Notes under the pieces: model-generated
Seen by the model: the letters and a program-made list of their open reading frames with translations, nothing else
Databases searched by the model: none
What the model was told of the DNA's origin: nothing
In this document: positions 1-64,000 of the stretch, one piece after another
How positions within the stretch are numbered: the stretch's first letter is position 1
How the letters are laid out: each line of letters starts with the position of its first letter
Translations under genes and position numbers: made by a program
Sequence record: FJ373894
Reading direction: 5' to 3' (one strand)
Length of the DNA: 64,000 nt
Origin: Shigella phage Ag3

Positions 1-118
1 TGAAGAACACATCGCCTGCGTTCTTCTTGCCCATGGTCAGCTCATACGGAGCGGAGTTGAACGCTTCGTCCAACTGATCCTTTTCCTGCATGAACTGAAG
101 GAAATTTGGCTTTGACAT
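1..118 (-). CDS. hypothetical protein, partial (start in window, 3' end beyond left edge)
   Basis: ATG at 116-118 on minus strand preceded by GGAGAT RBS; frame open to window edge (MSKPNFLQFMQEKDQ...). Not in ORF track because under 60 codons in window. Confidence 0.35.
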   Translation of the reverse strand, partial: MSKPNFLQFMQEKDQLDEAFNSAPYELTMGKKNAGDVFF

Positions 119-193
119 TTTGTATCTCCTGATGGAATTATGGCGGTTTCTTCTAATTAGCGAAACCAAAAGAGAGCCGAAGCTCCCCTTATC

Positions 194-529
194 TTATTTT
201 TGAACTTTGGCTACCGACATCGCCCAGAGTGGGAGGGTGTGTGAGTCCAGGGCTTCCAGCAGATATTCAATGCGCTCTGACATGATGCCTTCAGGGAAGT
301 TTACTTCTTCCGGCTCGTTATTGGCCGTCCAGCCCAGAGATAACCCTTCAGCGTGATGGATGATATAAACGAAGTCGCCTGATTCGTAGTCCTTTTCCAT
401 CAGGTCGAAGAACGCTTCCATCTCTTCGTCGGAGAAATAGTAGATGCGAGGTACAGAGCCGTCAGCAAAGTGCTCAGCGCCCTGGAAGGCAAACATGTCA
501 TCGGCTGTGAAGTTCTTGAGTTGTGTCAT
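194..529 (-). CDS. hypothetical early protein
   Basis: ORF 194..550; start moved to ATG at 529, which is preceded by the conserved GGAACTATATC initiation motif. Confidence 0.55.
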   Translation of the reverse strand: MTQLKNFTADDMFAFQGAEHFADGSVPRIYYFSDEEMEAFFDLMEKDYESGDFVYIIHHAEGLSLGWTANNEPEEVNFPEGIMSERIEYLLEALDSHTLPLWAMSVAKVQK

Positions 530-551
530 GATATAGTTCCTTCGGTTCAAA

Positions 552-827
552 TTAACGGCGGAAAGGGCGGTTTGCGTTTTCGCGGTTAGACCAATTCTTT
601 TCAGCCCGAGCGATAGCCGCTGGACTCCATTCGCGTTCCCACTCTTTGTCTACTTCAGCCTGGTTGGCAGGCTCTACCATTTCAACACCAGGGAAGTCGC
701 GTGACATGATTTCGCGCAGCTGGGCAGCTGGGGCAGTCTGGGCGTGGATCAATTCTTCGCCGTCGTAAACCTTGGCCATCAGGTATTTCTGGCCGTGGCG
801 GATATATGCGTCGAGGATAATTTTCAT
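552..827 (-). CDS. hypothetical early protein
   Basis: ORF 552..848; start at 827 after GGAACTACACC; early promoter plus stem-loop immediately upstream (876-922). Confidence 0.55.
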   Translation of the reverse strand: MKIILDAYIRHGQKYLMAKVYDGEELIHAQTAPAAQLREIMSRDFPGVEMVEPANQAEVDKEWEREWSPAAIARAEKNWSNRENANRPFRR

Positions 828-852
828 GGTGTAGTTCCTGCTTTTCAAGTTG

Positions 853-881
853 GTGTCGTACTGCTTATGGAATGAAGTATA
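853..881. repeat. 29-bp direct repeat (copy 1) of early-promoter cassette
   Basis: gtgtcgtactgcttatggaatgaagtata is identical at 853-881 and 36499-36527. Confidence 0.7.
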
Positions 882-922
882 GGGAAGGATATTGAAGAAG
901 TAAAGGGGCGTTTGCCCCTTTT
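876..922 (-). promoter_or_regulatory. early promoter fused to stem-loop (PeSL-like): -35 TTTACT, 17 bp, -10 TATACT
   Basis: Minus-strand TTTACT-N17-TATACT (plus 876-904) overlapping hairpin GGGGC-GTTT-GCCCC (905-918); upstream of gene 552..827. Confidence 0.6.
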
Positions 923-934
923 ATTGAATTATTT

Positions 935-1573
935 TTAAGGCGTTGGGTTCACAATCGGAATGTGGAATCTGATTCCTGCGATGATATCCTTCAGCTGTGG
1001 CTTCCAGCCATCTACCAAACGGGGTAGAGCGATAGCACCAGGCTGAACTAAAATGATGTCGCTGCCTGTGATATTGTGCTGAGGGAACTGGGCAAGGTAC
1101 TGCTCCATGGTGACACCCTCATCAATCAGAACCGCACCGACGTCAGACGATGCGTAGGTTGCACCCAGACCGTCAACGCCCCACGCCAAGATGCCCCAGT
1201 CAGGGATGTTGGCTTCAGATGTGATGGTGAACCCAAACACAGTGTTCAGGGAGGTGAAGGAATAGACATCGTGAGTGATGTCATACACCAGATACCCCTT
1301 GGCCAGCATATCGGCAAAGATCGCGTCCGTATCCCCCGCCGCTGGAGTTGGCACAGAAAACAGCAGCTCGCCCTCAGGAGGGGCAGGATACGTGCCGAGG
1401 GCATAGAGGCACCATGCATCAATGCACTTCTTAATGAACGCCTCGGGTGCGACATAATCGGCAAGGCGCACAGTCCCCGAGTACTCGGATACGATGATGC
1501 CTTCCTTCGTGCCCTGTAGAGCGATGAAGACCAAGATATGTTCATATCCGGTCTGAGATGGAGTGATGTTCAT
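935..1573 (-). CDS. hypothetical protein
   Basis: ORF 935..1669; start moved to internal ATG at 1573, which overlaps the stop of the upstream gene (TAATG). Confidence 0.5.
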   Translation of the reverse strand: MNITPSQTGYEHILVFIALQGTKEGIIVSEYSGTVRLADYVAPEAFIKKCIDAWCLYALGTYPAPPEGELLFSVPTPAAGDTDAIFADMLAKGYLVYDITHDVYSFTSLNTVFGFTITSEANIPDWGILAWGVDGLGATYASSDVGAVLIDEGVTMEQYLAQFPQHNITGSDIILVQPGAIALPRLVDGWKPQLKDIIAGIRFHIPIVNPTP

Positions 1574-2187
1574 TATCTTGTCCTCTTCAGTTTCTCTATC
1601 GTGCGCTTGTTCATGGCGATCACCCGAGGATCTACCTCGGAGATGGTCCGGCCTTTGAAGGACACACATTTCTGAAGATATTTAGCTTTCTTCACGACGT
1701 CAGCGGCATAAGCGTTCGATGCGGGATTACGGGCGAAGCCAGCATTGTAAGAGGAGAGGGATTTGCGTACATTCTGCTTGTGATAGGTCAGCCAGAACTG
1801 CATCTCATCGAGGGCGGCTTGCGCGGCATATTCTTGGTCGGTCAGCAACTTTATGGCGACATTGGCATAGCACTTGCGATTCTTACAACCTTCGCGATCA
1901 CCAACTGTCTTCACCTTGTTCTGAAAGGCTCCCATGTTGGCCGCCTTGAGACCGTAGCGCATTGACACTACATCTTCACCAGCACGGCTCTCTCGCCAAG
2001 ATATGGCAGCCAGGGTGTAACCAAGATCTTGTGTCTTGCCTATGTGGTAGGCAGTTGCCAGCGTATTAAGTTGTTGCTCAGAGAAATCATAAACACATTG
2101 ACTTGTATTTTGGGAAGCGTGCACATTCCCGCTGGCAATGGTAAAGGTCACGGACAAGGCCATGGCCTTCAACGTTGTCATCGTCAT
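1573..2187 (-). CDS. secreted lytic transglycosylase-like protein (SLT-type motifs)
   Basis: N-terminal signal peptide (MTMTTLKAMALSVTFTIASGNVHA); E-S catalytic pair (SWRESRAGE), GAFQ and YNAG motifs typical of SLT domains; AAGGAA RBS. Confidence 0.5.
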   Translation of the reverse strand: MTMTTLKAMALSVTFTIASGNVHASQNTSQCVYDFSEQQLNTLATAYHIGKTQDLGYTLAAISWRESRAGEDVVSMRYGLKAANMGAFQNKVKTVGDREGCKNRKCYANVAIKLLTDQEYAAQAALDEMQFWLTYHKQNVRKSLSSYNAGFARNPASNAYAADVVKKAKYLQKCVSFKGRTISEVDPRVIAMNKRTIEKLKRTR

Positions 2188-2286
2188 GATGGCGTTCCTT
2201 ATGTGGATTGTCGACTTGCAGCTCGCTTGAGCCTCCTGACAGGGGTTAAAAGATAAAGGGCACGTGGTATTTAGTGCCCTTTGGCC

Positions 2287-2565
2287 TCATTCATAGATGA
2301 GGTGGTAGGATTCTTCGATGCACTCCAGCCAGCCGTAGACGAACTGTAGAGGGTCATCCCAGTCACACGCCTTGCCGATCGTGAACTGACCGTCTAGACA
2401 ATCCCCGCGCTCGTAGAAGTTCACGGTGCCATCAATCGTGATAACGTTTCCAGTCTGCATCACTGCTTTGACACCAACCGCAACCTTGTGGTGTTTATGT
2501 TTCGCATTCCAGGTATCAGCAGCAATCTGGCCTGCCGAAAACAGTTCAACGTTGTCTTCTTTCAT
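2287..2565 (-). CDS. hypothetical protein
   Basis: 92-codon ORF in the same-strand early gene array. Confidence 0.45.
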   Translation of the reverse strand: MKEDNVELFSAGQIAADTWNAKHKHHKVAVGVKAVMQTGNVITIDGTVNFYERGDCLDGQFTIGKACDWDDPLQFVYGWLECIEESYHLIYE

Positions 2566-2875
2566 ACGTTTGTCTCAGGTGTTCAGTAAAGGATTTACCC
2601 AGCTTGCGGAATAGTTTAATACGACCAATGACTTTGACGTAAACATCTCCGTGGCAGGGGCGTGGCTTACACCAGCACCCCAAGATCTTCCCGTCAAGCT
2701 CAAGGAGTTCATCCTCGGTGATATCCCCTTCAATCAGGCGCACATACAGGTCTTCTTCAAACAGTTCGATACAGACGCCTCGTCCATGGTCTTTGACCTC
2801 GAACGGGTTCCCCCATTTACCAGGCCGACCAATGTAGACGTCGTATGGCTCCTTCTTGAAGTGGACGACTTTCAT
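2546..2875 (-). CDS. DUF4326-family protein
   Basis: GNPF and CWCKPRPCHGDV Cys/His motif characteristic of DUF4326 as I recall it. Confidence 0.55.
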   Translation of the reverse strand: MKVVHFKKEPYDVYIGRPGKWGNPFEVKDHGRGVCIELFEEDLYVRLIEGDITEDELLELDGKILGCWCKPRPCHGDVYVKVIGRIKLFRKLGKSFTEHLRQTYERRQR

Positions 2876-3036
2876 TTCAGGATTTGACCTGCAAGTAGAT
2901 AACAGAACCAGACAGAGAACCCGAGATACCCCAGTGCTTTCAGGTAGTTTTTCCTTTCGGTTTCACGAGAAAATGCAATGATGTCAATGATGCATGCAAA
3001 GATCAGAATAGCCAGTTTAATTTGTTCGTAGTTCAT
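2872..3036 (-). CDS. small hydrophobic membrane protein (54 aa)
   Basis: Own translation: MNYEQIKLAILIFACIIDIIAFSRETERKNYLKALGYLGFSVWFCYLLAGQILK; AAGGA RBS 7 nt upstream; stop overlaps next start (ATGA). Below ORF-track cutoff. Confidence 0.45.
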   Translation of the reverse strand: MNYEQIKLAILIFACIIDIIAFSRETERKNYLKALGYLGFSVWFCYLLAGQILK

Positions 3037-3038
3037 AA

Positions 3039-5375
3039 TCAATCCTTCTTGATAACTTCGGTCAGGCCGTTTCGCAGGCCATAACGGATGTTGTGTTGGA
3101 AGTATTCCTGGAACTCCTGCTCACGCTGACTGATGACAAACAGGTTGTTCCCGCCGAACTTATGCTTCAGCATCTCAACCGATTCCTGCACCCCGCGCTC
3201 GCTCATGTTCTCAAGGATTTCGTCCAGGACAAACAGGTTACATTGCACCGATGCCTTGAGGTTAGCCACGTCGCGCAGAGCCAGTGTCACCGCCAGGTTC
3301 AAACGACTGCGCTGGCCAGTAGACAGGGAGAAGATGCTCTGCCCCTTGCGGCCTGCTGCGCTCATGGTGATCTCAAAGGTATCGTCAACAACGATGTCCA
3401 GGAACATGTTGAGGGCTTCAAGATACTCGTTGATCTTGCTATTGAGGAATGGCAAGTACAGGGCGATGATACGCGCCTTGGTCTGGTCATCCTTCAAGAA
3501 GAACAGGAGGTGCTGTAAGTCCTGGAGTTCCTCATCTGCATCTTCACGGAGTTCATACAGAGCCTCCAGTTCACCTTCCAACGCAGCGATAGAGTTCTCC
3601 AGGTCGGCGGTAGGCGTCGGCTGTACAGCCAGTTTACGCTCCAGATCGGCAATAGACGCCACGAGAGGAGCACGACGGGCTTTCAGCTCGGCGATCTTAT
3701 CATCGACGGCTTTAATCCCGCTGACGGCATTCTCTCGCGTCTGTTGCAGCGACGCAGTGATGTCTTCAAAACGAACGTTCAGCGCCTTGCGGATGTCAAG
3801 GATCTTCTGTTGGCATTCACGGTTCAGCGAATTACACTCAATCGTGGCCGCTTCATGGAACCCCTGAATGTCACGGTGCAGCTGCTTGATGTTGTCAACG
3901 ATTTCGTCGGCCTGCTTGCGCATTGCATCCAGTTCGGCATCCAACACAGCAATGTCAGCAACCAGCTTGTCGTCCTGAGCCTTGTGACCATCAATCAGGG
4001 CGGTGACATCGGCAGTGACCTTATCCAGCTGATCCAACTTCGCCTGCAGTTCCTGTATCTGAGGGTTGTACTTGCTCTCAATGCGCGCCTTGGTATCGTC
4101 AGACACCAGCTGGGTGCATGTTGGGCAAGCCCCCATATCGTGGAAGCGCTTGATGGCCGCTTGATGACCATCCATTTCTGTTTGGAAACGGATACGGAAG
4201 TTCTCACCCTGTTGGCGGCGCTGGATAGCAGCGTTCAGGGTGTCCAGGTTGGCGTTGCGTTCGGTGAGCAGGGTGTTCTTGCTTTCGGCCACCGTAAAGG
4301 CGCGGTCACGCAAGACCTGAAGATCATGCTCCGCAGTAGACACTTCGATGCGCTCATAATCATCGGCCTTTTCCTGAGCGGCATCCTTCACCGCCTGGAT
4401 CTTGGCTTCAAAGTCTTTCTTGACAGCCTCGATCTCCACCATGGATTCGTCATGAAGGCGGCTTTCCACCGTCTTCATTTCCTGAGTGGCTTCGAATTCC
4501 ACGGCAGTGAGACGGGTGCGCTCCTCATTCTGCGCGGCAATGTCAGCGTCCAGCGATACCAGGGCTTCCCGTTGCTGTACAAGGATATCGGCCGACTGCT
4601 GTTGGATAAGGGCATTGGATTGCTCTATCTGCTGCAGCTGCGTCTTCTTGTTGGTGTGGTCAACAACCTTCAACGCACATTCATTCGCGATCGTGTCCAG
4701 CTTTTCGTTCGCTTTCTTGATGGATGCCTTGACATCTTCGTTCATCAGGCTGAAGAAGCCCAAGTCCCAGATAGTCTCCACCATGGCGCGACGGTCGGCG
4801 GTGTACATCTCCGTGAACGGAATGAACTTCTCTTTGCCCAGCACCAGAGAGTTCTCAAACATCTTCTGGTCCACGCCGATGAGGTTCACGATGTACTTGT
4901 TCATGTCGGCTTTGGCTGCTTCATTATCGATCTGCAACCACTTGCCGTCCACCATCTGGTAGACTTCAACAAAGTCAGGTTTAATGCCACGGCGAACCTT
5001 CCATTCGCTACCACGGCAGGCAAACTCTACCTCACCCACACATTCCTTGCGGCTCTGTGAGTTTACCAGGCCTGCCTTCTTCTCCTTCTTGCTGTATGTG
5101 TCGTTGTACAGTACGAAGAATAGCAGCCATACCAACATCGTGGATTTACCCGCGCCGTTATCGTCAGACGTGACGAGGGTAGCCGGGTTGCGCTGGTAAT
5201 CAATCTCCATGAACTGATTACCAATGGAGCGGAAGTTCTTGGCGCGGCCTTTGCGGAAGGTCAGTTTGTGCGTAATGTTGTCACGCACTTCAAATGGGAC
5301 TTCGACCTCAACCGGAGTGTCGGCTTCCTTCAAAAGATTGCCAAATTTGGCCAGGATATCTGTGCTCTGAGTCAT
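3039..5375 (-). CDS. 46: recombination endonuclease subunit gp46 (Rad50/SbcC-like ATPase)
   Basis: Walker A NGAGKST, long coiled-coil middle, C-terminal signature and D-loop (LFVLDE); start overlaps gp47 stop as in T4. Confidence 0.9.
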   Translation of the reverse strand: MTQSTDILAKFGNLLKEADTPVEVEVPFEVRDNITHKLTFRKGRAKNFRSIGNQFMEIDYQRNPATLVTSDDNGAGKSTMLVWLLFFVLYNDTYSKKEKKAGLVNSQSRKECVGEVEFACRGSEWKVRRGIKPDFVEVYQMVDGKWLQIDNEAAKADMNKYIVNLIGVDQKMFENSLVLGKEKFIPFTEMYTADRRAMVETIWDLGFFSLMNEDVKASIKKANEKLDTIANECALKVVDHTNKKTQLQQIEQSNALIQQQSADILVQQREALVSLDADIAAQNEERTRLTAVEFEATQEMKTVESRLHDESMVEIEAVKKDFEAKIQAVKDAAQEKADDYERIEVSTAEHDLQVLRDRAFTVAESKNTLLTERNANLDTLNAAIQRRQQGENFRIRFQTEMDGHQAAIKRFHDMGACPTCTQLVSDDTKARIESKYNPQIQELQAKLDQLDKVTADVTALIDGHKAQDDKLVADIAVLDAELDAMRKQADEIVDNIKQLHRDIQGFHEAATIECNSLNRECQQKILDIRKALNVRFEDITASLQQTRENAVSGIKAVDDKIAELKARRAPLVASIADLERKLAVQPTPTADLENSIAALEGELEALYELREDADEELQDLQHLLFFLKDDQTKARIIALYLPFLNSKINEYLEALNMFLDIVVDDTFEITMSAAGRKGQSIFSLSTGQRSRLNLAVTLALRDVANLKASVQCNLFVLDEILENMSERGVQESVEMLKHKFGGNNLFVISQREQEFQEYFQHNIRYGLRNGLTEVIKKD

Positions 5376-5376
5376 G

Positions 5377-6492
5377 TTATGCGTCCAGTTTGTTCAGGCG
5401 TTGTTGGGCAGCATTGTAGAAGTGCTCTGCCAGTTTACAGACGTTGTCAGGGCGCTGGATGTTGTTCCCGGCGCGGATATCCTTCTTCAGGACTTCCACT
5501 GCATCGGTCGCCACCATCTCTTCAGTGACCTCAACCTTCTCAGCCGCCACGGTGATAGTCCGGTCGATGAAGTTGTAGTCAATGCACTTGCAGCGCTTCA
5601 TGGCATCACAGAACTTTTCATAATGCTTAGCATTGTCGCGGTTCTGTACGATTACCTTAACGATCTGTCCTTCAATACCCAAGCCTGTGTTCAGCCATTC
5701 CGGGTCGATCCAGTTACCCTCATCGTCTGAGGACAACTTGGTGTAGTCATACTCCACATAGCGGAACAACGTCTGGTGCTCACTGTTGGGGATGAATACC
5801 TCTCCGCCGCGCATGTCGTCCACATAGAAGCCACGGTTGGTGCCGTCTTTGTAGTCTTCCCAGTTCAGGTGATACGGAGTCCCAATATATTGAATGTTAC
5901 CTTCCATCGAACGGGTATGGAAATGTCCCGTGTCGACCCTGGTAAACTTGGAAAGCAGAGCAACGTCGATCTGACCGTGATCACAAGTAGAAGACTGGTA
6001 CATTTTGAACCCTGCCAGCTCCAGATGCGCAAAACAGTACTCGGCGTCTGTATCTTGTATCGCTTTAATAGACGCATCATAGTTCTCCTTGTTGATCCAA
6101 GGCAGCAGCAGAGTCTTGACACCCTCGATCAACACTTCGGTCGGTTCGCTGTAGTAGCAGTACACATCTGGGTCGAGTTCGTTCAGGTAGGATGGCCAGT
6201 TGATGCGGTTGGTCTCTTCCAGGGTGATGTCGTGGTTGCCAACAATGCCATTCCACTTGATGCCAGCCGCTTTCAGCGCTGGAGTTAATTCATCCTTCAG
6301 CCAGTCTTTGTCGCGCCCGTACATGAATTTTCGGACGTCAAACGTGTCACCCAATTGCCAGACCTCATGGATGTCCGAGTCGACAAGCTCGGGGATGAAA
6401 TAGTTGATGAGGTAGTTCTTGATGAAGTCGCGAACGTAACGGGAACCATTACGGCTCCCGATATGCAGATCGCCTATTTTAGCAATCGCCAT
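5377..6492 (-). CDS. 47: recombination endonuclease subunit gp47 (Mre11/SbcD-like)
   Basis: Phosphoesterase motifs GDLHIG, GDTFDVRK, GNHD matching T4 gp47. Confidence 0.9.
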   Translation of the reverse strand: MAIAKIGDLHIGSRNGSRYVRDFIKNYLINYFIPELVDSDIHEVWQLGDTFDVRKFMYGRDKDWLKDELTPALKAAGIKWNGIVGNHDITLEETNRINWPSYLNELDPDVYCYYSEPTEVLIEGVKTLLLPWINKENYDASIKAIQDTDAEYCFAHLELAGFKMYQSSTCDHGQIDVALLSKFTRVDTGHFHTRSMEGNIQYIGTPYHLNWEDYKDGTNRGFYVDDMRGGEVFIPNSEHQTLFRYVEYDYTKLSSDDEGNWIDPEWLNTGLGIEGQIVKVIVQNRDNAKHYEKFCDAMKRCKCIDYNFIDRTITVAAEKVEVTEEMVATDAVEVLKKDIRAGNNIQRPDNVCKLAEHFYNAAQQRLNKLDA

Positions 6493-7270
6493 TATTCTTT
6501 TTCTCCCGTTCTTCTAATCTTTGTTTGAGGGCTTCCCAATCTGGTTCCATCGCACAGATATCATCTTCCAGATTGAATTGGGTTTTGCCGAAGTCCTGAT
6601 CTGAATTGTCTTCGGCCTGCGCTGTTACCGTATTCTTAGCCTGCGCCATGTATTGAAGTATGCCTTTCGCAATCTTTTTATTCGATTCTGCGAGACGAGC
6701 CGCCTCCACCTTCTCTCGCTCCTTCTGCCTTTGAGCGTCCTTTTTGTTCTCAAAGTTGCCGATACGTTCACGGAAGTCCATGCCAATCCCTGTCGCATCA
6801 ACAAAGATCTCTTGTTGGAAGTCAGGGTCGTCTGCCAGGCCTGCGAACCCACCCGCCTCTTCAAATGAGCGCAATTTGATGTACGTATGTTCTTCTTCGA
6901 TATTCAGTTTACGAGCAAATGAGCGATCTGCACACATGGTCACCCAAGAGAAGAAGTTGATCTTCCCTTTCTTTCCAATGTGGTCGACGTCAAAGGTGTG
7001 GAGGTAACGCAGGATGTTGACGATTGCTTCAGAGACCATGTCTTCACGGAAGGGATAGTCGCGATAGTTGTAGCGGGTGCTCATCTTGGTGATGATGCGC
7101 TGGACCTGTAGAGCAACATAGTTGGGGATCTTTGGAAGCCTGGTGCCTTCAGCCAGAGCCTTCTTACGAGCAGGGATCCAATCACGAAGGATACTGATGA
7201 CACGCTCGTTATCTTCGTCCGTGAAATATTTGACGACATTCTCGCCACGATCAACATAATTCATACCCAT
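6479..7270 (-). CDS. 55: late-transcription sigma factor gp55-like
   Basis: Position upstream of gp47 as in T4; sigma-region-2-like pattern alignable to T4 gp55; GAGGG RBS. Confidence 0.7.
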   Translation of the reverse strand: MGMNYVDRGENVVKYFTDEDNERVISILRDWIPARKKALAEGTRLPKIPNYVALQVQRIITKMSTRYNYRDYPFREDMVSEAIVNILRYLHTFDVDHIGKKGKINFFSWVTMCADRSFARKLNIEEEHTYIKLRSFEEAGGFAGLADDPDFQQEIFVDATGIGMDFRERIGNFENKKDAQRQKEREKVEAARLAESNKKIAKGILQYMAQAKNTVTAQAEDNSDQDFGKTQFNLEDDICAMEPDWEALKQRLEEREKKNNGDC

Positions 7271-7281
7271 TGTGGGAACCC

Positions 7282-7809
7282 TCAGATACCGATAAATTCA
7301 TCAAAAGATCCAACAACCTTCTTCACTGAGATCTTGTCATTCTCAATCAGGAAGTTGCTGTCGTTTTTGGCTGCTGTGGCCCAGTCATCGGCAAGTTCGT
7401 TACCTTCGTGCCCCGCATGACCCTTAACCCATTTTAGTTCAACTTCACAAATTGAACAAACGAGATCATAGATTCTGAACAGATCTTTGATGAGTTCAAC
7501 GTTCTTGTCTGGGAAACCCTGATACTCCCACTTCGCTCGCCATTCGGTGACGCTCTTGATGGTGTATTGACTGTCAGACCAAATTGTTGCCTTTGGTATT
7601 CTGCGCTCACCCTTTCCTGAGAATGCCCACAGCAGCTTCAATGCGTTGGTCACACCCAACAACTCGGCGATGTTGTTGGTGGACGGGGGAGGTAGGTGAC
7701 CGAAGAACACCTTCCATTGCATACCCGATATTGGCCTGATGACAAATGCCCATCCTGCGGCCTGGTTGGTCTTCGGGTTAGAACCCCCGTCAGAATAAAT
7801 TTCTATCAT
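7282..7809 (-). CDS. rnhA: ribonuclease HI (RnhA-type)
   Basis: Motifs IEIYSDGGS, NNIAEL, IWSDSQY, KWVKGHAGHEGNELADDWA match E. coli RNase HI; start moved to ATG at 7809 (ORF track extends to 7905). Confidence 0.85.
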   Translation of the reverse strand: MIEIYSDGGSNPKTNQAAGWAFVIRPISGMQWKVFFGHLPPPSTNNIAELLGVTNALKLLWAFSGKGERRIPKATIWSDSQYTIKSVTEWRAKWEYQGFPDKNVELIKDLFRIYDLVCSICEVELKWVKGHAGHEGNELADDWATAAKNDSNFLIENDKISVKKVVGSFDEFIGI

Positions 7810-7810
7810 G

Positions 7811-7819
7811 ATATAAATA
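7811..7819 (+). promoter_or_regulatory. late-promoter-like box TATAAATAT
   Basis: About 36 nt upstream of plus-strand ATG 7855. Confidence 0.45.
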
Positions 7820-7854
7820 TCCCAAACTGGTTTTATAGAAAGAGGAATGAAACT

Positions 7855-8622
7855 ATGGCACCCCGCGCATATCGTTTCAGTCTCACCGCCCCGCAGATTG
7901 AGCAATTGCTCCTTTCTATCAATGATGCTATCAAGTCAGAAGATATCATCTATGATTATGCTGCAGGTGGGACTGTTGGGCAAGTCGCAGCAGCGTCTGC
8001 CGTCAAGAACATGTGGTTGAAGCTCAACGAGATGGTAACAGGCCAAGGCCTCAAAGATGCCATCAACGCTGCAGAAGACAGCAACGTGTTCACTGACTAT
8101 TATAAGTCTTTACTGGATCGCGAAGGCTGGAAATTTATTGGGTCTCCGGCAGATGAACTTGAGCGAGGCGACATCGACACCGCGAACTTCACGGGTGGTG
8201 AGGTCATTCTACTTCAGAAGAACGCTTCAGGCAACCCCGAATTCCAATACTGGAAGCGAACCCCGGTTGCTGGGGGTGATCCTACCTTTGCATGGGCTTC
8301 GGTCTATGAAGGGAACTCCAATGACTCTTCCATTGAGATCCCTGTGGTTGGCACCAGCGTACTCAAGGACATCCCCAAGGCGCTCTTCCATATGATCGAG
8401 TTCAGAGTGCATGTCTACGATGAGACACTGGGTCATTGGCAGGACACCGACGGAAAAGTAGGGTATCGTGGCGAGGATCTGTTCTACAGCGTCTACAACC
8501 ATGTTCAGACCAAACCTCTCGCCACCATTGACTTCAGTCAAGACACAGATAGCATGACAGTCTCTGTTACTTCCCTGGAGCCGAATGTCAAATGCCATCT
8601 GTCGTTTATCGCTGGTTACTAA
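7855..8622 (+). CDS. hypothetical protein, plus-strand late-type gene
   Basis: ATG at 7855 with AGAGGAA RBS and TATAAATAT late-promoter-like box at 7811-7819; ORF track extends upstream to 7696 (GTG start) but that region is antisense to RNase H. Confidence 0.6.
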   Translation: MAPRAYRFSLTAPQIEQLLLSINDAIKSEDIIYDYAAGGTVGQVAAASAVKNMWLKLNEMVTGQGLKDAINAAEDSNVFTDYYKSLLDREGWKFIGSPADELERGDIDTANFTGGEVILLQKNASGNPEFQYWKRTPVAGGDPTFAWASVYEGNSNDSSIEIPVVGTSVLKDIPKALFHMIEFRVHVYDETLGHWQDTDGKVGYRGEDLFYSVYNHVQTKPLATIDFSQDTDSMTVSVTSLEPNVKCHLSFIAGY

Positions 8623-10337
8623 ACCTCGAACACGGCATCAGTAAACCAAGCGGGGAAGAACTCTGGGTTGCGCATCATCAGTGATTCAAAAGAAGAATCA
8701 AGGATGTATGTCGCAGCCCAGTCATTCACGCCCCTGACCGAACGCCCGCACATCTGAACGATACGCAGTACCGCCATCCTGAAGTACGCCGATGGGTCTA
8801 CACTGTTGACGTGAGCCACCAGAGGATCACCAAGGTAATCGTATGGAACCTTGATCAAGATCTGAAATCGGCTGTAATCGCCTTTGAAGTCATACCCCTC
8901 TTCCATAGCCGGACTGGCGATGACACAAGGCGTCTTCGTCCGGAACGCGTGTTCCATGATGTCCATCAGAGCCTTACGAGTACGAGGAACGTGAATCATA
9001 TTCCGGTACTTACTGAACTTCTGTAGAGCCAGGGCGCGGTCATAACTTACTGTGTGAATGATACCAGACTGCCCAGGGTGGAATGCGATGATTTCATCCA
9101 CGTATTCGGCCAGCTTCTTCATCTCATAGTCACCCATGTTCGCCGTCATCTTCATGATGGGCATGTAGTTGACTTTCCGGTTCTCAATCGGGATAGGGTT
9201 GCCGATCTGAATCTTGTGGTACTCGCCCTCACGGATACCCAGTGACCGAGCGTACGAGTCAATCCCACAAATGGTCGCCGACATGTGAACGTGGTAGTCA
9301 CCCTTGCGGAACAGGCCGAACTGGGATACATCAGATGCGATGACAGGCTTGAACTGAATCATACCCTTGTCCTTCTCCTGCACGATGAAGGTGCTGGCGT
9401 TGGTCTGCCCCATGATCCCACAGTAGTCGCTGAGGTTGTGAAGGGTGTCAATGATGTCCGACAACTTCATCACCTGGGCTTCAGTCAGGCGCTCGTCCTC
9501 TACCAGTTCCTCAAGAGTTTCCAGCAGGGCTTCAACCTTGTCATGCAGGTCGTCAAATATCGAATGCATCTCGCCTGTTAGTGAGTACAGCTTGCCCAGC
9601 TCATAGTTCTCTGTGCGCCTGATGATATCCGTGATGGTCTCCACGATAGGCACTCCCTCGGGGATCGTAAGCAACCCCCTTACAGCATTTATACTGTATT
9701 CCATGATCGTGTGCTCTAGGAGCGTAGAGGGCATCTTATGGCACTCGTCAAGGATCAGCATATCGGCGCGGTTTTCCGGCTTCATACAGATCGTCGTGCA
9801 CATCTCCACCATCATGGCGGCGTTGGTGCAGCGCAGAGAAGAGATGTCCGTCCACTGACGACGCGCCTGAACATATGGACAACGATTCTTGTTACAGTGG
9901 CCATCTCGGCATGCCATACGGCACTGGATGGCGTTGTAATACAGGTCAGGGCTGATATGGCAACGATAGTTCTTCTTGCCCTTCAGGATGTCTATCGCCA
10001 CGGCTTTCTCCGCCGCATACTGATCCTGCAGACCTTTGGTCGGTGTTGTGATAGACGTGCGGAACTGGCCATATGGGTTGCGCTCAAGAACCAGATGGCG
10101 AAGCACATTATGAATGGTAGTGCCGATGAGGGATTTGCCCACACCAGTCGGAGCCTCGATGATCACGTGTTTGAATTTCTTATTCACAAGGGCATCAACG
10201 GCTTCAACGATGCATTCCATCTGTCCTGGGTTGGCGGTGTCGTATGGGAAGAACTCAGTGGCAAGAGACTTGATGCGGTCTATGCTAACTGGTCCGACGC
10301 CATCAAGCGCCTTGGTATATTGGTTGAATGCTGTCAC
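8619..10337 (-). CDS. SF2 DNA helicase, DinG/XPD(Rad3)-like with Fe-S cysteine cluster
   Basis: Walker A APTGVGKS, four-Cys cluster between Walker A and B, DECH box (LILDECH); GTG start with AGGAGG RBS. Confidence 0.75.
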   Translation of the reverse strand: MTAFNQYTKALDGVGPVSIDRIKSLATEFFPYDTANPGQMECIVEAVDALVNKKFKHVIIEAPTGVGKSLIGTTIHNVLRHLVLERNPYGQFRTSITTPTKGLQDQYAAEKAVAIDILKGKKNYRCHISPDLYYNAIQCRMACRDGHCNKNRCPYVQARRQWTDISSLRCTNAAMMVEMCTTICMKPENRADMLILDECHKMPSTLLEHTIMEYSINAVRGLLTIPEGVPIVETITDIIRRTENYELGKLYSLTGEMHSIFDDLHDKVEALLETLEELVEDERLTEAQVMKLSDIIDTLHNLSDYCGIMGQTNASTFIVQEKDKGMIQFKPVIASDVSQFGLFRKGDYHVHMSATICGIDSYARSLGIREGEYHKIQIGNPIPIENRKVNYMPIMKMTANMGDYEMKKLAEYVDEIIAFHPGQSGIIHTVSYDRALALQKFSKYRNMIHVPRTRKALMDIMEHAFRTKTPCVIASPAMEEGYDFKGDYSRFQILIKVPYDYLGDPLVAHVNSVDPSAYFRMAVLRIVQMCGRSVRGVNDWAATYILDSSFESLMMRNPEFFPAWFTDAVFEV

Positions 10338-10382
10338 TTTCTTCCTCCTATGGGATTCGCCTTTAGTTTAACCGATTCCCAG

Positions 10383-10414
10383 GAACGAAAAAGCCGGAGT
10401 ACAATGCTCCGGCT
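10383..10414 (-). terminator. rho-independent terminator after HU gene
   Basis: Hairpin AGCCGGAG-tacaatg-CTCCGGCT followed on minus strand by TTTTTCGTT; T-rich on plus side too. Confidence 0.7.
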
Positions 10415-10465
10415 TTCTCTTTTGTCACGCCCCGCGTTGCAGAGGCCGGACCGAACCAGGTTGAA

Positions 10466-10744
10466 TTACTTGCCGTTGGCAGCGTTCTTCAGACCTTCGC
10501 CCACTTTAAATTTCACAACGTTTTTCGCTTCGATCTGAATGGTCTGGCCGTTCAGAGGGTTACGACCTTCACGAGCTTCCTGGTGCTTCACTTCGAACGC
10601 GCCGAAGCCGACCAGCTGTACAGATGCGCCTGCAGCAACTGCAGTTTTAACGCCGTCGATAAAGGATGCCACTACTTTCTCCGCTTCGCCTTTGGTGATG
10701 TTCTGGGTCGAAGCAATGTGGGCAACAAATTCAGTACGATTCAT
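10466..10744 (-). CDS. HU/IHF-family DNA-binding protein
   Basis: 92 aa; MNRTEF..., GFGAFEV, REGRNP motifs of HU; GGAGAA RBS; strong terminator downstream. Confidence 0.9.
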   Translation of the reverse strand: MNRTEFVAHIASTQNITKGEAEKVVASFIDGVKTAVAAGASVQLVGFGAFEVKHQEAREGRNPLNGQTIQIEAKNVVKFKVGEGLKNAANGK

Positions 10745-10837
10745 CTGGATTTCTCCGTTGGGTTAATGTTTACTTTCATGTTCACTACAAGAGGACTACA
10801 GTTTAACTAAGAAATTTTATTGAATAAAGCGGAATTA

Positions 10838-11086
10838 TTAGCCTTTCGCCACGTCTTCAGTCGTCATCGTGCCATAACATCCGCAGCGTTCACAAATCAC
10901 TCTGACGCAAGGCTTAAAAGTCTGAACATTAGACACAGGAACGTTCACCGCCCTTGAAGAAACCTGCATTTCGCGGACTTCAACCCGTTGTTCGACCAGG
11001 CGCTCATCGTCCAAGAAGGTGATCGTCTTGTGAGGACAACGTATTGACGATTCACCAACCCAGATTATTGCCATGTTGGGACTCAT
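10838..11086 (-). CDS. hypothetical Cys-rich small protein
   Basis: 82-codon ORF with CPH...CERCGC motif; coordinates from ORF track (could not be reconciled to the base by eye). Confidence 0.4.
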   Translation of the reverse strand: MSPNMAIIWVGESSIRCPHKTITFLDDERLVEQRVEVREMQVSSRAVNVPVSNVQTFKPCVRVICERCGCYGTMTTEDVAKG

Positions 11087-11361
11087 GATTTGACCTCCGA
11101 TTTGGAGATTAACAATTCCATCTCTGCTCTGGTGACAATCGTTTCTACATGAACATCATCTATCAGCATCTCGTTCAGAAGATCGTACCCCAGGACTTGC
11201 ACACCAAAAGACTTTTTGTTCAGTTCTGACTCTATGTCGAGAACTCGCTGAACCGTTAGACCGCCGGAAGAGAATGGGACCGGATAGAAGGTGGAACGCA
11301 CTTGGGCACACCCATTCACGCTGTATCGAACCAGCAGGACATCACACCATACGCCAGCCAT
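11083..11361 (-). CDS. hypothetical protein
   Basis: 92-codon ORF, overlaps downstream gene. Confidence 0.4.
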   Translation of the reverse strand: MAGVWCDVLLVRYSVNGCAQVRSTFYPVPFSSGGLTVQRVLDIESELNKKSFGVQVLGYDLLNEMLIDDVHVETIVTRAEMELLISKSEVKS

Positions 11362-11362
11362 G

Positions 11363-12046
11363 TTACACCTCCACCGCGTGAGACTTCAGGAGTTCATCAA
11401 TCGCTTTCTGTCCCATATAAGAGAATGGGGTGCGCTGGTAGAATGCCCACAGAACCAACTGAACGACAGCGCGGGAACGGGTTTCGGCTCGCATCACCAG
11501 GTCGCTGAAATGAGGAGACTGCGCCGTCCATTGGATCTCTTCGCCCAGGTCTTGATTACAGGTCACGGAGATGCGGAACTTGTTGCACAGATTGTCGACT
11601 TCTTTGTACGCATCGGTAGACACCCGAAGTTGGTCTGCATGCGCCCATGGTGTCGTGACGATTCTTTCACCCATCACTTTATCAGAGATAAACCAATCAA
11701 TGGATTCAACAAACTTGCCGAAATGGTCGATGCGATAAATGCAGTCTCCCCCTTCCATAGAACGCATGGCATGATAGCGAGCGTCGATTTCGTTGTTGTG
11801 CATCGCGTTGAAGTCGATGAACACGCGACGCGCCAACACAACATCTTCCGGCTCCAGAGGGATGTATTCCCCTTCGTTGCTAGACCTCCGGATGTTCGGA
11901 TAATGTAGAATGCCGCTTAAATGCCCAGTGCAATATACATAACGAGGTCCAACACCCCCGACACGAGCATGAGCGACATAGGATGGTTCTGTGAATCGCA
12001 AGTGGCCTTGATCGGCACCGACGATAATAGAATAAAGTTTTTCCAT
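11363..12046 (-). CDS. hypothetical protein
   Basis: ORF 11363..12061; start at 12046 after conserved GAGAGACTATATC motif; terminator hairpin upstream. Confidence 0.55.
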   Translation of the reverse strand: MEKLYSIIVGADQGHLRFTEPSYVAHARVGGVGPRYVYCTGHLSGILHYPNIRRSSNEGEYIPLEPEDVVLARRVFIDFNAMHNNEIDARYHAMRSMEGGDCIYRIDHFGKFVESIDWFISDKVMGERIVTTPWAHADQLRVSTDAYKEVDNLCNKFRISVTCNQDLGEEIQWTAQSPHFSDLVMRAETRSRAVVQLVLWAFYQRTPFSYMGQKAIDELLKSHAVEV

Positions 12047-12059
12047 GATATAGTCTCTC

Positions 12060-12092
12060 AAATGAAAAGGGCGACCTTATGATAAGTCGCCC
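12060..12092 (-). terminator. rho-independent terminator
   Basis: Hairpin GGGCGAC-(9 nt loop)-GTCGCCC followed by TTTTCATTT on minus strand. Confidence 0.6.
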
Positions 12093-12103
12093 GAGGTTAT
12101 TGA

Positions 12104-13012
12104 TTATTGGAAATCACCAACATACATGTTCAGCTTGTCATCCCAGTTCAGAACAACACGGATCGTTGCGGTATCTTCTGGGAAGGTCAGTTTGTCACAC
12201 ATGGCGCGATTAACATAAGTCCCACTCTGGTTCACGTTGTAGTCCTTGCCTTGCATGATACCAAAACGCTTGAAGTCCCGTGTCACCATCATGTTCAGGG
12301 TCGCCCATGGGAGTGATTCACGCAATGCTTTACACAGGATAATCTTTCCATTCGGCCTGAATGATACAAACAACTCATTAGCAACCCGGCGGCGGGTGGG
12401 CGCCTCGAGTTCGCGCAGGGAGATAAATTCAGAGGGATCGTCCAATGCACCCAGGGTGATCATGTCTTCGCGAACTTTATTGACAATTTCAGTTACTGCT
12501 GACACGACTTCAACTGCCGGATTCGTCTTAAATGGCTCAACAGTCGTGGACATCTTGGATACAGACATCCCGTTGCCGTTGCGCTTCTCTGCATATTGCT
12601 CGACGGACTTGTCGCTCACTGGAGGCAGTTTGGTGGCAGGAGTTATGACCGGGCTTGCATCTGGTTTCGCCTTTGGAGTACTCCGAGCCGCACGCAGCTT
12701 TTCCTGGGCTTCCAGAATGCGCTCTTGACGAGAAAGTGGAGCCTTTGGGGTGATCTTCGTACTGAAGTCGGAAACACCCACCCAGTCACCCTGGTCATTA
12801 CGCTTGGCGACCAGAGTCAGTTTGTGGATGATGCCCTGAAGTTTGCTCTCACGCAAGTTGTCGGCATACCAGAACTTCGCGCCCATCTCGAACTTCTCGG
12901 CGAAGATCACGCGAGCGTCTTCGTGCACCAACATAACTTTGGCTGTGTTGGGGGCAAAAGCCTTATTCTTTTCGATAATCGCCGCAGCGATTGATTTGGT
13001 CAGGAGCATCAC
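12104..13012 (-). CDS. hypothetical protein
   Basis: 302-codon ORF, GAAGGAA RBS. Confidence 0.55.
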   Translation of the reverse strand: MMLLTKSIAAAIIEKNKAFAPNTAKVMLVHEDARVIFAEKFEMGAKFWYADNLRESKLQGIIHKLTLVAKRNDQGDWVGVSDFSTKITPKAPLSRQERILEAQEKLRAARSTPKAKPDASPVITPATKLPPVSDKSVEQYAEKRNGNGMSVSKMSTTVEPFKTNPAVEVVSAVTEIVNKVREDMITLGALDDPSEFISLRELEAPTRRRVANELFVSFRPNGKIILCKALRESLPWATLNMMVTRDFKRFGIMQGKDYNVNQSGTYVNRAMCDKLTFPEDTATIRVVLNWDDKLNMYVGDFQ

Positions 13013-13060
13013 AGTGTATTCCTTCAGTTCACAATGTAGGGCTAAATTTTAACCCGAAAC

Positions 13061-13378
13061 TTATTTTTGAAATCCGACAAAGTCCTGGGCAATCCCCCGA
13101 CAATACATCAGATCTTTCTTCGTTTGTGGGCTGTTATCAGCCGCAGTCAGCATCATGGGAAGATCCAGCGCATTCTCTATCTGATCAACACTGAACAGAT
13201 CAAGGCGCTTCAGCTCTCCCTCGAAGTCAGACAGGAGGATAGATGTATCTTTGTCGTCTGGATGGAATTGCTGATACGTCTCCATCCAGGCGGCGCAGGT
13301 ATTCAGTTTAGACGGTGGTGTGGCGTTTACACACCCGGCCATCAGTAACAGCAGGAGTAGGATTTTACCTTTCATCAC
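13061..13378 (-). CDS. putative lipoprotein
   Basis: N-terminus MMKGKILLLLLLMAGC with lipobox LMAGC. Confidence 0.55.
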   Translation of the reverse strand: MMKGKILLLLLLMAGCVNATPPSKLNTCAAWMETYQQFHPDDKDTSILLSDFEGELKRLDLFSVDQIENALDLPMMLTAADNSPQTKKDLMYCRGIAQDFVGFQK

Positions 13379-14061
13379 TCGTTCTCCTTCATCATATTGT
13401 CGCAGTCAACACGAGTCTGCTGGAGTTCGCGCGACATGCGAGGATCATCAAGGTTCACGCTCAGATTCGTGGCCAAGTCTTTCAGACCGTTCTGAACACG
13501 ATCCTCAAAATAATGGTCGTTCTCAACCAGCCAGGCTCTGAGGCCAAGAGCGCGAGTACGCCATTCCTTCTTCAGGACGCGATCAGAGGTCTGCGTAGCG
13601 CTGTATTCGAATACTTTGATGCACTGATTGCCATCGTTGATGAGGTTCAGGTGACGGCGGCCTATCTGCACACCCTTCTGTAATGCCGGAGAAGGGAGAG
13701 AACGGCACTGTCTGACTGTCATTCGGCCTTGGGTGCCCATACGCCCAGTCATGATAAGATCGCCAGCCTCCATGCCGCCTCGATTAAATTCATCGTCATT
13801 GAGGTAGCCCTTGAGGTTATAGGCTCCCTGTTTGTAACGGTTGAACTCAATCCCAGCATTGACCACAGCAGTGGAGACGTTGCCCGTGTTCCAGAGTTCA
13901 GCAAAGTTCTCTATGGAACCAGACTTGTCGATGGCGACTGCCTGGGAGAACCCAGCACAGTAGGAAAGATCAGACCACAGTTTGTCACCTGTGGAGTTCA
14001 GCTTGGCGGCGGCGGGTAATGCCAGACCAGCCAGCACGACCCCGAGGATTAAACGTTTCAT
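13375..14061 (-). CDS. secreted protein (signal peptide)
   Basis: ORF 13375..14154; start moved to 14061 (MKRLILGVVLAGLALPAAA signal peptide) with AGGAG RBS. Confidence 0.55.
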   Translation of the reverse strand: MKRLILGVVLAGLALPAAAKLNSTGDKLWSDLSYCAGFSQAVAIDKSGSIENFAELWNTGNVSTAVVNAGIEFNRYKQGAYNLKGYLNDDEFNRGGMEAGDLIMTGRMGTQGRMTVRQCRSLPSPALQKGVQIGRRHLNLINDGNQCIKVFEYSATQTSDRVLKKEWRTRALGLRAWLVENDHYFEDRVQNGLKDLATNLSVNLDDPRMSRELQQTRVDCDNMMKENE

Positions 14062-14140
14062 GGTGATTCTCCTTATTTCATTGGATGAAATGATAGGTGG
14101 CTCACCATGTTGAGTAAAGGGTTTCAATAAACTATCGTAT

Positions 14141-14590
14141 TCAGAAGCGAGCATCAGACACGGTTCTGAACTTCACACCCTTGAACTGCTTGGCGACCTT
14201 GACGAACTCCATCGCTGGCATGTCCACTTTGTAGACCTTGATGCGCTGGCGGTCATCCATGTTCAGAGCGGCCACATAGCGGTGTGAGCCGTCGACCACG
14301 TAATTGTCAGAAGACACCCAAACTCGACCCATGGGCTTCTTGTTCCGGATGTTCTTCATGATCTTCCAGACCTTCATCTTGTTGATTTCGTTCTGAGTGA
14401 GACGGAGGGATTTGATTGGAACCTGGCCAGCGTCGATAGTGATGCCAAGTTCCTCCAGGTAGTCGTGGAACGCCTGCTGCTTGTCATCGTCAATCTGCGG
14501 CATAGAAGAACGAGAAAGCCCGAGGTTTCCAACAGGAATCCTCAGGCCGTTGATAATGTTCAACCAGTCTATGAAGGAAGACATGAACAT
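14141..14590 (-). CDS. ParB-like nuclease domain protein (tentative)
   Basis: DGSHRYVAA motif resembling the ParB N-terminal/sulfiredoxin-like DGxHR motif; GAGGTG RBS. Confidence 0.4.
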   Translation of the reverse strand: MFMSSFIDWLNIINGLRIPVGNLGLSRSSMPQIDDDKQQAFHDYLEELGITIDAGQVPIKSLRLTQNEINKMKVWKIMKNIRNKKPMGRVWVSSDNYVVDGSHRYVAALNMDDRQRIKVYKVDMPAMEFVKVAKQFKGVKFRTVSDARF

Positions 14591-14623
14591 GAGATTCACC
14601 TCGGGATATGGATTATCCCTTAG

Positions 14624-14815
14624 TTAGCGCATCCAGCGATCCTTTCTCTCTTTCTCCTTGCGTTCGCGACGTTTCTGGTCGGATCGGAATAACCAATAGA
14701 AGAAGTTCCCACCCAAGATGAAAACCACCGCGATTATTACCAGGACACCCTTCACAATTTCCCAAACCAATTCTTTATCCAAATTATACCTCGTCTTCTT
14801 CAGGTCCACCATCAA
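14624..14815 (-). CDS. small membrane protein
   Basis: 63 aa; single hydrophobic helix followed by a basic tail. Confidence 0.4.
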   Translation of the reverse strand: MMVDLKKTRYNLDKELVWEIVKGVLVIIAVVFILGGNFFYWLFRSDQKRRERKEKERKDRWMR

Positions 14816-15071
14816 TCAGGATACGAGCGGTGTCGAAACCTTCCCCGCCTGTGTTCAACAGCTTGGTCAGATCATCAAGGGTGTCGACAGGACCAAGATC
14901 AGCCTTGCGCAGAATGAACTCGAGAAGGCCGTAGAGCGCTGTTTTGTACCGTTCATTGTCGATATCGTTTTTGACTTTCATTAAGTCAATAATCGCGTCT
15001 GTCTCCCTGAAACCTGTTTCAACTTCACTGCGCACCATAGAGAATAGAGCGAGTTCTTCGTCCCTTTTCAT
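14784..15071 (-). CDS. hypothetical acidic protein
   Basis: 95-codon ORF in array. Confidence 0.4.
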   Translation of the reverse strand: MKRDEELALFSMVRSEVETGFRETDAIIDLMKVKNDIDNERYKTALYGLLEFILRKADLGPVDTLDDLTKLLNTGGEGFDTARILIDGGPEEDEV

Positions 15072-15442
15072 AACGTACCCCCGACAGAGATCAAGAACTC
15101 TTCTTCAATGGTCGTGACAGGGCGGCGGTTGCGGGTTTCGATCATGAAGCCCCAGCCGCCGTCGGCGACGTTGCCAAAGGTCTTGACGCCAAAGGTCTTC
15201 GTCCTGTTGGAGCAGGCATAGAAGTCCAGGATGAACGGACTGCCCTGATTGTCGATCCCACGGTTTACGCCGTCCGATACGCAGCGCTCAATCATCTTCC
15301 CGTTCTTATACAGAACGAGGTCTTGGCCATACGCCTTGAAAGCATAAACGCCGTTGGTGGACACTCCGGTAATCACAGGAGGAGCGGAAACAACAGCGAA
15401 GGAAGCGCCCAGCAGGGCAACAGCGAGGATTAACTTTTTCAT
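15068..15442 (-). CDS. secreted protein (signal peptide)
   Basis: Start at 15442 (MKKLILAVALLGASFAVVSA) after GAGACTATATC motif. Confidence 0.55.
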   Translation of the reverse strand: MKKLILAVALLGASFAVVSAPPVITGVSTNGVYAFKAYGQDLVLYKNGKMIERCVSDGVNRGIDNQGSPFILDFYACSNRTKTFGVKTFGNVADGGWGFMIETRNRRPVTTIEEEFLISVGGTL

Positions 15443-15501
15443 GATATAGTCTCTTGATTTCAAATGGGCGAGGCAATCATACCTCGCCGGAGTTTATAGA
15501 A

Positions 15502-15741
15502 TTAACTGATATGCTTCAGAAGAGCGAAGAGGATCGCGGCCTTGGCCTTTACCTTTCCCACGACGCCTGTCTCGACATCAACTTCTTCAGCAACCCACTC
15601 TTTGCCCTTCTTGCTGATGATAACGTCACGGCGCTGTGCGTAGACTTCTTTGGTCGCATACACACGGCGGAACCCCTTTGCGCGCAGCAAGCCCCAATTG
15701 CGATCAATCTCTACTGAAGTTTCGACCATTTTGTTCTTCAT
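15502..15741 (-). CDS. hypothetical basic protein
   Basis: Start at 15741 after AGGACTATATC; early promoter 15795-15822 upstream. Confidence 0.5.
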   Translation of the reverse strand: MKNKMVETSVEIDRNWGLLRAKGFRRVYATKEVYAQRRDVIISKKGKEWVAEEVDVETGVVGKVKAKAAILFALLKHIS

Positions 15742-15794
15742 GATATAGTCCTGCTTTCAAACAGGCGGGAACTATTCCCGCCCCAGAATTTGAA

Positions 15795-15822
15795 TTATAC
15801 GTGAGTTATTGAAGAAGTAAAC
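15795..15822 (-). promoter_or_regulatory. early promoter: -35 GTTTAC, 16 bp, -10 TATAAT
   Basis: Minus-strand GTTTAC-N16-TATAAT; T4-early/sigma70-like; upstream of gene starting 15741. Confidence 0.6.
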
Positions 15823-15837
15823 CGTTATTCAATATTC

Positions 15838-16122
15838 TTAACTTCTCTCCCAGATGTCTTCCAGGACATCACGCATATTTCTGAGTTCCGGAGTATCACC
15901 GAAGAAAGTTTCCATTTCCCCCTCTTCACCACCCGCCAACAACCAGAATGAGCTGTCAAGGTCTTCTGGGTCTTCTTCGTGGAAGAAACCCTGCTCAACC
16001 ATTTTGATGATAGAAGGTTCGGCGCGCTTGAAGTCCTTTTCTGTCACCACATCAGAGTAGTCGAACTGGTTGTCATAAGACATGATGGAAATGATCTTAT
16101 CAAATATTTCTTTGCTGGTCAT
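15838..16122 (-). CDS. hypothetical acidic protein
   Basis: Start at 16122 after AGGACTATATC; early promoter 16171-16199 upstream. Confidence 0.5.
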   Translation of the reverse strand: MTSKEIFDKIISIMSYDNQFDYSDVVTEKDFKRAEPSIIKMVEQGFFHEEDPEDLDSSFWLLAGGEEGEMETFFGDTPELRNMRDVLEDIWERS

Positions 16123-16170
16123 GATATAGTCCTGATTTCATCGGCCTTCACAATGAAGGCCGTCTATTGA

Positions 16171-16218
16171 ATAATAGCGGGTGTTTATCTAAAGTAAAGC
16201 CCCAACAAATGTTGGGGC
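16171..16218 (-). promoter_or_regulatory. early promoter fused to stem-loop (PeSL-like): -35 CTTTAC, 17 bp, -10 TATTAT
   Basis: Hairpin GCCCCAACAAATGTTGGGGC (16199-16218) overlaps -35; upstream of gene starting 16122 and downstream of ACP-like gene. Confidence 0.55.
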
Positions 16219-16223
16219 TTCTG

Positions 16224-16550
16224 TTATTTGCGCAGGGCAACCACGAGTTCAGCGAGTTCACCCATGGTCGGGTCGTCGCCTTTACTGCCCAGCCAGCCGT
16301 CGTCGATTTCGACCTGAAACTCTTCTTCGAGGTCCATTACGATTTCGATGGCATCCAGTTCATCACCGCCGAGGTCTTTCTTGGTGCGGAGACCAGCCAG
16401 CTTGTCCAGGGCATCGTTGATTACCACTTCGGCATCGACGATCCCTTTGATGCTACTCTTGTCCTCATCACTGACTTCCAGATTCAGATTGTCAGTGGCG
16501 TACTGAGCCAGATGACGCATGACTTCAACATATGTTGGTTTACTGCTCAT
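16224..16550 (-). CDS. acyl-carrier-protein-like protein with Glu at the phosphopantetheine-Ser position
   Basis: LGGDELDAIEIVMDLEEEF aligns to ACP LGADSLDTVELVMALEEEF, with DSL replaced by DEL; GGAGA RBS. Confidence 0.55.
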   Translation of the reverse strand: MSSKPTYVEVMRHLAQYATDNLNLEVSDEDKSSIKGIVDAEVVINDALDKLAGLRTKKDLGGDELDAIEIVMDLEEEFQVEIDDGWLGSKGDDPTMGELAELVVALRK

Positions 16551-16592
16551 GCTACTTCTCCCAAAGAAAGGCGGGTTGCCCCGCCCGTTGGA

Positions 16593-18794
16593 TTAAATTT
16601 TGATCTCTTTCTCTGCCAGTTCGGCAGTGACCTTGTACTTCACACCATCCACTTCAACTTCCATGGTGGACTCTTCCAGGTCGAGGTCGGTGAACCAGCC
16701 GTGGCCAGCAACGATACCATACACCACTTTAGACAGCGTCTTGTTCAGGGCGCGGACTTCGGTGATGGCCGCCTTGGCAGCAGCGTCGATCCAGTTTTCG
16801 ATCAGCTGTTTCTGTACGGCTTCAGGCACGGCAGTGATCGCAGGAGACTTCACGAATGCCTCGTACTCTTTCAGGGCATTGGCGATGAACAAGTCACCCG
16901 CATTGAGTTTCTTGTTCTCGGCAATCTTTTTCTGTACTGCCGCGATGCTAGGCAGAGAAGACGCCCCAGCGATCTTAACGTTCAGCTCACGGCTCATGTA
17001 GACATCCGTGGAGTCCTTCAGTTCGGTCTTCGGTGAGAAGCCGTAATCGCGGATGCCGTAGGAGGACAGGAACTCGGCCGCCTCAGCGCCGTACTGTACT
17101 GCCAGGCCTTTGGCGTTGCCTTTGCCAACCAGTTCATCACGGAAGAACTTCAGCACCTTCTGCTTGCCTTTCAGGGCTTCCAGACGGACGTTGTCAGCAA
17201 AGAACTGAGCAGCACTGATGTTCTTGACCATGGCGCGGTTGACCAGCGGTACGCTTTCCAGGTTCAGGACAAACACTTCCGGACCACCAAACACATGGAC
17301 GCCCATCTGACACAGATTGGTTACAACTTCAACATCAGCCCTGAACGGCAGAGTCTTCACGTTGATGATGCCGTCTTTGACGATGGTGTAGTTGCGCCAC
17401 TGGAAAGTATCCAGTTCTTCAGGCAGACCGAACTTCTTCTGCACGAACTCCGGAATCGCCACAGTGCCGTGTTGGACAGTGCGTACACTGATATTAGGGC
17501 GTTCGGAGTTATAGACCAAATCGCTGATTGGCACAACACCCAGATCGTTGGTAGGTTCGAACGTCGGGTTCCACTCTTCGTGCTCGGCCAGCTTGAGAGC
17601 CAGGGCTTTGCGCTCTTCTTTGGACTCGGCGTTCGCGATCTGTTCTGCCAGCTTGTCTTCGGTATCGTCCAGTTTCTGAGCCGTACCGCGACCGATGCTC
17701 TTGTAGGAGAACATAGGATGTTTGGTAGCAACACACACGCCAGCTTCAGCCAGATACGTCAGCACGTCAACGACGGTCGTCGCATCTTCAGCTGGAACCA
17801 GGTCATAGTCAATACCGTCAACGCCGCGCAGCTGGTCATCAACGATGGCCTGGGTCAGATCAACTTTGATGTTGGAGTAGTCCTGCTTGGTGAAGCAGTT
17901 GCTGTACTGTTTGATGAAGCGAACGTCACCAGTTTTCTTCAGTGCAGCCCACACCAGGTCTGCGTCCATGATGTGTACGCCGTAGAACGCCAGCACGTAT
18001 GCCGCCTGGATGTCCGCCAGTGCATCAAGCTGGTCGATCATGTTAGGATTGACGACCCACAGCTTCGTGACGCTCTCAGGGATGCTCACGTGGCCGATAG
18101 GATGGTCTTCATCCGGCTGTACCGCCAGCACAGTTGCTACGCCGTTTTCAACGTAGATGGCATGATCATACAGCAACGGAACATCAACAACCACTTTCGG
18201 CACCGAGGACTTCAGTACGTTTTCCAGCTCGGTCTGATATTCGGTCTGGCCTTCGGCGAACACGTGAGTCGCGCCGGAACGTTCAGACATCAGAGCCAGC
18301 AGTTCGCGGTTGCAGTACCAGCCGTATTCGATGAATGTGACGTTGTCGAAAGCGGAAGGAAGTTTTTCGGCGGTCTCCAGGATCTCATTGGAGCGCCAGC
18401 AGTTGTCATAACCATCGGTCATGAACGCCAGGTTGTTGACATAGCCAGGCTTCTTCAGACTACGAGCGGTGTCTACAGCCAGACCCAGAGGTTCCACGAA
18501 TCCAGTGCATCCGGACGGTTGTAGGAAGCGGTCGATCAGTTTGTTCAGCTCGCTCAGGTCAGATGCTGCACTAACCTGACGGCCAGCGAACACAGTACCA
18601 AAGTCGCCACGGGATGAGAAATACAGAACACTCACAGTGTCTTCCGGCTTCACCAGAGAAGGCAGGTTCTCCTTCAGATGCTTACGGACTTCAGGGAGCG
18701 CACGGTACATCGAATAAGAGATGTCCACAACGATTACATGGTTGGACGGGGCAGCAGTCGCAACCGCATTCTTAAATTCTAATGATTCAATCAT
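16593..18794 (-). CDS. von Willebrand factor A (VWA) domain protein
   Basis: VIVVDISYSM and FMTDGYDN motifs at N-terminus typical of VWA domains; start moved to ATG at 18794. Confidence 0.6.
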   Translation of the reverse strand: MIESLEFKNAVATAAPSNHVIVVDISYSMYRALPEVRKHLKENLPSLVKPEDTVSVLYFSSRGDFGTVFAGRQVSAASDLSELNKLIDRFLQPSGCTGFVEPLGLAVDTARSLKKPGYVNNLAFMTDGYDNCWRSNEILETAEKLPSAFDNVTFIEYGWYCNRELLALMSERSGATHVFAEGQTEYQTELENVLKSSVPKVVVDVPLLYDHAIYVENGVATVLAVQPDEDHPIGHVSIPESVTKLWVVNPNMIDQLDALADIQAAYVLAFYGVHIMDADLVWAALKKTGDVRFIKQYSNCFTKQDYSNIKVDLTQAIVDDQLRGVDGIDYDLVPAEDATTVVDVLTYLAEAGVCVATKHPMFSYKSIGRGTAQKLDDTEDKLAEQIANAESKEERKALALKLAEHEEWNPTFEPTNDLGVVPISDLVYNSERPNISVRTVQHGTVAIPEFVQKKFGLPEELDTFQWRNYTIVKDGIINVKTLPFRADVEVVTNLCQMGVHVFGGPEVFVLNLESVPLVNRAMVKNISAAQFFADNVRLEALKGKQKVLKFFRDELVGKGNAKGLAVQYGAEAAEFLSSYGIRDYGFSPKTELKDSTDVYMSRELNVKIAGASSLPSIAAVQKKIAENKKLNAGDLFIANALKEYEAFVKSPAITAVPEAVQKQLIENWIDAAAKAAITEVRALNKTLSKVVYGIVAGHGWFTDLDLEESTMEVEVDGVKYKVTAELAEKEIKI

Positions 18795-18957
18795 CGTTAT
18801 TGCCTTCTTCAGGGTTGTCTTCGGCCTCACCTTCCGGCTTGACCAGCATGTGTTCCAGGAAATCGCGATTGAGTTCAATCTGACTCATCAGCGTTTCCGA
18901 TGGGCTAAAGCGGCGGTCGAGGTTGTCGACGCCCGCACGTTCAAATGGTTTGGCCAT
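18787..18957 (-). CDS. hypothetical small acidic protein
   Basis: Internal start of ORF 18787..19014; position only. Confidence 0.3.
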   Translation of the reverse strand: MAKPFERAGVDNLDRRFSPSETLMSQIELNRDFLEHMLVKPEGEAEDNPEEGNNDD

Positions 18958-18958
18958 A

Positions 18959-19318
18959 TCAGCCGCCCTTGACTTCAGTAACGCCAGGGATCGACCGCAG
19001 GGCTTGGCGAACATCGGCGACCTTGTCCTTCTCCACAGTCACCACAATGAACGAGAAGTTCCTTTGTTTACGCCATTTCTTGAAGTGTGAGACAAGCTGT
19101 ACTTCGTTTTCTTCTGCGCCGCTTCCCCCTTCTACAGGGACGTAAACGACACCAGATTCAATAACTACATCGGCGTCATCGGGGATATCTGCGTCTACAT
19201 CTTCGCGATATTCACCATTGACTTTGATGCAATGATCGTCGTGCCAAGCGCCGTTCACCCAATATTCATCATCGTGGTAGTACGCATTGAATTCCGCGCC
19301 TTTCATCTTCACAGACAT
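18959..19318 (-). CDS. hypothetical protein with RAM/ACT-like C-terminus
   Basis: FSFIVVTVEKDKVADVRQALRSIPGVTEV resembles Lrp/AsnC RAM-domain pattern. Confidence 0.4.
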   Translation of the reverse strand: MSVKMKGAEFNAYYHDDEYWVNGAWHDDHCIKVNGEYREDVDADIPDDADVVIESGVVYVPVEGGSGAEENEVQLVSHFKKWRKQRNFSFIVVTVEKDKVADVRQALRSIPGVTEVKGG

Positions 19319-19360
19319 CAGGTTTCCCTCAAAACAGGGGAGTTGCCTCCCCTTCGGTTA

Positions 19361-21004
19361 TCAGATTTGTGAGGCCAGTTCCGCCACCAGAGGAGCGGCG
19401 CGGACACGCGCATCTTCCAGAGTTTGAGTGTTGAAGAACTTGCCGTCACGATACACCAGCTGGTGCTGGTTGTCGGCGTCTTGTACCTGATCAAAGGTGA
19501 TACCGTCAACCAACACTAGTTTACCCTGAGAGTCTTTAATGACTTTAAGGAAACCACGCGCAGACTTTTTAGTCCCGCCTTTATCGGTCTTCGGCTCTTT
19601 GAAGATCTCACGGAATTCACCGTTCACCTTACCAGCCGTTGCTTTCACCGCCGTGCCAGTACTGTCACGGGTGTTCATCTGGTAGGTGTAGGAACCGATA
19701 CCGAACACCACGTTGATGGAAGCGAAGTTCCGGCCAGCCAGACGGCTAAAGATCTGGTCTTCACGCGCCAGGGTGATGGAGTCGCCGTAAATCAGACCGA
19801 TGTGTTCGTCCAACAGGAAGTGGCCAGTTTCGGTCTGGGTCCCGCCAAAGATCTCCCACAGGCGCTGGATAGAGCCGACTGCTTCAGAACGGCTGATGAT
19901 ATTACGGTCGTCTGCCATCAGAGAGTTGATCGTGCCTTCGCCTGTAATCAGGTGATAGGTGTTCGTCTCTTCGATGTGAATGACTTCGGTGCTGCTAGAC
20001 ACGCCGCTGATGTTCAGCGTGGCGCGGTCTTTGAACCCCTCAATTCGGTAGCCGCCGACGATATGAACTGGGTCGCCCGAGTCAGGGCGGATCACGACTT
20101 TACCGTTACGCGCCATGATAATATCTTTCAGGCGCGGCAGATAGTCGTCGATGACCTGCCAGTAATCCCACGCATCAGACACGATGCTGACGATGCCATC
20201 AGGATACACGTCCTGCACCAGGCGGCGGAAGGTTTCGAATTCGCCATCCTTCGTACCCATACACATCACGGCGTGTTCGGTAGCCGCAACAGAACCAGCA
20301 ACGACATAGTCTTCGTCGATGTCTGCGCCATAATACTCTTCAACGAACGTGCGCCCACCGTCGCAGATATCATCGACCACCACCAGATAACGGTCTTTGA
20401 TCAGTTCAGGGTTTGTAATGCTCACCCCAATGATCTCACCAGTCTTGGTGTCACGGTTCTTGTGTCCGTAGACAACAGGAACGCCATCCAATGACAGGCT
20501 GAGGGCTTCGGTCTTCTTCGCCGCGCCGCCGTCAGGAGCTACCAGCACAGCGTTGTTCCCACGGATGAACCAGCCCAGATACTGCCGCACGATGTAATCT
20601 TGCGGGACAACATGGACGTTGTTGATCAGAGAAGTCACAACATGGCTGTGAGGGTCTTTGATCGCCACACGGTCAAAGTTCATGCTATTGATGAACTCAG
20701 CCGCCCACTTCACGGACAGAGGCTCTCCGAAGTCGCAATGGCGGTCCTGGCGAGCATACGGGAAGTAAGGGATATACGCATGGAAGGTCGTCAGACGGTC
20801 CACGTTACCCAGGCCGCGCACGGCGTTAACCAGCAGTGCCAGCTCAACGAAGTCGGCTGATGATTTGATGTGGGCATCAATCACCACGTTCTGGACGTGG
20901 CCGACAGGGATACCAGCCTTTTGGATCTTGATATGTTCCTCACCACCTGGGAAGGTGAAGTGTTTGTAGAACACATCTTGGTCGTTCAATTTCAAACGAA
21001 ACAT
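19361..21004 (-). CDS. fusion protein: ribose-phosphate pyrophosphokinase (Prs)-like N-domain plus nicotinamide phosphoribosyltransferase (NAMPT)-like C-domain
   Basis: N-terminus has IPYFPYARQDR and VVVDDICDGGRT (Prs motifs); C-terminus has VSDAWDYW, VIRPDSGDP, GLIYGDS and a long stretch alignable to NAMPT; single uninterrupted ORF; GAGG RBS. Confidence 0.75.
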   Translation of the reverse strand: MFRLKLNDQDVFYKHFTFPGGEEHIKIQKAGIPVGHVQNVVIDAHIKSSADFVELALLVNAVRGLGNVDRLTTFHAYIPYFPYARQDRHCDFGEPLSVKWAAEFINSMNFDRVAIKDPHSHVVTSLINNVHVVPQDYIVRQYLGWFIRGNNAVLVAPDGGAAKKTEALSLSLDGVPVVYGHKNRDTKTGEIIGVSITNPELIKDRYLVVVDDICDGGRTFVEEYYGADIDEDYVVAGSVAATEHAVMCMGTKDGEFETFRRLVQDVYPDGIVSIVSDAWDYWQVIDDYLPRLKDIIMARNGKVVIRPDSGDPVHIVGGYRIEGFKDRATLNISGVSSSTEVIHIEETNTYHLITGEGTINSLMADDRNIISRSEAVGSIQRLWEIFGGTQTETGHFLLDEHIGLIYGDSITLAREDQIFSRLAGRNFASINVVFGIGSYTYQMNTRDSTGTAVKATAGKVNGEFREIFKEPKTDKGGTKKSARGFLKVIKDSQGKLVLVDGITFDQVQDADNQHQLVYRDGKFFNTQTLEDARVRAAPLVAELASQI

Positions 21005-21114
21005 AATGTAGCCTCATGGTGTATTGTACAGCCGTATTATACTGTGATGCACAAATTGAAACACCCAGCAAATATACTGGGCGTCATTGATATTGAAGGA
21101 GTTTGATAATTCAG

Positions 21115-21909
21115 TTATTTGTAGGAATCGACGATGGCCTTGAACAGCGCGTCCTTCTGGTCGGTTGGGATATAATCCGCCGGAGCCAGCAAGAGCCGCC
21201 TGATGTCTTCACAGCAGCCTTTCTGTTCTTCGGCGCTCATCTTATCCCAAGTGGTGGCATTAAAGTAGATCCCACCCTTGTAAGCCGCCGTGCAAGTCTT
21301 GGCCAGGCGAACAACGAGTTCAGAATACAGTTCATCAGGCCGCATGTGTGAACGCAAATATGTTTCCACTCTGGCCTGGACTTTGCTGTTGTGTTGGTCA
21401 TTGTGAAGTTCGTTGTCGGTATGAATAAATTCAGCACCGAATCCGCGACTTGGGTCTCGTGGATGATGGAACACGAAAGACTGGCTATGACCTTTCAAGA
21501 ATTCCATCCCAGCCATATGATTTATCTTCCCCCTTTCGGAGATGTACTGCAAGATATCTATCTTCGCATCGGCGGTGGCCGCCTCCAACATCTGCTTCTC
21601 CACAACGGCGCGGTAGGCTTCCAGTTCCCACAACTGGGAGAAGGTCTTGTCATAGGCCAGCTTCTTACCCAACTCTTCATCAAAGTTGGCAGGGTCGATG
21701 GAAGTAGAGCTATTCTTGCCCCAGACGACGAAGCCGTTGTCCATCTTGAAGTGGCAGGTGATGACACGATGACCGCCGACTTCACGGTCTTCATAGATGA
21801 CTTCGGCAATGTGGGACTTCAGGAGGTCTGGAGACAGCTTCAGACCTTCGCGAACAGATTTACCCTTCAGCTCAACACCTTTGGGTTCATTACGATTGAT
21901 GGTTGCCAT
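21115..21909 (-). CDS. hypothetical protein
   Basis: ORF 21115..21942; start at internal ATG 21909. Confidence 0.5.
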   Translation of the reverse strand: MATINRNEPKGVELKGKSVREGLKLSPDLLKSHIAEVIYEDREVGGHRVITCHFKMDNGFVVWGKNSSTSIDPANFDEELGKKLAYDKTFSQLWELEAYRAVVEKQMLEAATADAKIDILQYISERGKINHMAGMEFLKGHSQSFVFHHPRDPSRGFGAEFIHTDNELHNDQHNSKVQARVETYLRSHMRPDELYSELVVRLAKTCTAAYKGGIYFNATTWDKMSAEEQKGCCEDIRRLLLAPADYIPTDQKDALFKAIVDSYK

Positions 21910-22291
21910 TCTGTGTTTCCCGTAATTGGTTGCATACAACAACTACTTTACGGCACATGTCGATATCGAACAAGCCAATATGACACTCACGCTTCTTTAT
22001 CCCCAGCTTATGCGCCAGCCAACTGTAAGCGTCGCTTCTGCTCCTCTCTCCGCTTTTCCACAATGGGTCAAACGATCTATGGGCTTTTCGCTTCTCGGCA
22101 CGGAGAGCGGCATTCGCCATCCTTCCCAGAGGTTGTCTGCCGTCTCCATGGGCATGGCAACCGACACGAGCGTCACATGGAGTGCATACCCAGAACTTCA
22201 GATTGCGGAGGTCAGGGCGATGAGGGTGGAGGACGTCACCACCGACGAATTCGGCTGGGAGGCCACAGTAATCACAGATGACAGGTTTCAT
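21890..22291 (-). CDS. Cys-rich zinc-ribbon protein (DUF3268-like, tentative)
   Basis: CDYCG...CTPCDARVGCHAH pattern; start moved to 22291. Confidence 0.45.
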   Translation of the reverse strand: MKPVICDYCGLPAEFVGGDVLHPHRPDLRNLKFWVCTPCDARVGCHAHGDGRQPLGRMANAALRAEKRKAHRSFDPLWKSGERSRSDAYSWLAHKLGIKKRECHIGLFDIDMCRKVVVVCNQLRETQNGNHQS

Positions 22292-22305
22292 ATTCTTTGT
22301 CCAAA

Positions 22306-22326
22306 AGAAACCCCGCACATGGCGGG
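22306..22326 (-). terminator. terminator-like hairpin
   Basis: CCCCGC-acatg-GCGGGG followed by TTTCTTTTGG on minus strand. Confidence 0.5.
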
Positions 22327-22351
22327 GTTGCTCAGGCCGAGGCCAACAGGG

Positions 22352-22723
22352 TTATTTCAGCAACGCTTCCAGTTCTTCAACAGATTTGTTTTCCAGCTCC
22401 TGCTGTTTCTTACGCTGGATCAACTCCAGGATAACCTGGTTGTTCGCCTTACGCTCTGCCGCGTCTTTGCTGTCGTCACGCTCTTTCAGCTTAACGCCGA
22501 TGATGTGCTTGACAACGTCGAAGCGCAGCTGCAGTTCGGAGTCAACGGCGCTTTTGGTGCCGATGAAATCTTCTTCATCAGTTTCCGCTGCCTTCACCTG
22601 ACGGCTCAGGCTCTTCGCCATTTCGTTCAGGGCATTCAGGCTCAGATCCCAAACCTGCTCAACAGACAGCAGACCTTTGTTGGATTCGAAGCGCAGTTTC
22701 AGACGGGTTGCTTTATCGAACAT
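22352..22723 (-). CDS. hypothetical protein
   Basis: 123-codon ORF, terminator hairpin downstream. Confidence 0.5.
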   Translation of the reverse strand: MFDKATRLKLRFESNKGLLSVEQVWDLSLNALNEMAKSLSRQVKAAETDEEDFIGTKSAVDSELQLRFDVVKHIIGVKLKERDDSKDAAERKANNQVILELIQRKKQQELENKSVEELEALLK

Positions 22724-22767
22724 TTTACTATCCTCAATGATGAATGGGTTACAATTTCAAATTAGGT

Positions 22768-24786
22768 TTAGAACACAACTTTCACAGTGCGGTTGAACGA
22801 GCCGCTCACCTTCACGAACACGTGGTTGCGTTGGGTGGTAGAGAAGCCCAGACCGGACAGCTGCTCAGTGCTTGGCTGTACTTTAATCTTACCGCCTAAC
22901 ATTTCAAAAACCTTGCGGTGTTTATCAAGTTCCGGCTTCAGATATTCGTTGTAGAAGCCACGAGTGCCGACAGGGTTAGCACAACCTTCCAGGATGAAGA
23001 ACACGTGCTTGTTGCCCGTCTGCTCGCCGTCCCAATGGTTTGGTGAGTTCAGAACCAGCTGCACTTTCTGGAATACCGAGGTCTTGATGCCCCAGATTTC
23101 CTGCGAGCGTTCGTCGTCCTTCAGGGTAGAACGGATGTCTACCACTTGTCCAGCGCGGACATCAATCACAACAGCCAGAGTGCGATCTTTGTGCTTCAGG
23201 CCAGGATGCGAAAAACGCTTGGTCTGGCCTTTGTATTCAACTTCGATTTCGAAGCCCATATCACAGGTTTCACGCTGGCTGAAGTTAGTGACATAGAACT
23301 CGTACAGACCATCACGCAGCTTGCGTTCATCGCTGAAGAAGATGTTCTCCACCGGGCGGCGGTTGGGGTCAATACCGTCCATACCGTTCATGTCGATATC
23401 CAGGGTTGCGCCAGTTGCCGAGCGACGGTTGTGGTAATACACATGATTGTGTAAAGGATCGTTCAGGCTCAGATCCAGGTCATCGTTGTTATGCCACGCC
23501 AGGGACACACGGAGGAAACCGTCAACGTTGCCGCCTGCCGTCTTCACGCGCTCTTTGATGGAGTCGGCCACTTCACCGTTGTATGACCAGCTGAAGCCGT
23601 TGTTCCACTTGAACAGGTTAGGAGCGCCTGCGGTAGCCGGGGCGATCAGGGACATCAGGTTGCCAGTGTGAGAGTTTTCAACCAGCACTTCCAGGGAATG
23701 CGCCTTTGGCAACACGTTGGTCAGGAAGTCGTCGATGGTGATTTCTTCAACCTTGTCCAGGGACTTGGTCGGAGTCTTCACTTCAGACGCCAGCTGAGCA
23801 AACGGGTCCATCTTCTTCTGCGCTGCCAGGTCGGCAAACAAAACGTTGTTGATGGTCAGGTCGTCATATACAGCATAACGGCGGCCAAGGGATTCGGTCA
23901 GACCCAGCGCTTCGACTTCTTTCTGTGCGTTTTCAATCATGGACTTCGTGACCAGTGCAGTCGGGCGCTTATAGTTCTGAGGAGCGACTTTGGCTTCAAA
24001 GGACTTCACGGCGGTTTCCAGATCCCGACCTTCGTTGAGGTCTACCAACAGAGAGCCAATCACGGTATTACGGATGCCGTGAGGGGTGTGTCCGTTTGCA
24101 CGGTAGCCAGTACGCCAAGCCCACAGAGCGCGTTTCTCTTCTGCAGTTTGTTCGTACAGGGTCTTGCTCGTCACGAACGCCTGCACAGCAGCTTTGTGCT
24201 CTTCACCACGATACAGAGAATTCTGATCAATCAGTTCCAGAACGATTTCGGCCGATTCCAGAGACAGTTCACGCAGGCCGCGCTCAAACACTTCAATCGC
24301 CTGGCGGATTTCACCCTTCTTAGAAGCGATGACATCAGCCCGCAGAACATAGCTGGGCAGCAGGTCGGTGTGGAAGTGGTTGTAGGTGCGGACATTACCG
24401 TCTTTCATTTCGTGATTCGACTCAACACCGACTTTCTTGGTATCGTTGAAGTACACGTCGACGATTGCGTGTTGCTTGACATACGCAGACAGCGCCGCAG
24501 CGACAACGTCGTATTCGTTACCCAGCTGAATGTTATCCCAGATAGAGATCACGTTCAGGTCGGCGTCGATGGTCACCACACCGCCGATGTTACGGATGAA
24601 TTGTTTGCAGCAGGTGCAGTCGTGCTCGGTACGCTCACGGTAAAGCGGGTTGGTGCCAGCAGGGAAAGAAGACAGATACAGATCCCACAGAGCATCTTTA
24701 TCGATGTTGGTCATGAACAGACCAGTTGCTGACATGGCCAGCACGTTGTTATTAACAGCTACTGCGAAGGGCTTAAATTCTGACAT
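22768..24786 (-). CDS. hypothetical large protein (672 aa)
   Basis: Long ORF, start preceded by AGGAAGACTACATC variant of the conserved initiation motif; no motif recognised. Confidence 0.6.
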   Translation of the reverse strand: MSEFKPFAVAVNNNVLAMSATGLFMTNIDKDALWDLYLSSFPAGTNPLYRERTEHDCTCCKQFIRNIGGVVTIDADLNVISIWDNIQLGNEYDVVAAALSAYVKQHAIVDVYFNDTKKVGVESNHEMKDGNVRTYNHFHTDLLPSYVLRADVIASKKGEIRQAIEVFERGLRELSLESAEIVLELIDQNSLYRGEEHKAAVQAFVTSKTLYEQTAEEKRALWAWRTGYRANGHTPHGIRNTVIGSLLVDLNEGRDLETAVKSFEAKVAPQNYKRPTALVTKSMIENAQKEVEALGLTESLGRRYAVYDDLTINNVLFADLAAQKKMDPFAQLASEVKTPTKSLDKVEEITIDDFLTNVLPKAHSLEVLVENSHTGNLMSLIAPATAGAPNLFKWNNGFSWSYNGEVADSIKERVKTAGGNVDGFLRVSLAWHNNDDLDLSLNDPLHNHVYYHNRRSATGATLDIDMNGMDGIDPNRRPVENIFFSDERKLRDGLYEFYVTNFSQRETCDMGFEIEVEYKGQTKRFSHPGLKHKDRTLAVVIDVRAGQVVDIRSTLKDDERSQEIWGIKTSVFQKVQLVLNSPNHWDGEQTGNKHVFFILEGCANPVGTRGFYNEYLKPELDKHRKVFEMLGGKIKVQPSTEQLSGLGFSTTQRNHVFVKVSGSFNRTVKVVF

Positions 24787-24901
24787 GATGTAGTCTTCCT
24801 GTTTCAGTTCAAATGTGCGCCCCGTTTGCCAGGGCGCTTCGTTTAAGTGAGGTCAATAATACGTTGAAAAAAGTTATTGAAGAATGAAGTAAAGGGAATC
24901 T

Positions 24902-26122
24902 TTATTCAGGTTTCTTCAAACGGTCCAGCAAATTGACGGAACCACGTTTGAGCACGACTTCATCACAGCGCTTTTTGTATTCCCCACCGCCGTCATAGCT
25001 GACCTTGCCCCGAGGTTTTTCGCCGCGCCCAACCGCCTCAACACAGCGAGTGTACTTGCTCAGTTCACAGAACATGTTCTCCAGCTGCATAACGTTCATG
25101 CATTGGTCTACAGGCTCTTCGGCCGACCAGAATTGCTCGCGAACATACCCATATTGGGAGTACACTGCGTCCTGATTATCCCGTAGCCAGAATATGCATT
25201 CTTCGTGAGTCATGCCGTCCTTGTTCAGGAACAGCAGATCAATACCTGCGCGACAGCCCGGTCCGGCGATCGTGAAGTGGTTCTCACTGAACGGATAACC
25301 AGGCATGTACGTGAAGTCAACCCAGATCTGGTATGCCAGGAATGGACCAAGACCTTCGATGTCGTCGTACATGCGCTGGTATACTTCCAGAGGAGTACCA
25401 AGGCGCAGCAGGTCATGGAAGTAATTTGGATACTTGTTGACGAATGCCTTCAGGGAACGGATGACACGCATTGGCATGTACGGCTCCCAGCCTTCTATGG
25501 TGTAGAAGTCCGGCTCTGCTTCAGCAATAGCCTTGGCTTCCTTATAATCCATGTTCTGGGTCGAACCGTCCTTACAGATCAGGTTCACCATCATCCCACC
25601 GAAGCGCTGCTCTTTGTGGTTGACAACCAGCTCAGGGAAAGCCAGGCATTGCTTCAGACCGCCTGTGTTGAAGGCATTGGTGAATACTTTACCGCCGTCG
25701 GCCTCGAACTTCTGAAGTCGTTCGCGGGTTGCGTCAAGGTTGATCTTGGCGAATTCTTTGATCGTCATCGCGCCGCCGATAGCCTGGATCGGATCCCAGA
25801 GGTTGAACATGCGGAACAGAACGCAGTTGAACATCTTGTCTGCCATGCCCAGAGCATCGTTCTTGACGATGTTATTGATCAGGTTGAGAGACTGCCTGTC
25901 GTGCTCTCTCCGGACGTTACAGAACTTGACCTGCCGTAGTATAGGATTATTGGTCCAAGGGGCAGGAAGACGCTGGACGTCCTTCTTGACGTGGATCTTA
26001 TAGCGCTCGCTCATCCATTCGTAAGACAGGCGGGTATGGGTCGGACTGAGAACCGGTTTGGCCGACTTTATCTTTTCTTCACGGACACCGCAGTACGGGA
26101 CGTCCAGGGCTTTATCTTTCAT
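24902..26122 (-). CDS. hypothetical protein (406 aa)
   Basis: Long ORF with AGAGGA RBS; no motif recognised. Confidence 0.6.
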   Translation of the reverse strand: MKDKALDVPYCGVREEKIKSAKPVLSPTHTRLSYEWMSERYKIHVKKDVQRLPAPWTNNPILRQVKFCNVRREHDRQSLNLINNIVKNDALGMADKMFNCVLFRMFNLWDPIQAIGGAMTIKEFAKINLDATRERLQKFEADGGKVFTNAFNTGGLKQCLAFPELVVNHKEQRFGGMMVNLICKDGSTQNMDYKEAKAIAEAEPDFYTIEGWEPYMPMRVIRSLKAFVNKYPNYFHDLLRLGTPLEVYQRMYDDIEGLGPFLAYQIWVDFTYMPGYPFSENHFTIAGPGCRAGIDLLFLNKDGMTHEECIFWLRDNQDAVYSQYGYVREQFWSAEEPVDQCMNVMQLENMFCELSKYTRCVEAVGRGEKPRGKVSYDGGGEYKKRCDEVVLKRGSVNLLDRLKKPE

Positions 26123-26139
26123 GGTATCCTCTTAGAATA

Positions 26140-26171
26140 CGAAAAACAGAGGCCATTATAGCCTCTGTTGT
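26140..26171 (-). terminator. rho-independent terminator
   Basis: AACAGAGGC-cattata-GCCTCTGTT followed by TTTTTCGTATTC on minus strand. Confidence 0.6.
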
Positions 26172-26191
26172 TTAGTGAATAACTGTATATC

Positions 26192-27061
26192 TTAATCGAT
26201 ACGGGTCAGCTGGGTTATAGATGGTTGCACTGGGCTGGCCACATAGATACGGACGTTGGCTTTCCATTCACCCCAGATCAACGGCAGAGTTGGGAAGTTG
26301 TCTTCATTGAAAACAAACACGGGAATATAACTCTCGACTGTTTCACCAGAGAACGCCTGGAAGCCCATCTTGGCGTACCCCATAATCTCGTCAACAAAGT
26401 CGAACGGAGCGAAGGCAACACCAGCGTGTTCGTTGCATCCGAGTTGACCTGGGGTAGCCGTGCCCGTCAGAATGATTTCGGTGATCTGGCGCTTAGGCTC
26501 GGTGGTCAACATATCAGAGAAGTCCGGCTCTTTGAATGCTGCCATGTTCTTCAGGAACTTGCCAGCCGGGTACTCTTTGCCGTCGACGGTGATGGTGTCT
26601 ACCACTTTGATGCACGCCTGAGGGAATTCCCCTTCGATGCGTAGACTTTCGCGTGGGAAGCCTTTGTTGTAGTAGTAATCCAGTGCAGGCACAACTTCAC
26701 CTTCATTACGGATGAACTTGCTCATGTTGGAAGCATAAACGCGCTGTAGGCACTCATCGCCGTCGAAACCAGCAATGTGAGCCACGCCGTCATTGACGGT
26801 GGTGATATCACCCTGAGCGTCCATGATGTCCTTCAGGATTTCCTGAATGGTTCTGGTCTGGTAAGGTTCTTGTTTAGGTGTGAGCACCAGATCCAGTTTC
26901 ACATCGCAATCGTAGTACGCCGCCTCTAACAGTTCGCGGGTCTCTTCCAGCACCAGTTTCGCCTGATTGCGGATCTTACCAAAGTCGGGCGATGTGACGT
27001 CGCCCTTTGCATTACCGAAAGCCAGATTCAGATTCACGTTCTTAGAAAATGTAGTTGTCAT
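26192..27061 (-). CDS. hypothetical protein (289 aa)
   Basis: Long ORF with GGAG RBS, immediately downstream of regA. Confidence 0.55.
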   Translation of the reverse strand: MTTTFSKNVNLNLAFGNAKGDVTSPDFGKIRNQAKLVLEETRELLEAAYYDCDVKLDLVLTPKQEPYQTRTIQEILKDIMDAQGDITTVNDGVAHIAGFDGDECLQRVYASNMSKFIRNEGEVVPALDYYYNKGFPRESLRIEGEFPQACIKVVDTITVDGKEYPAGKFLKNMAAFKEPDFSDMLTTEPKRQITEIILTGTATPGQLGCNEHAGVAFAPFDFVDEIMGYAKMGFQAFSGETVESYIPVFVFNEDNFPTLPLIWGEWKANVRIYVASPVQPSITQLTRID

Positions 27062-27077
27062 GATTTAGCGACTCCAG

Positions 27078-27473
27078 TTATTCGCTTTTGGCCTTTGTAG
27101 GCCGGATAATGTATTTTGGGACCAGCTTCCATTCAGGAACCTGATCGTGTTTAACCACTTTAATGCGTGACATATCGGCGGCTTCGGTGACCTGCTCGGG
27201 ATGAATGACCTTCACCATGTTCCACTGCTCAAGCAGCTTGATGATGCGGTTCATCCTCAGGACATCTTCGCGGTTAAACCCGTTGTAATGTCCGTCCAGC
27301 ATAAACAGATGCTTGAAGTGGACGATATAATACTTGCCATACTTATGAAGAATATGACAAGTCTGATACAGAGTATTCGGCTCTTGGCGCGTGTTTACCC
27401 CAATTCGGCTCAGTGTTTCCTTGATCCCCAGGAATATTCCTGGCCGATCTTGGTTCAATTGAACTTCAACCAT
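27078..27473 (-). CDS. regA: translational repressor RegA
   Basis: ETLSRIG, LYQTCHILHKYGKYYIVHFKHLFMLDG, EWKLVPKYIIRP match T4 RegA; start moved to 27473. Confidence 0.85.
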   Translation of the reverse strand: MVEVQLNQDRPGIFLGIKETLSRIGVNTRQEPNTLYQTCHILHKYGKYYIVHFKHLFMLDGHYNGFNREDVLRMNRIIKLLEQWNMVKVIHPEQVTEAADMSRIKVVKHDQVPEWKLVPKYIIRPTKAKSE

Positions 27474-27571
27474 ACAATCAACGATGCTGGCCTCATCGTT
27501 GACGGCTGAAATGTTCAATATGTCTAGCGTATTGCGCGCCATGACTCATTCCCCTTTTACAATAGTTTGAA

Positions 27572-27994
27572 CTACTTAGCCTTGCGCGGTTTCGCTTTGG
27601 CGTTCAGCTCAGTACGTCCCATCTTCTCGCGTATCTCGGCCAGGACTTCCTTCGGCAAGAAACGGACGTACTCGGATGCCTTCTCCATGCTGATGTAGAA
27701 GTACTCGGAGAGTAACTTCACGTCAGGATCAATCGGACCTTTCTTAGACCATTTGTCGTAGCGTTTCCGCGCCGGAATGGTGTGAAAGGCATATGACCAT
27801 TGCATCCATGGAGTAACGGCATGCAGCTTGTTCATCTGCTGTGCAGTCACCAGAGTGTCTTTGCTCTGAGCTAAACCACGCCGCGTCATAAACGGGTCGA
27901 ATCCTTTCAACACTTCTGGGTCATCGGACTGCAGAAGGTTTTCTTTGCTGCTGTTCAGAGCAGCCAGGTAATCGAACAATCCAGGGGCGGCCAT
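27572..27994 (-). CDS. 62: clamp-loader small subunit gp62
   Basis: PARKRYDKWSK aligns to T4 gp62 PRGKRYGKWAK; position between gp44 and regA. Confidence 0.75.
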   Translation of the reverse strand: MAAPGLFDYLAALNSSKENLLQSDDPEVLKGFDPFMTRRGLAQSKDTLVTAQQMNKLHAVTPWMQWSYAFHTIPARKRYDKWSKKGPIDPDVKLLSEYFYISMEKASEYVRFLPKEVLAEIREKMGRTELNAKAKPRKAK

Positions 27995-27998
27995 AGTA

Positions 27999-28988
27999 TC
28001 ACTTCCACTTGATGTTGAGCATGACGTTGGTCAGGAAAAACACAGCATGCAGCCAGACATCGCCGACCTGACGGTGTTCAATCTGAGACTGACCACATAC
28101 GCATACCAGATCAGGGATAGACTCATTCTGAACCAGCATCGGCTTCTCTTTATCCTGTGGTACACAGAACTGGAAGAAGCGGGAATAGAAGTCTTCGGTG
28201 ATGTAGTTCTGGTTGTCAGTCACCCACTGCTTCATGCCAGCCCAGTCATTGCCTTTCAGCATATCAACCAACACACCCATGTCGGCAGATTTCAATACGG
28301 CGAGGGCGCGTTCATCGATCTTGCCGTAGGTGGTGACGTTATCCTGTAGGGCACCCATGATGCGGCGGTTATCGGGGAAATGACGTTTGACAATAGCAGC
28401 CAACACAGGAGGGTCATACTCAACACCTTCGCTGCGAAGGATTTCAGCACAGCGGCGCATGAACTGAAGTTTTACCTCATCAGCCTCGGTCTCATTCCAG
28501 ATAAAGTCGATTTCACGGCAACGAGAGCGCAGAGGTTCGTTCACACGCTGCTTGGCGTTGGTGGTCAGGATGAATGAACAGTTCTTGGAGACCTTCTCCA
28601 CAATACCCTTCAGCGACTCCTGTGCCGCCATAGACAGACGCTCTACTTCGTCGAGGATAACGACTTTGCGGCCACCGAATACACTCACACCAGTAGAGTA
28701 CTGAATCACGCGGTCACGGATAACGTCGATGCTGTTGTCCAGGGATGCGTTGATCATCAGTGGTTGCTTACAGCCGATTTCATTACACACGGCCAGGGCA
28801 GAGGTAGTCTTGCCAGTACCAGGCTGAGGGGAGTAGAACAGCATAGACGGGATGTTGCCGTTGCCACTGGTAATGTAGCCATGGATTTTAGCGCGGACGT
28901 CTTGAGGGATGATGATCTCGTCCAGGTTGTCAGGGCGGTACTTGTTTTCCCATGCGTACTGGTCGGAAACGATAGTGATATTAGACAT
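27999..28988 (-). CDS. 44: clamp-loader large subunit gp44 (AAA+)
   Basis: ENKYRP, Walker A PGTGKTT, DEVER box, SRC motif; start moved to 28988. Confidence 0.9.
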   Translation of the reverse strand: MSNITIVSDQYAWENKYRPDNLDEIIIPQDVRAKIHGYITSGNGNIPSMLFYSPQPGTGKTTSALAVCNEIGCKQPLMINASLDNSIDVIRDRVIQYSTGVSVFGGRKVVILDEVERLSMAAQESLKGIVEKVSKNCSFILTTNAKQRVNEPLRSRCREIDFIWNETEADEVKLQFMRRCAEILRSEGVEYDPPVLAAIVKRHFPDNRRIMGALQDNVTTYGKIDERALAVLKSADMGVLVDMLKGNDWAGMKQWVTDNQNYITEDFYSRFFQFCVPQDKEKPMLVQNESIPDLVCVCGQSQIEHRQVGDVWLHAVFFLTNVMLNIKWK

Positions 28989-29069
28989 TTCAGCCTCGTG
29001 TAGAAGAATCATTTCAAATAGGCGGGGAACGCCCCCGCCCACACATTATAGCATCAGGCTGGAGATTGA

Positions 29070-29738
29070 TTACTCAATCTGTGCGCCGACGAAGTAATTG
29101 ATCGTCGCGTCGGATGATTGGAAGTTCACCATCTGCAGCTCAGCGCAGGCACGCAGAGTGTAGTTACCTTCGATCATCTTCAGGTTAGCAACGTCCAGTG
29201 GCATGACGAAGTCCGGCAGCGCAGTTTCACCCAGCTCAACGGTGTAGTTGTTGGAGTTGTCCAGGGTAGTGGTGGTTGCAACCAGGCGAGTTTTGCCACC
29301 CTGAGCAACCAGGCGCACAGTCTTGTGACCGAGGGTAGAACAGGCGCGGGTCAGTTCTTTCATCTTCTCTGGAGTGATGATCGCTTCAAAGTCGACAGAC
29401 GGCAGTTCAATGGTGTCAGCCGGAACAACAGTGAGTTCTTTAGCAGAACGCCAGAATTGCAGCTGAGAGCTTTCGCCTTTCAACAGGATGTAGTCCTGAT
29501 GGAATTCGGCTTTACCGCCTTTGAAGGAAGGCAGGCGCTGGATGGCCAGAAGTTTGGTCAGGTCCAGGATAGGGAACTCAAACGGGAAGTCTTCTTCGAT
29601 CTGTGCCACGGCGATAACAGTAGACGAATCGTTAATGCTGCGCAGCATCTTACCCGGTGTCAGAACGATAGATGGGTTGATGGTCTCAAAGTTGGCCAGC
29701 AACTGGAGTGTACGTTCGGAGAGAGTGATCTCTTGCAT
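29070..29738 (-). CDS. 45: sliding clamp gp45
   Basis: Length and N-terminal LLANFETINPSIVL alignable to T4 gp45 LLKNFATINSGIML; operon position. Confidence 0.85.
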   Translation of the reverse strand: MQEITLSERTLQLLANFETINPSIVLTPGKMLRSINDSSTVIAVAQIEEDFPFEFPILDLTKLLAIQRLPSFKGGKAEFHQDYILLKGESSQLQFWRSAKELTVVPADTIELPSVDFEAIITPEKMKELTRACSTLGHKTVRLVAQGGKTRLVATTTTLDNSNNYTVELGETALPDFVMPLDVANLKMIEGNYTLRACAELQMVNFQSSDATINYFVGAQIE

Positions 29739-30078
29739 TTATGTATCCTCAAAATATAGTGGGGTTCAAGTCATGTTTGACGCAATCTAGTATCGCTGTG
29801 TTGTGCTTATAGAACAAGTGGCAAATTGCGCTACGCGTTATTAATAAATGCCTTCGGCATTTATGGACTTTATTAAAGATAATAACCTTTATTAATCCTA
29901 TTCGCTTCGCTCATAAAACAAATACTCGTTGTTCGTTAACACTCACAACTCGTATAATACCACGCCATTTGTTCAACAGGAAAGCAATTTTTATTCAACA
30001 GCAAAATTAATTTATTTGGTCTAAACATGCACGCGAAATAATATGTATGTCATGTTAACCAACACACGAGAGTAATAT
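29739..30078. promoter_or_regulatory. 340-bp AT-rich intergenic regulatory hub upstream of gp45
   Basis: Longest non-coding stretch in window; contains TTGTTC-N18-TATAAT (plus), TGCTTA box, hairpin AAATGCC-TTCG-GGCATTT; divergent to plus-strand ORF 30079. Confidence 0.5.
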
Positions 30079-30456
30079 ATGAAACAGTTCGTAGGATTAT
30101 ATGCGGTCGGATGCAGTAAGCCAGACGCCATCCTCACCGCAGGGCAATTTGTCACAGGCACCCCAGTTTGTCTGACGCAGCTGGCGTCAGACAAGAACTT
30201 ACCATCGGAGCCGCGATTTGTCCCTCTGGGTTTGATGACAGGCCTGAAAGTTGGTCTGTATGTCGGTGTGGTGACGTTTGAAAACGGCGTCGAAGCGAAG
30301 GTTCTGCCATTCAAATTGGGCAGCGAACAAATGCTGAAGGACACTATCAGTGAACACCTGAACGCACAATGTCTGGTTTCTCTGGACAAATTGTTCGGCG
30401 CAGTATCTGATGAAGGCGAGGCCACCCCCGCCTATGTGAATCAAGATCAGTCGTGA
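30079..30456 (+). CDS. hypothetical protein (plus strand)
   Basis: 125-codon ORF after the AT-rich hub with weak GAGAG RBS; 3' end overlaps uvsW 3' end. Confidence 0.35.
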   Translation: MKQFVGLYAVGCSKPDAILTAGQFVTGTPVCLTQLASDKNLPSEPRFVPLGLMTGLKVGLYVGVVTFENGVEAKVLPFKLGSEQMLKDTISEHLNAQCLVSLDKLFGAVSDEGEATPAYVNQDQS

Positions 30457-31955
30457 TTACCCAGCGCCACCTTCATGAACTCCACAGGGTGGCGCTCTGT
30501 CAGGTAGAACTTGTATCGCTCATGAGAGTGCCTGATAGCGTGGTTCGTGCTGGCGTTGTACGACACATCATCCACTAAGTCCCATATCCACGCGACGTCC
30601 TTGGAGGAGTGCTGACGCATCAGACGACCCAATGTCTGTATGACGCGGATATATGACTTGCTCGGGTGCGCCAGTACAAGGTGGTGTAGCTTCTTGATTG
30701 ACACACCCTGTTGCATTGTCCCGTATGAAGCCAACAACGTGATATCCTCTCCATCCTCCATCGCTTTCTGTATGCGGCGGCGGTCTTCGATCTTCACTTC
30801 CCCGTTGATGACAAACACGTTGGGCTTGACTGCGCTCAGCATATCGTACACAACCATCATGTGGGCGTCAATACGCTCGAACATGATGGCCACGTTCCCT
30901 TTCAGATTCAGTGCCATCTTGGCGATCAGTTCGTTGCGGGACTGGTGTGTAATAAGGTATTCTATTTCCTTGGTATAATCCCCGTCCAGACCAACAGCAT
31001 CCGCCGGAGTGTGCTTTAGCTGAATCATCTTCACTTTGATGTCAGTGGCGTACCCGAGATTGATAAGGTCGCGAGCCGTGATGATCTTATGGTACGCCCC
31101 GAAGTGAGCCACCACCTGAAGCCCGGCAACTTTGGTGTTCGACAGCGTACCTGTAACCCCCAGGCGCTGGTCGGCGTAGATGCAGTTGTTGAGGATATAG
31201 GACAGTTTCTCAGACTTGGAGGTATGCACTTCATCCACCACGATGTCACCGAACTGGTGGAACCATTCCTTCGGCTGGTCTTGAATGCCCTGCCATGTAC
31301 TGATGACGATTGGTTTGCTGATTTCCTTTGTCGCGCCCTCAAAGATCAACTGAGTGTTGGCAACGGGCTTCCAATCGCTGCCGTGTGCGTACTCTTCAAA
31401 GTTGTCGTACAGCTGAGTGACCAGGTGAATCGACGGCACCACGATAAGCGTCTTCAGAGGACTTTCGAGAGCTTCTCTGCGCTGCCTGTAGTACCGCGCC
31501 ATGACATACAGAATAAAGGACTTACCAGCACTCGTAGCCAGTTCACAGACGCATCTGGTTTGACGCATAGCCTTGGCGATGGTGTCGTACTGATAGTCGC
31601 GGGTCTCAGCATCGATGTATTCGTGATTTTCGGTGCGGATCTTTGGATGGAGACTGTCGATGAAGTCATGGATTTCTTGATCTGGGATGTCCTGAATGTA
31701 CTTCAGAGCCGGATCCAGTTCAATGGTGTATTTGTTGTTCTTGCAGAACTTGAACACCTCAAACAGTAGGCCGATATCAATCAGACCGGATGACTTGGTG
31801 AACAAGCGAACAACCCCGTCCCATTTAGAGAAGGGGTTGGGAACGAAGTTCGGGTCTTCGAATTTGAAGTAGTCATTCAGCTCTTCCCTGATAGAAAGAT
31901 CTGCGATGCAACGCATGCGGACTTCGTTAACCTTAACAATCTGAATGTCTGCCAT
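30447..31955 (-). CDS. uvsW: UvsW helicase (SF2, DEVH box)
   Basis: Walker A TSAGKS, DEVH, TWQG...PKEWF, LHHLVLAH, QTLGRLMR align to T4 UvsW; 503 aa after start moved to 31955. Confidence 0.9.
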   Translation of the reverse strand: MADIQIVKVNEVRMRCIADLSIREELNDYFKFEDPNFVPNPFSKWDGVVRLFTKSSGLIDIGLLFEVFKFCKNNKYTIELDPALKYIQDIPDQEIHDFIDSLHPKIRTENHEYIDAETRDYQYDTIAKAMRQTRCVCELATSAGKSFILYVMARYYRQRREALESPLKTLIVVPSIHLVTQLYDNFEEYAHGSDWKPVANTQLIFEGATKEISKPIVISTWQGIQDQPKEWFHQFGDIVVDEVHTSKSEKLSYILNNCIYADQRLGVTGTLSNTKVAGLQVVAHFGAYHKIITARDLINLGYATDIKVKMIQLKHTPADAVGLDGDYTKEIEYLITHQSRNELIAKMALNLKGNVAIMFERIDAHMMVVYDMLSAVKPNVFVINGEVKIEDRRRIQKAMEDGEDITLLASYGTMQQGVSIKKLHHLVLAHPSKSYIRVIQTLGRLMRQHSSKDVAWIWDLVDDVSYNASTNHAIRHSHERYKFYLTERHPVEFMKVALGNHD

Positions 31956-31976
31956 ACAAAATCTCCCAAGATATAT

Positions 31977-31987
31977 GGGGTATTTAG
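31977..31987 (-). promoter_or_regulatory. late promoter motif CTAAATACCCC (uvsW)
   Basis: Minus-strand CGCTAAATACCCC about 25 nt upstream of uvsW ATG. Confidence 0.55.
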
Positions 31988-32730
31988 CGATCCGGCCAGA
32001 CTCCGTTCTGTTCTTTATCCATGCGATGGTACAGACGAACACGCTCAAACATCTTTGCCAGGATGTCATCGCGGTTGAACTCTATGATGGTTGGCGTCAA
32101 CGATGACTCGTTGGCAATCACATTGATGAGGCGGGTGATCTTGACACCGAACATCTGCTGGAACATAACAGAGTACAAGCACAGTTGGATACTGTAGTCC
32201 TCGATCATTCCCCGCGTCTTCATGGTGTTCGATGTCTTGAAGTCGATGATAGCAGGCTTACCCTCATAAACCCCAATAAGGTCCACTCGACCTGCGAGAC
32301 CAAGCACCTCGCTATATAACGGGATCTCCTGAGCATAGATCTTTGTCATCTTGTTCAGATAGGGGAACAGCTGCTTGAACATGAACATGTATTCGCCAGC
32401 CGCTTCCAACACTTCTTTCATTGGGCGGTTCTTCAAATACAGTTCACATGCAAGGTGCAGCTTCTCCCCTCGGTCAGCGCAACGCATGGTCTCAAGGTCG
32501 GCGGCCTCTGCACCCAGCTTCTCCCTCCAAGCCTCAAGCCATTCATGATCACCAGTACGCCCCAGCATCGTCGTTACAGACGTCAGCTTGACACCAGTTG
32601 GTGACACATAATGACGACCGTTCTCCGTCGTCACACACTCCAGTTCCTTATGAGGAAGTTCGTACTGCTGGAATGTGTAATGACGATTTTCGAAGTCGTT
32701 CAGCTTGCGCAGGGCTTGGAGAGATGCCAT
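31984..32730 (-). CDS. PD-(D/E)xK nuclease (RecB/Cas4-like)
   Basis: GRVDLIGV, IIDFKTS (D-x-K) and QLCLY motifs; start moved to 32730, overlapping uvsY stop. Confidence 0.6.
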   Translation of the reverse strand: MASLQALRKLNDFENRHYTFQQYELPHKELECVTTENGRHYVSPTGVKLTSVTTMLGRTGDHEWLEAWREKLGAEAADLETMRCADRGEKLHLACELYLKNRPMKEVLEAAGEYMFMFKQLFPYLNKMTKIYAQEIPLYSEVLGLAGRVDLIGVYEGKPAIIDFKTSNTMKTRGMIEDYSIQLCLYSVMFQQMFGVKITRLINVIANESSLTPTIIEFNRDDILAKMFERVRLYHRMDKEQNGVWPDR

Positions 32731-33182
32731 CAGGAACCATCCATATATTTTCGCCAATCGATGGCATTCTTCACTTCGTATCCCAGCTTGTTCAGGCGAT
32801 CCAAACAAGTCTCGATGAACTTGACTTTTGCTTTTTGTTCTTGTAACAGAACAGACAGTTCTACATAGTCATCGTCGGCTTTGACCCATGTGTCCAGGTC
32901 AGACTTCAGGGGGCGAACCTTCAGGGGGCGCTCTGCGTAGATGTTCGGGGGTAACTCCCCTGCGTAGTAGCGGCGCAGATAGAGATCGATCTGGCGGAAG
33001 CGCCCGTTGAGGAATTCAAGATAACGCCCCTCACGCAGATAATGCCGTTGTACGGCCATCCAAGAGCGCCCGATTTTCAGTGAGATCTGGTCAAGGTTCA
33101 TGTCTTCTGGGTCCACTGTAATCAGCGGCTCCAGTTCGTTCATGATGTCCTCGGTTGCCATTGTCTGTAGTTGTTCTTTCAT
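32730..33182 (-). CDS. uvsY: recombination mediator UvsY-like
   Basis: Size, position next to uvsW, and C-terminal pattern alignable to T4 UvsY. Confidence 0.6.
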   Translation of the reverse strand: MKEQLQTMATEDIMNELEPLITVDPEDMNLDQISLKIGRSWMAVQRHYLREGRYLEFLNGRFRQIDLYLRRYYAGELPPNIYAERPLKVRPLKSDLDTWVKADDDYVELSVLLQEQKAKVKFIETCLDRLNKLGYEVKNAIDWRKYMDGS

Positions 33183-33224
33183 AAAATATCCCAGCTTGTC
33201 AATGTCATAGAATTATACCGTATT

Positions 33225-33725
33225 TCATGGATTAGAATCAATCACCTTCCCACCAGATAGTGGGACCAGCTGCTGGAACTTGAACGTCACTGTCGTCACC
33301 AGCTGAGGTACAGCCGCATCCACGTCCACCAGTACGTTGTCCAGAGCAGTCGGACGGGCTTCCTCCAGCACGAGAGTGAGGCCAATCGGTCGGTTGAGGT
33401 TATCCAGTAATTCAATGGTAATGTCCTTGGAGACAGCCAAATCCTTGCCGACGTTGCTGGTGATCCATTGGTGGATCTGTAACCATGATTTCCAGTCCTC
33501 GTCTATAACGAAAGTAAATACGACGGGATCATAGGTTAAACGTTCTGAAGGGATAGAAACCAGTACGTCGCCAGGAGACGGACCATCGATGCCTTCAGAG
33601 TATACTCCTGGTATACTGAAGTCGTGGATGTTACGGGTTAGGAGTACAAGGTCTCCGATAGTCAGACGCCACTTATCGGACGCCGCGAAATTAGGGTTTT
33701 CGTTCTTGAATTGTACGTCGGACAT
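33225..33725 (-). CDS. tail-tube-family protein (gp19/gp48/gp54-like paralogue)
   Basis: IPSERLTYDPVVFTFVIDEDWKSWLQIHQW follows the gp19-type motif also present in this window's gp19. Confidence 0.45.
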   Translation of the reverse strand: MSDVQFKNENPNFAASDKWRLTIGDLVLLTRNIHDFSIPGVYSEGIDGPSPGDVLVSIPSERLTYDPVVFTFVIDEDWKSWLQIHQWITSNVGKDLAVSKDITIELLDNLNRPIGLTLVLEEARPTALDNVLVDVDAAVPQLVTTVTFKFQQLVPLSGGKVIDSNP

Positions 33726-33754
33726 AATAGCACCTTTTGCTGTGGAGATATTTT

Positions 33755-34405
33755 GTGACCCTGATGCGCGGGATCAGTAGATTGTTGTTGGCATGCGCGA
33801 TGCTCTTGCTTACGAGCTGTCGCATCTTTGTCACGCCAATAATTTCTGTTTCCGAACTCTGGAACCCAGAAGTACGCACCGTACCCGTGACGTTGTCGGC
33901 CAGTGTTCCTACTTGTAACAAGGGTATGCTGGACATCATCGTGCAAGAGTTCCAGACCTTTCAGAAGCTCGTGCCTTTGGGTTGCTTCGAGGAGAACACG
34001 AGCACCCTCAAGCCATACTGGAAGACCACGATTCCCCTCCTGCGTCGTGGCGATGAAGGGAAGATTCCATACCTATCAGCAAGTATTTATTACTCTCAGA
34101 ACAACAGCATCATCATCACTTTTAATCCATCATTCTACGCCAAGCTGAAGCAACACATGGTTGGGCGACTGAGTGAAACGTCGGATATAATCGTGACGTT
34201 CAAGATCATGAATGACTCAGACAAGCCAGTACGAATCGCAACTCAGGGTGTGTTTGTCAACAACGATGCTGTTGGGAATGAGATGAACATCTTCGAAGTT
34301 AACCCAGGGGGGACGATCTGGATTAGACTGAGTAATGTGGGTGTGAACTCCCTACTGTTGGATGGCATCGAACCAGTGGGAGTTCTTCCGGCGCGGGAGC
34401 GCTGA
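33755..34405 (+). CDS. putative lipoprotein (plus strand)
   Basis: GTG 33755 or ATG 33764 with GGAG RBS; MRGISRLLLACAMLLLTSC signal with lipobox. Confidence 0.5.
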   Translation: MTLMRGISRLLLACAMLLLTSCRIFVTPIISVSELWNPEVRTVPVTLSASVPTCNKGMLDIIVQEFQTFQKLVPLGCFEENTSTLKPYWKTTIPLLRRGDEGKIPYLSASIYYSQNNSIIITFNPSFYAKLKQHMVGRLSETSDIIVTFKIMNDSDKPVRIATQGVFVNNDAVGNEMNIFEVNPGGTIWIRLSNVGVNSLLLDGIEPVGVLPARER

Positions 34406-34406
34406 A

Positions 34407-35135
34407 TTACTTCAGCGCGCTCTTCAGATTATCAGAACCGATGTTGTTGATAACGCCACCAGCACACAGGTCTTTAGCCCACTCAGACAGTACATTGGCG
34501 AACGAGAAGTTCAGACACTTGCTGACCATGTCTTGGATGTGGGCTAACTCTGAGGCAATACCATTGGCGATATCCTGACCGATTTGCGCCACCTGAGCAA
34601 TAGCATCGTTGATGTATCCGGTAACTTCGGCGGCCAGCGCCTGGATCTTTGCCAGGCCAGCGCTCACACCCTGCGCAACTAACTCAGCCAGTTCGGCCAT
34701 CTTGGCAGTAACAGTGCTGAGAGCGCCCTCCATAGCCCCGATCCACTGGCGCCCAAGAGTCTGTATGACGCCGAAGGCATTGTTGATCAGATCACAGTTG
34801 GTCGGCTCGCGCTCGATTGACTTCAGGCCAGATTTGTACGACACGGAAGTCCCGATGCGGGAATACGCTTCGTTCACAGTCTGATCACCATAGTTGTTCA
34901 GTGTGGTGAGGCTGGTGTCGGCAGAGGTGAACATCGTGTTCGTTTCATTGAGTTTGGCTGTGGTTAGACCACCTGCCGTCAGAGCGCCCTGGATTTGCGT
35001 ATTTCCGGTGTTTGCCAGTGCAGCTGTAGTCGCCTTGCCGCTGGTGATTAAACCCTGAGACGTGCTGCTGAGGGACGGGAGAGGATTGTTAAATGCGTTA
35101 CCCTGCTCAAGGGCGTCATAGATCTGTGCGTTCAT
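34407..35135 (-). CDS. late protein, probable virion/structural (Ala/Thr/Gln-rich)
   Basis: Start at 35135 (MNAQIYD...); CTAAATACCCCC late motif about 25 nt upstream. Confidence 0.5.
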   Translation of the reverse strand: MNAQIYDALEQGNAFNNPLPSLSSTSQGLITSGKATTAALANTGNTQIQGALTAGGLTTAKLNETNTMFTSADTSLTTLNNYGDQTVNEAYSRIGTSVSYKSGLKSIEREPTNCDLINNAFGVIQTLGRQWIGAMEGALSTVTAKMAELAELVAQGVSAGLAKIQALAAEVTGYINDAIAQVAQIGQDIANGIASELAHIQDMVSKCLNFSFANVLSEWAKDLCAGGVINNIGSDNLKSALK

Positions 35136-35156
35136 AGAAAATACCCCCATGGATGA

Positions 35157-35169
35157 TGGGGGTATTTAG
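35157..35169 (-). promoter_or_regulatory. late promoter motif CTAAATACCCCC inside a hairpin
   Basis: Upstream of late protein starting 35135; motif is one arm of palindrome AAATACCCCCAT-GGATG-ATGGGGGTATTT. Confidence 0.5.
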
Positions 35170-35382
35170 GTGATCATGGCAGTTTGTAAACGAAGTTGGA
35201 CCAGAACTTCCGAGCGAACTTCTTGGCATAGACCTTCCAGTCGGCGTATTCGCCCTCCTTCAGGTCGTTGTAGGTCTCGAACCCTACTGCTCCCAGGAAG
35301 TACGCCGTGAAGATATAGCAGAACAGATTGACGACAAACATGATGTATCTCCGCTGTGTGAACTCAAATTATTTATGGTATG

Positions 35383-35805
35383 TTACAAAAGGCGCTTGGT
35401 CTTCGGCTTGCCCATCAGTGTGATGTCCACAGGGAGGCCAGCTTTCTTGCAACGGTTGATCATGTCCAGGGTGCCAGTGGACGAACCATCCCACATCGCA
35501 ATCGGATACACTTCCAGCTTGGTCTGCCTGACGAGATCCAATGCCTTGTCTAACATGTCCTGATTGCGTTTGTTGCCCATCCCTTTCCCATACTTTTCAT
35601 AATAGCTCGGAGGGATTGGCATAGGAGTGATATGAACATAATTGATTTCAGCCCAATCACGGCAAATCGTGTCGACACCCGTGGCCTCACCCTCGATCAA
35701 CGTATAGACTTCATGAGGATCGAGGAGTTCGTCCAGCTTGGCGAATACCTTATCCCGCTCGGTGATTGAGCGGGAACCTGTAACGAGTACGATATATTTC
35801 TTCAT
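35383..35805 (-). CDS. SLOG/DUF2493-like Rossmann-fold protein
   Basis: MKKYIVLVTGSRS N-terminal motif; start moved to 35805. Confidence 0.5.
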   Translation of the reverse strand: MKKYIVLVTGSRSITERDKVFAKLDELLDPHEVYTLIEGEATGVDTICRDWAEINYVHITPMPIPPSYYEKYGKGMGNKRNQDMLDKALDLVRQTKLEVYPIAMWDGSSTGTLDMINRCKKAGLPVDITLMGKPKTKRLL

Positions 35806-35810
35806 GGAAC

Positions 35811-36131
35811 TCACAGCGCCCCAAGATTGCCGATGACATACAGGGAGCACAGAGGAGTGCCTGACGAACGGGGTTCGATTGTCATCCCGCTCAGGCGGAT
35901 CAGTTCCAGTAAGCCGTCAGTGGTTTGATACGCGCGTGTCGAACCGTTCGGGCGATAAAGCTCCAGCTCGGTTCTTCCTTCCTTTAATGCATTACGGATA
36001 CGAGCGAACACACTGTGGTCGCCGAACTTCTGTTTCAGAAGGTCCAGCTTGGTGACCAGTCGACGACGCGATTTGCGCGCACGAGGGTTCTCTTTTACGA
36101 CCGCTTCTAAAATTGGGATGCTGTTAGCCAT
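35811..36131 (-). CDS. hypothetical protein
   Basis: 106-codon ORF. Confidence 0.45.
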   Translation of the reverse strand: MANSIPILEAVVKENPRARKSRRRLVTKLDLLKQKFGDHSVFARIRNALKEGRTELELYRPNGSTRAYQTTDGLLELIRLSGMTIEPRSSGTPLCSLYVIGNLGAL

Positions 36132-36190
36132 GATAAAGTCCTCTATTTGTAGGGGATAGGGTATGCGGTTAACATACCCCGTTCAAAGGT

Positions 36191-36472
36191 TTAGAACAAA
36201 TGCTCGCCTTCCACATGGTATGCTAACACGCCGTCAGAACATTCAAAATACATGTTATCATATTCCCACAGAGCGGTGATTTCTTCACCCTGGCAAACTA
36301 CCGAAAACTTCGGCTGGCTGGCCTTAACTGGAAATTTTTCAGGGGAAGAGATTGGGGTGAATTTGGCATTTCTGACGGCCATACCAACAAATTGCTGCAA
36401 TGTTACTTTGTAACGAGAGTGGGTGATAGTACCAGCATTCAGAGCTTCGATCAATTGCGCTTTAGTTGTCAT
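36191..36472 (-). CDS. hypothetical protein
   Basis: Start after GGAACTATATC; early promoter 36522-36550 upstream. Confidence 0.5.
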   Translation of the reverse strand: MTTKAQLIEALNAGTITHSRYKVTLQQFVGMAVRNAKFTPISSPEKFPVKASQPKFSVVCQGEEITALWEYDNMYFECSDGVLAYHVEGEHLF

Positions 36473-36498
36473 GATATAGTTCCTTCATTTCAGAGTCA

Positions 36499-36527
36499 GT
36501 GTCGTACTGCTTATGGAATGAAGTATA
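36499..36527. repeat. 29-bp direct repeat (copy 2) of early-promoter cassette
   Basis: Identical to 853-881. Confidence 0.7.
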
Positions 36528-36557
36528 CGGGGTTTATTGAAGAAGTAAACCCCGTAT
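36522..36557 (-). promoter_or_regulatory. early promoter fused to stem-loop (PeSL-like): -35 GTTTAC, 17 bp, -10 TATACT
   Basis: Perfect hairpin ATACGGGGTTTA/TAAACCCCGTAT contains -35; upstream of gene starting 36472. Confidence 0.6.
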
Positions 36558-36574
36558 TCAACTTTTTATTGAAT

Positions 36575-36811
36575 TTATTTAAAACGGTCAGGAAGGGTGT
36601 CGTGCAGTTCAGCTGACAGCACCAAGAACTTACCATCCGTCGTTGGGAAGCAATAGTCTTTATTGATGTGACGCAAGTGTTCAGCTACAGCTGCCACGCA
36701 GTCATCTGTCACGTCGGTCTTCTCACCAACCCACATGCTGGTTTTGGTGTTCAGCCTACCCTGGAATATAGTACCAGTCAGAGGGCTTGCGCCGATCTTT
36801 TTGATAATCAT
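36575..36811 (-). CDS. hypothetical protein
   Basis: 78-codon ORF. Confidence 0.4.
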   Translation of the reverse strand: MIIKKIGASPLTGTIFQGRLNTKTSMWVGEKTDVTDDCVAAVAEHLRHINKDYCFPTTDGKFLVLSAELHDTLPDRFK

Positions 36812-36819
36812 GTTTGACC

Positions 36820-37260
36820 TCAGTTAATGCGGAACAGATGTGGATAACCACCAGGATGACCCTGACCCGTAACGAACACGTCGAACTTCGAACCCTTGAT
36901 CAGGCCAGGCAGATTGCCAGAGTCCAGCAGTTCTCGGATCTGATCCATCGCCAGCATCCAGTTCTTAGCAGGTTCAGCTTCAGCCTCTCCACGATTGAGG
37001 ACGAGTTCACCTTCAGAATAATACTTCCCGCTGTCCTTCATGTAGTACAGCTTGATATGGATATACTGAGGGGATGGGACCAAACGCCAGCCGTCATCAA
37101 TCAGATCCTGGCGATCATTATCCAGGGACTGGTAATCGATCTCACCAGACGCCAGACCATAGCTGCGCATGTAGCGGAACTTCTCAACACGGTCTTTCAC
37201 GTCAGAGATGAAGAACTCCTTCGTGGCAGGACTGATGAAAATGTATTTCTCTTTTGACAT
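36820..37260 (-). CDS. hypothetical protein
   Basis: Start after AGGATCTATATC variant. Confidence 0.5.
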   Translation of the reverse strand: MSKEKYIFISPATKEFFISDVKDRVEKFRYMRSYGLASGEIDYQSLDNDRQDLIDDGWRLVPSPQYIHIKLYYMKDSGKYYSEGELVLNRGEAEAEPAKNWMLAMDQIRELLDSGNLPGLIKGSKFDVFVTGQGHPGGYPHLFRIN

Positions 37261-37272
37261 GATATAGATCCT

Positions 37273-37500
37273 TCAGTTCAAAATGGGATGTTCGTCGATA
37301 TCGGACTGCGTTGCAATCTCCCAGCGGACGATGTTCTCGGTTGTGATGAAATCACGGTTCAGGTGAGAGGCTGGCACATACACCATCGTGTCGACCATGA
37401 AGTAACGCTGCTCGTTGTTCCAGGAGTCAACGTAAGCCTCAATGAGGCATACTTCGATCACTTCGCCTTTCGGCTTCTTCACAGTCTTTTTCAGGTACAT
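37273..37500 (-). CDS. hypothetical protein
   Basis: Start moved to 37500 (GAGG RBS); track N-terminus lies in a terminator hairpin. Confidence 0.4.
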   Translation of the reverse strand: MYLKKTVKKPKGEVIEVCLIEAYVDSWNNEQRYFMVDTMVYVPASHLNRDFITTENIVRWEIATQSDIDEHPILN

Positions 37501-37560
37501 GACGCAGCCCTCGGATAGTAGACGGGGCAATAATACCTCTCGCCCCGTTATTGAAAACTG

Positions 37561-37761
37561 TTATCCTTCTTGTTCTTCCCAACCCCATTCATCTTCCCAA
37601 GACTGGCGAGGGGTCTTGCCCGCTTCGTAATCATCACGCCATGCGTCGGCGTCGGCGGCTGAACCACCCTGGCTTTTCGCGACTTTGCACAATACGTCGT
37701 GCCACTCACGGAAGGTGGAGTTGGCGACTGTGGTGTTTACAGAATCTTCTTTCAGGCTCAT
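37561..37761 (-). CDS. hypothetical acidic Trp-rich protein
   Basis: Start moved to 37761 (GAGGAA RBS). Confidence 0.4.
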   Translation of the reverse strand: MSLKEDSVNTTVANSTFREWHDVLCKVAKSQGGSAADADAWRDDYEAGKTPRQSWEDEWGWEEQEG

Positions 37762-37820
37762 TGTGATTTCCTCGATTAATAGAGAGGGTAATAATACCCT
37801 CATGCAATCTTTGAAACTCT

Positions 37821-38153
37821 TTATCCAGCCAAAGTCATATTCTGGGAACCAACCCCATCTTCACATTCTGGATGACATGAAGTGCCCAGTTTTTCATGGA
37901 TTACATCCAGATGGGTAAAGATAGCGTCGATGATATCGTCTTGGTCAGACTGGACGTCAATCACCAAGCCGACCAGACCAGGCGCGGCCATTTCTTTATC
38001 TTCACCTTTCTGAGTGGTTGGGTAATCACCGTCGAGTTGGATACGGATGTTTCTGATATTGGTGAGGAGGTTGCACAAACGCTCTTTATGAGAACGAGCA
38101 TTGACCAGAATTTGGGACACGGATTGTGTTGGTGATACGAGGTTACTTGACAT
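37821..38153 (-). CDS. hypothetical protein
   Basis: Start moved to 38153 (AGGAG RBS). Confidence 0.4.
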   Translation of the reverse strand: MSSNLVSPTQSVSQILVNARSHKERLCNLLTNIRNIRIQLDGDYPTTQKGEDKEMAAPGLVGLVIDVQSDQDDIIDAIFTHLDVIHEKLGTSCHPECEDGVGSQNMTLAG

Positions 38154-38245
38154 GATTTGTACTCCTGTTGTATGGTTGACTGTACAAGCATACAACAGGC
38201 AGGTGTATTGAACAACGCGGGTATTAAATCGACACGATAAAGGAA

Positions 38246-38473
38246 TTAACTCGGAATGTGTCTAGCGATCTTCTTGTTGATGTCGTCTAGCAGAATACTC
38301 ATCGTATCTTTGTAGACCTCTACAGCCAATATCGATTTGGAATTCATGAATGAGCTGAAGATACCAGATTTCAAACGCCTCAACTCCTTTTCCGCTTCTT
38401 CAATCTGTCCCATGATGTATTTCTTCGCGCCCTGTAGCTCTATAGCACGGATGTCTATTTCTTTATCGTTCAT
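38246..38473 (-). CDS. hypothetical protein
   Basis: Start moved to 38473; first gene after the gp23 terminator. Confidence 0.4.
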   Translation of the reverse strand: MNDKEIDIRAIELQGAKKYIMGQIEEAEKELRRLKSGIFSSFMNSKSILAVEVYKDTMSILLDDINKKIARHIPS

Positions 38474-38517
38474 GATGGCCTCCAATTAGTTTGGCACATC
38501 ATATAGCGAATCCCCAT

Positions 38518-38546
38518 AATGAAAAACCCCGCCGAAGCGGGGTTTT
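38518..38546 (-). terminator. rho-independent terminator after gp23
   Basis: AAAACCCCGC-cgaa-GCGGGGTTTT followed by TTTTTC; strongest hairpin in window. Confidence 0.8.
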
Positions 38547-38565
38547 GTAGGACCAGCCTGTTGGA

Positions 38566-39888
38566 TTAGAACAGACCTTTGATCAGACCTTTACGGAAGT
38601 AAGGGTTGCTGTCCTGAGCGATACCATCGGCAGTCACGTAAACCTGTGGGTCCTGGTTCGCTGGGATCTGTACGAATGGGTTCGCGCAGATGCCGTAACG
38701 AGTTTTGAACGCCATACGTGGGCTGAAGGTGGTTTCACCCTGGGTGCGGTACATTTCCAGCGGTACATACGGCGCGAAGAAGATACCAGCATCCAGCGCG
38801 GTCGCGCCTTTGTATGCCAGGGTGATGTACTCTGCTACTGCATACGGGTCGATGTAAACGCGCATGCCGTTAGACAGAACACCAGCGAAGGTCTGACCAG
38901 TTGGGTCAATCGCCAGCTTGGTGTTTTCCTGTAGCGCCGGGGCGTAATCCAGCATGCCGGACATCGCCAGAGCAGATGCTACGTTCGGAGAACACAGAAC
39001 ACGGTTGCCTTTACCACGACGGGTGTCAACACCGATGCCGTTCGCTTCAACTTCCAGCATGAAAGTCATGTACTTCCATTTTTCCAGCGCCCAACGACCG
39101 GAGATGTCGGTGGAGATGTCTACAACGCCGTTTGCGCCGAATTTTTTGAAGCGTACTGCACTGAAGTTCATGGTACGGATGAACTCACGGTTCATTTCCG
39201 CCTGAATTTCAGTTACCATCACGTCGGACAGGATGCTGTCAACGTCTTCGCCGTGGATCGCCATCATGTCCTGGCGCAGTTCATGGCTGTAGTCAGCGTA
39301 CAGGCCACGAGACTTCGCAGTCACGGTTGCTTTCTGAACGGTGATACCAACACGTGCCCATGGGTTGGTGGTGGTGCCCAGCAGTTCAGCGTCGGTGGTT
39401 GGCATGCCTTTACCGATGGTGGTCACGCCAGCGCCGGAACCTTCGATCTCGGCCTGAGTAAAGCCAGATGGATCGCCAGCCTGTACAGTACCGTCACCAG
39501 AGTAGCCGGAATCAGCTTCCTGCATGAACAGTTCTTTACGGGACTGTTGGGTGTTGGATGAGTCGCCGACGCCCTGGCGAGCACGCAGAGCAAAGATCTG
39601 ACCGTCAGGACCAGACAGCGGCTGCACGCCGAAGAAGTCCATCGCGATGTTGATCGGAGCCAGACGTTTTGCCATGTCGATCAGGACTGGCTGCCATTTG
39701 CCCACAGAGTTGTTCACAGAACCAGGAGCGTCAGATTCGCCCAGGTTTTTGGCGTTCCACTCAGCCTGGTTTTGCAGCAGGCGGACAGCAACGTTTTCGG
39801 CAGAAAGCGGCTGGATACTTTCAGATTCTTTCTGAAGAACTGGCAGCCACTGCTCGCGCATTTGTTCGGTAACAAGTTTCTTAGCCAT
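38566..39888 (-). CDS. 23: major capsid protein gp23
   Basis: FGVQPLSGPDGQIFALRA, AGVLSNGMRVYIDPYA, TLAYKGATALDAGIFFAPYVPL, MAFKTRYGI align to T4 gp23; start at second ATG (39888) by RBS spacing. Confidence 0.95.
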   Translation of the reverse strand: MAKKLVTEQMREQWLPVLQKESESIQPLSAENVAVRLLQNQAEWNAKNLGESDAPGSVNNSVGKWQPVLIDMAKRLAPINIAMDFFGVQPLSGPDGQIFALRARQGVGDSSNTQQSRKELFMQEADSGYSGDGTVQAGDPSGFTQAEIEGSGAGVTTIGKGMPTTDAELLGTTTNPWARVGITVQKATVTAKSRGLYADYSHELRQDMMAIHGEDVDSILSDVMVTEIQAEMNREFIRTMNFSAVRFKKFGANGVVDISTDISGRWALEKWKYMTFMLEVEANGIGVDTRRGKGNRVLCSPNVASALAMSGMLDYAPALQENTKLAIDPTGQTFAGVLSNGMRVYIDPYAVAEYITLAYKGATALDAGIFFAPYVPLEMYRTQGETTFSPRMAFKTRYGICANPFVQIPANQDPQVYVTADGIAQDSNPYFRKGLIKGLF

Positions 39889-39979
39889 GATGGTCATTCC
39901 TTACATTGATATTCAGTTAAGTTGAAATTACTTAGTAGTTCAAAATCAAGCCCCCTTTCGAGGGCTGTGGCTGCTAAAA

Positions 39980-40846
39980 TTAGCCGTTGATGCCGAAGCG
40001 ACGATTATAGTCGGCCAACTGACGCTTGATAGATTCTTTCAGCTCTTTGTCTGTTTCATCTTCATCGTCTTTGCCATCGTCGTCGTCATCGCCTTCTTTC
40101 TTAGACTTTTTGCCTTCGTCGACTTTGTCTTTGTCGCCTTTGTTGTCGTCGTCACCGTCTTTGCCGCCGACTTTGTCCTGGAAGTCATCGTCATCGCCTT
40201 CTTTCTTCGCGGACTTACCTTCTACCAGGTTGCGGAAGGTGTGTACGCGGGAAGCGAATTCGCTTTCGGTGGTGAACTGCACCGCTTCCAGCAGATTGAC
40301 AACCGTTGCTTTCTTGGTGTCGACCATGCCTTCACAGATACGGGCGATCACAGAGTCGCGCAGAGTCGCATTCGCGGCTTCTTTGATTTGACGGTTTTCG
40401 CTTTCAGCAGCCGCAGCGCGTTGTTCTGCTTCGGTCAGGCGGGCAGTCAGCGCAGCGATCTGGCCGTTTTCGTCAGTCGCAAAGTTGATACCAGCTTCTT
40501 TCAGAACGCCAGTCAGGCCAGTCAGCAGGTTTTCAGCTGCTTCACGCTTGATCTGAGCATCGATTGCAGGAGCGTTGGTGTTAGCCCACTCTTCTACAAC
40601 AGCGTTCAGGAAGCTGTCAACTTTGGTTGCGATCTCCATCAAGTGAGACTCTTTCAGCTGAGCAATCTCAGACTGATGAGCTTCAACCAGACGCAGGCGC
40701 TCGACGTTGGCAGCGTTTTCGGTTTCTTGAATAGCGGTCAGGCGAGCGGCTTCTACTTTAGATTCCAGCAGACCAGACACTTTATCCAGGAAGTCGGTGC
40801 TGAGGCCGTTAACGCCCTCAAACAGTTTTTGCAATTCAGGTTTCAT
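39980..40846 (-). CDS. 22: prohead core scaffold protein gp22
   Basis: Acidic, coiled-coil, poly-D/K tail; position between gp21 and gp23. Confidence 0.8.
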   Translation of the reverse strand: MKPELQKLFEGVNGLSTDFLDKVSGLLESKVEAARLTAIQETENAANVERLRLVEAHQSEIAQLKESHLMEIATKVDSFLNAVVEEWANTNAPAIDAQIKREAAENLLTGLTGVLKEAGINFATDENGQIAALTARLTEAEQRAAAAESENRQIKEAANATLRDSVIARICEGMVDTKKATVVNLLEAVQFTTESEFASRVHTFRNLVEGKSAKKEGDDDDFQDKVGGKDGDDDNKGDKDKVDEGKKSKKEGDDDDDGKDDEDETDKELKESIKRQLADYNRRFGING

Positions 40847-40873
40847 GATTATTTCCTTCTGAACGATTTTCAG

Positions 40874-40882
40874 TATTTAGTG
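40874..40882 (-). promoter_or_regulatory. late promoter motif CACTAAATACTG (gp22)
   Basis: About 30 nt upstream of gp22 ATG. Confidence 0.5.
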
Positions 40883-40891
40883 AGGCTGAAT

Positions 40892-41560
40892 TCAGCCCAG
40901 ATGTCTCAATGCGATATCGAGGCGGCGCAGGAAGTCGTCTTCGAACTGAATATTGGTTTTCACCAATGAATCGACCACTTGCCCTTTGATGTCTTTAGGA
41001 ACCCAAATTCCTGAAGATTCATCAAGCTGCCATTCAACAGATTCGCTCACAGCCTTTACATAACAAACTTGTCCAGAAGGACGGTCGACTGCATCAACAG
41101 CAGTGAGCATAAAGCCAGGTTGAACGTCGTCATAACCGTTCACCGACTTGGTCTCACCAAGGCCACGTGTAGACACGGCCAAGTTGAAGTCTGCTTCAGC
41201 CAGAGCACGAATGATCTGGCCTTTTGGTGTATTTAGCACACGCGCTCGACCGATTGCGTTTGTACCCTCCCAACGGAGGCTCTCGGTCTTCAGCGCAGCT
41301 TCAGCAATATCTGGGAAAGGGTAGTCGGGATGTTTGAGTTCACCGATTGCGCGACGATCCTGAACATACTCTTTGTCATATGCTTCGACAGCTGGTATGC
41401 CCACTTTCTGGAGATCGTAGTTGCGTCCATTACGGTTCACCTGATTACACATCACGAATGGACCTTCGATGAACATAGCCTTACCCCCGGTGGAGGTCGT
41501 GCTTTCACCAATTTGGAGGTCTTTCCCTATCGCCGTGATCTCACGCAACAGTTTCATCAT
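40892..41560 (-). CDS. 21: prohead protease gp21
   Basis: NRNGRNY motif and size as T4 gp21; position. Confidence 0.85.
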   Translation of the reverse strand: MMKLLREITAIGKDLQIGESTTSTGGKAMFIEGPFVMCNQVNRNGRNYDLQKVGIPAVEAYDKEYVQDRRAIGELKHPDYPFPDIAEAALKTESLRWEGTNAIGRARVLNTPKGQIIRALAEADFNLAVSTRGLGETKSVNGYDDVQPGFMLTAVDAVDRPSGQVCYVKAVSESVEWQLDESSGIWVPKDIKGQVVDSLVKTNIQFEDDFLRRLDIALRHLG

Positions 41561-41567
41561 TCGCTCC

Positions 41568-41873
41568 TTAACTCAGTCCCATCATTTTGCGGAACTTCAT
41601 CGCTTTCTTCTTACGACGCTCAATCTTTCGACTGTAGCCCATACCCATGCGTTTCTTGGCTCGGATTGCCTTGCGGTTGCCCAGCTTGCGGGTACGGCGC
41701 TCACTGGCGACCATAACCTCACAACGAGAACCATCCGCAGACAATTTGAAACCAGGAGCGCACTGCAGGCGACGGCGGCGTTTACCTTTTGCATTCACCT
41801 TGTCAATGACTTTCTGCTCGTCCATGCGGGAAGCCAGGAAATCAGCGAATGTTGCAACTTCTTCGATTTCCAT
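41568..41873 (-). CDS. 68: prohead core protein gp68-like
   Basis: Small basic protein between gp67 and gp21. Confidence 0.6.
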   Translation of the reverse strand: MEIEEVATFADFLASRMDEQKVIDKVNAKGKRRRRLQCAPGFKLSADGSRCEVMVASERRTRKLGNRKAIRAKKRMGMGYSRKIERRKKKAMKFRKMMGLS

Positions 41874-41883
41874 GATGCTCTCC

Positions 41884-42102
41884 TTATTCGTCTTGCGCAG
41901 GAGACATGTCTTGACTCAGAGAGTTCATGACATATGCGGTGCCCTGTTGAACGAGTTCCTGGGCGCGAGCGGACAGTTCAGTTTGACATTCTGCAACAGC
42001 AGCATCGGTGTCACCAGCGATGATTGCTTTTACCAGATCGATAGCGGCCATGTTCATATCCTCTAAATGTTTTCTATACTTAGTCGAATTATTCTTCACC
42101 AC
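41884..42102 (-). CDS. 67: prohead core protein gp67-like
   Basis: 72 aa, immediately after portal gene as in T4. Confidence 0.6.
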   Translation of the reverse strand: MVKNNSTKYRKHLEDMNMAAIDLVKAIIAGDTDAAVAECQTELSARAQELVQQGTAYVMNSLSQDMSPAQDE

Positions 42103-43780
42103 CAGGAGGGTTAGTCGCTGGGATGACGTTAGGTCTGAATTTCAGTGGGCTGACTTCACCGCCGCCGAAGCCGCCTGATTCATCTGCCTGCACTTCAGGA
42201 TATTTGCCTTCTTTCTTCTCTTGCGCGATCTTCTCTTGCTGATCTTTGATGTCTTCGTCAGACATACGCAGCAGATTGCGCTGAGCATAATCGATAGAGA
42301 ACAGGGTGCCAATGTACGGTTCGATCTGACCAAGAGCAGACATGCGTTGTGCCAGGATTTCGTTTTCCTGCTGCTCACGAATGAAGCTGTCAGATGTAAA
42401 TTCGAACTTGACAAACGGCTTGATCTTTTCGTTCCAATCAGTCTGGTCAGTGATGTTCTTCAGGATCAGCTGACGACGAAGAAGTTCAAGGAAGAATCCT
42501 GAATAACGACGACGCAGGCCTGCGCAGAATTTGTTGAAGCGCAGTTCTTCCTGGGTGATTTCAGCAAGATTGGAACCACCGATGTTGATGGAACCTTCCT
42601 CTTGGAGGCGGCTCTTAGGGATCATCAGAGCCTCGTAGAGCTTCTCGCGGAAGTATACCACATGATCCATTTGACCCAGTTGATCGCCACCACCTACGTT
42701 GGATATCTCCGTTGCGTTCTGCCCTTCGCGGCGCGGCAACCAGTAGTCTTCAGCGATACCCATCAGATGGGTATTGCCTGCCACTTTACCAGTGGTGCGA
42801 TCATACGCCAGACGGTTCTTGAATTTACCCATCATGGCTTGCATGTATTCTTCGGCCGACTTCTTGCCCAGCGTACCCACGTCGAGATAGAACGCTCGCT
42901 TCTCTGGAGCACGCGTGATGGCGTAGATGACCGTCGCATCCTCAGTTGTAACGAGGTTGTTCAGGGGACGGATAGCGGGGTTCAGCAAGCCTGGGATAAC
43001 CCCATTGGCCAACGGATCTTCACCACTGTCGATGTAGACAACGCTTTCTTCATCAAACACCAGTTCCTGCTGTGACGGCTGGAAGTTCTGAGACGTGCCC
43101 GATTGCCCAGTAAACTGATTGCGGTTGTAGTTCGGGTTGTAGTAGTATTGAAGTTTGACTTCTCCAATTACCTCGATACCGTCGCGAACTTCTTTCTTCA
43201 CGATGTATACAGGGCGGATGCAGCGCGAATCCAGCATCACCAGTTTGGCAATACCACCTTTCTTGTTCTTTGGATCTACGACAACATGGTATGCTTGACG
43301 ACCTTCTACATACCAACGACGGATCTTTTGATATGCGGTGTTGTTGAAGTCCATGAGTTCAAGAACTTCCTTGAAGGCATCATTGATCTTTTCTTTGATG
43401 GAGTCGTCGATGCCTTCAACCTTTTCCAGATTGATTGTGACGGGAGTCTCATCCTCTTCACAGGTGACGACGTCGTTCACGATAATATCGACAGCCTTAC
43501 GGATCTCAGGTTGCTGAGCCATAGACTGATATTCTTCGACGACTTGTTTGACGCTGAGTAGTTCACTCTCAACGCCTACGAAATTGAATGTGTTGGCACC
43601 GCCCTGCAAGATGATAGAACCATCCTGAGCATCGTCCAGCGCAACAACAGCCGCTTTTGAAAGCAACTTCTCTTCTTGGTTCGTTACCAGTTTGTCGGTG
43701 TCTACCGGGGCTTCAATCTTCCCGCCAGTACCGAACAGACCGAAGAACCCGTTACCGAATGCACCATTACCGAATGCCAT
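42089..43780 (-). CDS. 20: portal vertex protein gp20
   Basis: VIYAITRAPEKRAFYLDVG, MGIAEDYWLPRREG align to T4 gp20. Confidence 0.9.
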   Translation of the reverse strand: MAFGNGAFGNGFFGLFGTGGKIEAPVDTDKLVTNQEEKLLSKAAVVALDDAQDGSIILQGGANTFNFVGVESELLSVKQVVEEYQSMAQQPEIRKAVDIIVNDVVTCEEDETPVTINLEKVEGIDDSIKEKINDAFKEVLELMDFNNTAYQKIRRWYVEGRQAYHVVVDPKNKKGGIAKLVMLDSRCIRPVYIVKKEVRDGIEVIGEVKLQYYYNPNYNRNQFTGQSGTSQNFQPSQQELVFDEESVVYIDSGEDPLANGVIPGLLNPAIRPLNNLVTTEDATVIYAITRAPEKRAFYLDVGTLGKKSAEEYMQAMMGKFKNRLAYDRTTGKVAGNTHLMGIAEDYWLPRREGQNATEISNVGGGDQLGQMDHVVYFREKLYEALMIPKSRLQEEGSINIGGSNLAEITQEELRFNKFCAGLRRRYSGFFLELLRRQLILKNITDQTDWNEKIKPFVKFEFTSDSFIREQQENEILAQRMSALGQIEPYIGTLFSIDYAQRNLLRMSDEDIKDQQEKIAQEKKEGKYPEVQADESGGFGGGEVSPLKFRPNVIPATNPPGGEE

Positions 43781-43805
43781 GATTAAGTCCTCAACATTTT
43801 CTTGT

Positions 43806-43814
43806 AATTAGTGA
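43806..43814 (-). promoter_or_regulatory. late promoter variant CACTAATTAC (gp20)
   Basis: Upstream of portal gene, just after a hairpin; the same CTAATTAG variant precedes gp19 at 44411-44418. Confidence 0.4.
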
Positions 43815-43846
43815 GGGGGAATAAGATTCCCCCAGCACTGAGGACA

Positions 43847-44380
43847 TTACAGGGACTTATCAGAAATGGCCTGGAAGTAACGCAGATCGACAGTGAACTG
43901 AGTATATGAGTCCATTGCAGACATATCCAGTTCCAGCTGGCCGAGGTTCTGAGGCCAACCCCCCTGCAGAGTCCAGGTCTTAGTGACGTTGTCGTTCGCA
44001 TCCAGTAACTCCATGATCACGTCACGGAAATAGTCATCTGGATTCGCCGCCGCACGGTTGCTGTTGCTTCCGTTAATGCACTGCTGCCAAACTTCAAAGG
44101 CGTTGTAAGCAGAGTTGTTCACGACGTTGATGAACGTAATAGGAAGCGCTTCGAAGCGACGATCACCAGGGAATGGAAGTTCACGGCCACCCCAAGGCAC
44201 AAGGATCTCACCCAGCTGGCCAGTAGGAGTGTTGGTTGTTACTGCCAACAGAGACACGTCGCGAATGGTATCCGCGCCAGCTACGAATGCTGGGAAGTTG
44301 ACGGTCACACGCCAGCGGTGCTGACGCTGTACGCCGCCCCCACGGGACATGGCCGCGCGAAATTCATTAACTGTAGCCAT
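43847..44380 (-). CDS. 19: tail tube protein gp19
   Basis: GDRRFEALPITF, LQGGWPQNLGQLELD align to T4 gp19. Confidence 0.85.
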   Translation of the reverse strand: MATVNEFRAAMSRGGGVQRQHRWRVTVNFPAFVAGADTIRDVSLLAVTTNTPTGQLGEILVPWGGRELPFPGDRRFEALPITFINVVNNSAYNAFEVWQQCINGSNSNRAAANPDDYFRDVIMELLDANDNVTKTWTLQGGWPQNLGQLELDMSAMDSYTQFTVDLRYFQAISDKSL

Positions 44381-44458
44381 TATAGATTCTCCAAAAAGAG
44401 TTACACAATTCTAATTAGTGCTTTCAATGAAATTGCCCTCCGAAGAGGGCATGTTCCA

Positions 44459-46354
44459 TCAGGAAGCGGCTACGATGCCACCGCCAGTTTCGATCTCGCT
44501 GAACTCCATGTCCGGACGTACTGCAGCAAAGTCCAGATACACCCAGTTGATGGAGTATTCTGGTTTCAGCCAGATACCCGCAACCATCTGGTTCGCAGCG
44601 ATGATGTCGGCGGTGTTGTTGTCGGCGTCGCACTTCACCTGACCATCGTAGATCGCACCCATGTTGGCCAGCTGGCGGATATACGGGCGTACAGCGTTGC
44701 TGAACAGGCTACGAGTGAATTCATCGTTGTTCTCACCAAGGTAGTATTTGGCGATGGCAGCGATGTTCTGCTCGGCCATGATGAACAGACCGCGAACGTT
44801 GATGCGGTCAAACGCAGACGGGCGAGTCAGACCAGTCTTGTCGCCGTACAGCACGATGCCTTCGTTGGAGAAGGTGACGATGCTGTTGATCTGGTTGCGA
44901 TACAGCACAGCACGCTCATCAGAAGACGCAGACCACGCCATGCGGTTATAGTTGTTGTATTTGCCACGGTTGTGGAACGCAGGGGATTTGTAGATGCCCG
45001 CGATCTCAATGCTGCGTGCCCAAACACCCGCCGTACCACCACAAGCAGGGATCCAGCGCATCTTATCGTTGTACTTGTCGTACACATACGCCCAGTTGTC
45101 GTCCATGAAGAAGTAGGAAGAGTCACGTACCAGGCTTTCACGCCAGGCCACAACATCTTCCATCTCACGACCACGGTTGCCGACCACAACGTCACGCAGA
45201 GGAGACACGAAGGACACAGTGTCTTTGCGCTCGGTGGAGAGATCAATCAGTGTCTGTTGCTCAATGAGTTCTTCACAGAATGCAAACACAGGCTTGGCGT
45301 CATACGCTTCGGCATTGTTCAGGGCTTCAATGGCCGCCACACGGTTGCCAGTGTAATCGTCTACACCACCTTCGAGTTCAGTGACGCCAGCAGCCAGGGT
45401 AGTGGCGAAGGTGTACACCCAATTTGAGGTGTCGTTGATCACGTCTTTGAAGTACGCATTGGAGCCATCGGATTTCTTAGAACCCTGAGTGGCCTGCATC
45501 AGTTCATATTTTTCGATAATAGAACCGGAAGCACCAACAGTGGTGGTCACTGCAGTCGCAGTCAGACCGTTCGCATCAGGCACGATAGCAGTCACAGTCT
45601 GAGGACCGATTGCTTTGTGAGTGACGGTGACGGTGTTGGACTTCACGACAACAGAAGAATACACGTCAGTCAGAGCCGTCAACGCAGTGCCGATTTTGGT
45701 CGCCAGGGTGGCCGGGGTGTCAGTGTCAGTGTACGCCACGTCTTCGCCAGCAACAGAGATTGAGCCTGCACCAGTAGCCGTACCGGATACGGAGATACGA
45801 TCAACCTGACCAACAGCGCCAGAAGAATCTGTGATGCGACCGACTTTGTCAACGATGACGATGTGGTATTCGCCAGCCTGTGGAGCATATGCGAAGTTGT
45901 TACGGAATTCCCAAGTCGGGAATCCAGCAGCATCACACACGTTGATCGCAACGTCGTTACCCAGGGAGCCAGCATAGCGGCCTGTCCAGGTAATAGACGC
46001 AGATGGGGACGCGGTTTCGAAGTCCAGTTTGTTACGGATAAGGATTGCAGTCTGACCTTTGGTTACAGCGTTACGTGCCGCCGGACCGACCACACGGGTC
46101 ACCCATGCAACAGAGCTGTAAGACAGGAAGTCAGCAATCACCAGGAAGTCGGTGGCAGTTGCATCGTTTGGCTTGAAGAATTTCTTCACCAGACCAGTTT
46201 CACCACCAGTGACCAACACAGGGAGTTCTGCTTCACCCCATTGGAATTTACCGACGGTCGCACCCTGAACAACAACGGATGGAGACGTCTGAAGCGTGGC
46301 ATCACGCTCAGTCCACTGTACGGACGGCGCAACGCTGAAGCTTTGAGTTGCCAT
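44459..46354 (-). CDS. 18: tail sheath protein gp18
   Basis: GKFQWGEA near N-terminus, C-terminal DRINVRGLF aligns to T4 gp18; start moved to 46354 (AAGGA RBS). Confidence 0.9.
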   Translation of the reverse strand: MATQSFSVAPSVQWTERDATLQTSPSVVVQGATVGKFQWGEAELPVLVTGGETGLVKKFFKPNDATATDFLVIADFLSYSSVAWVTRVVGPAARNAVTKGQTAILIRNKLDFETASPSASITWTGRYAGSLGNDVAINVCDAAGFPTWEFRNNFAYAPQAGEYHIVIVDKVGRITDSSGAVGQVDRISVSGTATGAGSISVAGEDVAYTDTDTPATLATKIGTALTALTDVYSSVVVKSNTVTVTHKAIGPQTVTAIVPDANGLTATAVTTTVGASGSIIEKYELMQATQGSKKSDGSNAYFKDVINDTSNWVYTFATTLAAGVTELEGGVDDYTGNRVAAIEALNNAEAYDAKPVFAFCEELIEQQTLIDLSTERKDTVSFVSPLRDVVVGNRGREMEDVVAWRESLVRDSSYFFMDDNWAYVYDKYNDKMRWIPACGGTAGVWARSIEIAGIYKSPAFHNRGKYNNYNRMAWSASSDERAVLYRNQINSIVTFSNEGIVLYGDKTGLTRPSAFDRINVRGLFIMAEQNIAAIAKYYLGENNDEFTRSLFSNAVRPYIRQLANMGAIYDGQVKCDADNNTADIIAANQMVAGIWLKPEYSINWVYLDFAAVRPDMEFSEIETGGGIVAAS

Positions 46355-46396
46355 AATCTTATTCCTTCTCGGTAGAGTTTCGCTCAATTTGAAAGT

Positions 46397-46405
46397 TATT
46401 TAGTG
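46397..46405 (-). promoter_or_regulatory. late promoter motif CACTAAATAACT (gp18)
   Basis: About 45 nt upstream of gp18 ATG, overlapping gp17 stop. Confidence 0.5.
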
Positions 46406-46406
46406 A

Positions 46407-48626
46407 TCACCGTCTCAGCCATTCTTCCATGGACATGCCAGAGCGTTCGTCATACACCTGAACTCCACCAAACCCTGGGATACTCTCTATAGAGTGAGGA
46501 TCTGGTGTTGAAAGCACACCCCCGAAAGGTAACATCTGAGATTCTTCCATCGCAGATAATCTTCCTCTCATGTCCACAGAGATACTTGAGTTTGTGAGAT
46601 CACTAAACCATTCTTGTTTCACCGCCCATGCATAGAGCACGAGAGGCATCACACAGTCATCATGACAACCATCATCGGCTTCATACCTTGTCCCAGTCCA
46701 TACGAATGTACTGAGTTCATCTATCGTGTCTTGGTCATCAACCACCAGCATCTCACGTTCGATAAGCGCCTTGAGGTTAGCACAACCATTCGAACGCACT
46801 TTCTTGTTCGTGTTGATGCCAGGCTCAGGGCGGCGGCCACCAATTCGTTTGCCAGTACCCTTCGCATCTGTGGTAGTGAAGATGATCTCTGGGTATTCAA
46901 TTTCCTGGTATAGAATTGTGATTACCTGGCCGCCCACGTCGTTGTTGGTTTCAACCAGCATCGGACACGTGCCATATTTCTCGCCCATGTCGGCGATAGT
47001 GTATGCATACATCATTGGAGGTATCGTGTTGTTCCGATACTTGGCCGCAATCTTGTGAGGATAGTCTGTGATATCCAAGATGGTCAGAACAGAGTAATCC
47101 CCCTCCACACCTTTGCCTGTATCGGCGATACCCATGTAGATGCGCTTCGGATCGTAATCGTGGTAGATCTTGGTGAACTCGTTCGGCTCCTGATAGAGTT
47201 TCGAGGTCATCTTGTCTAGACACTTGGCAGGTATCAGTGATCCTACAGAACCACGGAACTTGATACCGAATTCCTGATCGAAACGTGCATCGCCCAGCTT
47301 CGCCCTCTGTTTGGATTCCCAGTTCGGATCCTTGGTGTATGTTGGAACACGATACCATGGAACCTCTGTGAGTTTGAAGTCGTTGTACTGAGGGTGTTCT
47401 GGGTTCGCCTTGGTGACGATGTCGTAGAACAACCCGCGCTGACCTTTCGGCGTACTGGTCAGGATACAACGTGATGTATCTGCAGATGCAATCGCCGGGA
47501 ATGTAGACTCCCAGAATTCAAAGTCGTTTTCGATGAACGCCACTTCGTCCACATACAGTAGCGATACGGAACGACCACGGATAGAGTCAGAAGATGTCGC
47601 ATAAGCATAGATCTTCGATCCGTTTTCGAACTCGATGAGTGTGGAGCCGAACTTCTCACAACCCTGTTGGAGGAAGAATGGCAAATCCTGGTATGCCTTG
47701 CGGATACGGTCTAGGATTTCAATCGCCTGCTTCTCTTTGTTCGCCAGTACCGCGATCTCTTTGTCAGAGTGGAACATCGCATACCAGAGCAGGAACGCTG
47801 CTACGACTGTCGTGTTGTGGCTGAGGAAGCCGTTGGTGTAGTAGCGCTGATCACTAGATTTCACCTGCAGGTCAAACATGTGATGCATCTCACCAGTCTG
47901 CCATACCTCAACGACTTCTTCTAGACCTTCTTCGGTCATTAGCCGTGAACCAGCAACCAGATCTTTAGCAAACACTTCCTTCATGTTCTGATTGAAGAAC
48001 ATGTGATCATCGGCCACGTTGATACGACGACCACTGGAAGTGATGACAACGTACTCTTGGTACAGCTTAGTCTTGTGCGCGGCGATGACAGGCACCCAGC
48101 CTTTGTCACAGCGAACAAAATAACGCTTGCCGAAGCGGCTGTCTACGAACTTATCGTGTTTGCCAAAGGCATTCAGTGGCTCGGCGTGATTTGGTCCCTC
48201 GAAGCGGCTGTGAAGCTCCTCGATGGTGACTTTAAACTCTTCTTGGCTGAACGTATCGTAAACCTCGACGATGCTGTCACCCTTCACACACTTACCAGAC
48301 TGACGCGCCTGAACCACGGCGTTGAAGCGGTGATCCTGGAAGTCATGGAACAGCTGCTTCTGATAATCATGCATATCGAAGAGGATGAAGCCCTTATCGA
48401 TGGTCGTGATCTTGTAGTAGTTGGCGGCGAAGTAATGAGCGTCCATTGCGCACTCAACGAACTCCGATTCTTGATCGTCGGTCAACATCAACTCTACACG
48501 AGGAGCACGCACAGACGGCTTGCGCATGAACGTCTGGTCCATACGCAATCTGACATCATCAATCTTGAATCCCGTCTTTATCGGGGCATATTCAATATCA
48601 CGCTTCTGATACGCCATCGTCTTCAC
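46407..48626 (-). CDS. 17: terminase large subunit gp17, interrupted in-frame by a mini-intein
   Basis: Walker A QSGK/TTVVA split by 159-aa insert; downstream ATPase and nuclease regions T4-gp17-like; about 580 aa once insert is removed. Confidence 0.9.
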   Translation of the reverse strand: MKTMAYQKRDIEYAPIKTGFKIDDVRLRMDQTFMRKPSVRAPRVELMLTDDQESEFVECAMDAHYFAANYYKITTIDKGFILFDMHDYQKQLFHDFQDHRFNAVVQARQSGKCVKGDSIVEVYDTFSQEEFKVTIEELHSRFEGPNHAEPLNAFGKHDKFVDSRFGKRYFVRCDKGWVPVIAAHKTKLYQEYVVITSSGRRINVADDHMFFNQNMKEVFAKDLVAGSRLMTEEGLEEVVEVWQTGEMHHMFDLQVKSSDQRYYTNGFLSHNTTVVAAFLLWYAMFHSDKEIAVLANKEKQAIEILDRIRKAYQDLPFFLQQGCEKFGSTLIEFENGSKIYAYATSSDSIRGRSVSLLYVDEVAFIENDFEFWESTFPAIASADTSRCILTSTPKGQRGLFYDIVTKANPEHPQYNDFKLTEVPWYRVPTYTKDPNWESKQRAKLGDARFDQEFGIKFRGSVGSLIPAKCLDKMTSKLYQEPNEFTKIYHDYDPKRIYMGIADTGKGVEGDYSVLTILDITDYPHKIAAKYRNNTIPPMMYAYTIADMGEKYGTCPMLVETNNDVGGQVITILYQEIEYPEIIFTTTDAKGTGKRIGGRRPEPGINTNKKVRSNGCANLKALIEREMLVVDDQDTIDELSTFVWTGTRYEADDGCHDDCVMPLVLYAWAVKQEWFSDLTNSSISVDMRGRLSAMEESQMLPFGGVLSTPDPHSIESIPGFGGVQVYDERSGMSMEEWLRR
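47814..48290 (-). mobile_element. mini-intein (159 aa) in terminase P-loop
   Basis: Insert starts with Cys right after SGK, ends with HN, followed by Thr that restores GKT; block A-like CVKGDSIV; no homing-endonuclease-sized domain; boundaries verified at codon level. Confidence 0.8.
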
Positions 48627-49305
48627 CTTCTTCCTTCGGCTCTGCCTGAACTTCGATTACATCTTCTTCGGGATCAGGTCCTTTGGACGCAGCTTTCGCT
48701 GCAGTACGTTCTTCAGCACGTTTACGGGCGTCTTCGATGGTCTTCAGTAGATCACGGGAAGACCTGGCCTGTTTGCCGACGTTGACCGTGGTTGTACCAT
48801 CAGGGGACGTGGTGACCTCGACGGTTGTTTCGTCCCCAGGAGGTGGCTCTTTGTCGCCTGTAACGGCCTTGATGGTCTTCTGGTTCTCCATCAGGTCTTT
48901 GTTCAGACCGCGCATGAGTTCGCCCAACTCTTTGAAGACTGTGAACGCGCGGGGTGCTTCAGTGGTCGTCGCGAGTTTGGCCGCCTGTCCCATCATGAAC
49001 ATCGTGGCTTCCTGCATGGCATAAGTCGTGTCACGGATGCGTTTGTAGTCGGTGGTGGCGTCCGTGTCTTCGAAGTCTGGAACCTTAGACTCCTTGGACT
49101 TCAGCTCTTCTGGGTCCAGAGAAGGAGGGAACACCACAGGCTCATACCCTGCAGGCTTTTCACCCAACCATTCGCCTGTATCCGGATCATAATCTTTTCC
49201 AGCCACAGGCGAGGTCTTCTCCATGACTTCTTGAGCGACCTCATCCCGCGCTTGGATAGCACCGAGGGTGGACAATAGGCGTTCTGACATAGCACTCATA
49301 ATCAA
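48598..49305 (-). CDS. 16: terminase small subunit gp16
   Basis: DYKRIRDTTYAMQEATMFMMGQAA and FTVFKELGELM align to T4 gp16; overlaps gp17 start. Confidence 0.75.
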   Translation of the reverse strand: MIMSAMSERLLSTLGAIQARDEVAQEVMEKTSPVAGKDYDPDTGEWLGEKPAGYEPVVFPPSLDPEELKSKESKVPDFEDTDATTDYKRIRDTTYAMQEATMFMMGQAAKLATTTEAPRAFTVFKELGELMRGLNKDLMENQKTIKAVTGDKEPPPGDETTVEVTTSPDGTTTVNVGKQARSSRDLLKTIEDARKRAEERTAAKAASKGPDPEEDVIEVQAEPKEEGEDDGVSEA

Positions 49306-49997
49306 TCTCCAGGATGATGTACGCCGTCTTTGTCAACACGGAACCACTCTGGTAGTTCCGTCCACGGCGTTTTCAAATCATTAGACATTTCGATAATTAT
49401 CTCTTTGATCCCGTTGGGATCCCCGCCACCGCCGTTGTCCACCCAATAGTCGTACCCATAGATGAAGCCGCTCAGCTGGAACATGAAGGAGCAGTCGACG
49501 TGTGGTGAATCAGAAGCATCCCCTTCCCAGTTATCGGACATCTGGTGGTTAATCAGTTGGATCTTGATCTTCTGGTCTTGCTGTAGTGTATCGTTGTCCT
49601 TGATGCCACAGTCTAGAGAGGGGGTGAATACCGAATAAACCTGCTCTAGCACCTGTAACATCTCAACCAATTTCTTGGTTCGGATATTGTACTCAAAATC
49701 GATAATCAGGGGAATTCGCTGCTTCGCCCCGGCTGTTGGCGTCGATTGTCGATTGTGGTACGTCTTCGTCACTTGTTTGTTGATCTCAAACTGACCAAAA
49801 GAGAAGGTCGCAAATGGGAGCATGTTGGATGGCACGTTCCTGTTGAGGTCATTGCGTCTCCCGATGGCCATGTGTAATGGGACTTCCATAAGGCCACGCT
49901 CTGTGTTCACCTTCAGATCAGACATAATGGTGGCAAACAGATTGATGTATTTCATCAATGAATCATGGTAGAAGTAATTTTCAAATGGTCTGGCCAT
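49302..49997 (-). CDS. 15: tail completion/sheath stabiliser gp15-like
   Basis: Position between gp16 and gp14; N-terminal pattern similar to T4 gp15. Confidence 0.6.
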   Translation of the reverse strand: MARPFENYFYHDSLMKYINLFATIMSDLKVNTERGLMEVPLHMAIGRRNDLNRNVPSNMLPFATFSFGQFEINKQVTKTYHNRQSTPTAGAKQRIPLIIDFEYNIRTKKLVEMLQVLEQVYSVFTPSLDCGIKDNDTLQQDQKIKIQLINHQMSDNWEGDASDSPHVDCSFMFQLSGFIYGYDYWVDNGGGGDPNGIKEIIIEMSNDLKTPWTELPEWFRVDKDGVHHPGD

Positions 49998-49999
49998 GA

Positions 50000-50650
50000 T
50001 TATTCTCCAAAGTCGATCTTCATCTTGTCTACTGCAAGCCCCTTCTCAAGCACATCCGCCAAAGCATTGTCGGTCTGCAGAGAAGAATCCTTGTACACGT
50101 CCGGTTCGTTCTCTTCGTCCAAGATGGACAGACGTTTGTCGATATCGTCGATCTCCGGAACGCCTGTATCGAAGTTTTCGTTGCCGTACTGGAACAACGT
50201 GCACGGCAGAGAGAACGTATACCATTTGCCAAATTGCATGAAGTCTTCATCGTTGTTTGGGTTGTTGACCTTGAAGATCTTGTTCGCCAGGGGCAGGTAG
50301 ATCAGGTCACCTTCCTGAGGTTGTTGTTCAATCCCAACACCGTTGCCTATCACCTCAGCAAAGCGGCGGCGCGAGATAGAGAACGTCACCTCATCCTGTA
50401 GATTAATACCCCCGAACTTCTCCCACATCTGGGTGTTGAAGCCCTGGTAATCCTGCATGTAAACTTCGATGTCGAACGCTTGGTCGAATCGATGGTTTGC
50501 ATCGTTGGTGACTGGGAATTTTTCAACGATGGAACGTGGTATATACTTGACGTCTATCCCACGCAACTGAATCATTTCTTGCACCAAATCTTCAATCAGC
50601 TTCTGTGTGCCTTGGTGATTGGTGGCGTTGAAATATTTTGAAGTGGCCAT
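50000..50650 (-). CDS. 14: neck protein gp14-like
   Basis: Position; late motif CTAAATACC upstream. Confidence 0.6.
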   Translation of the reverse strand: MATSKYFNATNHQGTQKLIEDLVQEMIQLRGIDVKYIPRSIVEKFPVTNDANHRFDQAFDIEVYMQDYQGFNTQMWEKFGGINLQDEVTFSISRRRFAEVIGNGVGIEQQPQEGDLIYLPLANKIFKVNNPNNDEDFMQFGKWYTFSLPCTLFQYGNENFDTGVPEIDDIDKRLSILDEENEPDVYKDSSLQTDNALADVLEKGLAVDKMKIDFGE

Positions 50651-50673
50651 ATCGATACCCTCAATTTTGAAGG

Positions 50674-50682
50674 TATTTAGTC
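50674..50682 (-). promoter_or_regulatory. late promoter motif CGACTAAATACC (gp14)
   Basis: About 25 nt upstream of gp14 ATG. Confidence 0.5.
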
Positions 50683-50709
50683 GAAGTTTATTCTTTTGAG
50701 GAATAACTC

Positions 50710-50922
50710 ATGCAAGTGGAAGACATCAAAGAAGTTCGCAGCGGTCGTCGCGTCCGAATCATCTGTGTGGACGCCAAGATTGGAGGCGGTGATTACGACA
50801 TCGTCGGTCTGGTGAAGGAAGTGGATGGCACAGACTTCATTGAGTGGTGGAACTCCAAAGACAAGACCGAAGACGGCCTGCTGCGTGGTAGTGGCAACGG
50901 AAACCTGGATTTGAAAATCTAA
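50710..50922 (+). CDS. hypothetical small protein (plus strand)
   Basis: 70 codons, GAGGA RBS, followed by a bidirectional terminator hairpin. Confidence 0.3.
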   Translation: MQVEDIKEVRSGRRVRIICVDAKIGGGDYDIVGLVKEVDGTDFIEWWNSKDKTEDGLLRGSGNGNLDLKI

Positions 50923-50925
50923 AAG

Positions 50926-50947
50926 AAGGGCGGGGGAACCCGCCTTT
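50926..50947. terminator. bidirectional terminator between plus ORF 50710..50922 and gp13
   Basis: GGGCGGG-ggaa-CCCGCC with T-runs on both sides. Confidence 0.6.
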
Positions 50948-50949
50948 CC

Positions 50950-51702
50950 TTATCCCATATAGAAGTCAATCGGGTATTGCTGGCCAGTACGAAGTTCTTC
51001 CTCTAAACGCTCGATCTCCGCTTCAGCCTCACTGAACATAGTATCACCATCCAGCTCAATACCGCCAGGGAGACGGATGCCTCTTGCCTTCTTCAGCACC
51101 TCCGCCCAACGGCGTTTTACCAGAGCTGTTGCATACGCCTTCAGCCACATGTCATTCCATGCTTCTTCATTACCCTCTACCTCTGGGTCGATGTTCTGGA
51201 AACATTTGAACGCCAGAGCCTCGTCCTTCGTCAGGGCGAATTGAGGGTAGAGTTTGCGCTGGAATTTCTTGTACACGAAGGTGCGCTTCACGTTCAGCAC
51301 ACTGGTGATGTCGGACAGACGCTGCTGCATTGAGACATAATCGATCAGGCGGATAGACACCAGCGCTGACTTCGGCACCAACATAGCCTGCGCCATTTGC
51401 CACTGAGGGGTTGCCCAGTTACCGATAGATTCAATAGGTGGTCCTGGAATGACTTCGGTGACGTCATCGATATCTTTCGGGAATTCGATGTAGCCCTTCG
51501 TGATAGTGTCGTCATCAACGACATGGACGAAGAACGCATCCTGGCTACCATCGCGGTGATACTCCCAGAATTTCTGTAGAGCGTCATCGACAGCGTCGGA
51601 CACCTGTGATGGGTCGAGGTTGATCTGAATTACGGGTGCCCCCAATTTCTTGAGGATGTAATTCATAAACCCCTTGCGGTCTCTGATAGAATTAACGGCC
51701 AT
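50950..51702 (-). CDS. 13: neck protein gp13
   Basis: ILKKLGAPVIQINLDPSQV...EYH aligns to T4 gp13 N-terminus; start moved to 51702. Confidence 0.75.
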   Translation of the reverse strand: MAVNSIRDRKGFMNYILKKLGAPVIQINLDPSQVSDAVDDALQKFWEYHRDGSQDAFFVHVVDDDTITKGYIEFPKDIDDVTEVIPGPPIESIGNWATPQWQMAQAMLVPKSALVSIRLIDYVSMQQRLSDITSVLNVKRTFVYKKFQRKLYPQFALTKDEALAFKCFQNIDPEVEGNEEAWNDMWLKAYATALVKRRWAEVLKKARGIRLPGGIELDGDTMFSEAEAEIERLEEELRTGQQYPIDFYMG

Positions 51703-52030
51703 TGACGTTCCCCTTACCACTCTGGAGATCAGATACCGTAATCCGCAGAGTTCGCACGTCGTCGGACAGACTGCTGCTATTGAGTTTTAATTCAGCAACG
51801 TTCTGCTTGACGTAGTTGACGTCTGTGTTCAATACAGCGATCTTCTCACTCATATCGTTGACTTTGACAAGGATCTGGTCAACCTTGTTGGAATCCCGCT
51901 CAACCACATCAAGACGGTTTTCGAACTTACCCATCATCCAAACAACCGAGCCAACAGAGACTATCGCCGCCGTCAGCACCCCGGTGAGGATCGCTTTCAC
52001 ATCGATCACAGTGTTAGTTTGAGTTGTCAT
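51692..52030 (-). CDS. membrane-anchored coiled-coil protein (spanin/holin-like, tentative)
   Basis: One TM helix (ILTGVLTAAIVSVGSVVWMMG) followed by heptad-like region. Confidence 0.35.
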   Translation of the reverse strand: MTTQTNTVIDVKAILTGVLTAAIVSVGSVVWMMGKFENRLDVVERDSNKVDQILVKVNDMSEKIAVLNTDVNYVKQNVAELKLNSSSLSDDVRTLRITVSDLQSGKGNVNGR

Positions 52031-52262
52031 CTTGGCCTCCTGACGGGAGTTCAATCCCGAGGTGTTCCGCCATGAGTTGTACCGTCGCTGTCAGTTGATC
52101 GATCTGCGCTGCCTGCGCTGCAATAGTTCTGTCCTTTTCTTCCTGATTACGACGGGCGTTCAGAGCCGCTAAACCAGCAGCGCTGTCTGTGCAGATGATA
52201 GCCCCAGGGCAAGAGCTACTTCTCATCATCGATGCATGCCCCTGTACTTTTACACCACGCAT
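52014..52262 (-). CDS. hypothetical small protein
   Basis: 82-codon ORF, position only. Confidence 0.3.
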   Translation of the reverse strand: MRGVKVQGHASMMRSSSCPGAIICTDSAAGLAALNARRNQEEKDRTIAAQAAQIDQLTATVQLMAEHLGIELPSGGQDDNSN

Positions 52263-52312
52263 GATAATATCCTCTGTTAATGGCGGGGTTGCCCCCGCCT
52301 TGGTAATACTAC

Positions 52313-55300
52313 TTATGCCAGAGCAATCAAACGGAAATCTTTGAATGATGGCGGCGCTGTACGGTTGCCTCTCACCAGCAGGCGGATCTTCAGGCCAACG
52401 AAAGGATTGGTGCTGTCCACAGTCTTGTCATATTCGTATTCAAAGAATGTAGAACCGTCATTGACCAGAGGGGATGTTGGAGTCACAGTTTCCCATGCCA
52501 CGTCATCCATCTCCTGACCAGCGCGGAGCAGTTTCACCTGTACAGTCATTGAAGACTGAGAAGGTAGCATCGCACCGAAGTACTGTTTCAGAGTGGTGCA
52601 AGGGTTATCGAATCCGATATCCTTGGTCACATAACTGAACACGTCTTCAAACGGATCCACCCCGTAGGTGTTGAAGATGATAGTGAAATCATCTCCATCA
52701 ATCATCGGAGCCGTGTACACGTTGCTTTCGTTACGCGTCATTGTCGCCCGCACCTGGAAGTCACCCACTTGGCGATAGATGCCTTCCGTCGACAGAGACA
52801 CGTCCGTATCGGATTCGAACTCAGCCCAATCAGAGAATGAGTTGGAGGTCGCATCGCGGTAACGGTATTCCAGTTTCAACACAGAACCTTCCAGGGCTGA
52901 ATTGGTGACGCTTGCGTAGAACATGTCTACCAAGTAGTTGCCCAGGAAAGAAGCCTCTTCACCACCAATCTGCCCGTCGGAGTCGGCGTTGGAACTCAGA
53001 ACAAATTTGAACGTCGTGAACGTCGCGTCTGTCACAGTGTGTTGGGCGTTCAGTTGCTCAGGAGTGAAACCACAACCACCCGTCAGACCAGACAGGGTAA
53101 CACTTTCACCCGCAGTCAGGCCATGCCCCGGCGCGTACACTGTAACAGTTGAAGAACCGTTGACACATTTCACGGTGTTCAGACCCAGAGGGCGGATCTT
53201 CGGACCGACTTTAGCATCGAAGGTCACGATGTTTGAACCAGCGGAGAAGTTACAGCGATACACACGGAACTTCATATCGGCAGTCTGGTTTGGAGTCCAA
53301 GTCGTGCCGTTGGAAGACGTGAAGAACACACCAGTGTACGGCTGCTTGGCGATGTACTCGTTGGTCAGCAAGTTCTTTTTGCCCATCTCTGCGATGTATG
53401 CGTTGTAGTCCTGAGTGTTGGCCAGGAGCACGATCGCGAACTCAGTCTGCGCCTGCAGATACACAGGATAATCAAACTTGAACATCGTTGGTACAGAAGA
53501 GTCTGTGGAGACGGAAACTTCTGATGGGTTCAAAGTCTTACGAGTGACCACAGTCGTCGCAGGCAGGCCATTACTCATCTCACGGATTTCCAGAGTAATC
53601 GGGATATCACGGGACTTGGTGGAGAAGAAGACTTCAATCCCTTCGATGTACTCGCCACCAATATTGGTAGCAACCATGAAGGATTGAGCAATCGGGTCTT
53701 TCCACTTCGCAACTTCAACCGTCTCCGTTTTGTTTTCGGTGGACTTGGTCGCAGTGTAACCCAGGACGCGAGTGTTGACATAGGTCTTCTGAATGCCCTG
53801 TTTCTTACCGAAGGATTTGTGAACCGCTTCAGCATTGGTCAGGGTATCGTCAGCAGACTTGCTGTCCACAGGACTATCAGTCAGACGGAAGACGTTGTCG
53901 CCCGTGTTGAACTTAACAGTCTCGTTCTGAGGAACTGCGAACACGCCTTTGATGTTGCCGTTGGCGTCAGTATTCAACGCACCACCCAGGGAGCCGCCGT
54001 TGGGTGTACAGTACGCGCTAACATCGCGTCCAGAGAAGAACGGATACACGCGAGTAAACGGACGCAGGCCTGTGGCTTCGAAGTTGATGTTCGTTTTGCG
54101 CATGTATGGGATAACCTGCGTTTCAACGATCTGCTCGCCAGTCAGGGTAGTGGTCGTCTTGTCGGTGTACGTGTACGTGGTGACGTCACGGGTAGACACA
54201 GTCGTGCGGTAGCGGTAGCCCCACCATACACCGCCTGCGCCATGCGGTTCCCACACACGCTCAGACACGGAAACAGTACGCCATGTGCCATACACAGAAC
54301 CTTCTTTGATCGCGCCGCGTGTGTTGATCGTTTCGTTGATCACACGTGGAGCAACATAGTAGTTCTCGAACCAGTAGTCGGTGGTCGGGTTCAGCTTCAG
54401 GAAACCTTCCCAGTTGAATACCGCATATGGGTTCACGTTGATGGTCGTGGTCGCATAATCCTGGCGCACAGAGATCTCACGGGTGTAGTTGCATACAACC
54501 ATGCCATCCTGAACGTTGTTCCAGCCCACTGGCGTCAGGTCAACCGCATTCTGCTGAACGAACGGGCGTAGGCGACCATTGTCAGTGTCGATTGAACCTA
54601 CCCAGTCAGCAGACAAATCGTCGATCAGACGGAAGTCTTTGAACGGGTCGGCAGCGATACCGTTTTTGAAGCGCGGGTTGCCAGTGATCGGGTCGAACAC
54701 CTGCTGAGTCATAGCTGAAGATTCCAGCTGTGACAGTGAGGTGTAGTATTCAACATTGGAGATACGGGTCTCCAGTTTACCGATATCACGCATCGTGTAA
54801 CGACGGTTGTCGATGGTACGAATCTGAATATCGTCGATGTTGGCCGTGTAAGGCGGGATCATCAATTCGTACAGACGCATGCCGTTGTCTGGGATCGCAG
54901 GCGAAGCCAGGTTGTTGGAACTCACACCACGCGCAACGTTAAACACGCCGTTGTCGGCCAGATACACAGCATCAATACGAGGCAGATAGTACTCCGCATC
55001 GAGGACGATAGCAGTGTTCGGGCGAACCATATCAGTGTCGGAAGCACCGCTGGTGATCTTAGGACGGAAGTCCAGGCAGTCTGCCAGGCCATACACAGTA
55101 CCAGAACTGGACGAAACATAGTTCGGAATGTCTGGGTAATCGATGGAAGAATAGGAATCCGCTGTGAAGAAATCACCAGAGCTGTGAGCGAAATACTGAT
55201 ACACCACCGTGAACGTCCCTGAAATGGCTCCAGTGCCCGATAACAGGTTAGAACGATAGTATGCAGCATCACGCTGGCCGCCGTCCAGAGTGAAGTTAGA

Positions 55301-57151
55301 GGTGACGTCAGCGCCACTTGCATTCTTCACGCTGACCAGCTTGTAGCCGTCGTGGTTGTTCAGCTGTACGCTGGCCGCCGAAGTGAACGTCACAGTCTCG
55401 GTGACTTCGGTAACAGTCTTGGTCTTGATCGTCGCTGTGGTGCGGACCATCAGTGCCAACAGGTTGATAGACTGGTTGGCGTACCCCGCACCCAGGGAAA
55501 TCTGCAGTGCTGAACCGACCGGAGTACCAGTCAGGGACAGTCCCGAAGAGATATCAAACTGAGCTGCAGTGCCGTCTGCCTTCGCCGCTGAGTACAAAGA
55601 GAATTCAGGGCTGAAGCTGTAACCCAGAGGAGCAGAGATAGAGCCTGCGCCTGCCGCGTTCAACGTGATCTTGTTTGACCGCAGGACGGTGTAGTTGATG
55701 TCGATGGTCCCCGTAGGAGCCAGCGTCTTCACACCAAATACAGGCAGAGGGAAGATCAGGTCAATTGCTGAACTCTGGCTGAACTGATTAGACTCCAGTT
55801 CGCAAGAGAACATTGTTGTACCGCTTTCTTCGTATGCAACTTTGGTGACAGTACCCATGTCCCCAGTGACAACGAGGTCGCGCATATACAGACGGAATTC
55901 CGCTCCAGAACGTTCTGCTGAAATCAGGAGGGCAGTGGCCTGGACAGCGCTGGATGCGTTCAGGAACTTGTAACGGATTGTGCGAGAGACAACCGGAACC
56001 CCTTTGGAGTTCTTGGACACCAGATAGTTGCCAGTCGCAACAGCCACAGGGTTGTTGTTCAGGGTATCGGTGTCACGGGCTTTATCAATAGTGACCAGCT
56101 CTTCGCCGAGGTTTTCGATACGACGGCCACGAACGTAGGAGATCCCTGGCTTCATGACCGCCACGAATTTGCTTGCGTCACCACCTTCGGCCGGAGTGTA
56201 CACGCCGCCGTTGTTGTTCTCTTTCAGATGTTCACGCAGGTCGATCTGGTGAGTAGAGACGTTGTAATCCCCGTTGGTCTCATAAGTGCGCTGCGCCATA
56301 CTGTCTTCGAGGATGTTGTAGGTGGACTGGGTCACCATGGACTGAATGCGCCCGTCTTTGACTTTCGCCAGTTCAACGAAGTCGGCCACTTCTTCATCAT
56401 AACCGTAGCGAGACAACACGAGGTCGATGCGCAGGCGATGCGCACCAGGGGCTTTGGAGTTCGGAGTACCCTGAGCATTGGAGAACAGACTTTCGTCTTC
56501 GGTTTCGGTGACGATGGTCTCTGTCACTTTGAATCCAACGCGGTGTGAGGTGGAGTTGGATGCGTTGTCGACGATCAGGGTAGCAGCCTCAACATCCAGG
56601 AACATGCCGCGGACGAAGTAAACGCCTTTGGTCATGCGCGCAACAATAGAGCCACCGACAGTAGCAGCCACACCATAGCCGACACGAATGAAATTATCGT
56701 TCACGTCGTAGGTGTTGAAGTACAGGTTGTCACCAGCTTCGAAACCGTCTGAACTACCACTCTCAGTCATCTCTAAGATGGCGTACATTGTATCCGGCTC
56801 AGCCAGGTAACGTTCCAGAGACAGGACGCGCGCTTTCGCATTGTTGTCCTTACCCAGAACATAGAGTTCGGAGATACCTTCCAGATCGGTGAACTCGCTA
56901 CCACCAGCCAGAGTGAACTTCATGGACACTGCGGTGTTGGTGATTGTCAGGCCGCCGGGGATAACCATCGAACCGTCTTTGAACAGATGGTTCCCGAGTT
57001 TCTCCAGCTGATCCTGGAAGATGGTCTGCATCTGGTTCAGTTCACGCGTCTGAACTTTGATAGGAGCCGGACGGAACAGGATGCGTGAAAAACGCTTCTC
57101 TGGATTCCAATCATCCCAGTATGGGCGGCGGTTGAGGTTCATTTCTTGCAT
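52313..57151 (-). CDS. large tail fibre/tail-spike protein (about 1612 aa)
   Basis: Start at 57151 (GGAG RBS; track extends to 57289); late motif CTAAATATC upstream; Thr/Ser/Gly/Asn-rich repetitive beta-type sequence. Confidence 0.7.
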   Translation of the reverse strand: MQEMNLNRRPYWDDWNPEKRFSRILFRPAPIKVQTRELNQMQTIFQDQLEKLGNHLFKDGSMVIPGGLTITNTAVSMKFTLAGGSEFTDLEGISELYVLGKDNNAKARVLSLERYLAEPDTMYAILEMTESGSSDGFEAGDNLYFNTYDVNDNFIRVGYGVAATVGGSIVARMTKGVYFVRGMFLDVEAATLIVDNASNSTSHRVGFKVTETIVTETEDESLFSNAQGTPNSKAPGAHRLRIDLVLSRYGYDEEVADFVELAKVKDGRIQSMVTQSTYNILEDSMAQRTYETNGDYNVSTHQIDLREHLKENNNGGVYTPAEGGDASKFVAVMKPGISYVRGRRIENLGEELVTIDKARDTDTLNNNPVAVATGNYLVSKNSKGVPVVSRTIRYKFLNASSAVQATALLISAERSGAEFRLYMRDLVVTGDMGTVTKVAYEESGTTMFSCELESNQFSQSSAIDLIFPLPVFGVKTLAPTGTIDINYTVLRSNKITLNAAGAGSISAPLGYSFSPEFSLYSAAKADGTAAQFDISSGLSLTGTPVGSALQISLGAGYANQSINLLALMVRTTATIKTKTVTEVTETVTFTSAASVQLNNHDGYKLVSVKNASGADVTSNFTLDGGQRDAAYYRSNLLSGTGAISGTFTVVYQYFAHSSGDFFTADSYSSIDYPDIPNYVSSSSGTVYGLADCLDFRPKITSGASDTDMVRPNTAIVLDAEYYLPRIDAVYLADNGVFNVARGVSSNNLASPAIPDNGMRLYELMIPPYTANIDDIQIRTIDNRRYTMRDIGKLETRISNVEYYTSLSQLESSAMTQQVFDPITGNPRFKNGIAADPFKDFRLIDDLSADWVGSIDTDNGRLRPFVQQNAVDLTPVGWNNVQDGMVVCNYTREISVRQDYATTTINVNPYAVFNWEGFLKLNPTTDYWFENYYVAPRVINETINTRGAIKEGSVYGTWRTVSVSERVWEPHGAGGVWWGYRYRTTVSTRDVTTYTYTDKTTTTLTGEQIVETQVIPYMRKTNINFEATGLRPFTRVYPFFSGRDVSAYCTPNGGSLGGALNTDANGNIKGVFAVPQNETVKFNTGDNVFRLTDSPVDSKSADDTLTNAEAVHKSFGKKQGIQKTYVNTRVLGYTATKSTENKTETVEVAKWKDPIAQSFMVATNIGGEYIEGIEVFFSTKSRDIPITLEIREMSNGLPATTVVTRKTLNPSEVSVSTDSSVPTMFKFDYPVYLQAQTEFAIVLLANTQDYNAYIAEMGKKNLLTNEYIAKQPYTGVFFTSSNGTTWTPNQTADMKFRVYRCNFSAGSNIVTFDAKVGPKIRPLGLNTVKCVNGSSTVTVYAPGHGLTAGESVTLSGLTGGCGFTPEQLNAQHTVTDATFTTFKFVLSSNADSDGQIGGEEASFLGNYLVDMFYASVTNSALEGSVLKLEYRYRDATSNSFSDWAEFESDTDVSLSTEGIYRQVGDFQVRATMTRNESNVYTAPMIDGDDFTIIFNTYGVDPFEDVFSYVTKDIGFDNPCTTLKQYFGAMLPSQSSMTVQVKLLRAGQEMDDVAWETVTPTSPLVNDGSTFFEYEYDKTVDSTNPFVGLKIRLLVRGNRTAPPSFKDFRLIALA

Positions 57152-57185
57152 TTTGATGCTCCATCGATAGGTGCCATTATAGAGA

Positions 57186-57194
57186 TATTTAGTA
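57186..57194 (-). promoter_or_regulatory. late promoter motif ACTAAATATC (large fibre gene)
   Basis: About 35 nt upstream of ATG 57151, downstream of terminator 57219-57243. Confidence 0.5.
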
Positions 57195-57214
57195 TACAGC
57201 CAACCGAGGAATAG

Positions 57215-57245
57215 AAAGAAAAAGCCCCTCATCTGAGGGGCTTTG
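57215..57245 (-). terminator. rho-independent terminator after tail spike 57250..59034
   Basis: AAAAGCCCCTC-atctg-AGGGGCTTT followed by T-rich tract. Confidence 0.7.
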
Positions 57246-57249
57246 TCTA

Positions 57250-59034
57250 TCAAGCGGAAGCATTCCATTGACCAGCATTGATCACCCATGTGCTCGTTAC
57301 TTTTGAATACACCATTTTCACGAGATTCATTTTCGTGGTGGCGGTGTTGGCACCAGTCACATCGACAGGGACACCCGCTATGCTCAATGAAGCAATGTTT
57401 GAACCTCTCAGTAAAAACGTCAGCTCCATACCATCATATGGCGTACCGGTAAATGCGATGTTGGAACCAGAAGAAACGTTTCTTCGATAGCACCCATAAC
57501 CGCTGTTTATGTCGACAGAGTCAGTTGTGAGCTGTAATGGCAATTTTCCACGACTTAATTTACATGCCGTTACAACGCCGAGATCATCAATGCCTCGACT
57601 TGCGCCCCAACGTGCGATGTTGACTATGTGGCCAGTCACACCAGCGTCTTGCGCACCACCAATGTCGAAGAAACCTCCAGCCCTTGTTCCCCATATCGGC
57701 TCATCAATTAAGCTGTTGGTGGAGTTGGTTATACTATACCCATGCGCGAGGGTTCCTTGGCTTGGGGAAGAGTGTGTACAATCTCGGAATGTGGCATCTT
57801 GAGAACCACTGATGCGGACATCAGAGATACTATTGTTCTCATAATACATTCCATACACCTTAGTTCCCTTGGCCTGATCCAAGAATCCATATTTCGTGGT
57901 ATTCTGGCTGAATCCGTTAACAAAACAGACTGCTTCTGTAGGGAATGTTGTGGTATAATCCCAAGAAGTCCCGCCGTCGGTGGAGTGTCTTACGATAATA
58001 CCATAATCCGGCATATCCACTTCCGGAGCACCAGAATAACCATCAAACCCTGTTATAACGATAGCATTGGCTCCGTTCTGTACTATTAACCGACTCGAAC
58101 CAGCCCCACCACCGATAACCTCACAACCGTCTATCTTCAATCCATAACACAAAGTCCCTATCTCTATCCCGATATTATTAATGGCTGTGCCCATGTCCAC
58201 CCACATCATATCTAGATGACCATGGTTCCTCCAATATTTGGCTCTGAAAGCGACGCAACCCGTTTTACCATTCAACGATATCCTGATATTGTGTAATTTG
58301 CAGTTTCTCACTGCATTCCCACCAGAACGAGAAGGATCAATCGTGAGTACACCAACGTTGTTTTCACCAGCCAAGAATAATGCGCCGGAATGTGCATAAA
58401 TTTCAGAGTTAGGATAAAACGCCAACGCCTGGCCAGTTACCGTATAGTTGCCAGGAAGAAACTGGAATGTCCCACCCTGGGATAATTTAGTTTGTATAAG
58501 AGACTGAGACATCGAAGGGTCGATAACAGTTAGACGATAAAACCCAGAGTATAACTCATCTCTTAATGCATCTGGATCCAATTTCACCCAGTTAGAACTT
58601 GACAATCCACCAGTATTGGCAATGGTGCCACCAGCGTTTACAGATTTGGGTAAAGTCCCACCCCAACGGTAAAGACTTGTACCATCAGAAACGACTTCAT
58701 TTCTTACACGTATCGTGAACCCCGAATCGAAGTTTTCGACCAAAGTTACAAATTCCTTCCGAAGTACTGCAAGAACCCCCAGGTCTACGGTGCCCGTATT
58801 GTGTACGAGAATGCCGTCTGCCATGCTGGTGATGGTAGCGCCAGCAGGCAGGTTAGAAGGCAGAGCATAGGAGCGCTGGGGCACCTTGTCGTAGATCACC
58901 TTATAACCAGTCAGGGTGGATCCTGGTTTAGCATACAGAACCTCGGACTTCTTGCACCCGAACTTGCGTGCAATAGAGTCCTTGTTGGTCTCTTTCGAGA
59001 CCGTACCTTTCGGCTGTGAAAATTGCGGATTCAT
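57250..59034 (-). CDS. tail-spike protein (MNPQFSQPKG N-terminal anchor type)
   Basis: Shares N-terminus with 61698..63719 product; Gly/Asn/Ser-rich beta-helix-like body; late motif CAACTAAATAAGCC upstream. Confidence 0.7.
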   Translation of the reverse strand: MNPQFSQPKGTVSKETNKDSIARKFGCKKSEVLYAKPGSTLTGYKVIYDKVPQRSYALPSNLPAGATITSMADGILVHNTGTVDLGVLAVLRKEFVTLVENFDSGFTIRVRNEVVSDGTSLYRWGGTLPKSVNAGGTIANTGGLSSSNWVKLDPDALRDELYSGFYRLTVIDPSMSQSLIQTKLSQGGTFQFLPGNYTVTGQALAFYPNSEIYAHSGALFLAGENNVGVLTIDPSRSGGNAVRNCKLHNIRISLNGKTGCVAFRAKYWRNHGHLDMMWVDMGTAINNIGIEIGTLCYGLKIDGCEVIGGGAGSSRLIVQNGANAIVITGFDGYSGAPEVDMPDYGIIVRHSTDGGTSWDYTTTFPTEAVCFVNGFSQNTTKYGFLDQAKGTKVYGMYYENNSISDVRISGSQDATFRDCTHSSPSQGTLAHGYSITNSTNSLIDEPIWGTRAGGFFDIGGAQDAGVTGHIVNIARWGASRGIDDLGVVTACKLSRGKLPLQLTTDSVDINSGYGCYRRNVSSGSNIAFTGTPYDGMELTFLLRGSNIASLSIAGVPVDVTGANTATTKMNLVKMVYSKVTSTWVINAGQWNASA

Positions 59035-59077
59035 AAGAATCTCCTGTTGTTTATTCTCGATGGTATGCGCAACGGCT

Positions 59078-59086
59078 TATTTAGTT
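59078..59086 (-). promoter_or_regulatory. late promoter motif CAACTAAATAAGCC (tail spike)
   Basis: About 45 nt upstream of ATG 59034. Confidence 0.5.
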
Positions 59087-59203
59087 GTCGGCGAGTCCAG
59101 GTATGCCGCCACCGAATATGTTGCTGGTGAACGCGCAACTGGATTGGCTTATCGAACAGACTGGAACAAAGCGCGTTATCAGGTCTGACATGGACGAATG
59201 CGA

Positions 59204-59230
59204 CTGAAGAAAAGGTCCCTTTCGGGACCT
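59204..59230 (-). terminator. rho-independent terminator after tail spike 59236..61512
   Basis: AGGTCCC-tttc-GGGACCT followed by TTTTCTTC on minus strand. Confidence 0.7.
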
Positions 59231-59235
59231 TGACT

Positions 59236-61512
59236 TTAGTTCTGAATCAACACGGCATTGTACGATAGTGGAAAATCACCAGAAGTTCCTGAACGGGTAA
59301 ACTGGTAGTTAGACCCAGAAACACCAGCAGCGACAGACGCCAACTGACTCGCTGAAGTGGCTGTCACCGCAATGCTACGGCCAGATACCAGGCTAACTAT
59401 ACCGACAGCGGCAGTAACGGACCCAACGCCATTCGGGATAGTAACTAACCCGACTTGCTTGTCCGGGTGTGTCGGGGAGTCATAATGGTAGAACTTACAC
59501 GAAGCTCCACCCACAAAAACCTGCCCGTAAAAGTAACAATTTTTTGTTGTTACGCTAGAGCCACCAGTTTGGTTATCTAAAACAGTAATTCCCAGTGGCT
59601 TATTTGCCAGGAATGTACAATTTTCCGCAGTTACTCCAACTACAGAGTTCACTAAAAGGTCTCCCTGCTGTGCTGCATCAATGTCATTGTTCTGGAAAAG
59701 GCAATTCACAAGCTTTGGTCTTGCCGGTACTAGGCCACCTTCTTTAATAATCTCAAGACCAAAGTAACGGCTGTCAGAGAATTTAACACCTGTAGCCATA
59801 AACTCATTACAAGAACCCTGAATTACCACACAAGATTTATTACCGCTGCGGTTGCTGCTGTAATACCCGTTTGTTAATTGTAAATACTGAGTATTAGTCG
59901 CTCTCAGTGCAATACCGGTGGCAAGGTCTGACATGACGTCAGTCAGCCATATCCACCGGCAGTTAACTATCTCTATAGCTGCGGTGCCTAAAGTGTTATC
60001 ACCACAGGCGTAGAATCTATCGCCTAGCAGCTCAATACCCTCTATGTTCGTGCTCACATGAGAGCTGTTTTCGGTTATGAACAGCCCGCATTTACACCCA
60101 TTGAATGTATTCTGGTTAAATCGAGTGTTAATCTGTCCCCCACCAAGTACAACACCGTATGTACTGGCAGCGAATCTGTTGAACCTGAAATCAAGCTCTC
60201 CAGCCCCATAACCGCCGGGTGCATCTACGCAATATTTAAGGAAGGCAAAAGAACAATTTTCAACTGTAACCAAAGGCGCTTCGATTCGTATACCAGTTGA
60301 TGTGGATTCTACGGTAACTGACTGAATCGTAAAGTCCGCAAGTCTTGCAAATTCATGAGTAACCTTGAAACATGTATCTCCGTCATTTTCAGGGCAGAAT
60401 GTCGTGTTGAGCTTGCCCGCTCCGATAAGATTGGCGGGGCTATCAATAACAATATCTTTTACGAAATATTTCTCCGTTGCCGCCGGGACAAATACTGTAT
60501 TAGACGCTGTAGAGGCGAGCTTAGCTGCGGCCAATGCGGCATTGATGGCCTGTGACCATGTATTAGACCCAGTTTTATAGTCGGCGGCATTGAAATAGAC
60601 GGCATGGCGGGCGTTAATTATAGCCTGCTCTACAGTAACACCAGAAGAAGTCCCGACTAACGTAGCCCCGGAGCTTGCCGCTAAATCGTTTCTTAAATTT
60701 GGGTCCGTTTGTGGAGTCCAGTCGGCAACAGCAACAGGGTTGGTACTTGCTGCGATTACATGCGGCAATGCACCACTCCAGGAATACCAGGTCTTACTTA
60801 CCGGGTCATATACCACTTTGTCACGGTCATTAATTGTTAAAGTGCCGCCTACGCTAAAAGTTAAACCAGAGTCAGCGTAGCCATTTTCAATAGCCCAGTT
60901 GAGTTTTAACTTGATCAAATCATCACCAACAGAGTCTAAACTCTGTTGCACCGTTTGCCCCGACGTAGTTCCAACAAGGCTTGCCCCATTATCAGAAGCC
61001 AACGCCAGGTAATTTTGTTTTACGGACATTTCTGACACGACCCAAACTCCAGCCGCAGGCGAACCTGTGAGGAAACTCACAACTCCTGTTGTGCTGTTGT
61101 AGCTGTAGTTGACACCAGGAACCTGGAACTTCCCGTCAACATACAGAGACTGTACGCCGTAGGTTGTGAAGTCTGGCGTGAAAGTAGTCTCGTTACCGTC
61201 CGCCTGAAACTTGTAGATTCTGATCCCGTTTTCATAATCTTCTGGGGACAGGATCTTGTCAAACAGACAGTACACTACATCATCAGCCTCTAGTGCTCGA
61301 CCGAGGTTGACTGTGTTGCCATCGATTTCATAGTTGTCGACAGGAACCTGAACACCACCATTGATAGTGATGAAGCCCGTAACGGGATAGAACGGGAGGG
61401 AGATAAACGTCTCTCCACCCGTTGCGGTATAAGTGTATGGAATCTGGTGTGGTGCTGTTACAACCGCTCCAAAGATGCTCTCGACGTTTCTGGTCATTTG
61501 AAGATACCCCAT
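59236..61512 (-). CDS. tail-spike protein (distinct N-terminal domain)
   Basis: 758 aa; Gly/Asn/Thr-rich beta-helix-like body; late motif CGCTAAATACCCC upstream. Confidence 0.7.
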   Translation of the reverse strand: MGYLQMTRNVESIFGAVVTAPHQIPYTYTATGGETFISLPFYPVTGFITINGGVQVPVDNYEIDGNTVNLGRALEADDVVYCLFDKILSPEDYENGIRIYKFQADGNETTFTPDFTTYGVQSLYVDGKFQVPGVNYSYNSTTGVVSFLTGSPAAGVWVVSEMSVKQNYLALASDNGASLVGTTSGQTVQQSLDSVGDDLIKLKLNWAIENGYADSGLTFSVGGTLTINDRDKVVYDPVSKTWYSWSGALPHVIAASTNPVAVADWTPQTDPNLRNDLAASSGATLVGTSSGVTVEQAIINARHAVYFNAADYKTGSNTWSQAINAALAAAKLASTASNTVFVPAATEKYFVKDIVIDSPANLIGAGKLNTTFCPENDGDTCFKVTHEFARLADFTIQSVTVESTSTGIRIEAPLVTVENCSFAFLKYCVDAPGGYGAGELDFRFNRFAASTYGVVLGGGQINTRFNQNTFNGCKCGLFITENSSHVSTNIEGIELLGDRFYACGDNTLGTAAIEIVNCRWIWLTDVMSDLATGIALRATNTQYLQLTNGYYSSNRSGNKSCVVIQGSCNEFMATGVKFSDSRYFGLEIIKEGGLVPARPKLVNCLFQNNDIDAAQQGDLLVNSVVGVTAENCTFLANKPLGITVLDNQTGGSSVTTKNCYFYGQVFVGGASCKFYHYDSPTHPDKQVGLVTIPNGVGSVTAAVGIVSLVSGRSIAVTATSASQLASVAAGVSGSNYQFTRSGTSGDFPLSYNAVLIQN

Positions 61513-61529
61513 AGAGGATTTGCCAATAT

Positions 61530-61540
61530 GGGGTATTTAG
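61530..61540 (-). promoter_or_regulatory. late promoter motif CGCTAAATACCCC (tail spike)
   Basis: About 20 nt upstream of ATG 61512; same 18-mer as the uvsW copy. Confidence 0.5.
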
Positions 61541-61697
61541 CGAATGGATAAGAAGTCGCAGGACTACCCACTTGTTTTATCTGATTACGAATTTACCCAG
61601 GCTGATATCGTTAATCAGCGTAGCCACTATGTTTGCCAGTTGGGTGGTTGTTAACGTGTTCACATCACCACGCAATTGCTGGCTACAACAATGATTG

Positions 61698-63719
61698 TTA
61701 GCTTAGATTTAGACTAAACCCACCATTTGACTTGCTTATCATACCACGAACAGTTTTGTTGCCTCCACCGCTGTATTCGTCATATTGCATTTTGACATTT
61801 ACAGCGATGTTGGCGTCAATTGAATCCCATCCAGCAAAGTTCAGGAACACATTTCCGCTAGTGTCTACTGATATTGTTGGCGTGGCTGCTGTTCCTTTTG
61901 TGAACGTACTTTGCACTGAACCTTCCATTGTGCTTGCTGCTGGAGTTGTACCCATCACTAATGTTCCCTGCAATCGCCCATGCCATGCGCTAGAAACACC
62001 TGAAACCGGGGAGTTGGCTACAACATCAACCGTCCACAAACTTACGTTTCGGTACGTACTCACAGTGCCAATTTTAAAATTCCTGGAATCTCCAGCGGCT
62101 TTAATGAACAGCATTGAACCCGTAGCGCATTTACTTGAATCAGGCGCTGCACCTGCAGATGCAAAATCAGAGAATGTGCAATTATCAAATTTTACTTTGC
62201 TGTAATCGGTAGCTGTTAACTTAGCTTCTGGTGCATTAACATTTTCGAATTTAACTCCGCCATAGTTCGCCACTGCGCCTGTAAGCTGATTGGTATTGAC
62301 ATATACATCACCACCATTCAGCTTTCGGACCACCAGGTCACGACAGATAAATCCATTAATAGAATCGCCTGACGTCCAGTTATCGTTGGTGTTGAAGTTA
62401 AAGAACCATGCATGGTTACCAGAGTCTCCGCCGCCAAGTTCTATGCGTCCGGTGATCACAATATTTGAATAACCATAGCCACGCGGGTTATTATCTGCTA
62501 CAGACTCGTCAATCAGCTTTGTTGTGCCAATAACACTTCCCCAATTCCCCCCGACGACATCATAATTGATGGTTATGTTACGCATCAGCCCGGCAATCAT
62601 CGTCTCTGTTATGGTGCTGTCCCAACCCCAATCCAGCCATATTGGTGCTACGCGGTACGGAAGCGTGTAACGCCCTGTGCTACGATATTTGTAATTGACT
62701 GTAAGATTAGATATTTGATTATCCATGTTACCGTTATAGAAATACATTTTGATTGGCGTACCCTGTTGAGTATCAATGGCATCAACAGTTATCTGGCCAC
62801 CACCACAATTGTTCGTCAGAAAGAAATCACGACGGCAACCATTATTAACTGTATGGATGTCAACTACACCAACATTACCAAGGAGATGTGGATAGCGAGT
62901 GTCATTGTTCACACTGCGAGCAAAGAGATTTTTTACATTAGTACATTCGTAGCCTTGATAGCACTTGTTAGTCTTGCCAATAAATGTGAAATTATTGCAT
63001 CCATTCAGGCGCAGTGGGGTTAGTCCGCGTTTGTCATCACCGACATACTCAAGGGTGGAAGAAGCATCCACTTCAAACACCAGATTGGTGATATTCGTCA
63101 GGTCGAACACGCGCGTCAGGTCAAATGCACCGGAGTAAAGCAGGGTGTCCCTGATAACCAGTCCGCGAATTTCAAGGCAGTCCATATTACTTAAAGTAAA
63201 GATGGTACTAAGACCGCCACTACCAGGACCAAAGTTCACAACCTGGTCAAAAATAATTTCAACACTTTTTAGGTTGTTAGATGTGATGTAAGACTGCAAA
63301 GATTGCAGTGTACCGAATCGGGAGAAGTAAAGGACACGTTTGTTTACAACTGAATCAAGAGCATCTTTTACTGTAGATGATTCGTATCCGACAAGACTTG
63401 CCTTTTCACCCGTCAGCAGTTCAGAACCCAGCGTTTTGCTTTCAACGCTAACCCATGCTGAAGATGATACACCACCAGTTGATTGTGGTGTTGAGTTTTT
63501 GTTCACAGTTTTGGGCAAAGACCCACCCCAGGTATAACACTGGGCACCATTGATATGCCACACGGCGTCGGTTGCAGTCGTCACAGTAGCACCGTCTTCA
63601 AAACTACCTTCGACCAAATTAAGACCTAAATCCGACAAAGCCCGCCGCCACAATTCACGCGGGTTTTTGTTGATTTCTTTGGCTGTTGAACCTTTCGGCT
63701 GATTGAATTGCGGATTCAT
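61698..63719 (-). CDS. tail-spike protein (MNPQFNQPKG N-terminal anchor type)
   Basis: 673 aa; first about 20 codons about 75% nucleotide-identical to the 57250..59034 gene. Confidence 0.7.
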   Translation of the reverse strand: MNPQFNQPKGSTAKEINKNPRELWRRALSDLGLNLVEGSFEDGATVTTATDAVWHINGAQCYTWGGSLPKTVNKNSTPQSTGGVSSSAWVSVESKTLGSELLTGEKASLVGYESSTVKDALDSVVNKRVLYFSRFGTLQSLQSYITSNNLKSVEIIFDQVVNFGPGSGGLSTIFTLSNMDCLEIRGLVIRDTLLYSGAFDLTRVFDLTNITNLVFEVDASSTLEYVGDDKRGLTPLRLNGCNNFTFIGKTNKCYQGYECTNVKNLFARSVNNDTRYPHLLGNVGVVDIHTVNNGCRRDFFLTNNCGGGQITVDAIDTQQGTPIKMYFYNGNMDNQISNLTVNYKYRSTGRYTLPYRVAPIWLDWGWDSTITETMIAGLMRNITINYDVVGGNWGSVIGTTKLIDESVADNNPRGYGYSNIVITGRIELGGGDSGNHAWFFNFNTNDNWTSGDSINGFICRDLVVRKLNGGDVYVNTNQLTGAVANYGGVKFENVNAPEAKLTATDYSKVKFDNCTFSDFASAGAAPDSSKCATGSMLFIKAAGDSRNFKIGTVSTYRNVSLWTVDVVANSPVSGVSSAWHGRLQGTLVMGTTPAASTMEGSVQSTFTKGTAATPTISVDTSGNVFLNFAGWDSIDANIAVNVKMQYDEYSGGGNKTVRGMISKSNGGFSLNLS

Positions 63720-63765
63720 GTGAATCTCCTGTTGTTCTCATGAAGCCCCGAAGGGGCTTTATCAA

Positions 63766-64000
63766 TTAGAAGTTGCGAGACATCTCGAACCATATACCAG
63801 CTCGGCGCTGGAGAGTCATGATAGCCAAGCCACCGGAAGCCGTGGCGTTCACCCCACCTTTGAGGCGCATCACAGTACTATTGTGAGTGAGGACAACCCC
63901 ATCACCCATACGCAGGTTGATAATATCACCCGATTGTGCACCAGTGAAGTCGGTGATGGTTCCTGAAGCGATATACAGATTCGGACCAAACACCGCAGAT
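63766..64000 (-). CDS. C-terminal part of a protein running off the right edge (probable structural)
   Basis: Minus frame open from window end to stop at 63766; track ORF starts at first in-window Met (63993). Confidence 0.4.
   Translation of the reverse strand, partial: SAVFGPNLYIASGTITDFTGAQSGDIINLRMGDGVVLTHNSTVMRLKGGVNATASGGLAIMTLQRRAGIWFEMSRNF

What the first reader, a model, noticed from the sequence alone, without database searches (positions are those of the whole stretch)
1..64000. T4-type gene content with non-T4 synteny: likely Ackermannviridae-like phage
Structural genes gp13 to gp23 are collinear with T4, but early and late genes share one strand, the clamp operon is separated from gp46/47/55 by about 20 kb of accessory genes, uvsW/uvsY lie between the capsid and clamp modules, and tail spikes replace long tail fibres. 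GC is near 50% by eye.
Basis: inference. Interest (0 to 1): 0.4.

Follow-up and report, generated by a model that had tools for sequence, protein, structure and literature searches.

The report
Known Shigella phage Ag3 genome segment
The window is bases 64001-128000 of the published Shigella phage Ag3, type member of the genus Agtrevirus (Ackermannviridae), so its T4-like genes in a non-T4 arrangement are real but have been described since 2011-2012.

Summary

**Identity.** Every ORF I compared matches the published ORF table of Shigella phage PhiSboM-AG3 (Ag3) with a constant offset of 64000. ORF lengths match too, as do the two product masses I compared (60,775 and 177,204 Da). Nearest database relatives are Agtrevirus phages (MK-13, ChubbyThor, Gloob, SKML-39, P46FS4) at 95-98% nucleotide identity. 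No Straboviridae record appeared among the 25 best hits listed for each third.

**Gene layout.**
- gp13 to gp23 are collinear with T4.
- 75 of 79 ORFs lie on one strand.
- The 45-44-62-regA block sits 19.8 kb from the 55-47-46 block; in T4 the two blocks are contiguous.
- uvsW and uvsY lie between gp23 and gp45.
- Three complete tail spike genes and one cut one follow the VriC-like gene. No T4 long-fibre homologue is in the window.
- GC is 50.3%.
- Order and strand are identical to Salmonella phage Vi01 for 47 of 47 shared ORFs, so the layout is family-wide.

**One correction.** uvsW downstream of gene 23 is also the T4 arrangement.

**Side observations.**
- Ag3 orf149 is an in-frame Prs::NAMPT fusion made by an 872-bp deletion.
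- A 159-aa mini-intein sits in the terminase P-loop; it is already annotated in relatives.
- CTAAATA, not TATAAATA, is the enriched motif on the coding strand.

The parts
3039..5375 (-). gp46-like SbcC/Rad50-type recombination endonuclease subunit
   Evidence: Pfam SMC_N and AAA_23. tblastn to T4 gene 46, E=6e-19.
5377..6492 (-). gp47-like SbcD/Mre11-type subunit
   Evidence: PHROG 100, E=1.5e-106. tblastn to T4 gene 47, E=3e-28.
6479..7270 (-). gp55-like late sigma factor (true start probably near 7220)
   Evidence: PHROG 234 'late sigma transcription factor', E=6.8e-52. Called gp55 (Orf122) in the Ag3 paper.
7282..7905 (-). RNase H
   Evidence: Pfam RNase_H, E=4.6e-25. Ag3 orf123.
8619..10337 (-). 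ATP-dependent DNA helicase
   Evidence: Pfam Helicase_C_2, ResIII and DEAD. Ag3 orf125.
19361..21004 (-). Ag3 orf149: in-frame fusion of Prs residues 1-222 with NAMPT residues 227-554, made by an 872-bp deletion
   Evidence: Pfam Pribosyltran_N and Pribosyltran at the N-terminus, NAPRTase at the C-terminus. Junction and 8-bp repeat TCAACGAA. blastp to the MK-13 Prs and NAMPT proteins. NCBIfam scores fall below the cut-offs for both halves. No other phage record spans the junction.
24902..26122 (-). Protein with the helical domain of 5-hmdU DNA kinases (candidate thymidine-hypermodification factor)
   Evidence: Pfam PF18723 HMUDK_hel, E=8.5e-82. Its Vi01 orthologue is Vi01_130c.
26192..27061 (-). 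MazG-like nucleotide pyrophosphatase
   Evidence: PHROG 2144, E=1.2e-131.
27078..29738 (-). Clamp module. In transcription order: gp45 29070-29738, gp44 27999-29042, gp62 27572-27994, regA 27078-27542
   Evidence: Pfam Gp44_lid, AAA and Phage_clamp_A. PHROG 223. tblastn to T4 genes 45, 44, 62 and regA. Ag3 orf162-165.
30447..31955 (-). UvsW helicase
   Evidence: Pfam UvsW_N, ResIII and Helicase_C. tblastn to T4 uvsW, E=4e-78. Ag3 orf168.
31984..32730 (-). PD-(D/E)XK exonuclease
   Evidence: PHROG 298. Pfam PDDEXK_1.
32730..33182 (-). UvsY recombination mediator
   Evidence: Pfam UvsY, E=2e-11.
33225..33725 (-). gp3-like tail completion protein
   Evidence: tblastn to T4 gene 3, E=2e-8. Ag3 orf171.
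38566..51720 (-). T4-collinear head, neck, tail and packaging module, in transcription order gp13, 14, 15, 16, 17, 18, 19, 20, (67/68), 21, 22, 23
   Evidence: Pfam Gp23, T4_CASP, Peptidase_S77, Portal_T4, Phage_T4_gp19, sheath domains, Terminase_6N/6C, DNA_Packaging, T4-gp15_tss and T4_neck-protein. PHROG 211 for gp13. Monotonic tblastn hits to T4.
47817..48293 (-). 159-aa mini-intein inside the terminase large subunit, inserted in the Walker A P-loop (ARQSGK|C...SHN|TTVV)
   Evidence: Alignment with T4 gp17. Weak Pfam Intein_splicing hit. Conserved in at least 280 phage records and annotated as an intein in Salmonella phages Maynard and Marshall.
52313..57151 (-). VriC-like 1612-aa virion protein (DUF4815)
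   Evidence: Pfam DUF4815, E=2.4e-60. The computed mass of 177.20 kDa equals Ag3 orf206 at 177,204 Da, a virion band identified by mass spectrometry.
57250..59034 (-). Tail spike protein 1 (shared with MK-13 and ChubbyThor)
   Evidence: Pfam Tail_spike_N. 96-97% nucleotide identity to MK-13 and ChubbyThor.
59236..61512 (-). Tail spike protein 2. The N-terminal anchor is conserved. The receptor-binding part, 59064-60697, has no match at 80% or more in the five close relatives
   Evidence: Pfam Tail_spike_N and Beta_helix.. 69.7% aa identity to a protein of the 43-kb Salmonella phage KKP 3828.
61698..63719 (-). Tail spike protein 3 (shared with Shigella phage Gloob)
   Evidence: Pfam Tail_spike_N. 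96% nucleotide identity to Gloob.
63766..64000 (-). C-terminal end of tail spike protein 4 (Ag3 orf213, 1019 aa), cut by the window end
   Evidence: Ag3 Table S1. 98.4% nucleotide identity to P46FS4.
50674..50680 (-). One of 11 CTAAATA motifs, all on the coding strand; candidate late promoters. The other ten are at 1679, 2268, 31981, 35163, 40874, 41230, 46397, 57186, 59078 and 61534
   Evidence: 11 found against 3.4 expected; 0 of 100 shuffles reach 11. Most sit a few tens of bases upstream of gene starts: gp14, gp18, gp22, uvsW, VriC, TSP1, TSP2 and orf174.

Best explanation
The window is bases 64001-128000 of the genome of Shigella boydii phage PhiSboM-AG3 (Ag3). Ag3 is a virulent contractile-tailed phage and the exemplar of the genus Agtrevirus (Ackermannviridae, Aglimvirinae).

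**Shown here.**
- Ag3 shares a core of replication, recombination, late-transcription, head, neck, tail and packaging genes with T4.
- These genes are arranged in the family-typical, almost single-strand layout, interleaved with family-specific genes.

**Inferred.**
- Temporal control does not rest on strand segregation as in T4. It rests on promoter class: a gp55-type late sigma factor with the gp45 clamp, acting at CTAAATA-type sites directly upstream of late genes.
- Host recognition uses a cluster of exchangeable tail spikes next to the VriC-like gene rather than T4-type long fibres.
For: **Identity with Ag3.**
- The published Ag3 ORF table gives the same ORFs at window coordinate + 64000 for all 60-plus ORFs I compared. 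Examples: orf149 83361-85004, 547 aa, 60,775 Da; orf185 102566-103888; orf206 116313-121151, 177,204 Da; orf207, orf210, orf212, orf213. Computed masses agree.
- Ag3 is missing from the phage collection. This explains why the best hits reach only 95-98%.

**Classification.**
- The relatives are classified as Agtrevirus.
- Order and strand match Vi01 perfectly for 47 of 47 shared ORFs.

**Relation to T4.**
- T4 homology and collinearity of gp13-gp23, and of the 45-44-62-regA and 55-47-46 blocks.

**Family-typical features.**
- Tail_spike_N domains in three ORFs.
- CTAAATA enriched on the coding strand only.

**Literature.**
- Conserved gene order among ViI, CBA120, AG3 and LIMEstone1, with no well-defined early/middle/late regions.
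- A 'more scattered' organisation than Tevenviruses, and the branched tail spike complex as the morphological hallmark.
Against: - I could not align the window directly to the GenBank record of Ag3, because it is not in the collection. Identity rests on the coordinates, lengths and masses in the published table.
- The promoter role of CTAAATA is inferred from position and strand bias only. The Ag3 paper searched with TATAAATA allowing one mismatch.
- Absence of long tail fibre genes is shown only for this 64-kb window.
Confidence: 0.97

Rival explanations
1. The window comes from a Straboviridae (T4-like) phage with rearranged modules.
For: 19 of 79 ORFs hit T4 by tblastn, and gp13-gp23 are collinear with T4. 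NCBI taxonomy now places Ackermannviridae in the order Pantevenvirales; that T4's family Straboviridae belongs to the same order is from my own knowledge and was not looked up here.
Against: - None of the records listed is a Straboviridae phage; every relative whose taxonomy I retrieved is Ackermannviridae.
- Protein identity to T4 is only 20-44%, against 95-98% nucleotide identity to Agtrevirus.
- There are no homologues of T4 genes 34-38 in the window.
- TATAAATA occurs once, which is the chance level.
Confidence: 0.01
2. The window is a different, undescribed Agtrevirus species closely related to Ag3, not Ag3 itself.
For: No record in the collection reaches 99-100% identity. Identity times coverage to the nearest records (about 0.97 x 0.9) falls below the 95% species line (the threshold is from my own knowledge of ICTV practice).
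Against: - The ORF coordinates (offset exactly 64000), the lengths and the two masses compared match the Ag3 table, including the idiosyncratic 547-aa fusion ORF. That fusion is seen in none of the 63 related records.
- The tail spike similarity pattern (tsp1 like ChubbyThor, tsp4 like P46FS4) matches what is published for Ag3.
Confidence: 0.02

Closest known systems
Shigella phage PhiSboM-AG3 (Ag3), Agtrevirus AG3; Anany et al. 2011, PMC3121705
   Same: ORF coordinates (offset 64000), lengths, the two masses compared, strands and annotated functions all agree.
   Different: Nothing detectable. The paper does not comment on two things. orf149 is a Prs::NAMPT fusion; the paper calls it a putative NAMPT. 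The terminase carries an intein; the paper has no mention of 'intein'.
Other Agtrevirus phages (MK-13, ChubbyThor, Gloob, SKML-39, P46FS4)
   Same: 95-98% nucleotide identity and the same gene order. Only 2.6 kb of the 64 kb lacks a match at 80% or more in the five relatives.
   Different: - They have separate Prs and NAMPT genes.
- ChubbyThor has extra homing endonuclease genes (an HNH gene, a GIY-YIG gene between gp19 and gp18, and a NUMOD3 gene) that are absent here.
- Their tail spike receptor-binding domains differ.
Salmonella phage Vi01 (ViI), Kuttervirus, Ackermannviridae
   Same: Identical order and strand for 47 of 47 shared ORFs in window 1-39 kb. One collinear match from gp23 to VriC. 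It has the same roughly 19-kb separation of gp55 from regA and the same terminase intein.
   Different: About 77% nucleotide identity. It has no Prs/NAMPT pair at this position. Its tail spikes differ.
Escherichia phage T4, Straboviridae
   Same: gp13-gp23 are collinear, and uvsW lies downstream of gene 23 in the same orientation. The local orders 45-44-62-regA and 55-47-46 are kept.
   Different: - In T4 the late genes are on the strand opposite to the early genes, and the two replication blocks are contiguous.
- T4 has long tail fibres (genes 34-38), the TATAAATA late promoter and no intein in gp17.
- Only 19 of the 79 window ORFs hit T4 by tblastn.

Membership tests
Agtrevirus / Ackermannviridae | High nucleotide identity to classified members. 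The thresholds (genus about 70% or more, species about 95% over the genome) are ICTV practice recalled from my own knowledge. | tested here: met
   95-98% identity over 80-100% of each third of the window to MK-13, ChubbyThor, Gloob, SKML-39 and P46FS4, all classified as Agtrevirus.
Agtrevirus / Ackermannviridae | Identity with the exemplar isolate Ag3 | tested here: met
   The ORF table of PMC3121705 matches at offset 64000, including lengths and the two product masses compared. Direct alignment was not possible because the record is absent.
Agtrevirus / Ackermannviridae | Cluster of several tail spike genes with the conserved N-terminal anchor domain (branched tail spike complex, the family's morphological hallmark) | tested here: met
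   Three complete ORFs carry Pfam Tail_spike_N. A fourth is cut at the window end. All lie next to the VriC-like gene.
Agtrevirus / Ackermannviridae | Family-typical gene order | tested here: met
   47 of 47 shared ORFs are in the same order and on the same strand as in Vi01. The literature states that gene order is conserved.
Agtrevirus / Ackermannviridae | Thymidine replaced by 5-hmdU-derived hypermodified bases, with the genes for it | tested here: inconclusive
   One protein has the HMUDK_hel domain and a MazG-like pyrophosphatase is present. However, the Vi01 orthologue is not one of the two ViI kinases that were tested. The other pathway genes named for ViI (gp67, gp226, gp243, gp247) have accession numbers outside the run of Vi01 genes that matches this window.
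Agtrevirus / Ackermannviridae | Virion with star-like tail spike structures at the baseplate | not testable with these tools
   This needs electron microscopy. It is reported for the family.
Straboviridae (T4-like) | Closest relatives and synteny within a Straboviridae genus | tested here: not met
   No Straboviridae record appears among those listed, and protein identity to T4 is only 20-44%.
Straboviridae (T4-like) | Long tail fibre genes (T4 34-38), and late genes on the strand opposite to early genes | tested here: not met
   No tblastn hit to T4 150809-160200. 75 of 79 ORFs lie on one strand. This holds for the window only.
Straboviridae (T4-like) | TATAAATA late promoters | tested here: not met
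   One occurrence, on the non-coding strand, at the chance level. CTAAATA is enriched instead.
NARP1 (Adps + Namat NAD+ reconstitution operon) | Two complete genes, a Prs-family gene followed by a NAMPT-family gene | tested here: not met
   In Ag3 a single 547-aa ORF joins Prs 1-222 to NAMPT 227-554. Both halves score below the NCBIfam cut-offs and cover only model positions 28-228 of 309 and 210-461 of 465. The relatives keep two overlapping genes in the NARP1 order.
Intein (terminase large subunit, P-loop site) | Insertion relative to intein-free homologues, starting with Cys/Ser, ending in His-Asn, followed by Cys/Ser/Thr | tested here: met
   A 159-aa insert lies between GK and TTVV of the Walker A motif, relative to T4 gp17. 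It starts with C, ends with HN, and the next residue is T.
Intein (terminase large subunit, P-loop site) | Match to an intein profile at the curated threshold | tested here: inconclusive
   Pfam Intein_splicing scores 26.4 bits against a cut-off of 35.8. NCBIfam gives no hit. The orthologous insert is annotated as an intein in phages Maynard and Marshall.
Intein (terminase large subunit, P-loop site) | Protein splicing | not testable with these tools
   This needs the mass of the mature terminase.

The most novel reading that the evidence does not exclude
The single 547-aa Prs::NAMPT ORF of Ag3 might not be a dead deletion product. It could be a working one-polypeptide enzyme that still rebuilds NAD+, or makes another nucleotide, from a truncated Adps-like half and a truncated Namat-like half. 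The more likely version is that the deletion is real and makes Ag3 a natural NARP1-null member of a genus whose close relatives keep the operon.
Probability: 0.04. Interest if true: 0.4.

Novelty: already known. Interest (0 to 1): 0.07.

Why it matters
For the scan, this finding can be closed.

The side observations have only modest practical value.
- If the Prs::NAMPT deletion is real, Ag3 is a ready-made natural control for testing the NAD+ reconstitution operon against NAD+-depleting defences in the Agtrevirus background.
- The CTAAATA motif gives a sharper late-promoter search pattern for this family than the T4 consensus used in the original paper.

Tried and rejected
- **T4 late promoter TATAAATA.** One match, at the chance level. 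Rejected as the late promoter here.
- **Sigma-70 promoter and terminator scans of 27-47 kb.** Counts equal the shuffled expectation. Uninformative.
- **tRNA scan.** None found. The Ag3 tRNAs lie outside the window.
- **Rfam.** No family reaches threshold.
- **The 59 Vibrio phage hits.** These are only a 40-nt conserved stretch in the terminase gene.
- **Direct retrieval of the Ag3 record** under NC_013693 and FJ373894, accession numbers recalled from memory. Neither is in the collection.
- **NCBIfam** on the terminase, the VriC-like protein, the 672-aa and 406-aa proteins and two orphan ORFs. Only the fusion ORF gave hits.
- **Pfam** on eight small orphan ORFs. Nothing found.
- **ChubbyThor annotations** 'RegB' for the 1573-2187 homologue and 'DNA-directed RNA polymerase' for the 22768-24786 homologue. 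Not supported: the first hits T4 vs.1, not regB, and the second has no Pfam or NCBIfam hit.
- because identity was settled without them: the large protein-database searches, structure prediction and the metagenome scans.
Full report
**What the window is.** Megablast of the three thirds of the window against 50,697 phage records returns, among the best hits listed, only Ackermannviridae. The best are Shigella phages MK-13, ChubbyThor and Gloob and Salmonella phages SKML-39 and P46FS4, at 95-98% identity over 80-100% of each query. Their records are classified as Ackermannviridae; Aglimvirinae; Agtrevirus. No record reaches 99%.

The type phage of the genus, Shigella phage Ag3, is not in the collection under the two accession numbers I recalled. 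The supplementary ORF table of the Ag3 paper (PMC3121705) settles the matter. Every ORF I compared, more than 60, lies at window coordinate + 64000 with the same length and strand. Two products have matching masses:
- orf149 (83361-85004, 547 aa, 60,775 Da) equals window 19361-21004 (60.77 kDa).
- orf206 (116313-121151, 1612 aa, 177,204 Da) equals window 52313-57151 (177.20 kDa).

The same holds for orf185, orf207, orf210, orf212, orf213 and the run orf123-orf201. The window is therefore Ag3 bases 64001-128000. The published remark that Ag3 tsp1 resembles ChubbyThor and tsp4 resembles P46FS4 is reproduced here.

**Check of the observation.** All parts hold.
- **Late module.** It reads gp13, 14, 15, 16, 17, 18, 19, 20, (67/68-like), 21, 22, 23 on the minus strand from 51720 down to 38566. 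Evidence is Pfam and PHROGs. tblastn hits fall in strictly increasing T4 coordinates, which is the T4 order.
- **Strand use.** Of 79 ORFs, 75 are on the minus strand. The Ag3 table lists the same few plus-strand ORFs.
- **Replication blocks.** gp45, gp44, gp62 and regA occupy 29738-27078. gp55, gp47 and gp46 occupy 7270-3039. They are 19.8 kb apart. In T4 the order 55, 47, 46, 45, 44, 62, regA is contiguous within 10.2 kb on one strand, with the late genes on the other strand. Each block keeps its internal T4 order; the blocks are transposed and separated.
- **Recombination genes.** uvsW (30447-31955), a PD-(D/E)XK exonuclease, uvsY (32730-33182) and a gp3 homologue (33225-33725) lie between gp23 and gp45.
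- **Tail spikes.** Three ORFs carry the Tail_spike_N domain, and a fourth is cut by the window end. No ORF hits T4 genes 34-38.
- **GC.** 50.3%.

**One correction.** In T4, uvsW also lies a few kilobases downstream of gene 23 in the same orientation, with uvsY next to it. This item is therefore conserved neighbourhood, not evidence of non-T4 synteny.

**What fills the 20 kb.** 'Accessory' is broadly fair, but the stretch also holds core-type and lysis functions:
- RNase H and a helicase.
- An HU-like DNA-binding protein.
- A spanin (13061-13378, PHROG 'Rz-like spanin') beside the 13375-14154 ORF, whose ChubbyThor homologue is annotated as i-spanin.
- An acyl carrier protein and a vWFA protein.
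- The Prs::NAMPT ORF.
- A protein with the helical domain of 5-hmdU DNA kinases (PF18723, E=8.5e-82).
- A MazG-like pyrophosphatase.

The last two fit the thymidine hypermodification known for the family. However, the Vi01 orthologue of the HMUDK_hel protein is not one of the two ViI kinases that were assayed, so its role is not established.

**The layout is family-wide and published.** Against Salmonella phage Vi01 (Kuttervirus), 47 of the 59 ORFs in window 1-39 kb have homologues. All are in the same order and on the same strand (Spearman 1.0, no breaks). gp55 and regA are about 19 kb apart there too. From gp23 to the VriC-like gene, Vi01, Klebsiella and Dickeya relatives each match as one collinear place. 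Two papers already describe this:
- A 2024 review states that Ackermannviridae have a more scattered organisation than Tevenviruses, and that the branched tail spike complex is their hallmark.

**How it most likely works.**
- *Shown:* the window encodes gp55 and gp45 homologues. The Ag3 paper reports a gp33 homologue elsewhere in the genome.
- *Shown:* the T4 late consensus TATAAATA occurs once, at the chance level. CTAAATA occurs 11 times, always on the coding strand, against 3.4 expected, and 0 of 100 shuffles reach that count. Most sites, often extended to CTAAATAcc, lie a few tens of bases upstream of the starts of gp14, gp18, gp22, uvsW, the VriC-like gene, TSP1, TSP2 and orf174.
- *Inferred:* late genes are switched on by gp55-RNA polymerase at these sites, so temporal classes can be interleaved on one strand. 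I recall a similar consensus from the Viunalikevirus genus proposal, but could not find it in the library. Treat that as a lead only.
- *Inferred from family knowledge:* adsorption uses the four tail spikes as a branched complex.

The spikes are mosaic:
- TSP1 matches MK-13 and ChubbyThor.
- TSP3 matches Gloob.
- The end of TSP4 matches P46FS4.
- The receptor-binding part of TSP2 has no close match in the five relatives. It is 69.7% identical to a protein of the 43-kb Salmonella phage KKP 3828.

**Side finding 1: a fused NAD+ gene.**
- MK-13, ChubbyThor and SKML-39 have two overlapping genes, Prs-family (284 aa) then NAMPT-family (554 aa). This is the architecture of the NARP1 anti-defence operon, Adps then Namat.
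- Ag3 lacks 872 bp between two copies of TCAACGAA. The loss joins Prs 1-222 in frame to NAMPT 227-554.
- Each half covers only part of its family model and scores below the curated cut-off.
- None of the 63 phage records with these genes spans the junction.
- The Ag3 paper lists the ORF simply as a putative NAMPT. The Agtrevirus comparison notes only presence or absence of the two genes.
- Most likely this is a loss-of-function deletion, either natural, from laboratory passage or from assembly. I cannot tell which.

**Side finding 2: an intein in the terminase.**
- Alignment with T4 gp17 shows a 159-aa insert exactly inside the Walker A motif: ARQSGK | CVKGD...FLSHN | TTVVA, against T4 SRQLGK | TTVVA. 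It has the canonical Cys1, terminal His-Asn and +1 Thr. In window coordinates it is 47817-48293.
- The insert is conserved at 72-100% identity in at least 280 records across the family. It is annotated as an intein in Salmonella phages Maynard and Marshall, and as a 'precursor' in Klebsiella phage Magnus.
- It is known in relatives; it is simply not noted for Ag3.

**Verdict.** The object is an already published genome, so novelty is nil and interest is low. The side findings are small and concern annotation of a known phage.

Noticed in passing
window 19361-21004 (junction at 20340-20347): Ag3 orf149 is an in-frame fusion of Prs residues 1-222 and NAMPT residues 227-554. It was created by an 872-bp deletion between 8-bp direct repeats (TCAACGAA). 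Close relatives keep two separate overlapping genes with the architecture of the NARP1 NAD+ reconstitution operon, and none of 63 related records shares the junction. This is probably a null allele. It is not remarked on in the Ag3 paper or the Agtrevirus comparison that I read.
   Followed up: yes
window 47817-48293 (inside the terminase large subunit, 46407-48626): A 159-aa mini-intein is inserted in the Walker A P-loop of the terminase (GK|C...HN|T). It is conserved across at least 280 Ackermannviridae records and annotated as an intein in phages Maynard and Marshall. The Ag3 paper does not mention it.
   Followed up: yes
window minus strand at 1679, 2268, 31981, 35163, 40874, 41230, 46397, 50674, 57186, 59078 and 61534: CTAAATA (often CTAAATAcc) occurs 11 times, all on the coding strand (3.4 expected; 0 of 100 shuffles reach 11), mostly just upstream of late gene starts. 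The T4 consensus TATAAATA is at the chance level. These are candidate family-specific late promoters.
   Followed up: partly
window 24902-26122: A 406-aa protein matches Pfam PF18723 (helical domain of 5-hmdU DNA kinases) at E=8.5e-82. Its Vi01 orthologue (Vi01_130c) is not one of the two ViI kinases tested in the thymidine hypermodification papers, so this may be an uncharacterised member of that pathway. The neighbouring 672-aa protein (22768-24786) has no Pfam or NCBIfam hit.
   Followed up: partly
window 59064-60697 (receptor-binding part of TSP2): This is the only large stretch without a match at 80% or more in five close Agtrevirus relatives. The protein is 69.7% identical over 95% of its length to a protein of the 43-kb Salmonella phage KKP 3828. 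That indicates exchange of receptor-binding domains between unrelated phage groups.
   Followed up: partly
window 34407-35850: PHROG 289 ('GTP-binding domain', 500-position profile) is matched in two pieces: 35383-35850 (profile 7-146; Pfam YAcAr/SLOG) and 34407-35150 (profile 258-500; DUF7217). A 55-aa ORF and a CTAAATA site lie between them. The same split exists in MK-13 and Vi01.
   Followed up: no
window 1573-2187: This is a homologue of T4 vs.1 (E=2.6e-15) with a sub-threshold Pfam SLT lytic transglycosylase hit and a CTAAATA site 81 nt upstream. The Ag3 paper reports that PSI-BLAST of genes next to its candidate holins found no lysin homologue, so this is a weak candidate. ChubbyThor annotates the homologue as RegB, which the T4 comparison does not support.
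   Followed up: no
window 15838-16122 and 38246-38485: Two small ORFs (94 and 79 aa; Ag3 orf139 and orf184) have no PHROG, Pfam or NCBIfam match and no Vi01 homologue. The first lies in a segment (15761-16190) that is absent from the five close relatives.
   Followed up: partly
locus L006 (ChubbyThor) 1487-2959 and 8892-9599; locus L004 14110-14940: ChubbyThor carries HNH, GIY-YIG and NUMOD3 homing endonuclease genes near the capsid gene, between the tail tube and sheath genes, and after the spanins. The Ag3 window has none at these positions.
   Followed up: no

What the first reader, a model, noticed from the sequence alone, without database searches (positions are those of the whole stretch)
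527..37267. Conserved initiation-region motif GGA(A/C)CTATATCATG on at least seven early genes
Plus-strand catgatatag(t/a)(t/c)cc occurs at the starts of minus-strand genes at 529, 12046, 15442, 15741, 16122, 36472 and 37260, with close variants at 827, 24786 and 38153. Conservation covers RBS, spacer and start codon, more than ribosome binding needs, and often a TTTGAA element 15-25 nt further upstream. When read in frame it produces the spurious RNYIM/RDYIM N-terminal extensions in the ORF track. This suggests a shared translational operator (RegA is encoded here) or an RNA-processing site.
Basis: seen in the sequence. Interest (0 to 1): 0.6.

Follow-up and report, generated by a model that had tools for sequence, protein, structure and literature searches.

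The report
Shared ribosome-site cassette on phage genes
A near-identical ribosome-binding stretch (GGA, CTATATC, ATG) sits in front of about a dozen unrelated small genes of this ViI-like phage because it is the downstream end of a reusable promoter, hairpin and ribosome-site cassette. Genes are swapped in and out behind that cassette, so it is a real and conserved feature but of a kind already described in T4-like phages.

Summary
CTATATCATG occurs 7 times, all on the minus strand and all ending in the ATG of a real gene, where about 0.06 per strand is expected. Position-independent start-site statistics predict 0.06-0.21 such genes. The window comes from an Agtrevirus-like phage of the Ackermannviridae. 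The motif is a distinct class of start site: a weak Shine-Dalgarno (GGA or GAGA, never GGAG), a 7-nt spacer with family consensus nTAYAYY, an upstream TTGAA, and low predicted RNA structure. It is conserved at orthologous genes in five genera. It forms the 3' end of composite cassettes made of a GC hairpin, a T4-early-type sigma-70 promoter, a 5'UTR and the start site. One such cassette precedes six mutually non-homologous ORFs in different phages. Gene insertions and deletions between close relatives break exactly at the motif; denV, for example, is flanked by ACTATATCATGA repeats. This matches the PeSL 'mobile regulatory cassettes' of T4-like phages, which I did not find reported for this family. 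RegA is encoded here, but the genes it classically controls in T4 (44, 45, 62, regA) lack the motif. No RegB homologue was found. Whether the motif is also an operator remains untested.

The parts
527..551 (-). Start-site copy TTTGAA-CCGAAGGAA-CTATATC-ATG of gene 194-529 (111 aa, PHROG family of unknown function). It is the second gene of the operon, 22 nt after the upstream TAA stop.
825..904 (-). Cassette with promoter TTTACTTCTTCAATAT (889-904), -10 TATACT, the 5'UTR cattccataagcagtacgacac, TTGAA, GGAA, the variant spacer CTACACC and the ATG (827) of gene 552-827.
12044..12106 (-). Cassette with CAATAA, a GC hairpin (12069-12092, TTATCAT in the loop), TTTGAG, GAGA, CTATATC and the ATG (12046) of gene 11363-12046.
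15440..15504 (-). Cassette with TTCTATAAA, a GC hairpin with TATGAT in the loop, TTTGAA, GAGA, CTATATC and the ATG (15442) of gene 15068-15442. In relatives, denV is inserted at this site between ACTATATCATGA repeats.
15739..15821 (-). Cassette with promoter TTTACT-16-TATAAT (15794-15821), a 5' hairpin, TTTGAA, GGA, CTATATC and the ATG (15741) of gene 15502-15741.
16120..16198 (-). Cassette with promoter TTTACT-16-TATTAT (16171-16198), a hairpin, TGAAA, GGA, CTATATC and the ATG (16122) of the ORFan 15838-16122. The whole module 15824-16190 is present or absent as a unit among relatives.
24784..24889 (-). Cassette with TTCAAT-N14-TATTAT (24856-24881), a hairpin, TTTGAACTGAAACAGGAAGA, the variant spacer CTACATC and the ATG (24786) of the 672-aa gene. 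In other genera the spacer is CTATATC or CTATACC.
36470..36549 (-). Cassette with promoter TTTACTTCTTCAATAA-TATACT (36522-36549), the same 5'UTR as at 825-904, TGAAATGAAGGAA, CTATATC and the ATG (36472) of gene 36191-36472.
37258..37282 (-). Start-site copy TTTGAACTGAAGGAT-CTATATC-ATG (37260) of gene 36820-37260. The TGA inside TTTGAA is the stop codon of the upstream gene 37273-37500.
7807..7822 (-). Weak variant GGGATAT-TTATATC-ATG at the RNase H gene (7282-7809).
27059..27075 (-). Variant GGAGTCG-CTAAATC-ATG of the gene just downstream of regA. Orthologues in other genera have CTATATT.
21002..21015 (-). Variant GAGG-CTACATT-ATG of the NAPRTase-like gene 19361-21004.
36129..36143 (-). Variant GAGGA-CTTTATC-ATG of gene 35811-36131.
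27078..27542 (-). The regA gene (translational repressor family PF01818). It is a candidate trans-acting factor and is not itself part of the motif.

Best explanation
The motif is the translation-initiation end of a family of composite regulatory cassettes. A full cassette runs: upstream stop codon, GC hairpin (a terminator or attenuator for read-through, or a 5' stem-loop on the new transcript), T4-early-type sigma-70 promoter (TTTACT-N16-TATAMT, or the family's TTCAAT-N14-TATAAT), a roughly 25-45-nt 5'UTR, (T)TTGAA, GGA, CTAYAYY and ATG. These cassettes head small, variable, pre-late genes of Ackermannviridae phages.

At the RNA level it is a ribosome-loading site with a weak Shine-Dalgarno, a fixed 7-8-nt A/U/C spacer and very little secondary structure. 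It resembles the T7 gene 10 leader.

Two forces keep it near-identical in front of non-homologous genes. First, purifying selection acts on the whole -30..-1 region. Second, the cassettes are repeated, and new ORFs are gained, lost or replaced by recombination within them. The 12-25-nt start-site repeat is itself a crossover site.

Shown here: the motif statistics, the cassette anatomy, the conservation across genera, one cassette preceding six unrelated ORFs, and indel junctions at the motif. Inferred: promoter and terminator activity, early timing, start-site strength, and recombination as the process that generates the pattern.
For: The statistics define a discrete class: 7 observed against 0.06-0.21 expected.

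The start sites have distinctive properties. The Shine-Dalgarno duplex is weaker, -4.8 against -6.6 kcal/mol (p = 2.6e-4), and TTGA[AG] is enriched (p = 1.3e-5). The energy to open -15..+6 is lower, 4.0-5.3 against 7.4 kcal/mol (p = 0.003). Predicted folds leave the Shine-Dalgarno, spacer and AUG unpaired beside strong hairpins with z-scores of -2.6 to -3.9.

Sigma-70-like promoters TTTACT-16-TATAAT, -TATTAT and -TATACT lie upstream. They match the PeSL promoter consensus TTTACW-N17-TAYWAT and the PeSL anatomy described in PMC4122927 and PMC2839356.

One roughly 65-nt promoter, UTR and start-site cassette precedes six ORF families with no pairwise BLASTP similarity at E <= 1e-3.

Homology breakpoints fall on motif ATGs. 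The denV insertion is flanked by ACTATATCATGA repeats, and a gene replacement in ChubbyThor sits behind the same cassette.

The motif is conserved in Agtrevirus, Limestonevirus, Kuttervirus, Taipeivirus and the Erwinia phage Bue1. For core orthologues, upstream identity is 0.87-0.93 against 0.56-0.75 at synonymous third positions.

The same 15-mer heads real ORFs in unrelated phage contigs: 38 of 80 distinct sites open ORFs of 60 aa or more. It also resembles the T7 gene 10 start site.
Against: Positions T2, A3 and A5 of the spacer are nearly invariant across about 30 genes and five genera, and changes elsewhere are mostly T/C transitions. That is tighter than a simple 'unstructured, A/U-rich' requirement predicts, and it hints at a sequence-specific reader.

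Only about 9 genes per genome carry the exact motif, and they cluster. The other 94 kb of ChubbyThor has 2. Many genes next to a promoter lack it, so it is not simply 'the' early RBS.

Two copies (529 and 37260) have no promoter or hairpin of their own.

No expression, 5'-end or ribosome-profiling data exist for this family, and none were found in the searchable literature.
Confidence: 0.6

Rival explanations
1. The motif is a translational operator. The phage RegA protein, or another phage RNA-binding protein, binds GGA-CUAYAYY-AUG on a regulon of pre-late mRNAs and competes with the 30S subunit to shut their translation off. This could coexist with the cassette explanation.
For: regA is present, and three of T4's RNA-binding residues, T18, R21 and W81, are conserved.

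T4 RegA sites are A+U-rich, unstructured, and lie between the Shine-Dalgarno and the AUG or over the AUG (PMC3014915). The motif has these properties.

The near-invariant nTAnAnY core suggests sequence-specific reading.

The motif is absent from all nine genes that sit behind a CTAAATA late promoter. The rIIA orthologue in ChubbyThor has GGATTT-CTATACT-ATG.
Against: Orthologues of T4's best-known RegA targets lack the motif: 44, 45, 62 and regA itself in this window, and dexA and dNMP kinase in ChubbyThor.

The motif has no 5' poly(A)/AAAUU tract like T4 sites. K14 and F106 are not conserved.

RB43-like phage loci lack the motif; from my own knowledge rather than a test here, those phages encode RegA.

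The identical 15-mer is used as a start site by unrelated phages.

The identity between genes is already explained by cassette ancestry.
Confidence: 0.2
2. The motif is an RNA-processing site. A RegB-like phage endoribonuclease, or host RNase E or G, cuts in or next to the motif to inactivate early mRNAs. This would parallel T4 RegB with S1, which cuts at GG*AGRAYARAA.
For: T4 offers a precedent for an 11-nt conserved start-site motif on early genes that turned out to be a nuclease site, and RegB alone recognises GGA (PMC3014915). The relative ChubbyThor annotates a 'RegB'.
Against: That ORF (window 1573-2187) matches no RegB family in Pfam, only a weak hit to the SLT lytic transglycosylase domain.

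tblastn with T4 RegB finds nothing better than E = 2.3 in the window plus 100 kb of ChubbyThor.

None of the 7 sites has GGAG. The sequence 3' of GGA is pyrimidine/U-rich and not A-rich.

TTTGAA does not consistently fit the RNase E RN|WUU pattern.
Confidence: 0.05
3. The motif acts at the DNA level as a promoter. TTTGAA would serve as an upstream box and (C)TATATC as a -10 or late-promoter-like box, since it resembles the family late motif CTAAATA.
For: TATATC is 4 of 6 matches to TATAAT, and ACTATATC is 6 of 8 matches to ACTAAATA. TTGAA is the reverse complement of the TTCAA core of the known motif TTCAAT[N14]TATAAT.
Against: The spacing from TTGAA to TATATC varies from 4 to 15 nt.

The element always abuts the ATG, so transcription would start inside the ORF.

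True late promoters here lie 25-35 nt upstream of the ATG, with their own Shine-Dalgarno.

GGA lies at a fixed 7-8 nt from the ATG in 10 of the 13 motif sites, and 9-11 nt in three of the weaker variants. That pattern indicates a translational signal.
Confidence: 0.03
4. The motif is no more than the ordinary RBS consensus plus base composition, the outcome the first reader named as a refutation.
For: 30% of window genes have ATC at -3..-1, and A at -3 occurs in 70%, so part of the motif is a general preference.
Against: A column-independent model expects 0.06-0.21 genes against 7 observed. Shuffles give 0 matches. The rest of the genome has ATC at only 9% of starts.
Confidence: 0.02

Closest known systems
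PeSL (promoter-early stem-loop) mobile regulatory cassettes of T4-like phages (Arbiol et al. 2010, PMC2839356; Comeau et al. 2014, PMC4122927)
   Same: Both are composites of a GC stem-loop (often between -35 and -10, or overlapping -10), a sigma-70-like early promoter (TTTACW-N17-TAYWAT in the T4/PST pair), and a Shine-Dalgarno plus start codon at the 3' end. Both occur in many copies per genome, sit next to ORFans in variable regions, and lie at insertion, deletion and replacement junctions between close relatives. In PeSLs, crossovers were mapped between -10 and the ATG.
   Different: The phage family is different (Ackermannviridae). [quoted passage not shown] Here the spacer between the Shine-Dalgarno and the ATG, and an upstream TTGAA, are themselves sharply conserved (nTAYAYY), and two copies stand alone without a promoter or hairpin. 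The promoter, terminator and mini-circle activities shown for PeSLs are untested here.
T4 RegB/S1 cleavage motif GG*AGRAYARAA in early translation-initiation regions (PMC3014915)
   Same: Both are about 11-nt conserved Shine-Dalgarno-plus-spacer motifs shared by many early genes, starting with GGA.
   Different: The motif here has no GGAG and no A-rich 3' part. No regB homologue was found.
T4/RB69 RegA operators (rIIB AAAAUUAUGUAC; gene 44 AAAUUAUGAUU; SELEX consensus AAAAUUGUUAUGUAA; PMC3014915)
   Same: Both are unstructured, A+U-rich, and lie between the Shine-Dalgarno and the AUG or over the AUG. A regA gene is present in both phages.
   Different: The T4 sites have no sharp consensus, whereas this motif is sharp. 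The motif lacks a poly(A) tract and is not found on the clamp, clamp-loader or regA genes.
T7 gene 10 leader (aagaaggagatatacatATG), the classical strong phage start site
   Same: Both have a purine-rich GAAGGA core followed by a (A/C)TATA(C/T)-type spacer of 7-8 nt and then the ATG.
   Different: T7 has the full GGAG and an upstream epsilon element that pairs with 16S rRNA. The spacer here has no 16S complementarity.

Membership tests
PeSL-type composite regulatory cassette | A sigma-70-like early promoter of T4 type (TTTACW-N17-TAYWAT) | tested here: met
   TTTACT-16-TATAAT (15794-15821), TTTACT-16-TATTAT (16171-16198), TTTACT-16-TATACT (36522-36549) and TTTTCA-16-TATTAT (37530-37557) were found. 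TTTACTTCTTCAATAA occurs 4 times on the minus strand at up to 3 mismatches, out of 5 matches on both strands against 0.3 expected. These are consensus matches only; promoter activity was not shown.
PeSL-type composite regulatory cassette | A GC stem-loop between -35 and -10, overlapping -10, or adjacent to the promoter | tested here: met
   Predicted hairpins have z-scores of -2.6 to -3.9. TATGAT, TTATCAT and TATTAT -10-like boxes lie in hairpin loops at 15442, 12046 and 37500.
PeSL-type composite regulatory cassette | A Shine-Dalgarno and the start codon of the downstream gene at the 3' end | tested here: met
   The motif itself provides these.
PeSL-type composite regulatory cassette | Repeated copies next to variable ORFans, at indel or replacement junctions between close relatives | tested here: met
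   Motif genes have no Pfam domain and fall in PHROG families of unknown function or in none. Homology breakpoints lie at 15438/15456, 12006-12043 and 15738-15760, and 15824-16190 behaves as a module. denV is flanked by ACTATATCATGA repeats. One cassette precedes six unrelated ORFs.
PeSL-type composite regulatory cassette | Demonstrated promoter and terminator activity, and excised mini-circles | not testable with these tools
   This needs experiments.
RegA translational operator | The phage encodes RegA with an intact RNA-binding groove | tested here: inconclusive
   PF01818 matches at E = 1.9e-34. Against T4 RegA (PDB 1REG), T18, R21 and W81 are conserved, while K14 is G and F106 is H.
RegA translational operator | The site is unstructured, A+U-rich, and lies at or just 5' of the AUG | tested here: met
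   Opening energy is lower than for other genes (p = 0.003), and predicted folds leave the site unpaired.
RegA translational operator | The site is present on the conserved RegA regulon (44, 45, 62, regA, rIIA/B, dexA) | tested here: not met
   The start sites of 44, 45, 62 and regA in the window lack the motif, as do dexA and dNMP kinase in ChubbyThor. Only rIIA has a loose variant.
RegA translational operator | RegA binds the site and represses translation | not testable with these tools
   This needs binding or genetic assays.
RegB/S1 cleavage site | The phage encodes RegB | tested here: not met
   The ORF annotated as 'RegB' in a relative has only a weak SLT-domain hit in Pfam. tblastn with T4 RegB gives a best E-value of 2.3. 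A structural analogue of RelE/YoeB type cannot be excluded.
RegB/S1 cleavage site | A GGAG core followed by A-rich RAYARAA | tested here: not met
   All 7 sites read GGAA, GGAC, GGAT or GAGAC followed by CUAUAUC.
Ackermannviridae late promoter CTAAATAcCcc | A match to the motif, placed 25-35 nt upstream of the ATG with its own Shine-Dalgarno downstream | tested here: not met
   The motif matches 5 of 7 positions and abuts the ATG. Genuine CTAAATA sites are seen at 31955, 35135, 40846, 46354, 50650 and 61497.
Ackermannviridae promoter TTCAAT[N14]TATAAT | A fixed 14-nt spacing between the two boxes | tested here: not met
   The spacing from TTGAA to TATATC is 4-15 nt. True TTCWAT-N14-TAWWAT sites lie further upstream, at 24856-24881 and 37530-37555.

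The most novel reading that the evidence does not exclude
GGA-CUAYAYY-AUG, together with the upstream UUGAA, could be the recognition site of a sequence-specific post-transcriptional regulator of Ackermannviridae. The regulator might be the divergent RegA or an unrecognised nuclease or repressor, and it would switch off a regulon of pre-late, mostly accessory genes. If so, this would be the first sharply defined operator for a RegA-family protein. The near-invariant T2, A3 and A5 of the spacer across five genera, the weak Shine-Dalgarno, and the motif's absence from late-promoter genes are compatible with this reading.
Probability: 0.2. Interest if true: 0.6.

Novelty: new member of a known kind. 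Interest (0 to 1): 0.35.

Why it matters
Early and middle gene control in ViI-like (Ackermannviridae) phages is essentially uncharacterised. The CBA120 and AG3 genome papers state that early promoters and regulators could not be identified.

The cassette gives three practical things:
- A usable signature for correct start-codon calls. Several database annotations and mechanical ORF calls start at the in-frame TTG of TTTGAA.
- A map of likely pre-late transcription units.
- A concrete explanation for how accessory genes such as denV and many ORFans are swapped between genera. This matters because these phages are used for biocontrol and engineered for host range.

It also extends the PeSL idea beyond the T4-like phages proper. 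If the spacer turns out to be read by RegA or another factor, it would provide a clean operator for a protein whose T4 targets have no consensus.

Tried and rejected
- **16S rRNA pairing of the spacer (an enhancer like T7 epsilon).** No 6-mer complement of the motif occurs in E. coli rrsA. The best duplex, -7.2 kcal/mol, is weaker than the mean for shuffled spacers, -8.3. Rejected.
- **A RegB-type nuclease.** Pfam and tblastn were both negative.
- **Known RNA families or tRNAs.** There are no Rfam gathering-threshold hits and no tRNAs in the window.
- **A promoter reading.** The spacing is variable and the element abuts the ATG. Rejected.
- **A conserved N-terminal peptide.** The distance from TTG to ATG is 15, 19 or 21 nt and an upstream ATG lies 17 nt away, so the frames differ and one contains a TGA. 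Rejected.
- **An antisense partner.** The plus strand of the window has no copy of the 10-mer, and no inverse copy lies in a transcribed orientation in ChubbyThor 1-100 kb.
- **IMG/VR scan for AGGAACTATATCATG.** It is mostly chance-level noise. It was useful only for the 21 Ackermannviridae loci and for showing that the 15-mer is used as a start site elsewhere.
- **Literature.** One transcriptome search and one sequence-string search returned nothing relevant. The Viunalikevirus genus paper could not be read, so whether it mentions this start-site motif is unknown.
- **Concerted evolution within genomes.** Spacer variants are not clearly homogenised per genome. Inconclusive.

Full report
**Identity of the window.** The window is 95-97% identical over 86-93% of its length to Agtrevirus phages of the Ackermannviridae: Shigella phage ChubbyThor, Salmonella phages SKML-39 and P46FS4. 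Almost all genes lie on the minus strand.

**Observation.** The 10-mer CTATATCATG occurs seven times. All copies are on the minus strand, and each ends in the ATG of an ORF of 79-227 aa. The A of the ATG lies at 529, 12046, 15442, 15741, 16122, 36472 and 37260.
- I curated 73 minus-strand starts using coding potential, Shine-Dalgarno scoring and the ChubbyThor annotation.
- A at -3 (70%), T at -2 (55%) and C at -1 (48%) are general preferences, and 22 of 73 genes end their spacer in ATC.
- A column-independent model still predicts only 0.06-0.21 genes with CTATATC, against 7 observed. This is a discrete class of start site.

**Near variants.** They occur at 827, 24786, 7809 (RNase H), 21004, 27061, 36131 and 35341; 38153 is weak.

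**Distribution in the genome.** In the other 94 kb of the closely related ChubbyThor genome, only two more exact copies sit at gene starts, gp114 and gp131. ATC before the start codon falls to 9% there. That makes about nine copies per genome, and they are clustered.

**Properties of the class** (13 motif starts against 60 others):
- TTGA[AG] at -32..-11 occurs in 8 of 13 against 3 of 60 (p = 1.3e-5).
- The Shine-Dalgarno duplex is weaker, -4.8 against -6.6 kcal/mol (p = 2.6e-4). The core is GGA or GAGA and never GGAG.
- Less energy is needed to open -15..+6, 4.0-5.3 against 7.4 kcal/mol (p = 0.003).
- GGA lies 7-8 nt from the ATG in 10 of the 13 sites and 9-11 nt in three of the weaker variants, whereas TTGAA floats 4-15 nt upstream of the spacer.
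- The gene products have no Pfam domain and fall in PHROG families of unknown function or in none.
- The near variants head RNase H, a NAPRTase-like enzyme, and genes next to the 5-hmdU DNA kinase.
- None of the nine genes behind the family's late-promoter motif CTAAATA carries it.

**Context.** Reading the intergenic regions shows that the motif is the 3' end of larger repeated units.
- Upstream lie T4-early-like sigma-70 promoters: TTTACT-16-TATAAT, -TATTAT or -TATACT. TTTACTTCTTCAATAA gives five matches at up to 3 mismatches, four of them on the minus strand, against 0.3 expected.
- The published family motif TTCAAT-N14-TATAAT also occurs.
- GC hairpins have z-scores of -2.6 to -3.9. Several carry the -10 box in their loop, and others sit at the 5' end of the predicted transcript. 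All leave the Shine-Dalgarno, spacer and AUG unpaired.
- In the 15741 cassette the UUUGAA pairs with an upstream UUCAAA. TTGAA is the reverse complement of the TTCAA promoter core.
- The 5'UTRs at 827 and 36472 are near-identical over about 45 nt, although the two proteins are unrelated.

**Match to a known element.** This anatomy is that of the PeSL (promoter-early stem-loop) cassettes of T4-like phages. A PeSL has a stem-loop between or over the promoter boxes, a sigma-70 early promoter (TTTACW-N17-TAYWAT in the T4/PST pair), and the Shine-Dalgarno and start codon at its 3' end. PeSLs lie next to ORFans in hyperplastic regions, and recombination between copies was mapped between -10 and the ATG.

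**Evidence for shuffling.**
- In Ackermannviridae contigs from IMG/VR, the same roughly 65-nt promoter, UTR and start-site cassette (...TATACTTCATTCCATAAGCAGTACGACAC...TGAAATGAAGGAACTATATCATG) precedes six ORF families. None shows pairwise BLASTP similarity at E <= 1e-3.
- The hairpin cassette at 15442 precedes denV, a 92-aa ORF or a 168-aa ORF in other phages.
- Local BLASTN of the window against 22-kb orthologous loci puts homology breakpoints on the motif ATGs: 15438/15456, 12006-12043 and 15738-15760. The segment 15824-16190, which is the ORFan plus its cassette, is present or absent as a whole module.
- In P46FS4-like and LIMEstone1-like genomes, denV (451 nt) is flanked by direct repeats of ACTATATCATGA, where the window has a single copy.
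- ChubbyThor has one 123-aa gene where the window has two genes, behind the same cassette and in front of the same terminator.
- Insertions at the ATG with 7-9-nt overlaps also occur at three non-motif genes. Start-site microhomology therefore seems to be a general insertion route that the long motif would favour.

**Conservation across genera.**
- Motif-type start sites occur at orthologous and at lineage-specific genes in Agtrevirus, Limestonevirus, Kuttervirus (phage barely), Taipeivirus (KpS110) and the Erwinia phage Bue1. They do not occur in RB43-like loci that share the vWFA gene.
- About 30 distinct gene N-termini carry it.
- The consensus is nTAYAYY. T2, A3 and A5 are almost invariant, and the variation elsewhere is mainly T/C.
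- For two core orthologues, the -30..-1 region is 87-93% identical between genera, against 56-75% at synonymous third positions. The whole start region is therefore under purifying selection, not the spacer alone.

**Mechanism.** I commit to the following. The motif is the ribosome-loading module of PeSL-like cassettes. It has a weak Shine-Dalgarno, a fixed spacer and little structure, and it resembles the T7 gene 10 leader. The same 15-mer heads real ORFs in unrelated phages. Its identity in front of unrelated genes comes from cassette ancestry and recombination, together with purifying selection. Promoter and terminator activity, early timing and start-site strength are inferred and were not shown here.

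**Rivals.**
- *RegA operator.* RegA is present, with T18, R21 and W81 conserved and K14 and F106 changed. The motif has the general properties of RegA sites. However, genes 44, 45, 62, regA, dexA and dNMP kinase lack it. I give this 0.2. It could coexist with the cassette model.
- *RegB-like processing.* There is no homologue and no GGAG. I give this 0.05.
- *A DNA-level promoter.* The spacing is variable and the element abuts the ATG. I give this 0.03.
- *Pairing with 16S rRNA.* Rejected.
- *Known RNA families.* No Rfam family matches.

**Novelty.** The AG3 and CBA120 genome papers say that early regulatory signals of these phages could not be identified. Later work cites only TTCAAT[N14]TATAAT and CTAAATAcCcc. 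I rate it a new member of a known kind, with moderate interest.

Noticed in passing
window 12069-12092, 15470-15490, 37530-37550, about 26140-26160, about 21040-21060 (minus strand): The -10-like boxes (TTATCAT, TATGAT, TATTAT, TATAAT, TATATT) sit inside the loops of GC-rich hairpins. The same sequence can therefore act as a terminator for read-through transcription and as a promoter for the next gene.
   Followed up: partly
window, upstream of the ATGs at 31955, 35135, 40846, 46354, 50650, 59034, 61497, 2187 and 57151 (minus strand): The family's late-promoter motif (A)CTAAATA(cccc) lies 25-35 nt upstream of structural and late genes. None of these genes carries the CTAYAYY start-site motif.
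   Followed up: partly
window-wide gene starts compared with ChubbyThor 1-94 kb (L122, L123): ATC directly before the start codon occurs at 22 of 73 genes in the window, including genes in the capsid region. It occurs at only 12 of 130 genes in the rest of a closely related genome. This regional bias is unexplained.
   Followed up: partly
window 1573-2187 (minus strand): The orthologue in ChubbyThor is annotated 'putative endoribonuclease RegB'. Pfam gives only a sub-threshold match to the SLT lytic transglycosylase domain, and T4 RegB shows no similarity. The annotation is probably wrong.
   Followed up: yes
window 24902-26122 (minus strand) and its neighbours 22768-24786 and 26192-27061: A 5-hmdU DNA kinase (PF18723, E = 8.5e-82) lies directly downstream of the clamp-loader and regA genes. 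It is probably part of the thymidine hypermodification cluster of ViI-like phages. The flanking genes of 289 aa and 672 aa have no Pfam domain.
   Followed up: no
window 57250-59034 and 61698-63719 (minus strand): Two large genes share an identical start site and N-terminus (aacaacaggagattc..ATGaatccgcaa). They look like paralogous tailspike-type genes with a common N-terminal module.
   Followed up: no
window 26116-26122, 7266-7278 and 22285-22291: Relatives carry insertions of 612, 738 and 229 nt exactly at the start codons of non-motif genes, with 7-9-nt overlaps. Gene insertion at start-site microhomology therefore seems general in this family.
   Followed up: partly
window about 20340 (inside the NAPRTase-like gene 19361-21004): P46FS4 and another relative have an 864-nt insertion inside this gene. 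It is possibly an intron or a homing-endonuclease element.
   Followed up: no
window 29739-30446, 7810-8618 and 33726-34406: These are long stretches without a minus-strand gene. The first is A+T-rich, holds a small plus-strand ORF (30079-30456), and lies upstream of the sliding-clamp gene. The other two hold plus-strand ORFs of 308 aa and 222 aa whose reality was not checked.
   Followed up: no
IMG/VR loci L002, L013, L055, L103, L105; L025, L027, L033: Unrelated A+T-rich phage contigs use the identical AGGAACTATATCATG start site, often preceded by (T)TGAA and a strong sigma-70 promoter, in front of conserved genes (MAYVTYKNR..., MAHELEI...). This could be convergence on a strong start site or horizontal spread of leader sequences.
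   Followed up: partly

What the first reader, a model, noticed from the sequence alone, without database searches (positions are those of the whole stretch)
853..922. Promoter-early stem-loop cassettes repeated at gene boundaries
Four intergenic sites (876-922, 15795-15822, 16171-16218, 36522-36557) carry sigma70/T4-early-like promoters (G/C)TTTAC-N16-17-TATA(A/C)T on the minus strand; in three the -35 hexamer lies inside a GC-rich hairpin that terminates the upstream gene. Two cassettes share an identical 29-mer. This matches mobile promoter-stem-loop cassettes described in T4-type phages and marks likely recombination junctions.
Basis: partly seen in the sequence, partly recalled or inferred. 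Interest (0 to 1): 0.5.

Follow-up and report, generated by a model that had tools for sequence, protein, structure and literature searches.

The report
Terminator-promoter cassettes marking gene-swap junctions
The four sites are real copies of a repeated intergenic unit (stem-loop, T4-early-type promoter, shared leader and ribosome site) in an Ackermannviridae phage, and related phages gain, lose or swap small genes at these units, as described for PeSL cassettes of T4-like phages.

Summary
All four sites lie on the gene-sense (minus) strand in intergenic gaps and read TTTACT-N16/17-TATACT, TATAAT or TATTAT. The strict motif gives 3 hits against 0.05 expected. GC-rich hairpins overlap the -35 at 902-921 and 16196-16221, and enclose it at 36525-36557. 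The 29-mer (853-881 = 36499-36527) is exact.

The window is not from a T4-type phage. It is an Ackermannviridae (Agtrevirus) genome, and its coordinates match Shigella phage PhiSboM-AG3 with an offset of 64000.

The family is larger than reported: a fifth strict copy at 14090-14118 and three variants at 24856-24893, 37523-37557 and 38498-38546. Copies sit at orthologous positions in four genera and are more conserved than the neighbouring genes.

Against four relatives, 8 of 42 homology break-points fall in cassettes that cover 1.2% of the window. One slot holds an ORFan between two cassettes here, an unrelated ORF between 73-nt direct-repeat cassettes in phage LHE287, and a single cassette elsewhere. 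One cassette-plus-gene module sits at different loci in two genera.

The PeSL reading is supported by sequence and comparison. Transcription, termination and recombination were not tested. Some of these promoters and terminators were already predicted in the AG3 and LIMEstone1 genome papers. I rate it a new member of a known kind, of modest interest.

The parts
828..934 (-). Cassette S1, from the upstream stop codon to the start codon. It holds an AT-rich TTCAATAAAA tract, the hairpin at 902-921, the -35 TTTACT at 899-904, the -10 TATACT at 876-881, and the leader with the 29-mer at 853-881. The ribosome-site context AGGAACTACACCATG (825-839) runs past the cassette's 3' edge into the start codon of the next gene.
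   Evidence: A profile built only from relatives' cassettes hits 819-941 at E 3e-33. The site is orthologous in 266 of 271 Ackermannviridae records.
552..827 (-). 91-aa gene of unknown function (phrog_5704) downstream of S1. It is absent from SKML-39, LHE287 and LIMEstone1, and ChubbyThor carries a different gene here. It is bounded by two copies of the 26-nt ribosome-site repeat (524-549 and 822-847).
   Evidence: (family D1).
14090..14131 (-). Cassette S5, not in the finding. It reads TTTATTGAAACCC + TTTACT-17-TATCAT and lies upstream of the spanin-like genes, inside the 3' end of the preceding ORF. Homology with relatives resumes just upstream of it. ChubbyThor has a homing-endonuclease gene inserted at 14147-14169.
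   Evidence: present in all 7 genomes compared.
15742..15837 (-). Cassette S2. It holds the AT-only inverted repeat TATTGAA/TTCAATA around the -35 (15807-15834), the promoter at 15794-15822, a GC hairpin downstream of the -10 at 15763-15784, and the ribosome-site context AGGACTATATCATG (15739-15752), which runs past the cassette's 3' edge into the start codon.
   Evidence: (E 3e-9). The promoter is listed as Porf138 and the hairpin as Torf139 in the AG3 paper's Table S2.
15838..16122 (-). 94-aa ORFan flanked by S3 and S2. This is the variable cargo of the slot downstream of the acyl-carrier-protein gene.
   Evidence: No PHROG or Pfam match. No tblastn match in 50,697 phage records or in IMG/VR. 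Window 15761-16190 is replaced by 67 bp in ChubbyThor, SKML-39 and LIMEstone1.
16123..16223 (-). Cassette S3. It holds the terminator-like hairpin at 16196-16221, TTTACT-16-TATTAT at 16171-16198, a second hairpin at 16142-16162, and the ribosome-site context (16120-16133), which runs past the cassette's 3' edge into the start codon.
   Evidence: (z -5.8). The hairpin is listed as Torf141. The ortholog is annotated 'putative early promoter' plus terminator in LIMEstone1. Its match to the family profile is only weak (E 0.12).
24787..24901 (-). Variant cassette V1. It reads TTTACTTCATTCTTCAATAAC...TATTAT at 24856-24893. The TTTACT is too far from the -10, and TCTTCA-16-TATTAT is the alternative reading. 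A GC hairpin lies at 24817-24837.
   Evidence: (E 0.018 over nearly the whole profile). LIMEstone1 has a homing-endonuclease gene inserted at the upstream edge.
36473..36574 (-). Cassette S4. It holds the AT-rich TTCAATAAAAAGTTGAATA tract, the hairpin at 36525-36557 that encloses the -35 and spacer, the promoter at 36522-36549, the 29-mer at 36499-36527, and the ribosome-site context (36470-36485), which runs past the cassette's 3' edge into the start codon.
   Evidence: z -5.2; E 5e-31. It is 96.7% identical to CBA120 while the upstream gene is 80.6%. The downstream gene differs by genus.
37523..37557 (-). Variant cassette V2. It reads TTTTCAATAACGGGGCgagaggtattattGCCCCG, that is TTTTCA-16-TATTAT with a hairpin across the spacer and -10. 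It is the conserved right edge of the variable region downstream of the major capsid gene.
   Evidence: Homology with ChubbyThor, LHE287 and SKML-39 starts at this element whatever lies upstream.
38498..38546 (-). Variant cassette V3. It holds the capsid-gene terminator AAAACCCCGCttcgGCGGGGTTTT at 38523-38546, whose T-tract runs into TTTTCA-16-TATGAT at 38498-38525. It is the left edge of the same variable region.
   Evidence: The hairpin is listed as Torf185. Each relative carries a different promoter-like sequence immediately after the shared hairpin.
37558..38497 (-). Variable cargo between V3 and V2: three small ORFs (37561-37803, 37821-38195, 38246-38473). ChubbyThor, LHE287 and LIMEstone1 have a 1.5-kb HNH endonuclease gene here, and SKML-39 has other small ORFs.

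Best explanation
These are compact intergenic expression cassettes of a ViI-like (Ackermannviridae, Agtrevirus) phage, built like the PeSLs of T4-like phages.

Each cassette combines three parts:
1. A GC-rich stem-loop that probably terminates or attenuates transcription arriving from upstream. Its T-tract, or its stem, doubles as the -35 element.
2. A promoter of the T4-early type for the host's sigma-70 RNA polymerase (TTTACT, 16-17 nt, TATAAT-like).
3. A conserved leader of about 45 nt ending in a shared ribosome-binding context (GAAGGAACTATATCATG).

The copies share 30-100 nt of near-identical sequence. They therefore offer the phage's own homologous-recombination machinery (genes annotated in related phages as UvsX-, UvsY- and gp46/gp47-like) short patches of homology at positions where an exchange does no harm. 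Exchanges between copies would insert, delete or replace the small genes next to them, and the incoming gene would arrive with its own promoter and terminator.

Shown here: the sequence architecture, its excess over chance, its conservation, and its coincidence with indel and replacement junctions.

Inferred: that the promoters fire early, that the hairpins terminate, and that recombination occurs through the cassettes rather than merely next to them.
For: Architecture and excess over chance.

Homology among copies:
- A profile built from relatives' cassettes only finds S1, S4 and S2 at E 3e-33, 5e-31 and 3e-9, V1 at 0.018, and leader-only partial copies at 521-554, 37254-37309 and 15434-15469. 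All are on the gene strand.

Conservation:
- The cassettes are present at orthologous sites in Agtrevirus, Limestonevirus, Kuttervirus and Taipeivirus.
- They are more conserved than adjacent coding DNA. S4 is 96.7% identical to CBA120 against 80.6% for the upstream gene, and S1 is 90.3% against 76.3%.

Junction evidence:
- 8 of 42 merged homology edges against four relatives lie in cassettes covering 1.2% of the window (binomial 3e-8).
- 8 of 15 intergenic edges lie at 7 of 38 intergenic gaps (p 0.002).
- The slot downstream of the acyl-carrier-protein gene holds an ORFan between S3 and S2 here. In LHE287 it holds an unrelated 74-aa ORF between 73-nt direct-repeat cassettes (67/73 identical). 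In SKML-39, ChubbyThor, RC-2014, LIMEstone1 and CBA120 it holds one cassette.
- The region downstream of the capsid gene is swapped exactly between V3 and V2.
- A 118-aa gene preceded by terminator and cassette lies between the tail-sheath and tail-tube genes in LHE287. Its homolog, with the same cassette, lies directly after the capsid gene in Menlow.
- The S2 allele in the window resembles the Taipeivirus allele rather than that of its closest relatives.
- The S4 leader in the window carries two bases that match its paralog S1 where the closest relatives differ.

Agreement with the published PeSL description and consensus.

Independent predictions of promoters or terminators at these sites: the AG3 Table S2 and the LIMEstone1 annotation.
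Against: - No transcript, reporter or recombination data exist for these sites. Two literature searches found no transcription-start mapping for Ackermannviridae.
- The U-tracts after the hairpins are short (UUUACUUCUU) or absent (S4). The terminator scan did not call them on the gene strand.
- S1, S3, S4 and S5 sit at the same locus in four genera, so most copies are inherited vertically and are not currently moving.
- Copy number is low: 5 strict and 3 variant copies in 64 kb, and 8 in 150 kb of LIMEstone1, against about 50 per genome for RB49/phi1.
- Several indels are clearly not cassette-to-cassette events. These include homing-endonuclease insertions, a microhomology deletion inside the gene after S4 in LHE287, and the 864-bp deletion at 20340.
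- Viable indels must end in intergenic DNA anyway. The association test is therefore suggestive, not proof of cause, and its edges were merged by hand.
Confidence: 0.72

Rival explanations
1. These are ordinary, vertically inherited early promoters and terminators. The copies resemble each other because a strong promoter, a good ribosome site and a useful leader are each under the same selection. Indels end there only because intergenic DNA is the only place where they are tolerated. On this view the cassettes play no causal part in recombination.
For: S1, S3, S4 and S5 are at orthologous loci in four genera. The ribosome-site context AGGAMTATATCATG is genome-wide (13 hits against 0.6 expected). 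Many indels in the window have other causes.
Against: Identity between paralogs extends through bases with no known promoter role: a 29-nt exact and 37-nt 92% leader. LHE287 carries a 73-nt direct duplication of terminator plus promoter around an inserted ORF. The same cassette-plus-gene module sits at non-orthologous loci in two genera. Break-points are enriched at cassette gaps relative to other intergenic gaps (p 0.002).
Confidence: 0.18
2. The promoters are not host-only early promoters. They depend on a phage-made factor (middle class), as the LIMEstone1 record labels the S1 ortholog. The recurrent TTCAATAA/TTATTGAA elements around the -35 would be the factor's binding sites.
For: The LIMEstone1 record calls the S1 ortholog and two similar sites 'putative middle promoter'. 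TTCAATA is over-represented (24 against 6.8 expected), with 12 copies intergenic, and it forms inverted repeats around the -35 in S2 and S4.
Against: None of S1-S5 has a T4 MotA box (TGCTT near -30). The hexamers and spacing are those of T4 early promoters. The LIMEstone1 coordinates for the S1 site lie 21 nt from any plausible hexamer. The AG3 and LIMEstone1 papers do not mention MotA or AsiA.
Confidence: 0.07
3. The conserved part is chiefly an RNA element. On this view the shared leader acts as a translational enhancer, a processing site for the phage's RegB-like nuclease, or a small RNA, and the DNA-level repeat is a by-product.
For: The leader and ribosome-site part is the most repeated segment, including copies without any promoter. 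A gene annotated as RegB-like in relatives lies next to S1 (window 1573-2187).
Against: There is no Rfam match. The leader's predicted structure is weak and differs between S1 and S4. A possible anti-Shine-Dalgarno pairing (CUUCAUUCC with GAAGGAA) shows no covariation in the cassettes where that segment is replaced. This reading does not explain the promoter-plus-hairpin duplications.
Confidence: 0.03

Closest known systems
PeSL (promoter-early stem-loop) cassettes of T4-like phages RB49/phi1, T4/PST and KVP40/nt-1 (Arbiol et al. 2010, PMC2839356; Comeau et al. 2014, PMC4122927)
   Same: The order of parts is the same: stop codon, AT-rich tract, stem-loop at a variable position relative to the -35 and -10, sigma-70-type promoter, Shine-Dalgarno and start codon. 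The promoter type matches the T4/PST set (TTTACW-N17-TAYWAT). The cassettes lie in front of small genes of unknown function. Genes flanked by two cassettes in one phage correspond to a single cassette in a close relative.
   Different: The host phage belongs to a different family (Ackermannviridae). There are roughly ten copies per genome rather than about fifty. Most copies are fixed at orthologous sites across four genera. The shared segment includes a long conserved leader and ribosome-site block that on its own also bounds indels. No functional or mini-circle data exist.
Predicted early promoters and rho-independent terminators of PhiSboM-AG3 (Anany et al. 2011, PMC3121705, Table S2) and of LIMEstone1 (Adriaenssens et al. 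2012, PMC3296691; record HE600015)
   Same: These are the same physical sites. AG3 Porf138 is the S2 promoter, Torf141 is the S3 hairpin, Torf139 is the S2 downstream hairpin and Torf185 is the V3 hairpin. LIMEstone1 annotates the S3 and S4 orthologs as 'putative early promoter' with the same hexamers, overlapping a terminator.
   Different: Those papers list promoters and terminators as separate items. They do not list the S1, S3 or S4 promoters in AG3. They do not note that the sites are copies of one repeated cassette or that gene content changes at them.
T4 early promoters (sigma-70 dependent, -35 GTTTAC type; from my own knowledge of the T4 literature)
   Same: -35 GTTTAC(T/A), spacing of about 17 nt, a TATAAT-like -10, and A/T-rich DNA upstream.
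   Different: There is no TG extension of the -10. In three cassettes the upstream A/T tract is separated from the -35 by a GC hairpin.

Membership tests
PeSL cassettes (Arbiol 2010; Comeau 2014) | Sigma-70-like promoter with -35 and -10 about 17 nt apart (T4/PST type TTTACW-N17-TAYWAT) | tested here: met
   S1-S5 read TTTACT-16/17-TATACT, TATAAT, TATTAT, TATACT and TATCAT. S2 and S3 fit the consensus fully. S1 and S4 differ at one -10 base, as does S5. This is sequence evidence only.
PeSL cassettes (Arbiol 2010; Comeau 2014) | Stable stem-loop within the motif, at a variable position relative to the promoter | tested here: met
   The stem-loop is upstream and overlaps the -35 in S1 and S3, and spans the -35 to the -10 in S4 and V2. 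It lies downstream of the -10 in S2, in V1, and as a second hairpin in S3. z-scores range from -2.3 to -5.8.
PeSL cassettes (Arbiol 2010; Comeau 2014) | AT-rich tract between the upstream stop codon and the -35 | tested here: met
   Present in S1, S2, S4 and S5, where it contains TTCAATAA or TTATTGAA. Absent in S3.
PeSL cassettes (Arbiol 2010; Comeau 2014) | Shine-Dalgarno sequence and start codon of the downstream gene at the 3' end | tested here: met
   (G)AAGGAACTATATCATG or AGGACTATATCATG is present in S1-S4.
PeSL cassettes (Arbiol 2010; Comeau 2014) | Many repeated copies (about 50 per genome) concentrated in hyperplastic regions | tested here: inconclusive
   There are 5 strict and 3 variant copies in 64 kb, and 8 family copies in 150 kb of LIMEstone1, all on one strand between 27 and 95 kb. 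The element is repeated and clustered, but roughly five times rarer.
PeSL cassettes (Arbiol 2010; Comeau 2014) | Placed in front of ORFans or small genes of unknown function | tested here: met
   All ten flanking small ORFs tested lack a known function, and two have no PHROG family at all.
PeSL cassettes (Arbiol 2010; Comeau 2014) | Insertions, deletions and replacements between close relatives are bounded by the cassettes | tested here: met
PeSL cassettes (Arbiol 2010; Comeau 2014) | Demonstrated promoter and terminator activity, and mini-circles formed by exchange between neighbouring cassettes | not testable with these tools
   This needs reporter assays, transcript-end mapping and outward-facing PCR on infected cells.
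PeSL cassettes (Arbiol 2010; Comeau 2014) | Described host range: T4-like myoviruses | tested here: not met
   The best matches are Ackermannviridae, Aglimvirinae, Agtrevirus. Window coordinates plus 64000 reproduce seven entries of the AG3 Table S2. This limits where PeSLs have been described. It is not a functional criterion.
T4 middle (MotA/AsiA-dependent) promoters | MotA box (TGCTT) centred near -30 in place of a -35 element | tested here: not met
   None of S1-S5 has TGCTT between -40 and -20.
Intrinsic (rho-independent) terminators | GC-rich stem-loop followed directly by a U-rich tract on the transcribed strand | tested here: inconclusive
   The stems are strong. The tails are UUUACUUCUU (S1), UUUACUUUAG (S3) and AUACUUCAUU (S4). 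The scan calls these hairpins only on the opposite strand. The AG3 paper lists the S3 hairpin as a terminator.
Rfam RNA families | Match at the gathering threshold | tested here: not met
   There are no matches in the whole window.

The most novel reading that the evidence does not exclude
The cassettes could be the exchange sites of a family-wide gene-cassette system. Promoter-leader-gene-terminator modules would move between loci, and between Ackermannviridae genera that infect different hosts, through recombination at the cassettes, possibly via excised circles. In addition, the TTCAATAA/TTATTGAA elements that bracket the -35 could be binding sites for an unidentified phage or host protein that controls either expression or exchange.
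Probability: 0.2. Interest if true: 0.55.

Novelty: new member of a known kind. Interest (0 to 1): 0.36.

Why it matters
PeSLs were proposed as a general way for T4-like phages to shuffle accessory genes without wrecking expression, but they have been described only within that group. The same design in Ackermannviridae extends the idea to a second family. These phages are widely used as biocontrol and therapy candidates against Salmonella, E. coli O157, Shigella, Klebsiella and Dickeya.

The finding has three practical uses:
- It shows where new accessory genes are likely to appear in these genomes, and where insertions should be tolerated when engineering them.
- It offers a small set of portable early-expression units.
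- It gives about 270 sequenced genomes in which the association between cassettes and break-points can be tested statistically.

It does not change how phage transcription or recombination is understood.

Tried and rejected
- A scan of IMG/VR for the 15-mer TTTACTTCTTCAATA returned mostly unrelated contigs and was uninformative, because the pattern is too short and AT-rich.
- Generic sigma-70 and terminator scans are at chance level across the window. They cannot by themselves support the finding.
- Literature searches for transcription-start or RNA-seq data on Ackermannviridae found nothing usable. No paper in the library links PeSLs to this family.
- The 94-aa ORFan could not be traced to any other phage, so its origin is unknown.
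- I considered whether CUUCAUUCC just after the -10 pairs with the Shine-Dalgarno region, so that only promoter-initiated transcripts would be translated. Cassettes that replace that segment show no compensating change, so I dropped the idea.
- I rejected the 'middle promoter' label carried by the LIMEstone1 record for the S1 ortholog. There is no MotA box, and the annotated hexamers lie 21 nt from any plausible -10.
- The loss of the gene after S4 in LHE287 turned out to be a microhomology deletion that leaves a remnant, not a cassette-to-cassette exchange.

Full report
**What is at the coordinates.** On the minus strand, which carries most genes of the window, the four sites read as follows.
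- S1: hairpin AAAGGGGCaaacGCCCCTTT at 902-921, -35 TTTACT at 899-904, 17-nt spacer, -10 TATACT at 876-881.
- S2: GTTTACTTCTTCAATAACTCACGTATAAT at 15794-15822.
- S3: hairpin at 16196-16221, then TTTACT-16-TATTAT at 16171-16198.
- S4: TTTACT-16-TATACT at 36522-36549, inside a 12-bp-stem hairpin at 36525-36557.

Each site lies between a stop codon and a start codon, and each ends in (G)AAGGAACTATATCATG or AGGACTATATCATG. The 29-mer TATACTTCATTCCATAAGCAGTACGACAC is exact at 853-881 and 36499-36527.

The -10 of S3 is TATTAT. The spacer is 16-17 only when the hexamer is read as TTTACT. In S1 and S3 the hairpin overlaps the -35 by only three T, whereas in S4 the -35 lies wholly within the stem.

**Is it more than chance?** The strict motif gives 3 hits against 0.05 expected, and the 17-mer core gives 3 against 0.11. 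By contrast, a generic sigma-70 scan finds no more sites than shuffled sequence. The evidence therefore rests on this particular repeated family and not on general promoter-likeness. The intergenic RNAs fold better than shuffles, with z from -2.3 to -5.8.

**Where the window comes from.** The best DNA matches are Ackermannviridae of the subfamily Aglimvirinae: SKML-39 at 96% and ChubbyThor at 98%. Adding 64000 to window coordinates reproduces, with matching sequence, seven entries of Table S2 of the PhiSboM-AG3 genome paper. These are Porf138, Porf170, Porf206, Torf131, Torf139, Torf141 and Torf185 (compare). I infer that the window is bases 64001-128000 of Shigella phage PhiSboM-AG3. This is a ViI-like phage with T4-related replication, late-transcription and structural genes, but it is not a T4-type phage.

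**The family is larger than four.** A fifth strict copy, S5, lies upstream of the spanin-like genes and is present in all seven genomes compared. It reads TTTATTGAAACCC + TTTACT-17-TATCAT at 14090-14131. There are also three variants.
- V1 at 24856-24893.
- V2 at 37523-37557, which reads TTTTCA-16-TATTAT with a hairpin across the spacer and -10.
- V3 at 38498-38546, where the capsid-gene terminator's T-tract runs into TTTTCA-16-TATGAT.

A profile built only from relatives' cassettes recovers S1, S4 and S2 at E 3e-33, 5e-31 and 3e-9. It recovers V1 at 0.018 and S3 at 0.12. It also finds three promoter-less copies of the leader and ribosome-site block at 521-554, 15434-15469 and 37254-37309, all on the gene strand.

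In 150 kb of LIMEstone1 the motif occurs 10 times against 2.95 in shuffles. Eight of those hits are intergenic, on the gene strand, and lie between 27 and 95 kb. Five of the eight have a hairpin abutting or enclosing the -35.

**Conservation.** The S1 cassette is found in 271 phage records, all but a few of them Ackermannviridae, usually at 2-3 places per genome. Aligned copies from Agtrevirus, Limestonevirus, Kuttervirus (CBA120) and Taipeivirus (Menlow) show S1, S3, S4 and S5 at orthologous sites. The cassettes are more conserved than the genes beside them. S4 is 96.7% identical to CBA120 and 91.1% to Menlow, against 80.6% and 75.9% for the upstream gene. S1 is 90.3% and 82.1%, against 76.3% and 72.6%. 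Hairpin stems are invariant while the loops vary.

**Gene content changes at the cassettes.** I compared the window with ChubbyThor, SKML-39, LHE287 and LIMEstone1 by blastn and merged the homology edges into 42. Eight edges fall inside cassettes that make up 1.2% of the window (binomial 3e-8). Among the 15 edges that lie near any intergenic gap, eight are at the seven cassette-bearing gaps out of 38 (p 0.002). The edges were merged by hand and are not phylogenetically independent, so these numbers are indicative only.

Individual cases are clearer.
1. The slot downstream of the acyl-carrier-protein gene has three states.
   - The window has S3, a 94-aa ORFan and S2. The ORFan has no relative in PHROGs, 50,697 phage records or IMG/VR.
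   - LHE287 has an unrelated 74-aa ORF between two direct-repeat copies of terminator plus promoter. These are 67/73 identical, and four of the six differences are an inverted loop.
   - SKML-39, ChubbyThor, RC-2014, LIMEstone1 and CBA120 have a single cassette.
2. The region downstream of the capsid gene is exchanged exactly between V3 and V2. The window has three small ORFs, SKML-39 has other ORFs, and three other phages have a 1.5-kb HNH endonuclease gene. Homology ends at the shared terminator's T-tract and resumes at TTTCAATAACGGGG.
3. A 118-aa gene preceded by a terminator and a cassette lies between the tail-sheath and tail-tube genes in LHE287. Its homolog, with the same cassette, lies directly after the capsid gene in Menlow. 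In other words, the same module occupies different loci in two genera.
4. The gene after S4 differs by genus. It is 93 aa here, 154 aa in CBA120 and 99 aa in Menlow, behind an almost unchanged cassette.
5. The 91-aa gene after S1 (552-827) is missing from SKML-39, LHE287 and LIMEstone1. Exactly one copy of the 26-nt ribosome-site repeat is left there, where the window has two copies (524-549 and 822-847). The same kind of repeat bounds the denV or gp155 insertion at 15438-15500.
6. The S2 allele of the window resembles Menlow's rather than that of its nearest relatives. The S4 leader carries GTACGAC, like its paralog S1, where the nearest relatives have GCACAAC. Both observations point to recombination or gene conversion.

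**Most likely mechanism.** Each cassette ends the transcript arriving from upstream, at least in part. It restarts transcription from a host-polymerase promoter whose -35 is built from the terminator's T-tract or buried in the stem. It also supplies a standard leader and ribosome site. Because the copies share tens of bases, homologous recombination between them can delete, insert or replace the adjacent small genes while keeping them expressible. The window and its relatives encode genes annotated in related phages as gp46/gp47, UvsX, UvsY and UvsW. This is the model proposed for PeSLs.

The architecture, the conservation and the junction coincidence are shown here. Promoter timing, termination and the recombination pathway are inferred.

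**What counts against it.**
- The U-tracts are short or absent, and the terminator scan calls these hairpins only on the opposite strand.
- Most copies are fixed at the same loci across genera.
- Copy number is about a fifth of that in RB49/phi1.
- Several indels have other causes. These include homing endonucleases at 14147-14169, 24910-24989, 30750-30795, 32722-32731 and 44419-44424, and a microhomology deletion in LHE287.

**Comparison with what is known.** The closest described system is the PeSL of T4-like phages. Every sequence-level criterion is met except copy number and host family, and the functional criteria cannot be tested here.

The sites themselves are partly in the literature. 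The AG3 paper lists the S2 promoter and the S3, S2-downstream and V3 hairpins. The LIMEstone1 record annotates the S3 and S4 orthologs as putative early promoters overlapping terminators, and the S1 ortholog as a 'middle promoter'. I reject the 'middle' label, because there is no MotA box and the annotated hexamers are offset by 21 nt.

Neither paper treats the sites as one repeated cassette or links them to gene exchange. No paper in the searchable library connects PeSLs with Ackermannviridae. There is no Rfam match and no tRNA in the window.

**Verdict.** This is a new member of a known kind. It is useful for annotating and engineering ViI-like phages and for testing the PeSL idea on a large genome set, but it is not surprising to a specialist. 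Interest 0.36.

Noticed in passing
window 19361-21004 (minus strand); junction near 20340-20347: This 547-aa ORF is a chimera. The N-terminal part of a ribose-phosphate pyrophosphokinase (Pribosyltran_N, Pribosyltran) is fused to the C-terminal part of a nicotinamide/nicotinate phosphoribosyltransferase. ChubbyThor, SKML-39 and LHE287 all have 864 bp more here, encoding two separate genes, and the junction shows an 8-bp overlap. It could be a real deletion that inactivates the NAD-salvage pair, or an assembly error.
   Followed up: partly
window-wide, e.g. 890-896, 922-928, 10818-10824, 15807-15813, 16165-16171, 24875-24881, 36535-36541, 36567-36573, 37549-37555 (minus strand): The heptamer TTCAATA occurs 24 times against 6.8 expected, and 12 copies are in intergenic DNA. 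It appears in the promoter spacer, just after upstream stop codons, and as the inverted pair TTATTGAA...TTCAATAA around the -35. Its role is unknown. It could be an UP-element-like tract or a protein-binding site.
   Followed up: partly
window 524-549, 822-847, 15437-15462, 36467-36492, 37255-37280 (repeat family D1); also 12039-12071: A 26-nt translation-initiation block (TGAA..GAAGGAACTATATCATGACA) is repeated in front of at least five genes, some of them without a promoter. The shorter context AGGAMTATATCATG occurs 13 times against 0.6 expected. Two indels relative to other phages end in these repeats.
   Followed up: partly
window 2267-2274, 31980-31987, 35162-35169, 40873-40880, 41229-41236, 46396-46403, 50673-50680, 59077-59084, 61533-61540 (all minus strand): CTAAATA(C/A) occurs 9 times against 1.5 expected, always on the gene strand, mostly just upstream of structural genes. 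It looks like the late-promoter element of this phage group (compare T4 TATAAATA).
   Followed up: partly
window 16196-16221 and orthologs in L002-L005: The loop of the terminator hairpin after the acyl-carrier-protein gene reads GTTT in some relatives and AAAC, its reverse complement, in others. It reads ATTT in the window, and the stem is unchanged. The two flanking copies in LHE287 differ in exactly this way. This suggests that the palindrome centre can flip.
   Followed up: no
window 14147-14169, 24910-24989, 30750-30795, 32722-32731, 44419-44424: These are sites where relatives carry homing-endonuclease or intron insertions that the window lacks: NUMOD3, F-LimVI, I-LimI in uvsW, an endonuclease next to uvsY, and GIY-YIG between the tail-tube and tail-sheath genes.
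   Followed up: no
window 29739-30020: This is an unusually long intergenic region (282 bp) next to the sliding-clamp gene. It is AT-rich, with several promoter-like sequences, repeated TTGAA(T/C)AAA motifs and a perfect hairpin ATAAATGCCgaaGGCATTTAT. LIMEstone1 annotates divergent promoters in the equivalent region. Its function was not examined.
   Followed up: no
window 58982-59051 and 63667-63736: A 70-nt repeat (79% identical) covers the ribosome site and the first codons (ATGAATCCGCAATTT...) of two large genes in the tailspike region. This is consistent with a shared N-terminal anchor module on different tailspikes.
   Followed up: no
window 36499-36527 versus orthologs in L007-L009, L131: The S4 leader in the window reads CAGTACGAC, identical to its paralog S1 and to Menlow, whereas ChubbyThor, SKML-39, LIMEstone1 and CBA120 read CAGCACAAC.
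   Followed up: partly
locus L001 (LIMEstone1 HE600015, record 61690-61730): The deposited coordinates of the 'terminator' and 'middle promoter' features at the S1 ortholog do not coincide with the hairpin or with any plausible hexamer. The annotated -10 is offset by 21 nt from TATACT, and the annotated terminator (locus 1540-1564) lies downstream of the actual hairpin (locus 1514-1533). The early-promoter features at the S3 and S4 orthologs are exact.
   Followed up: partly
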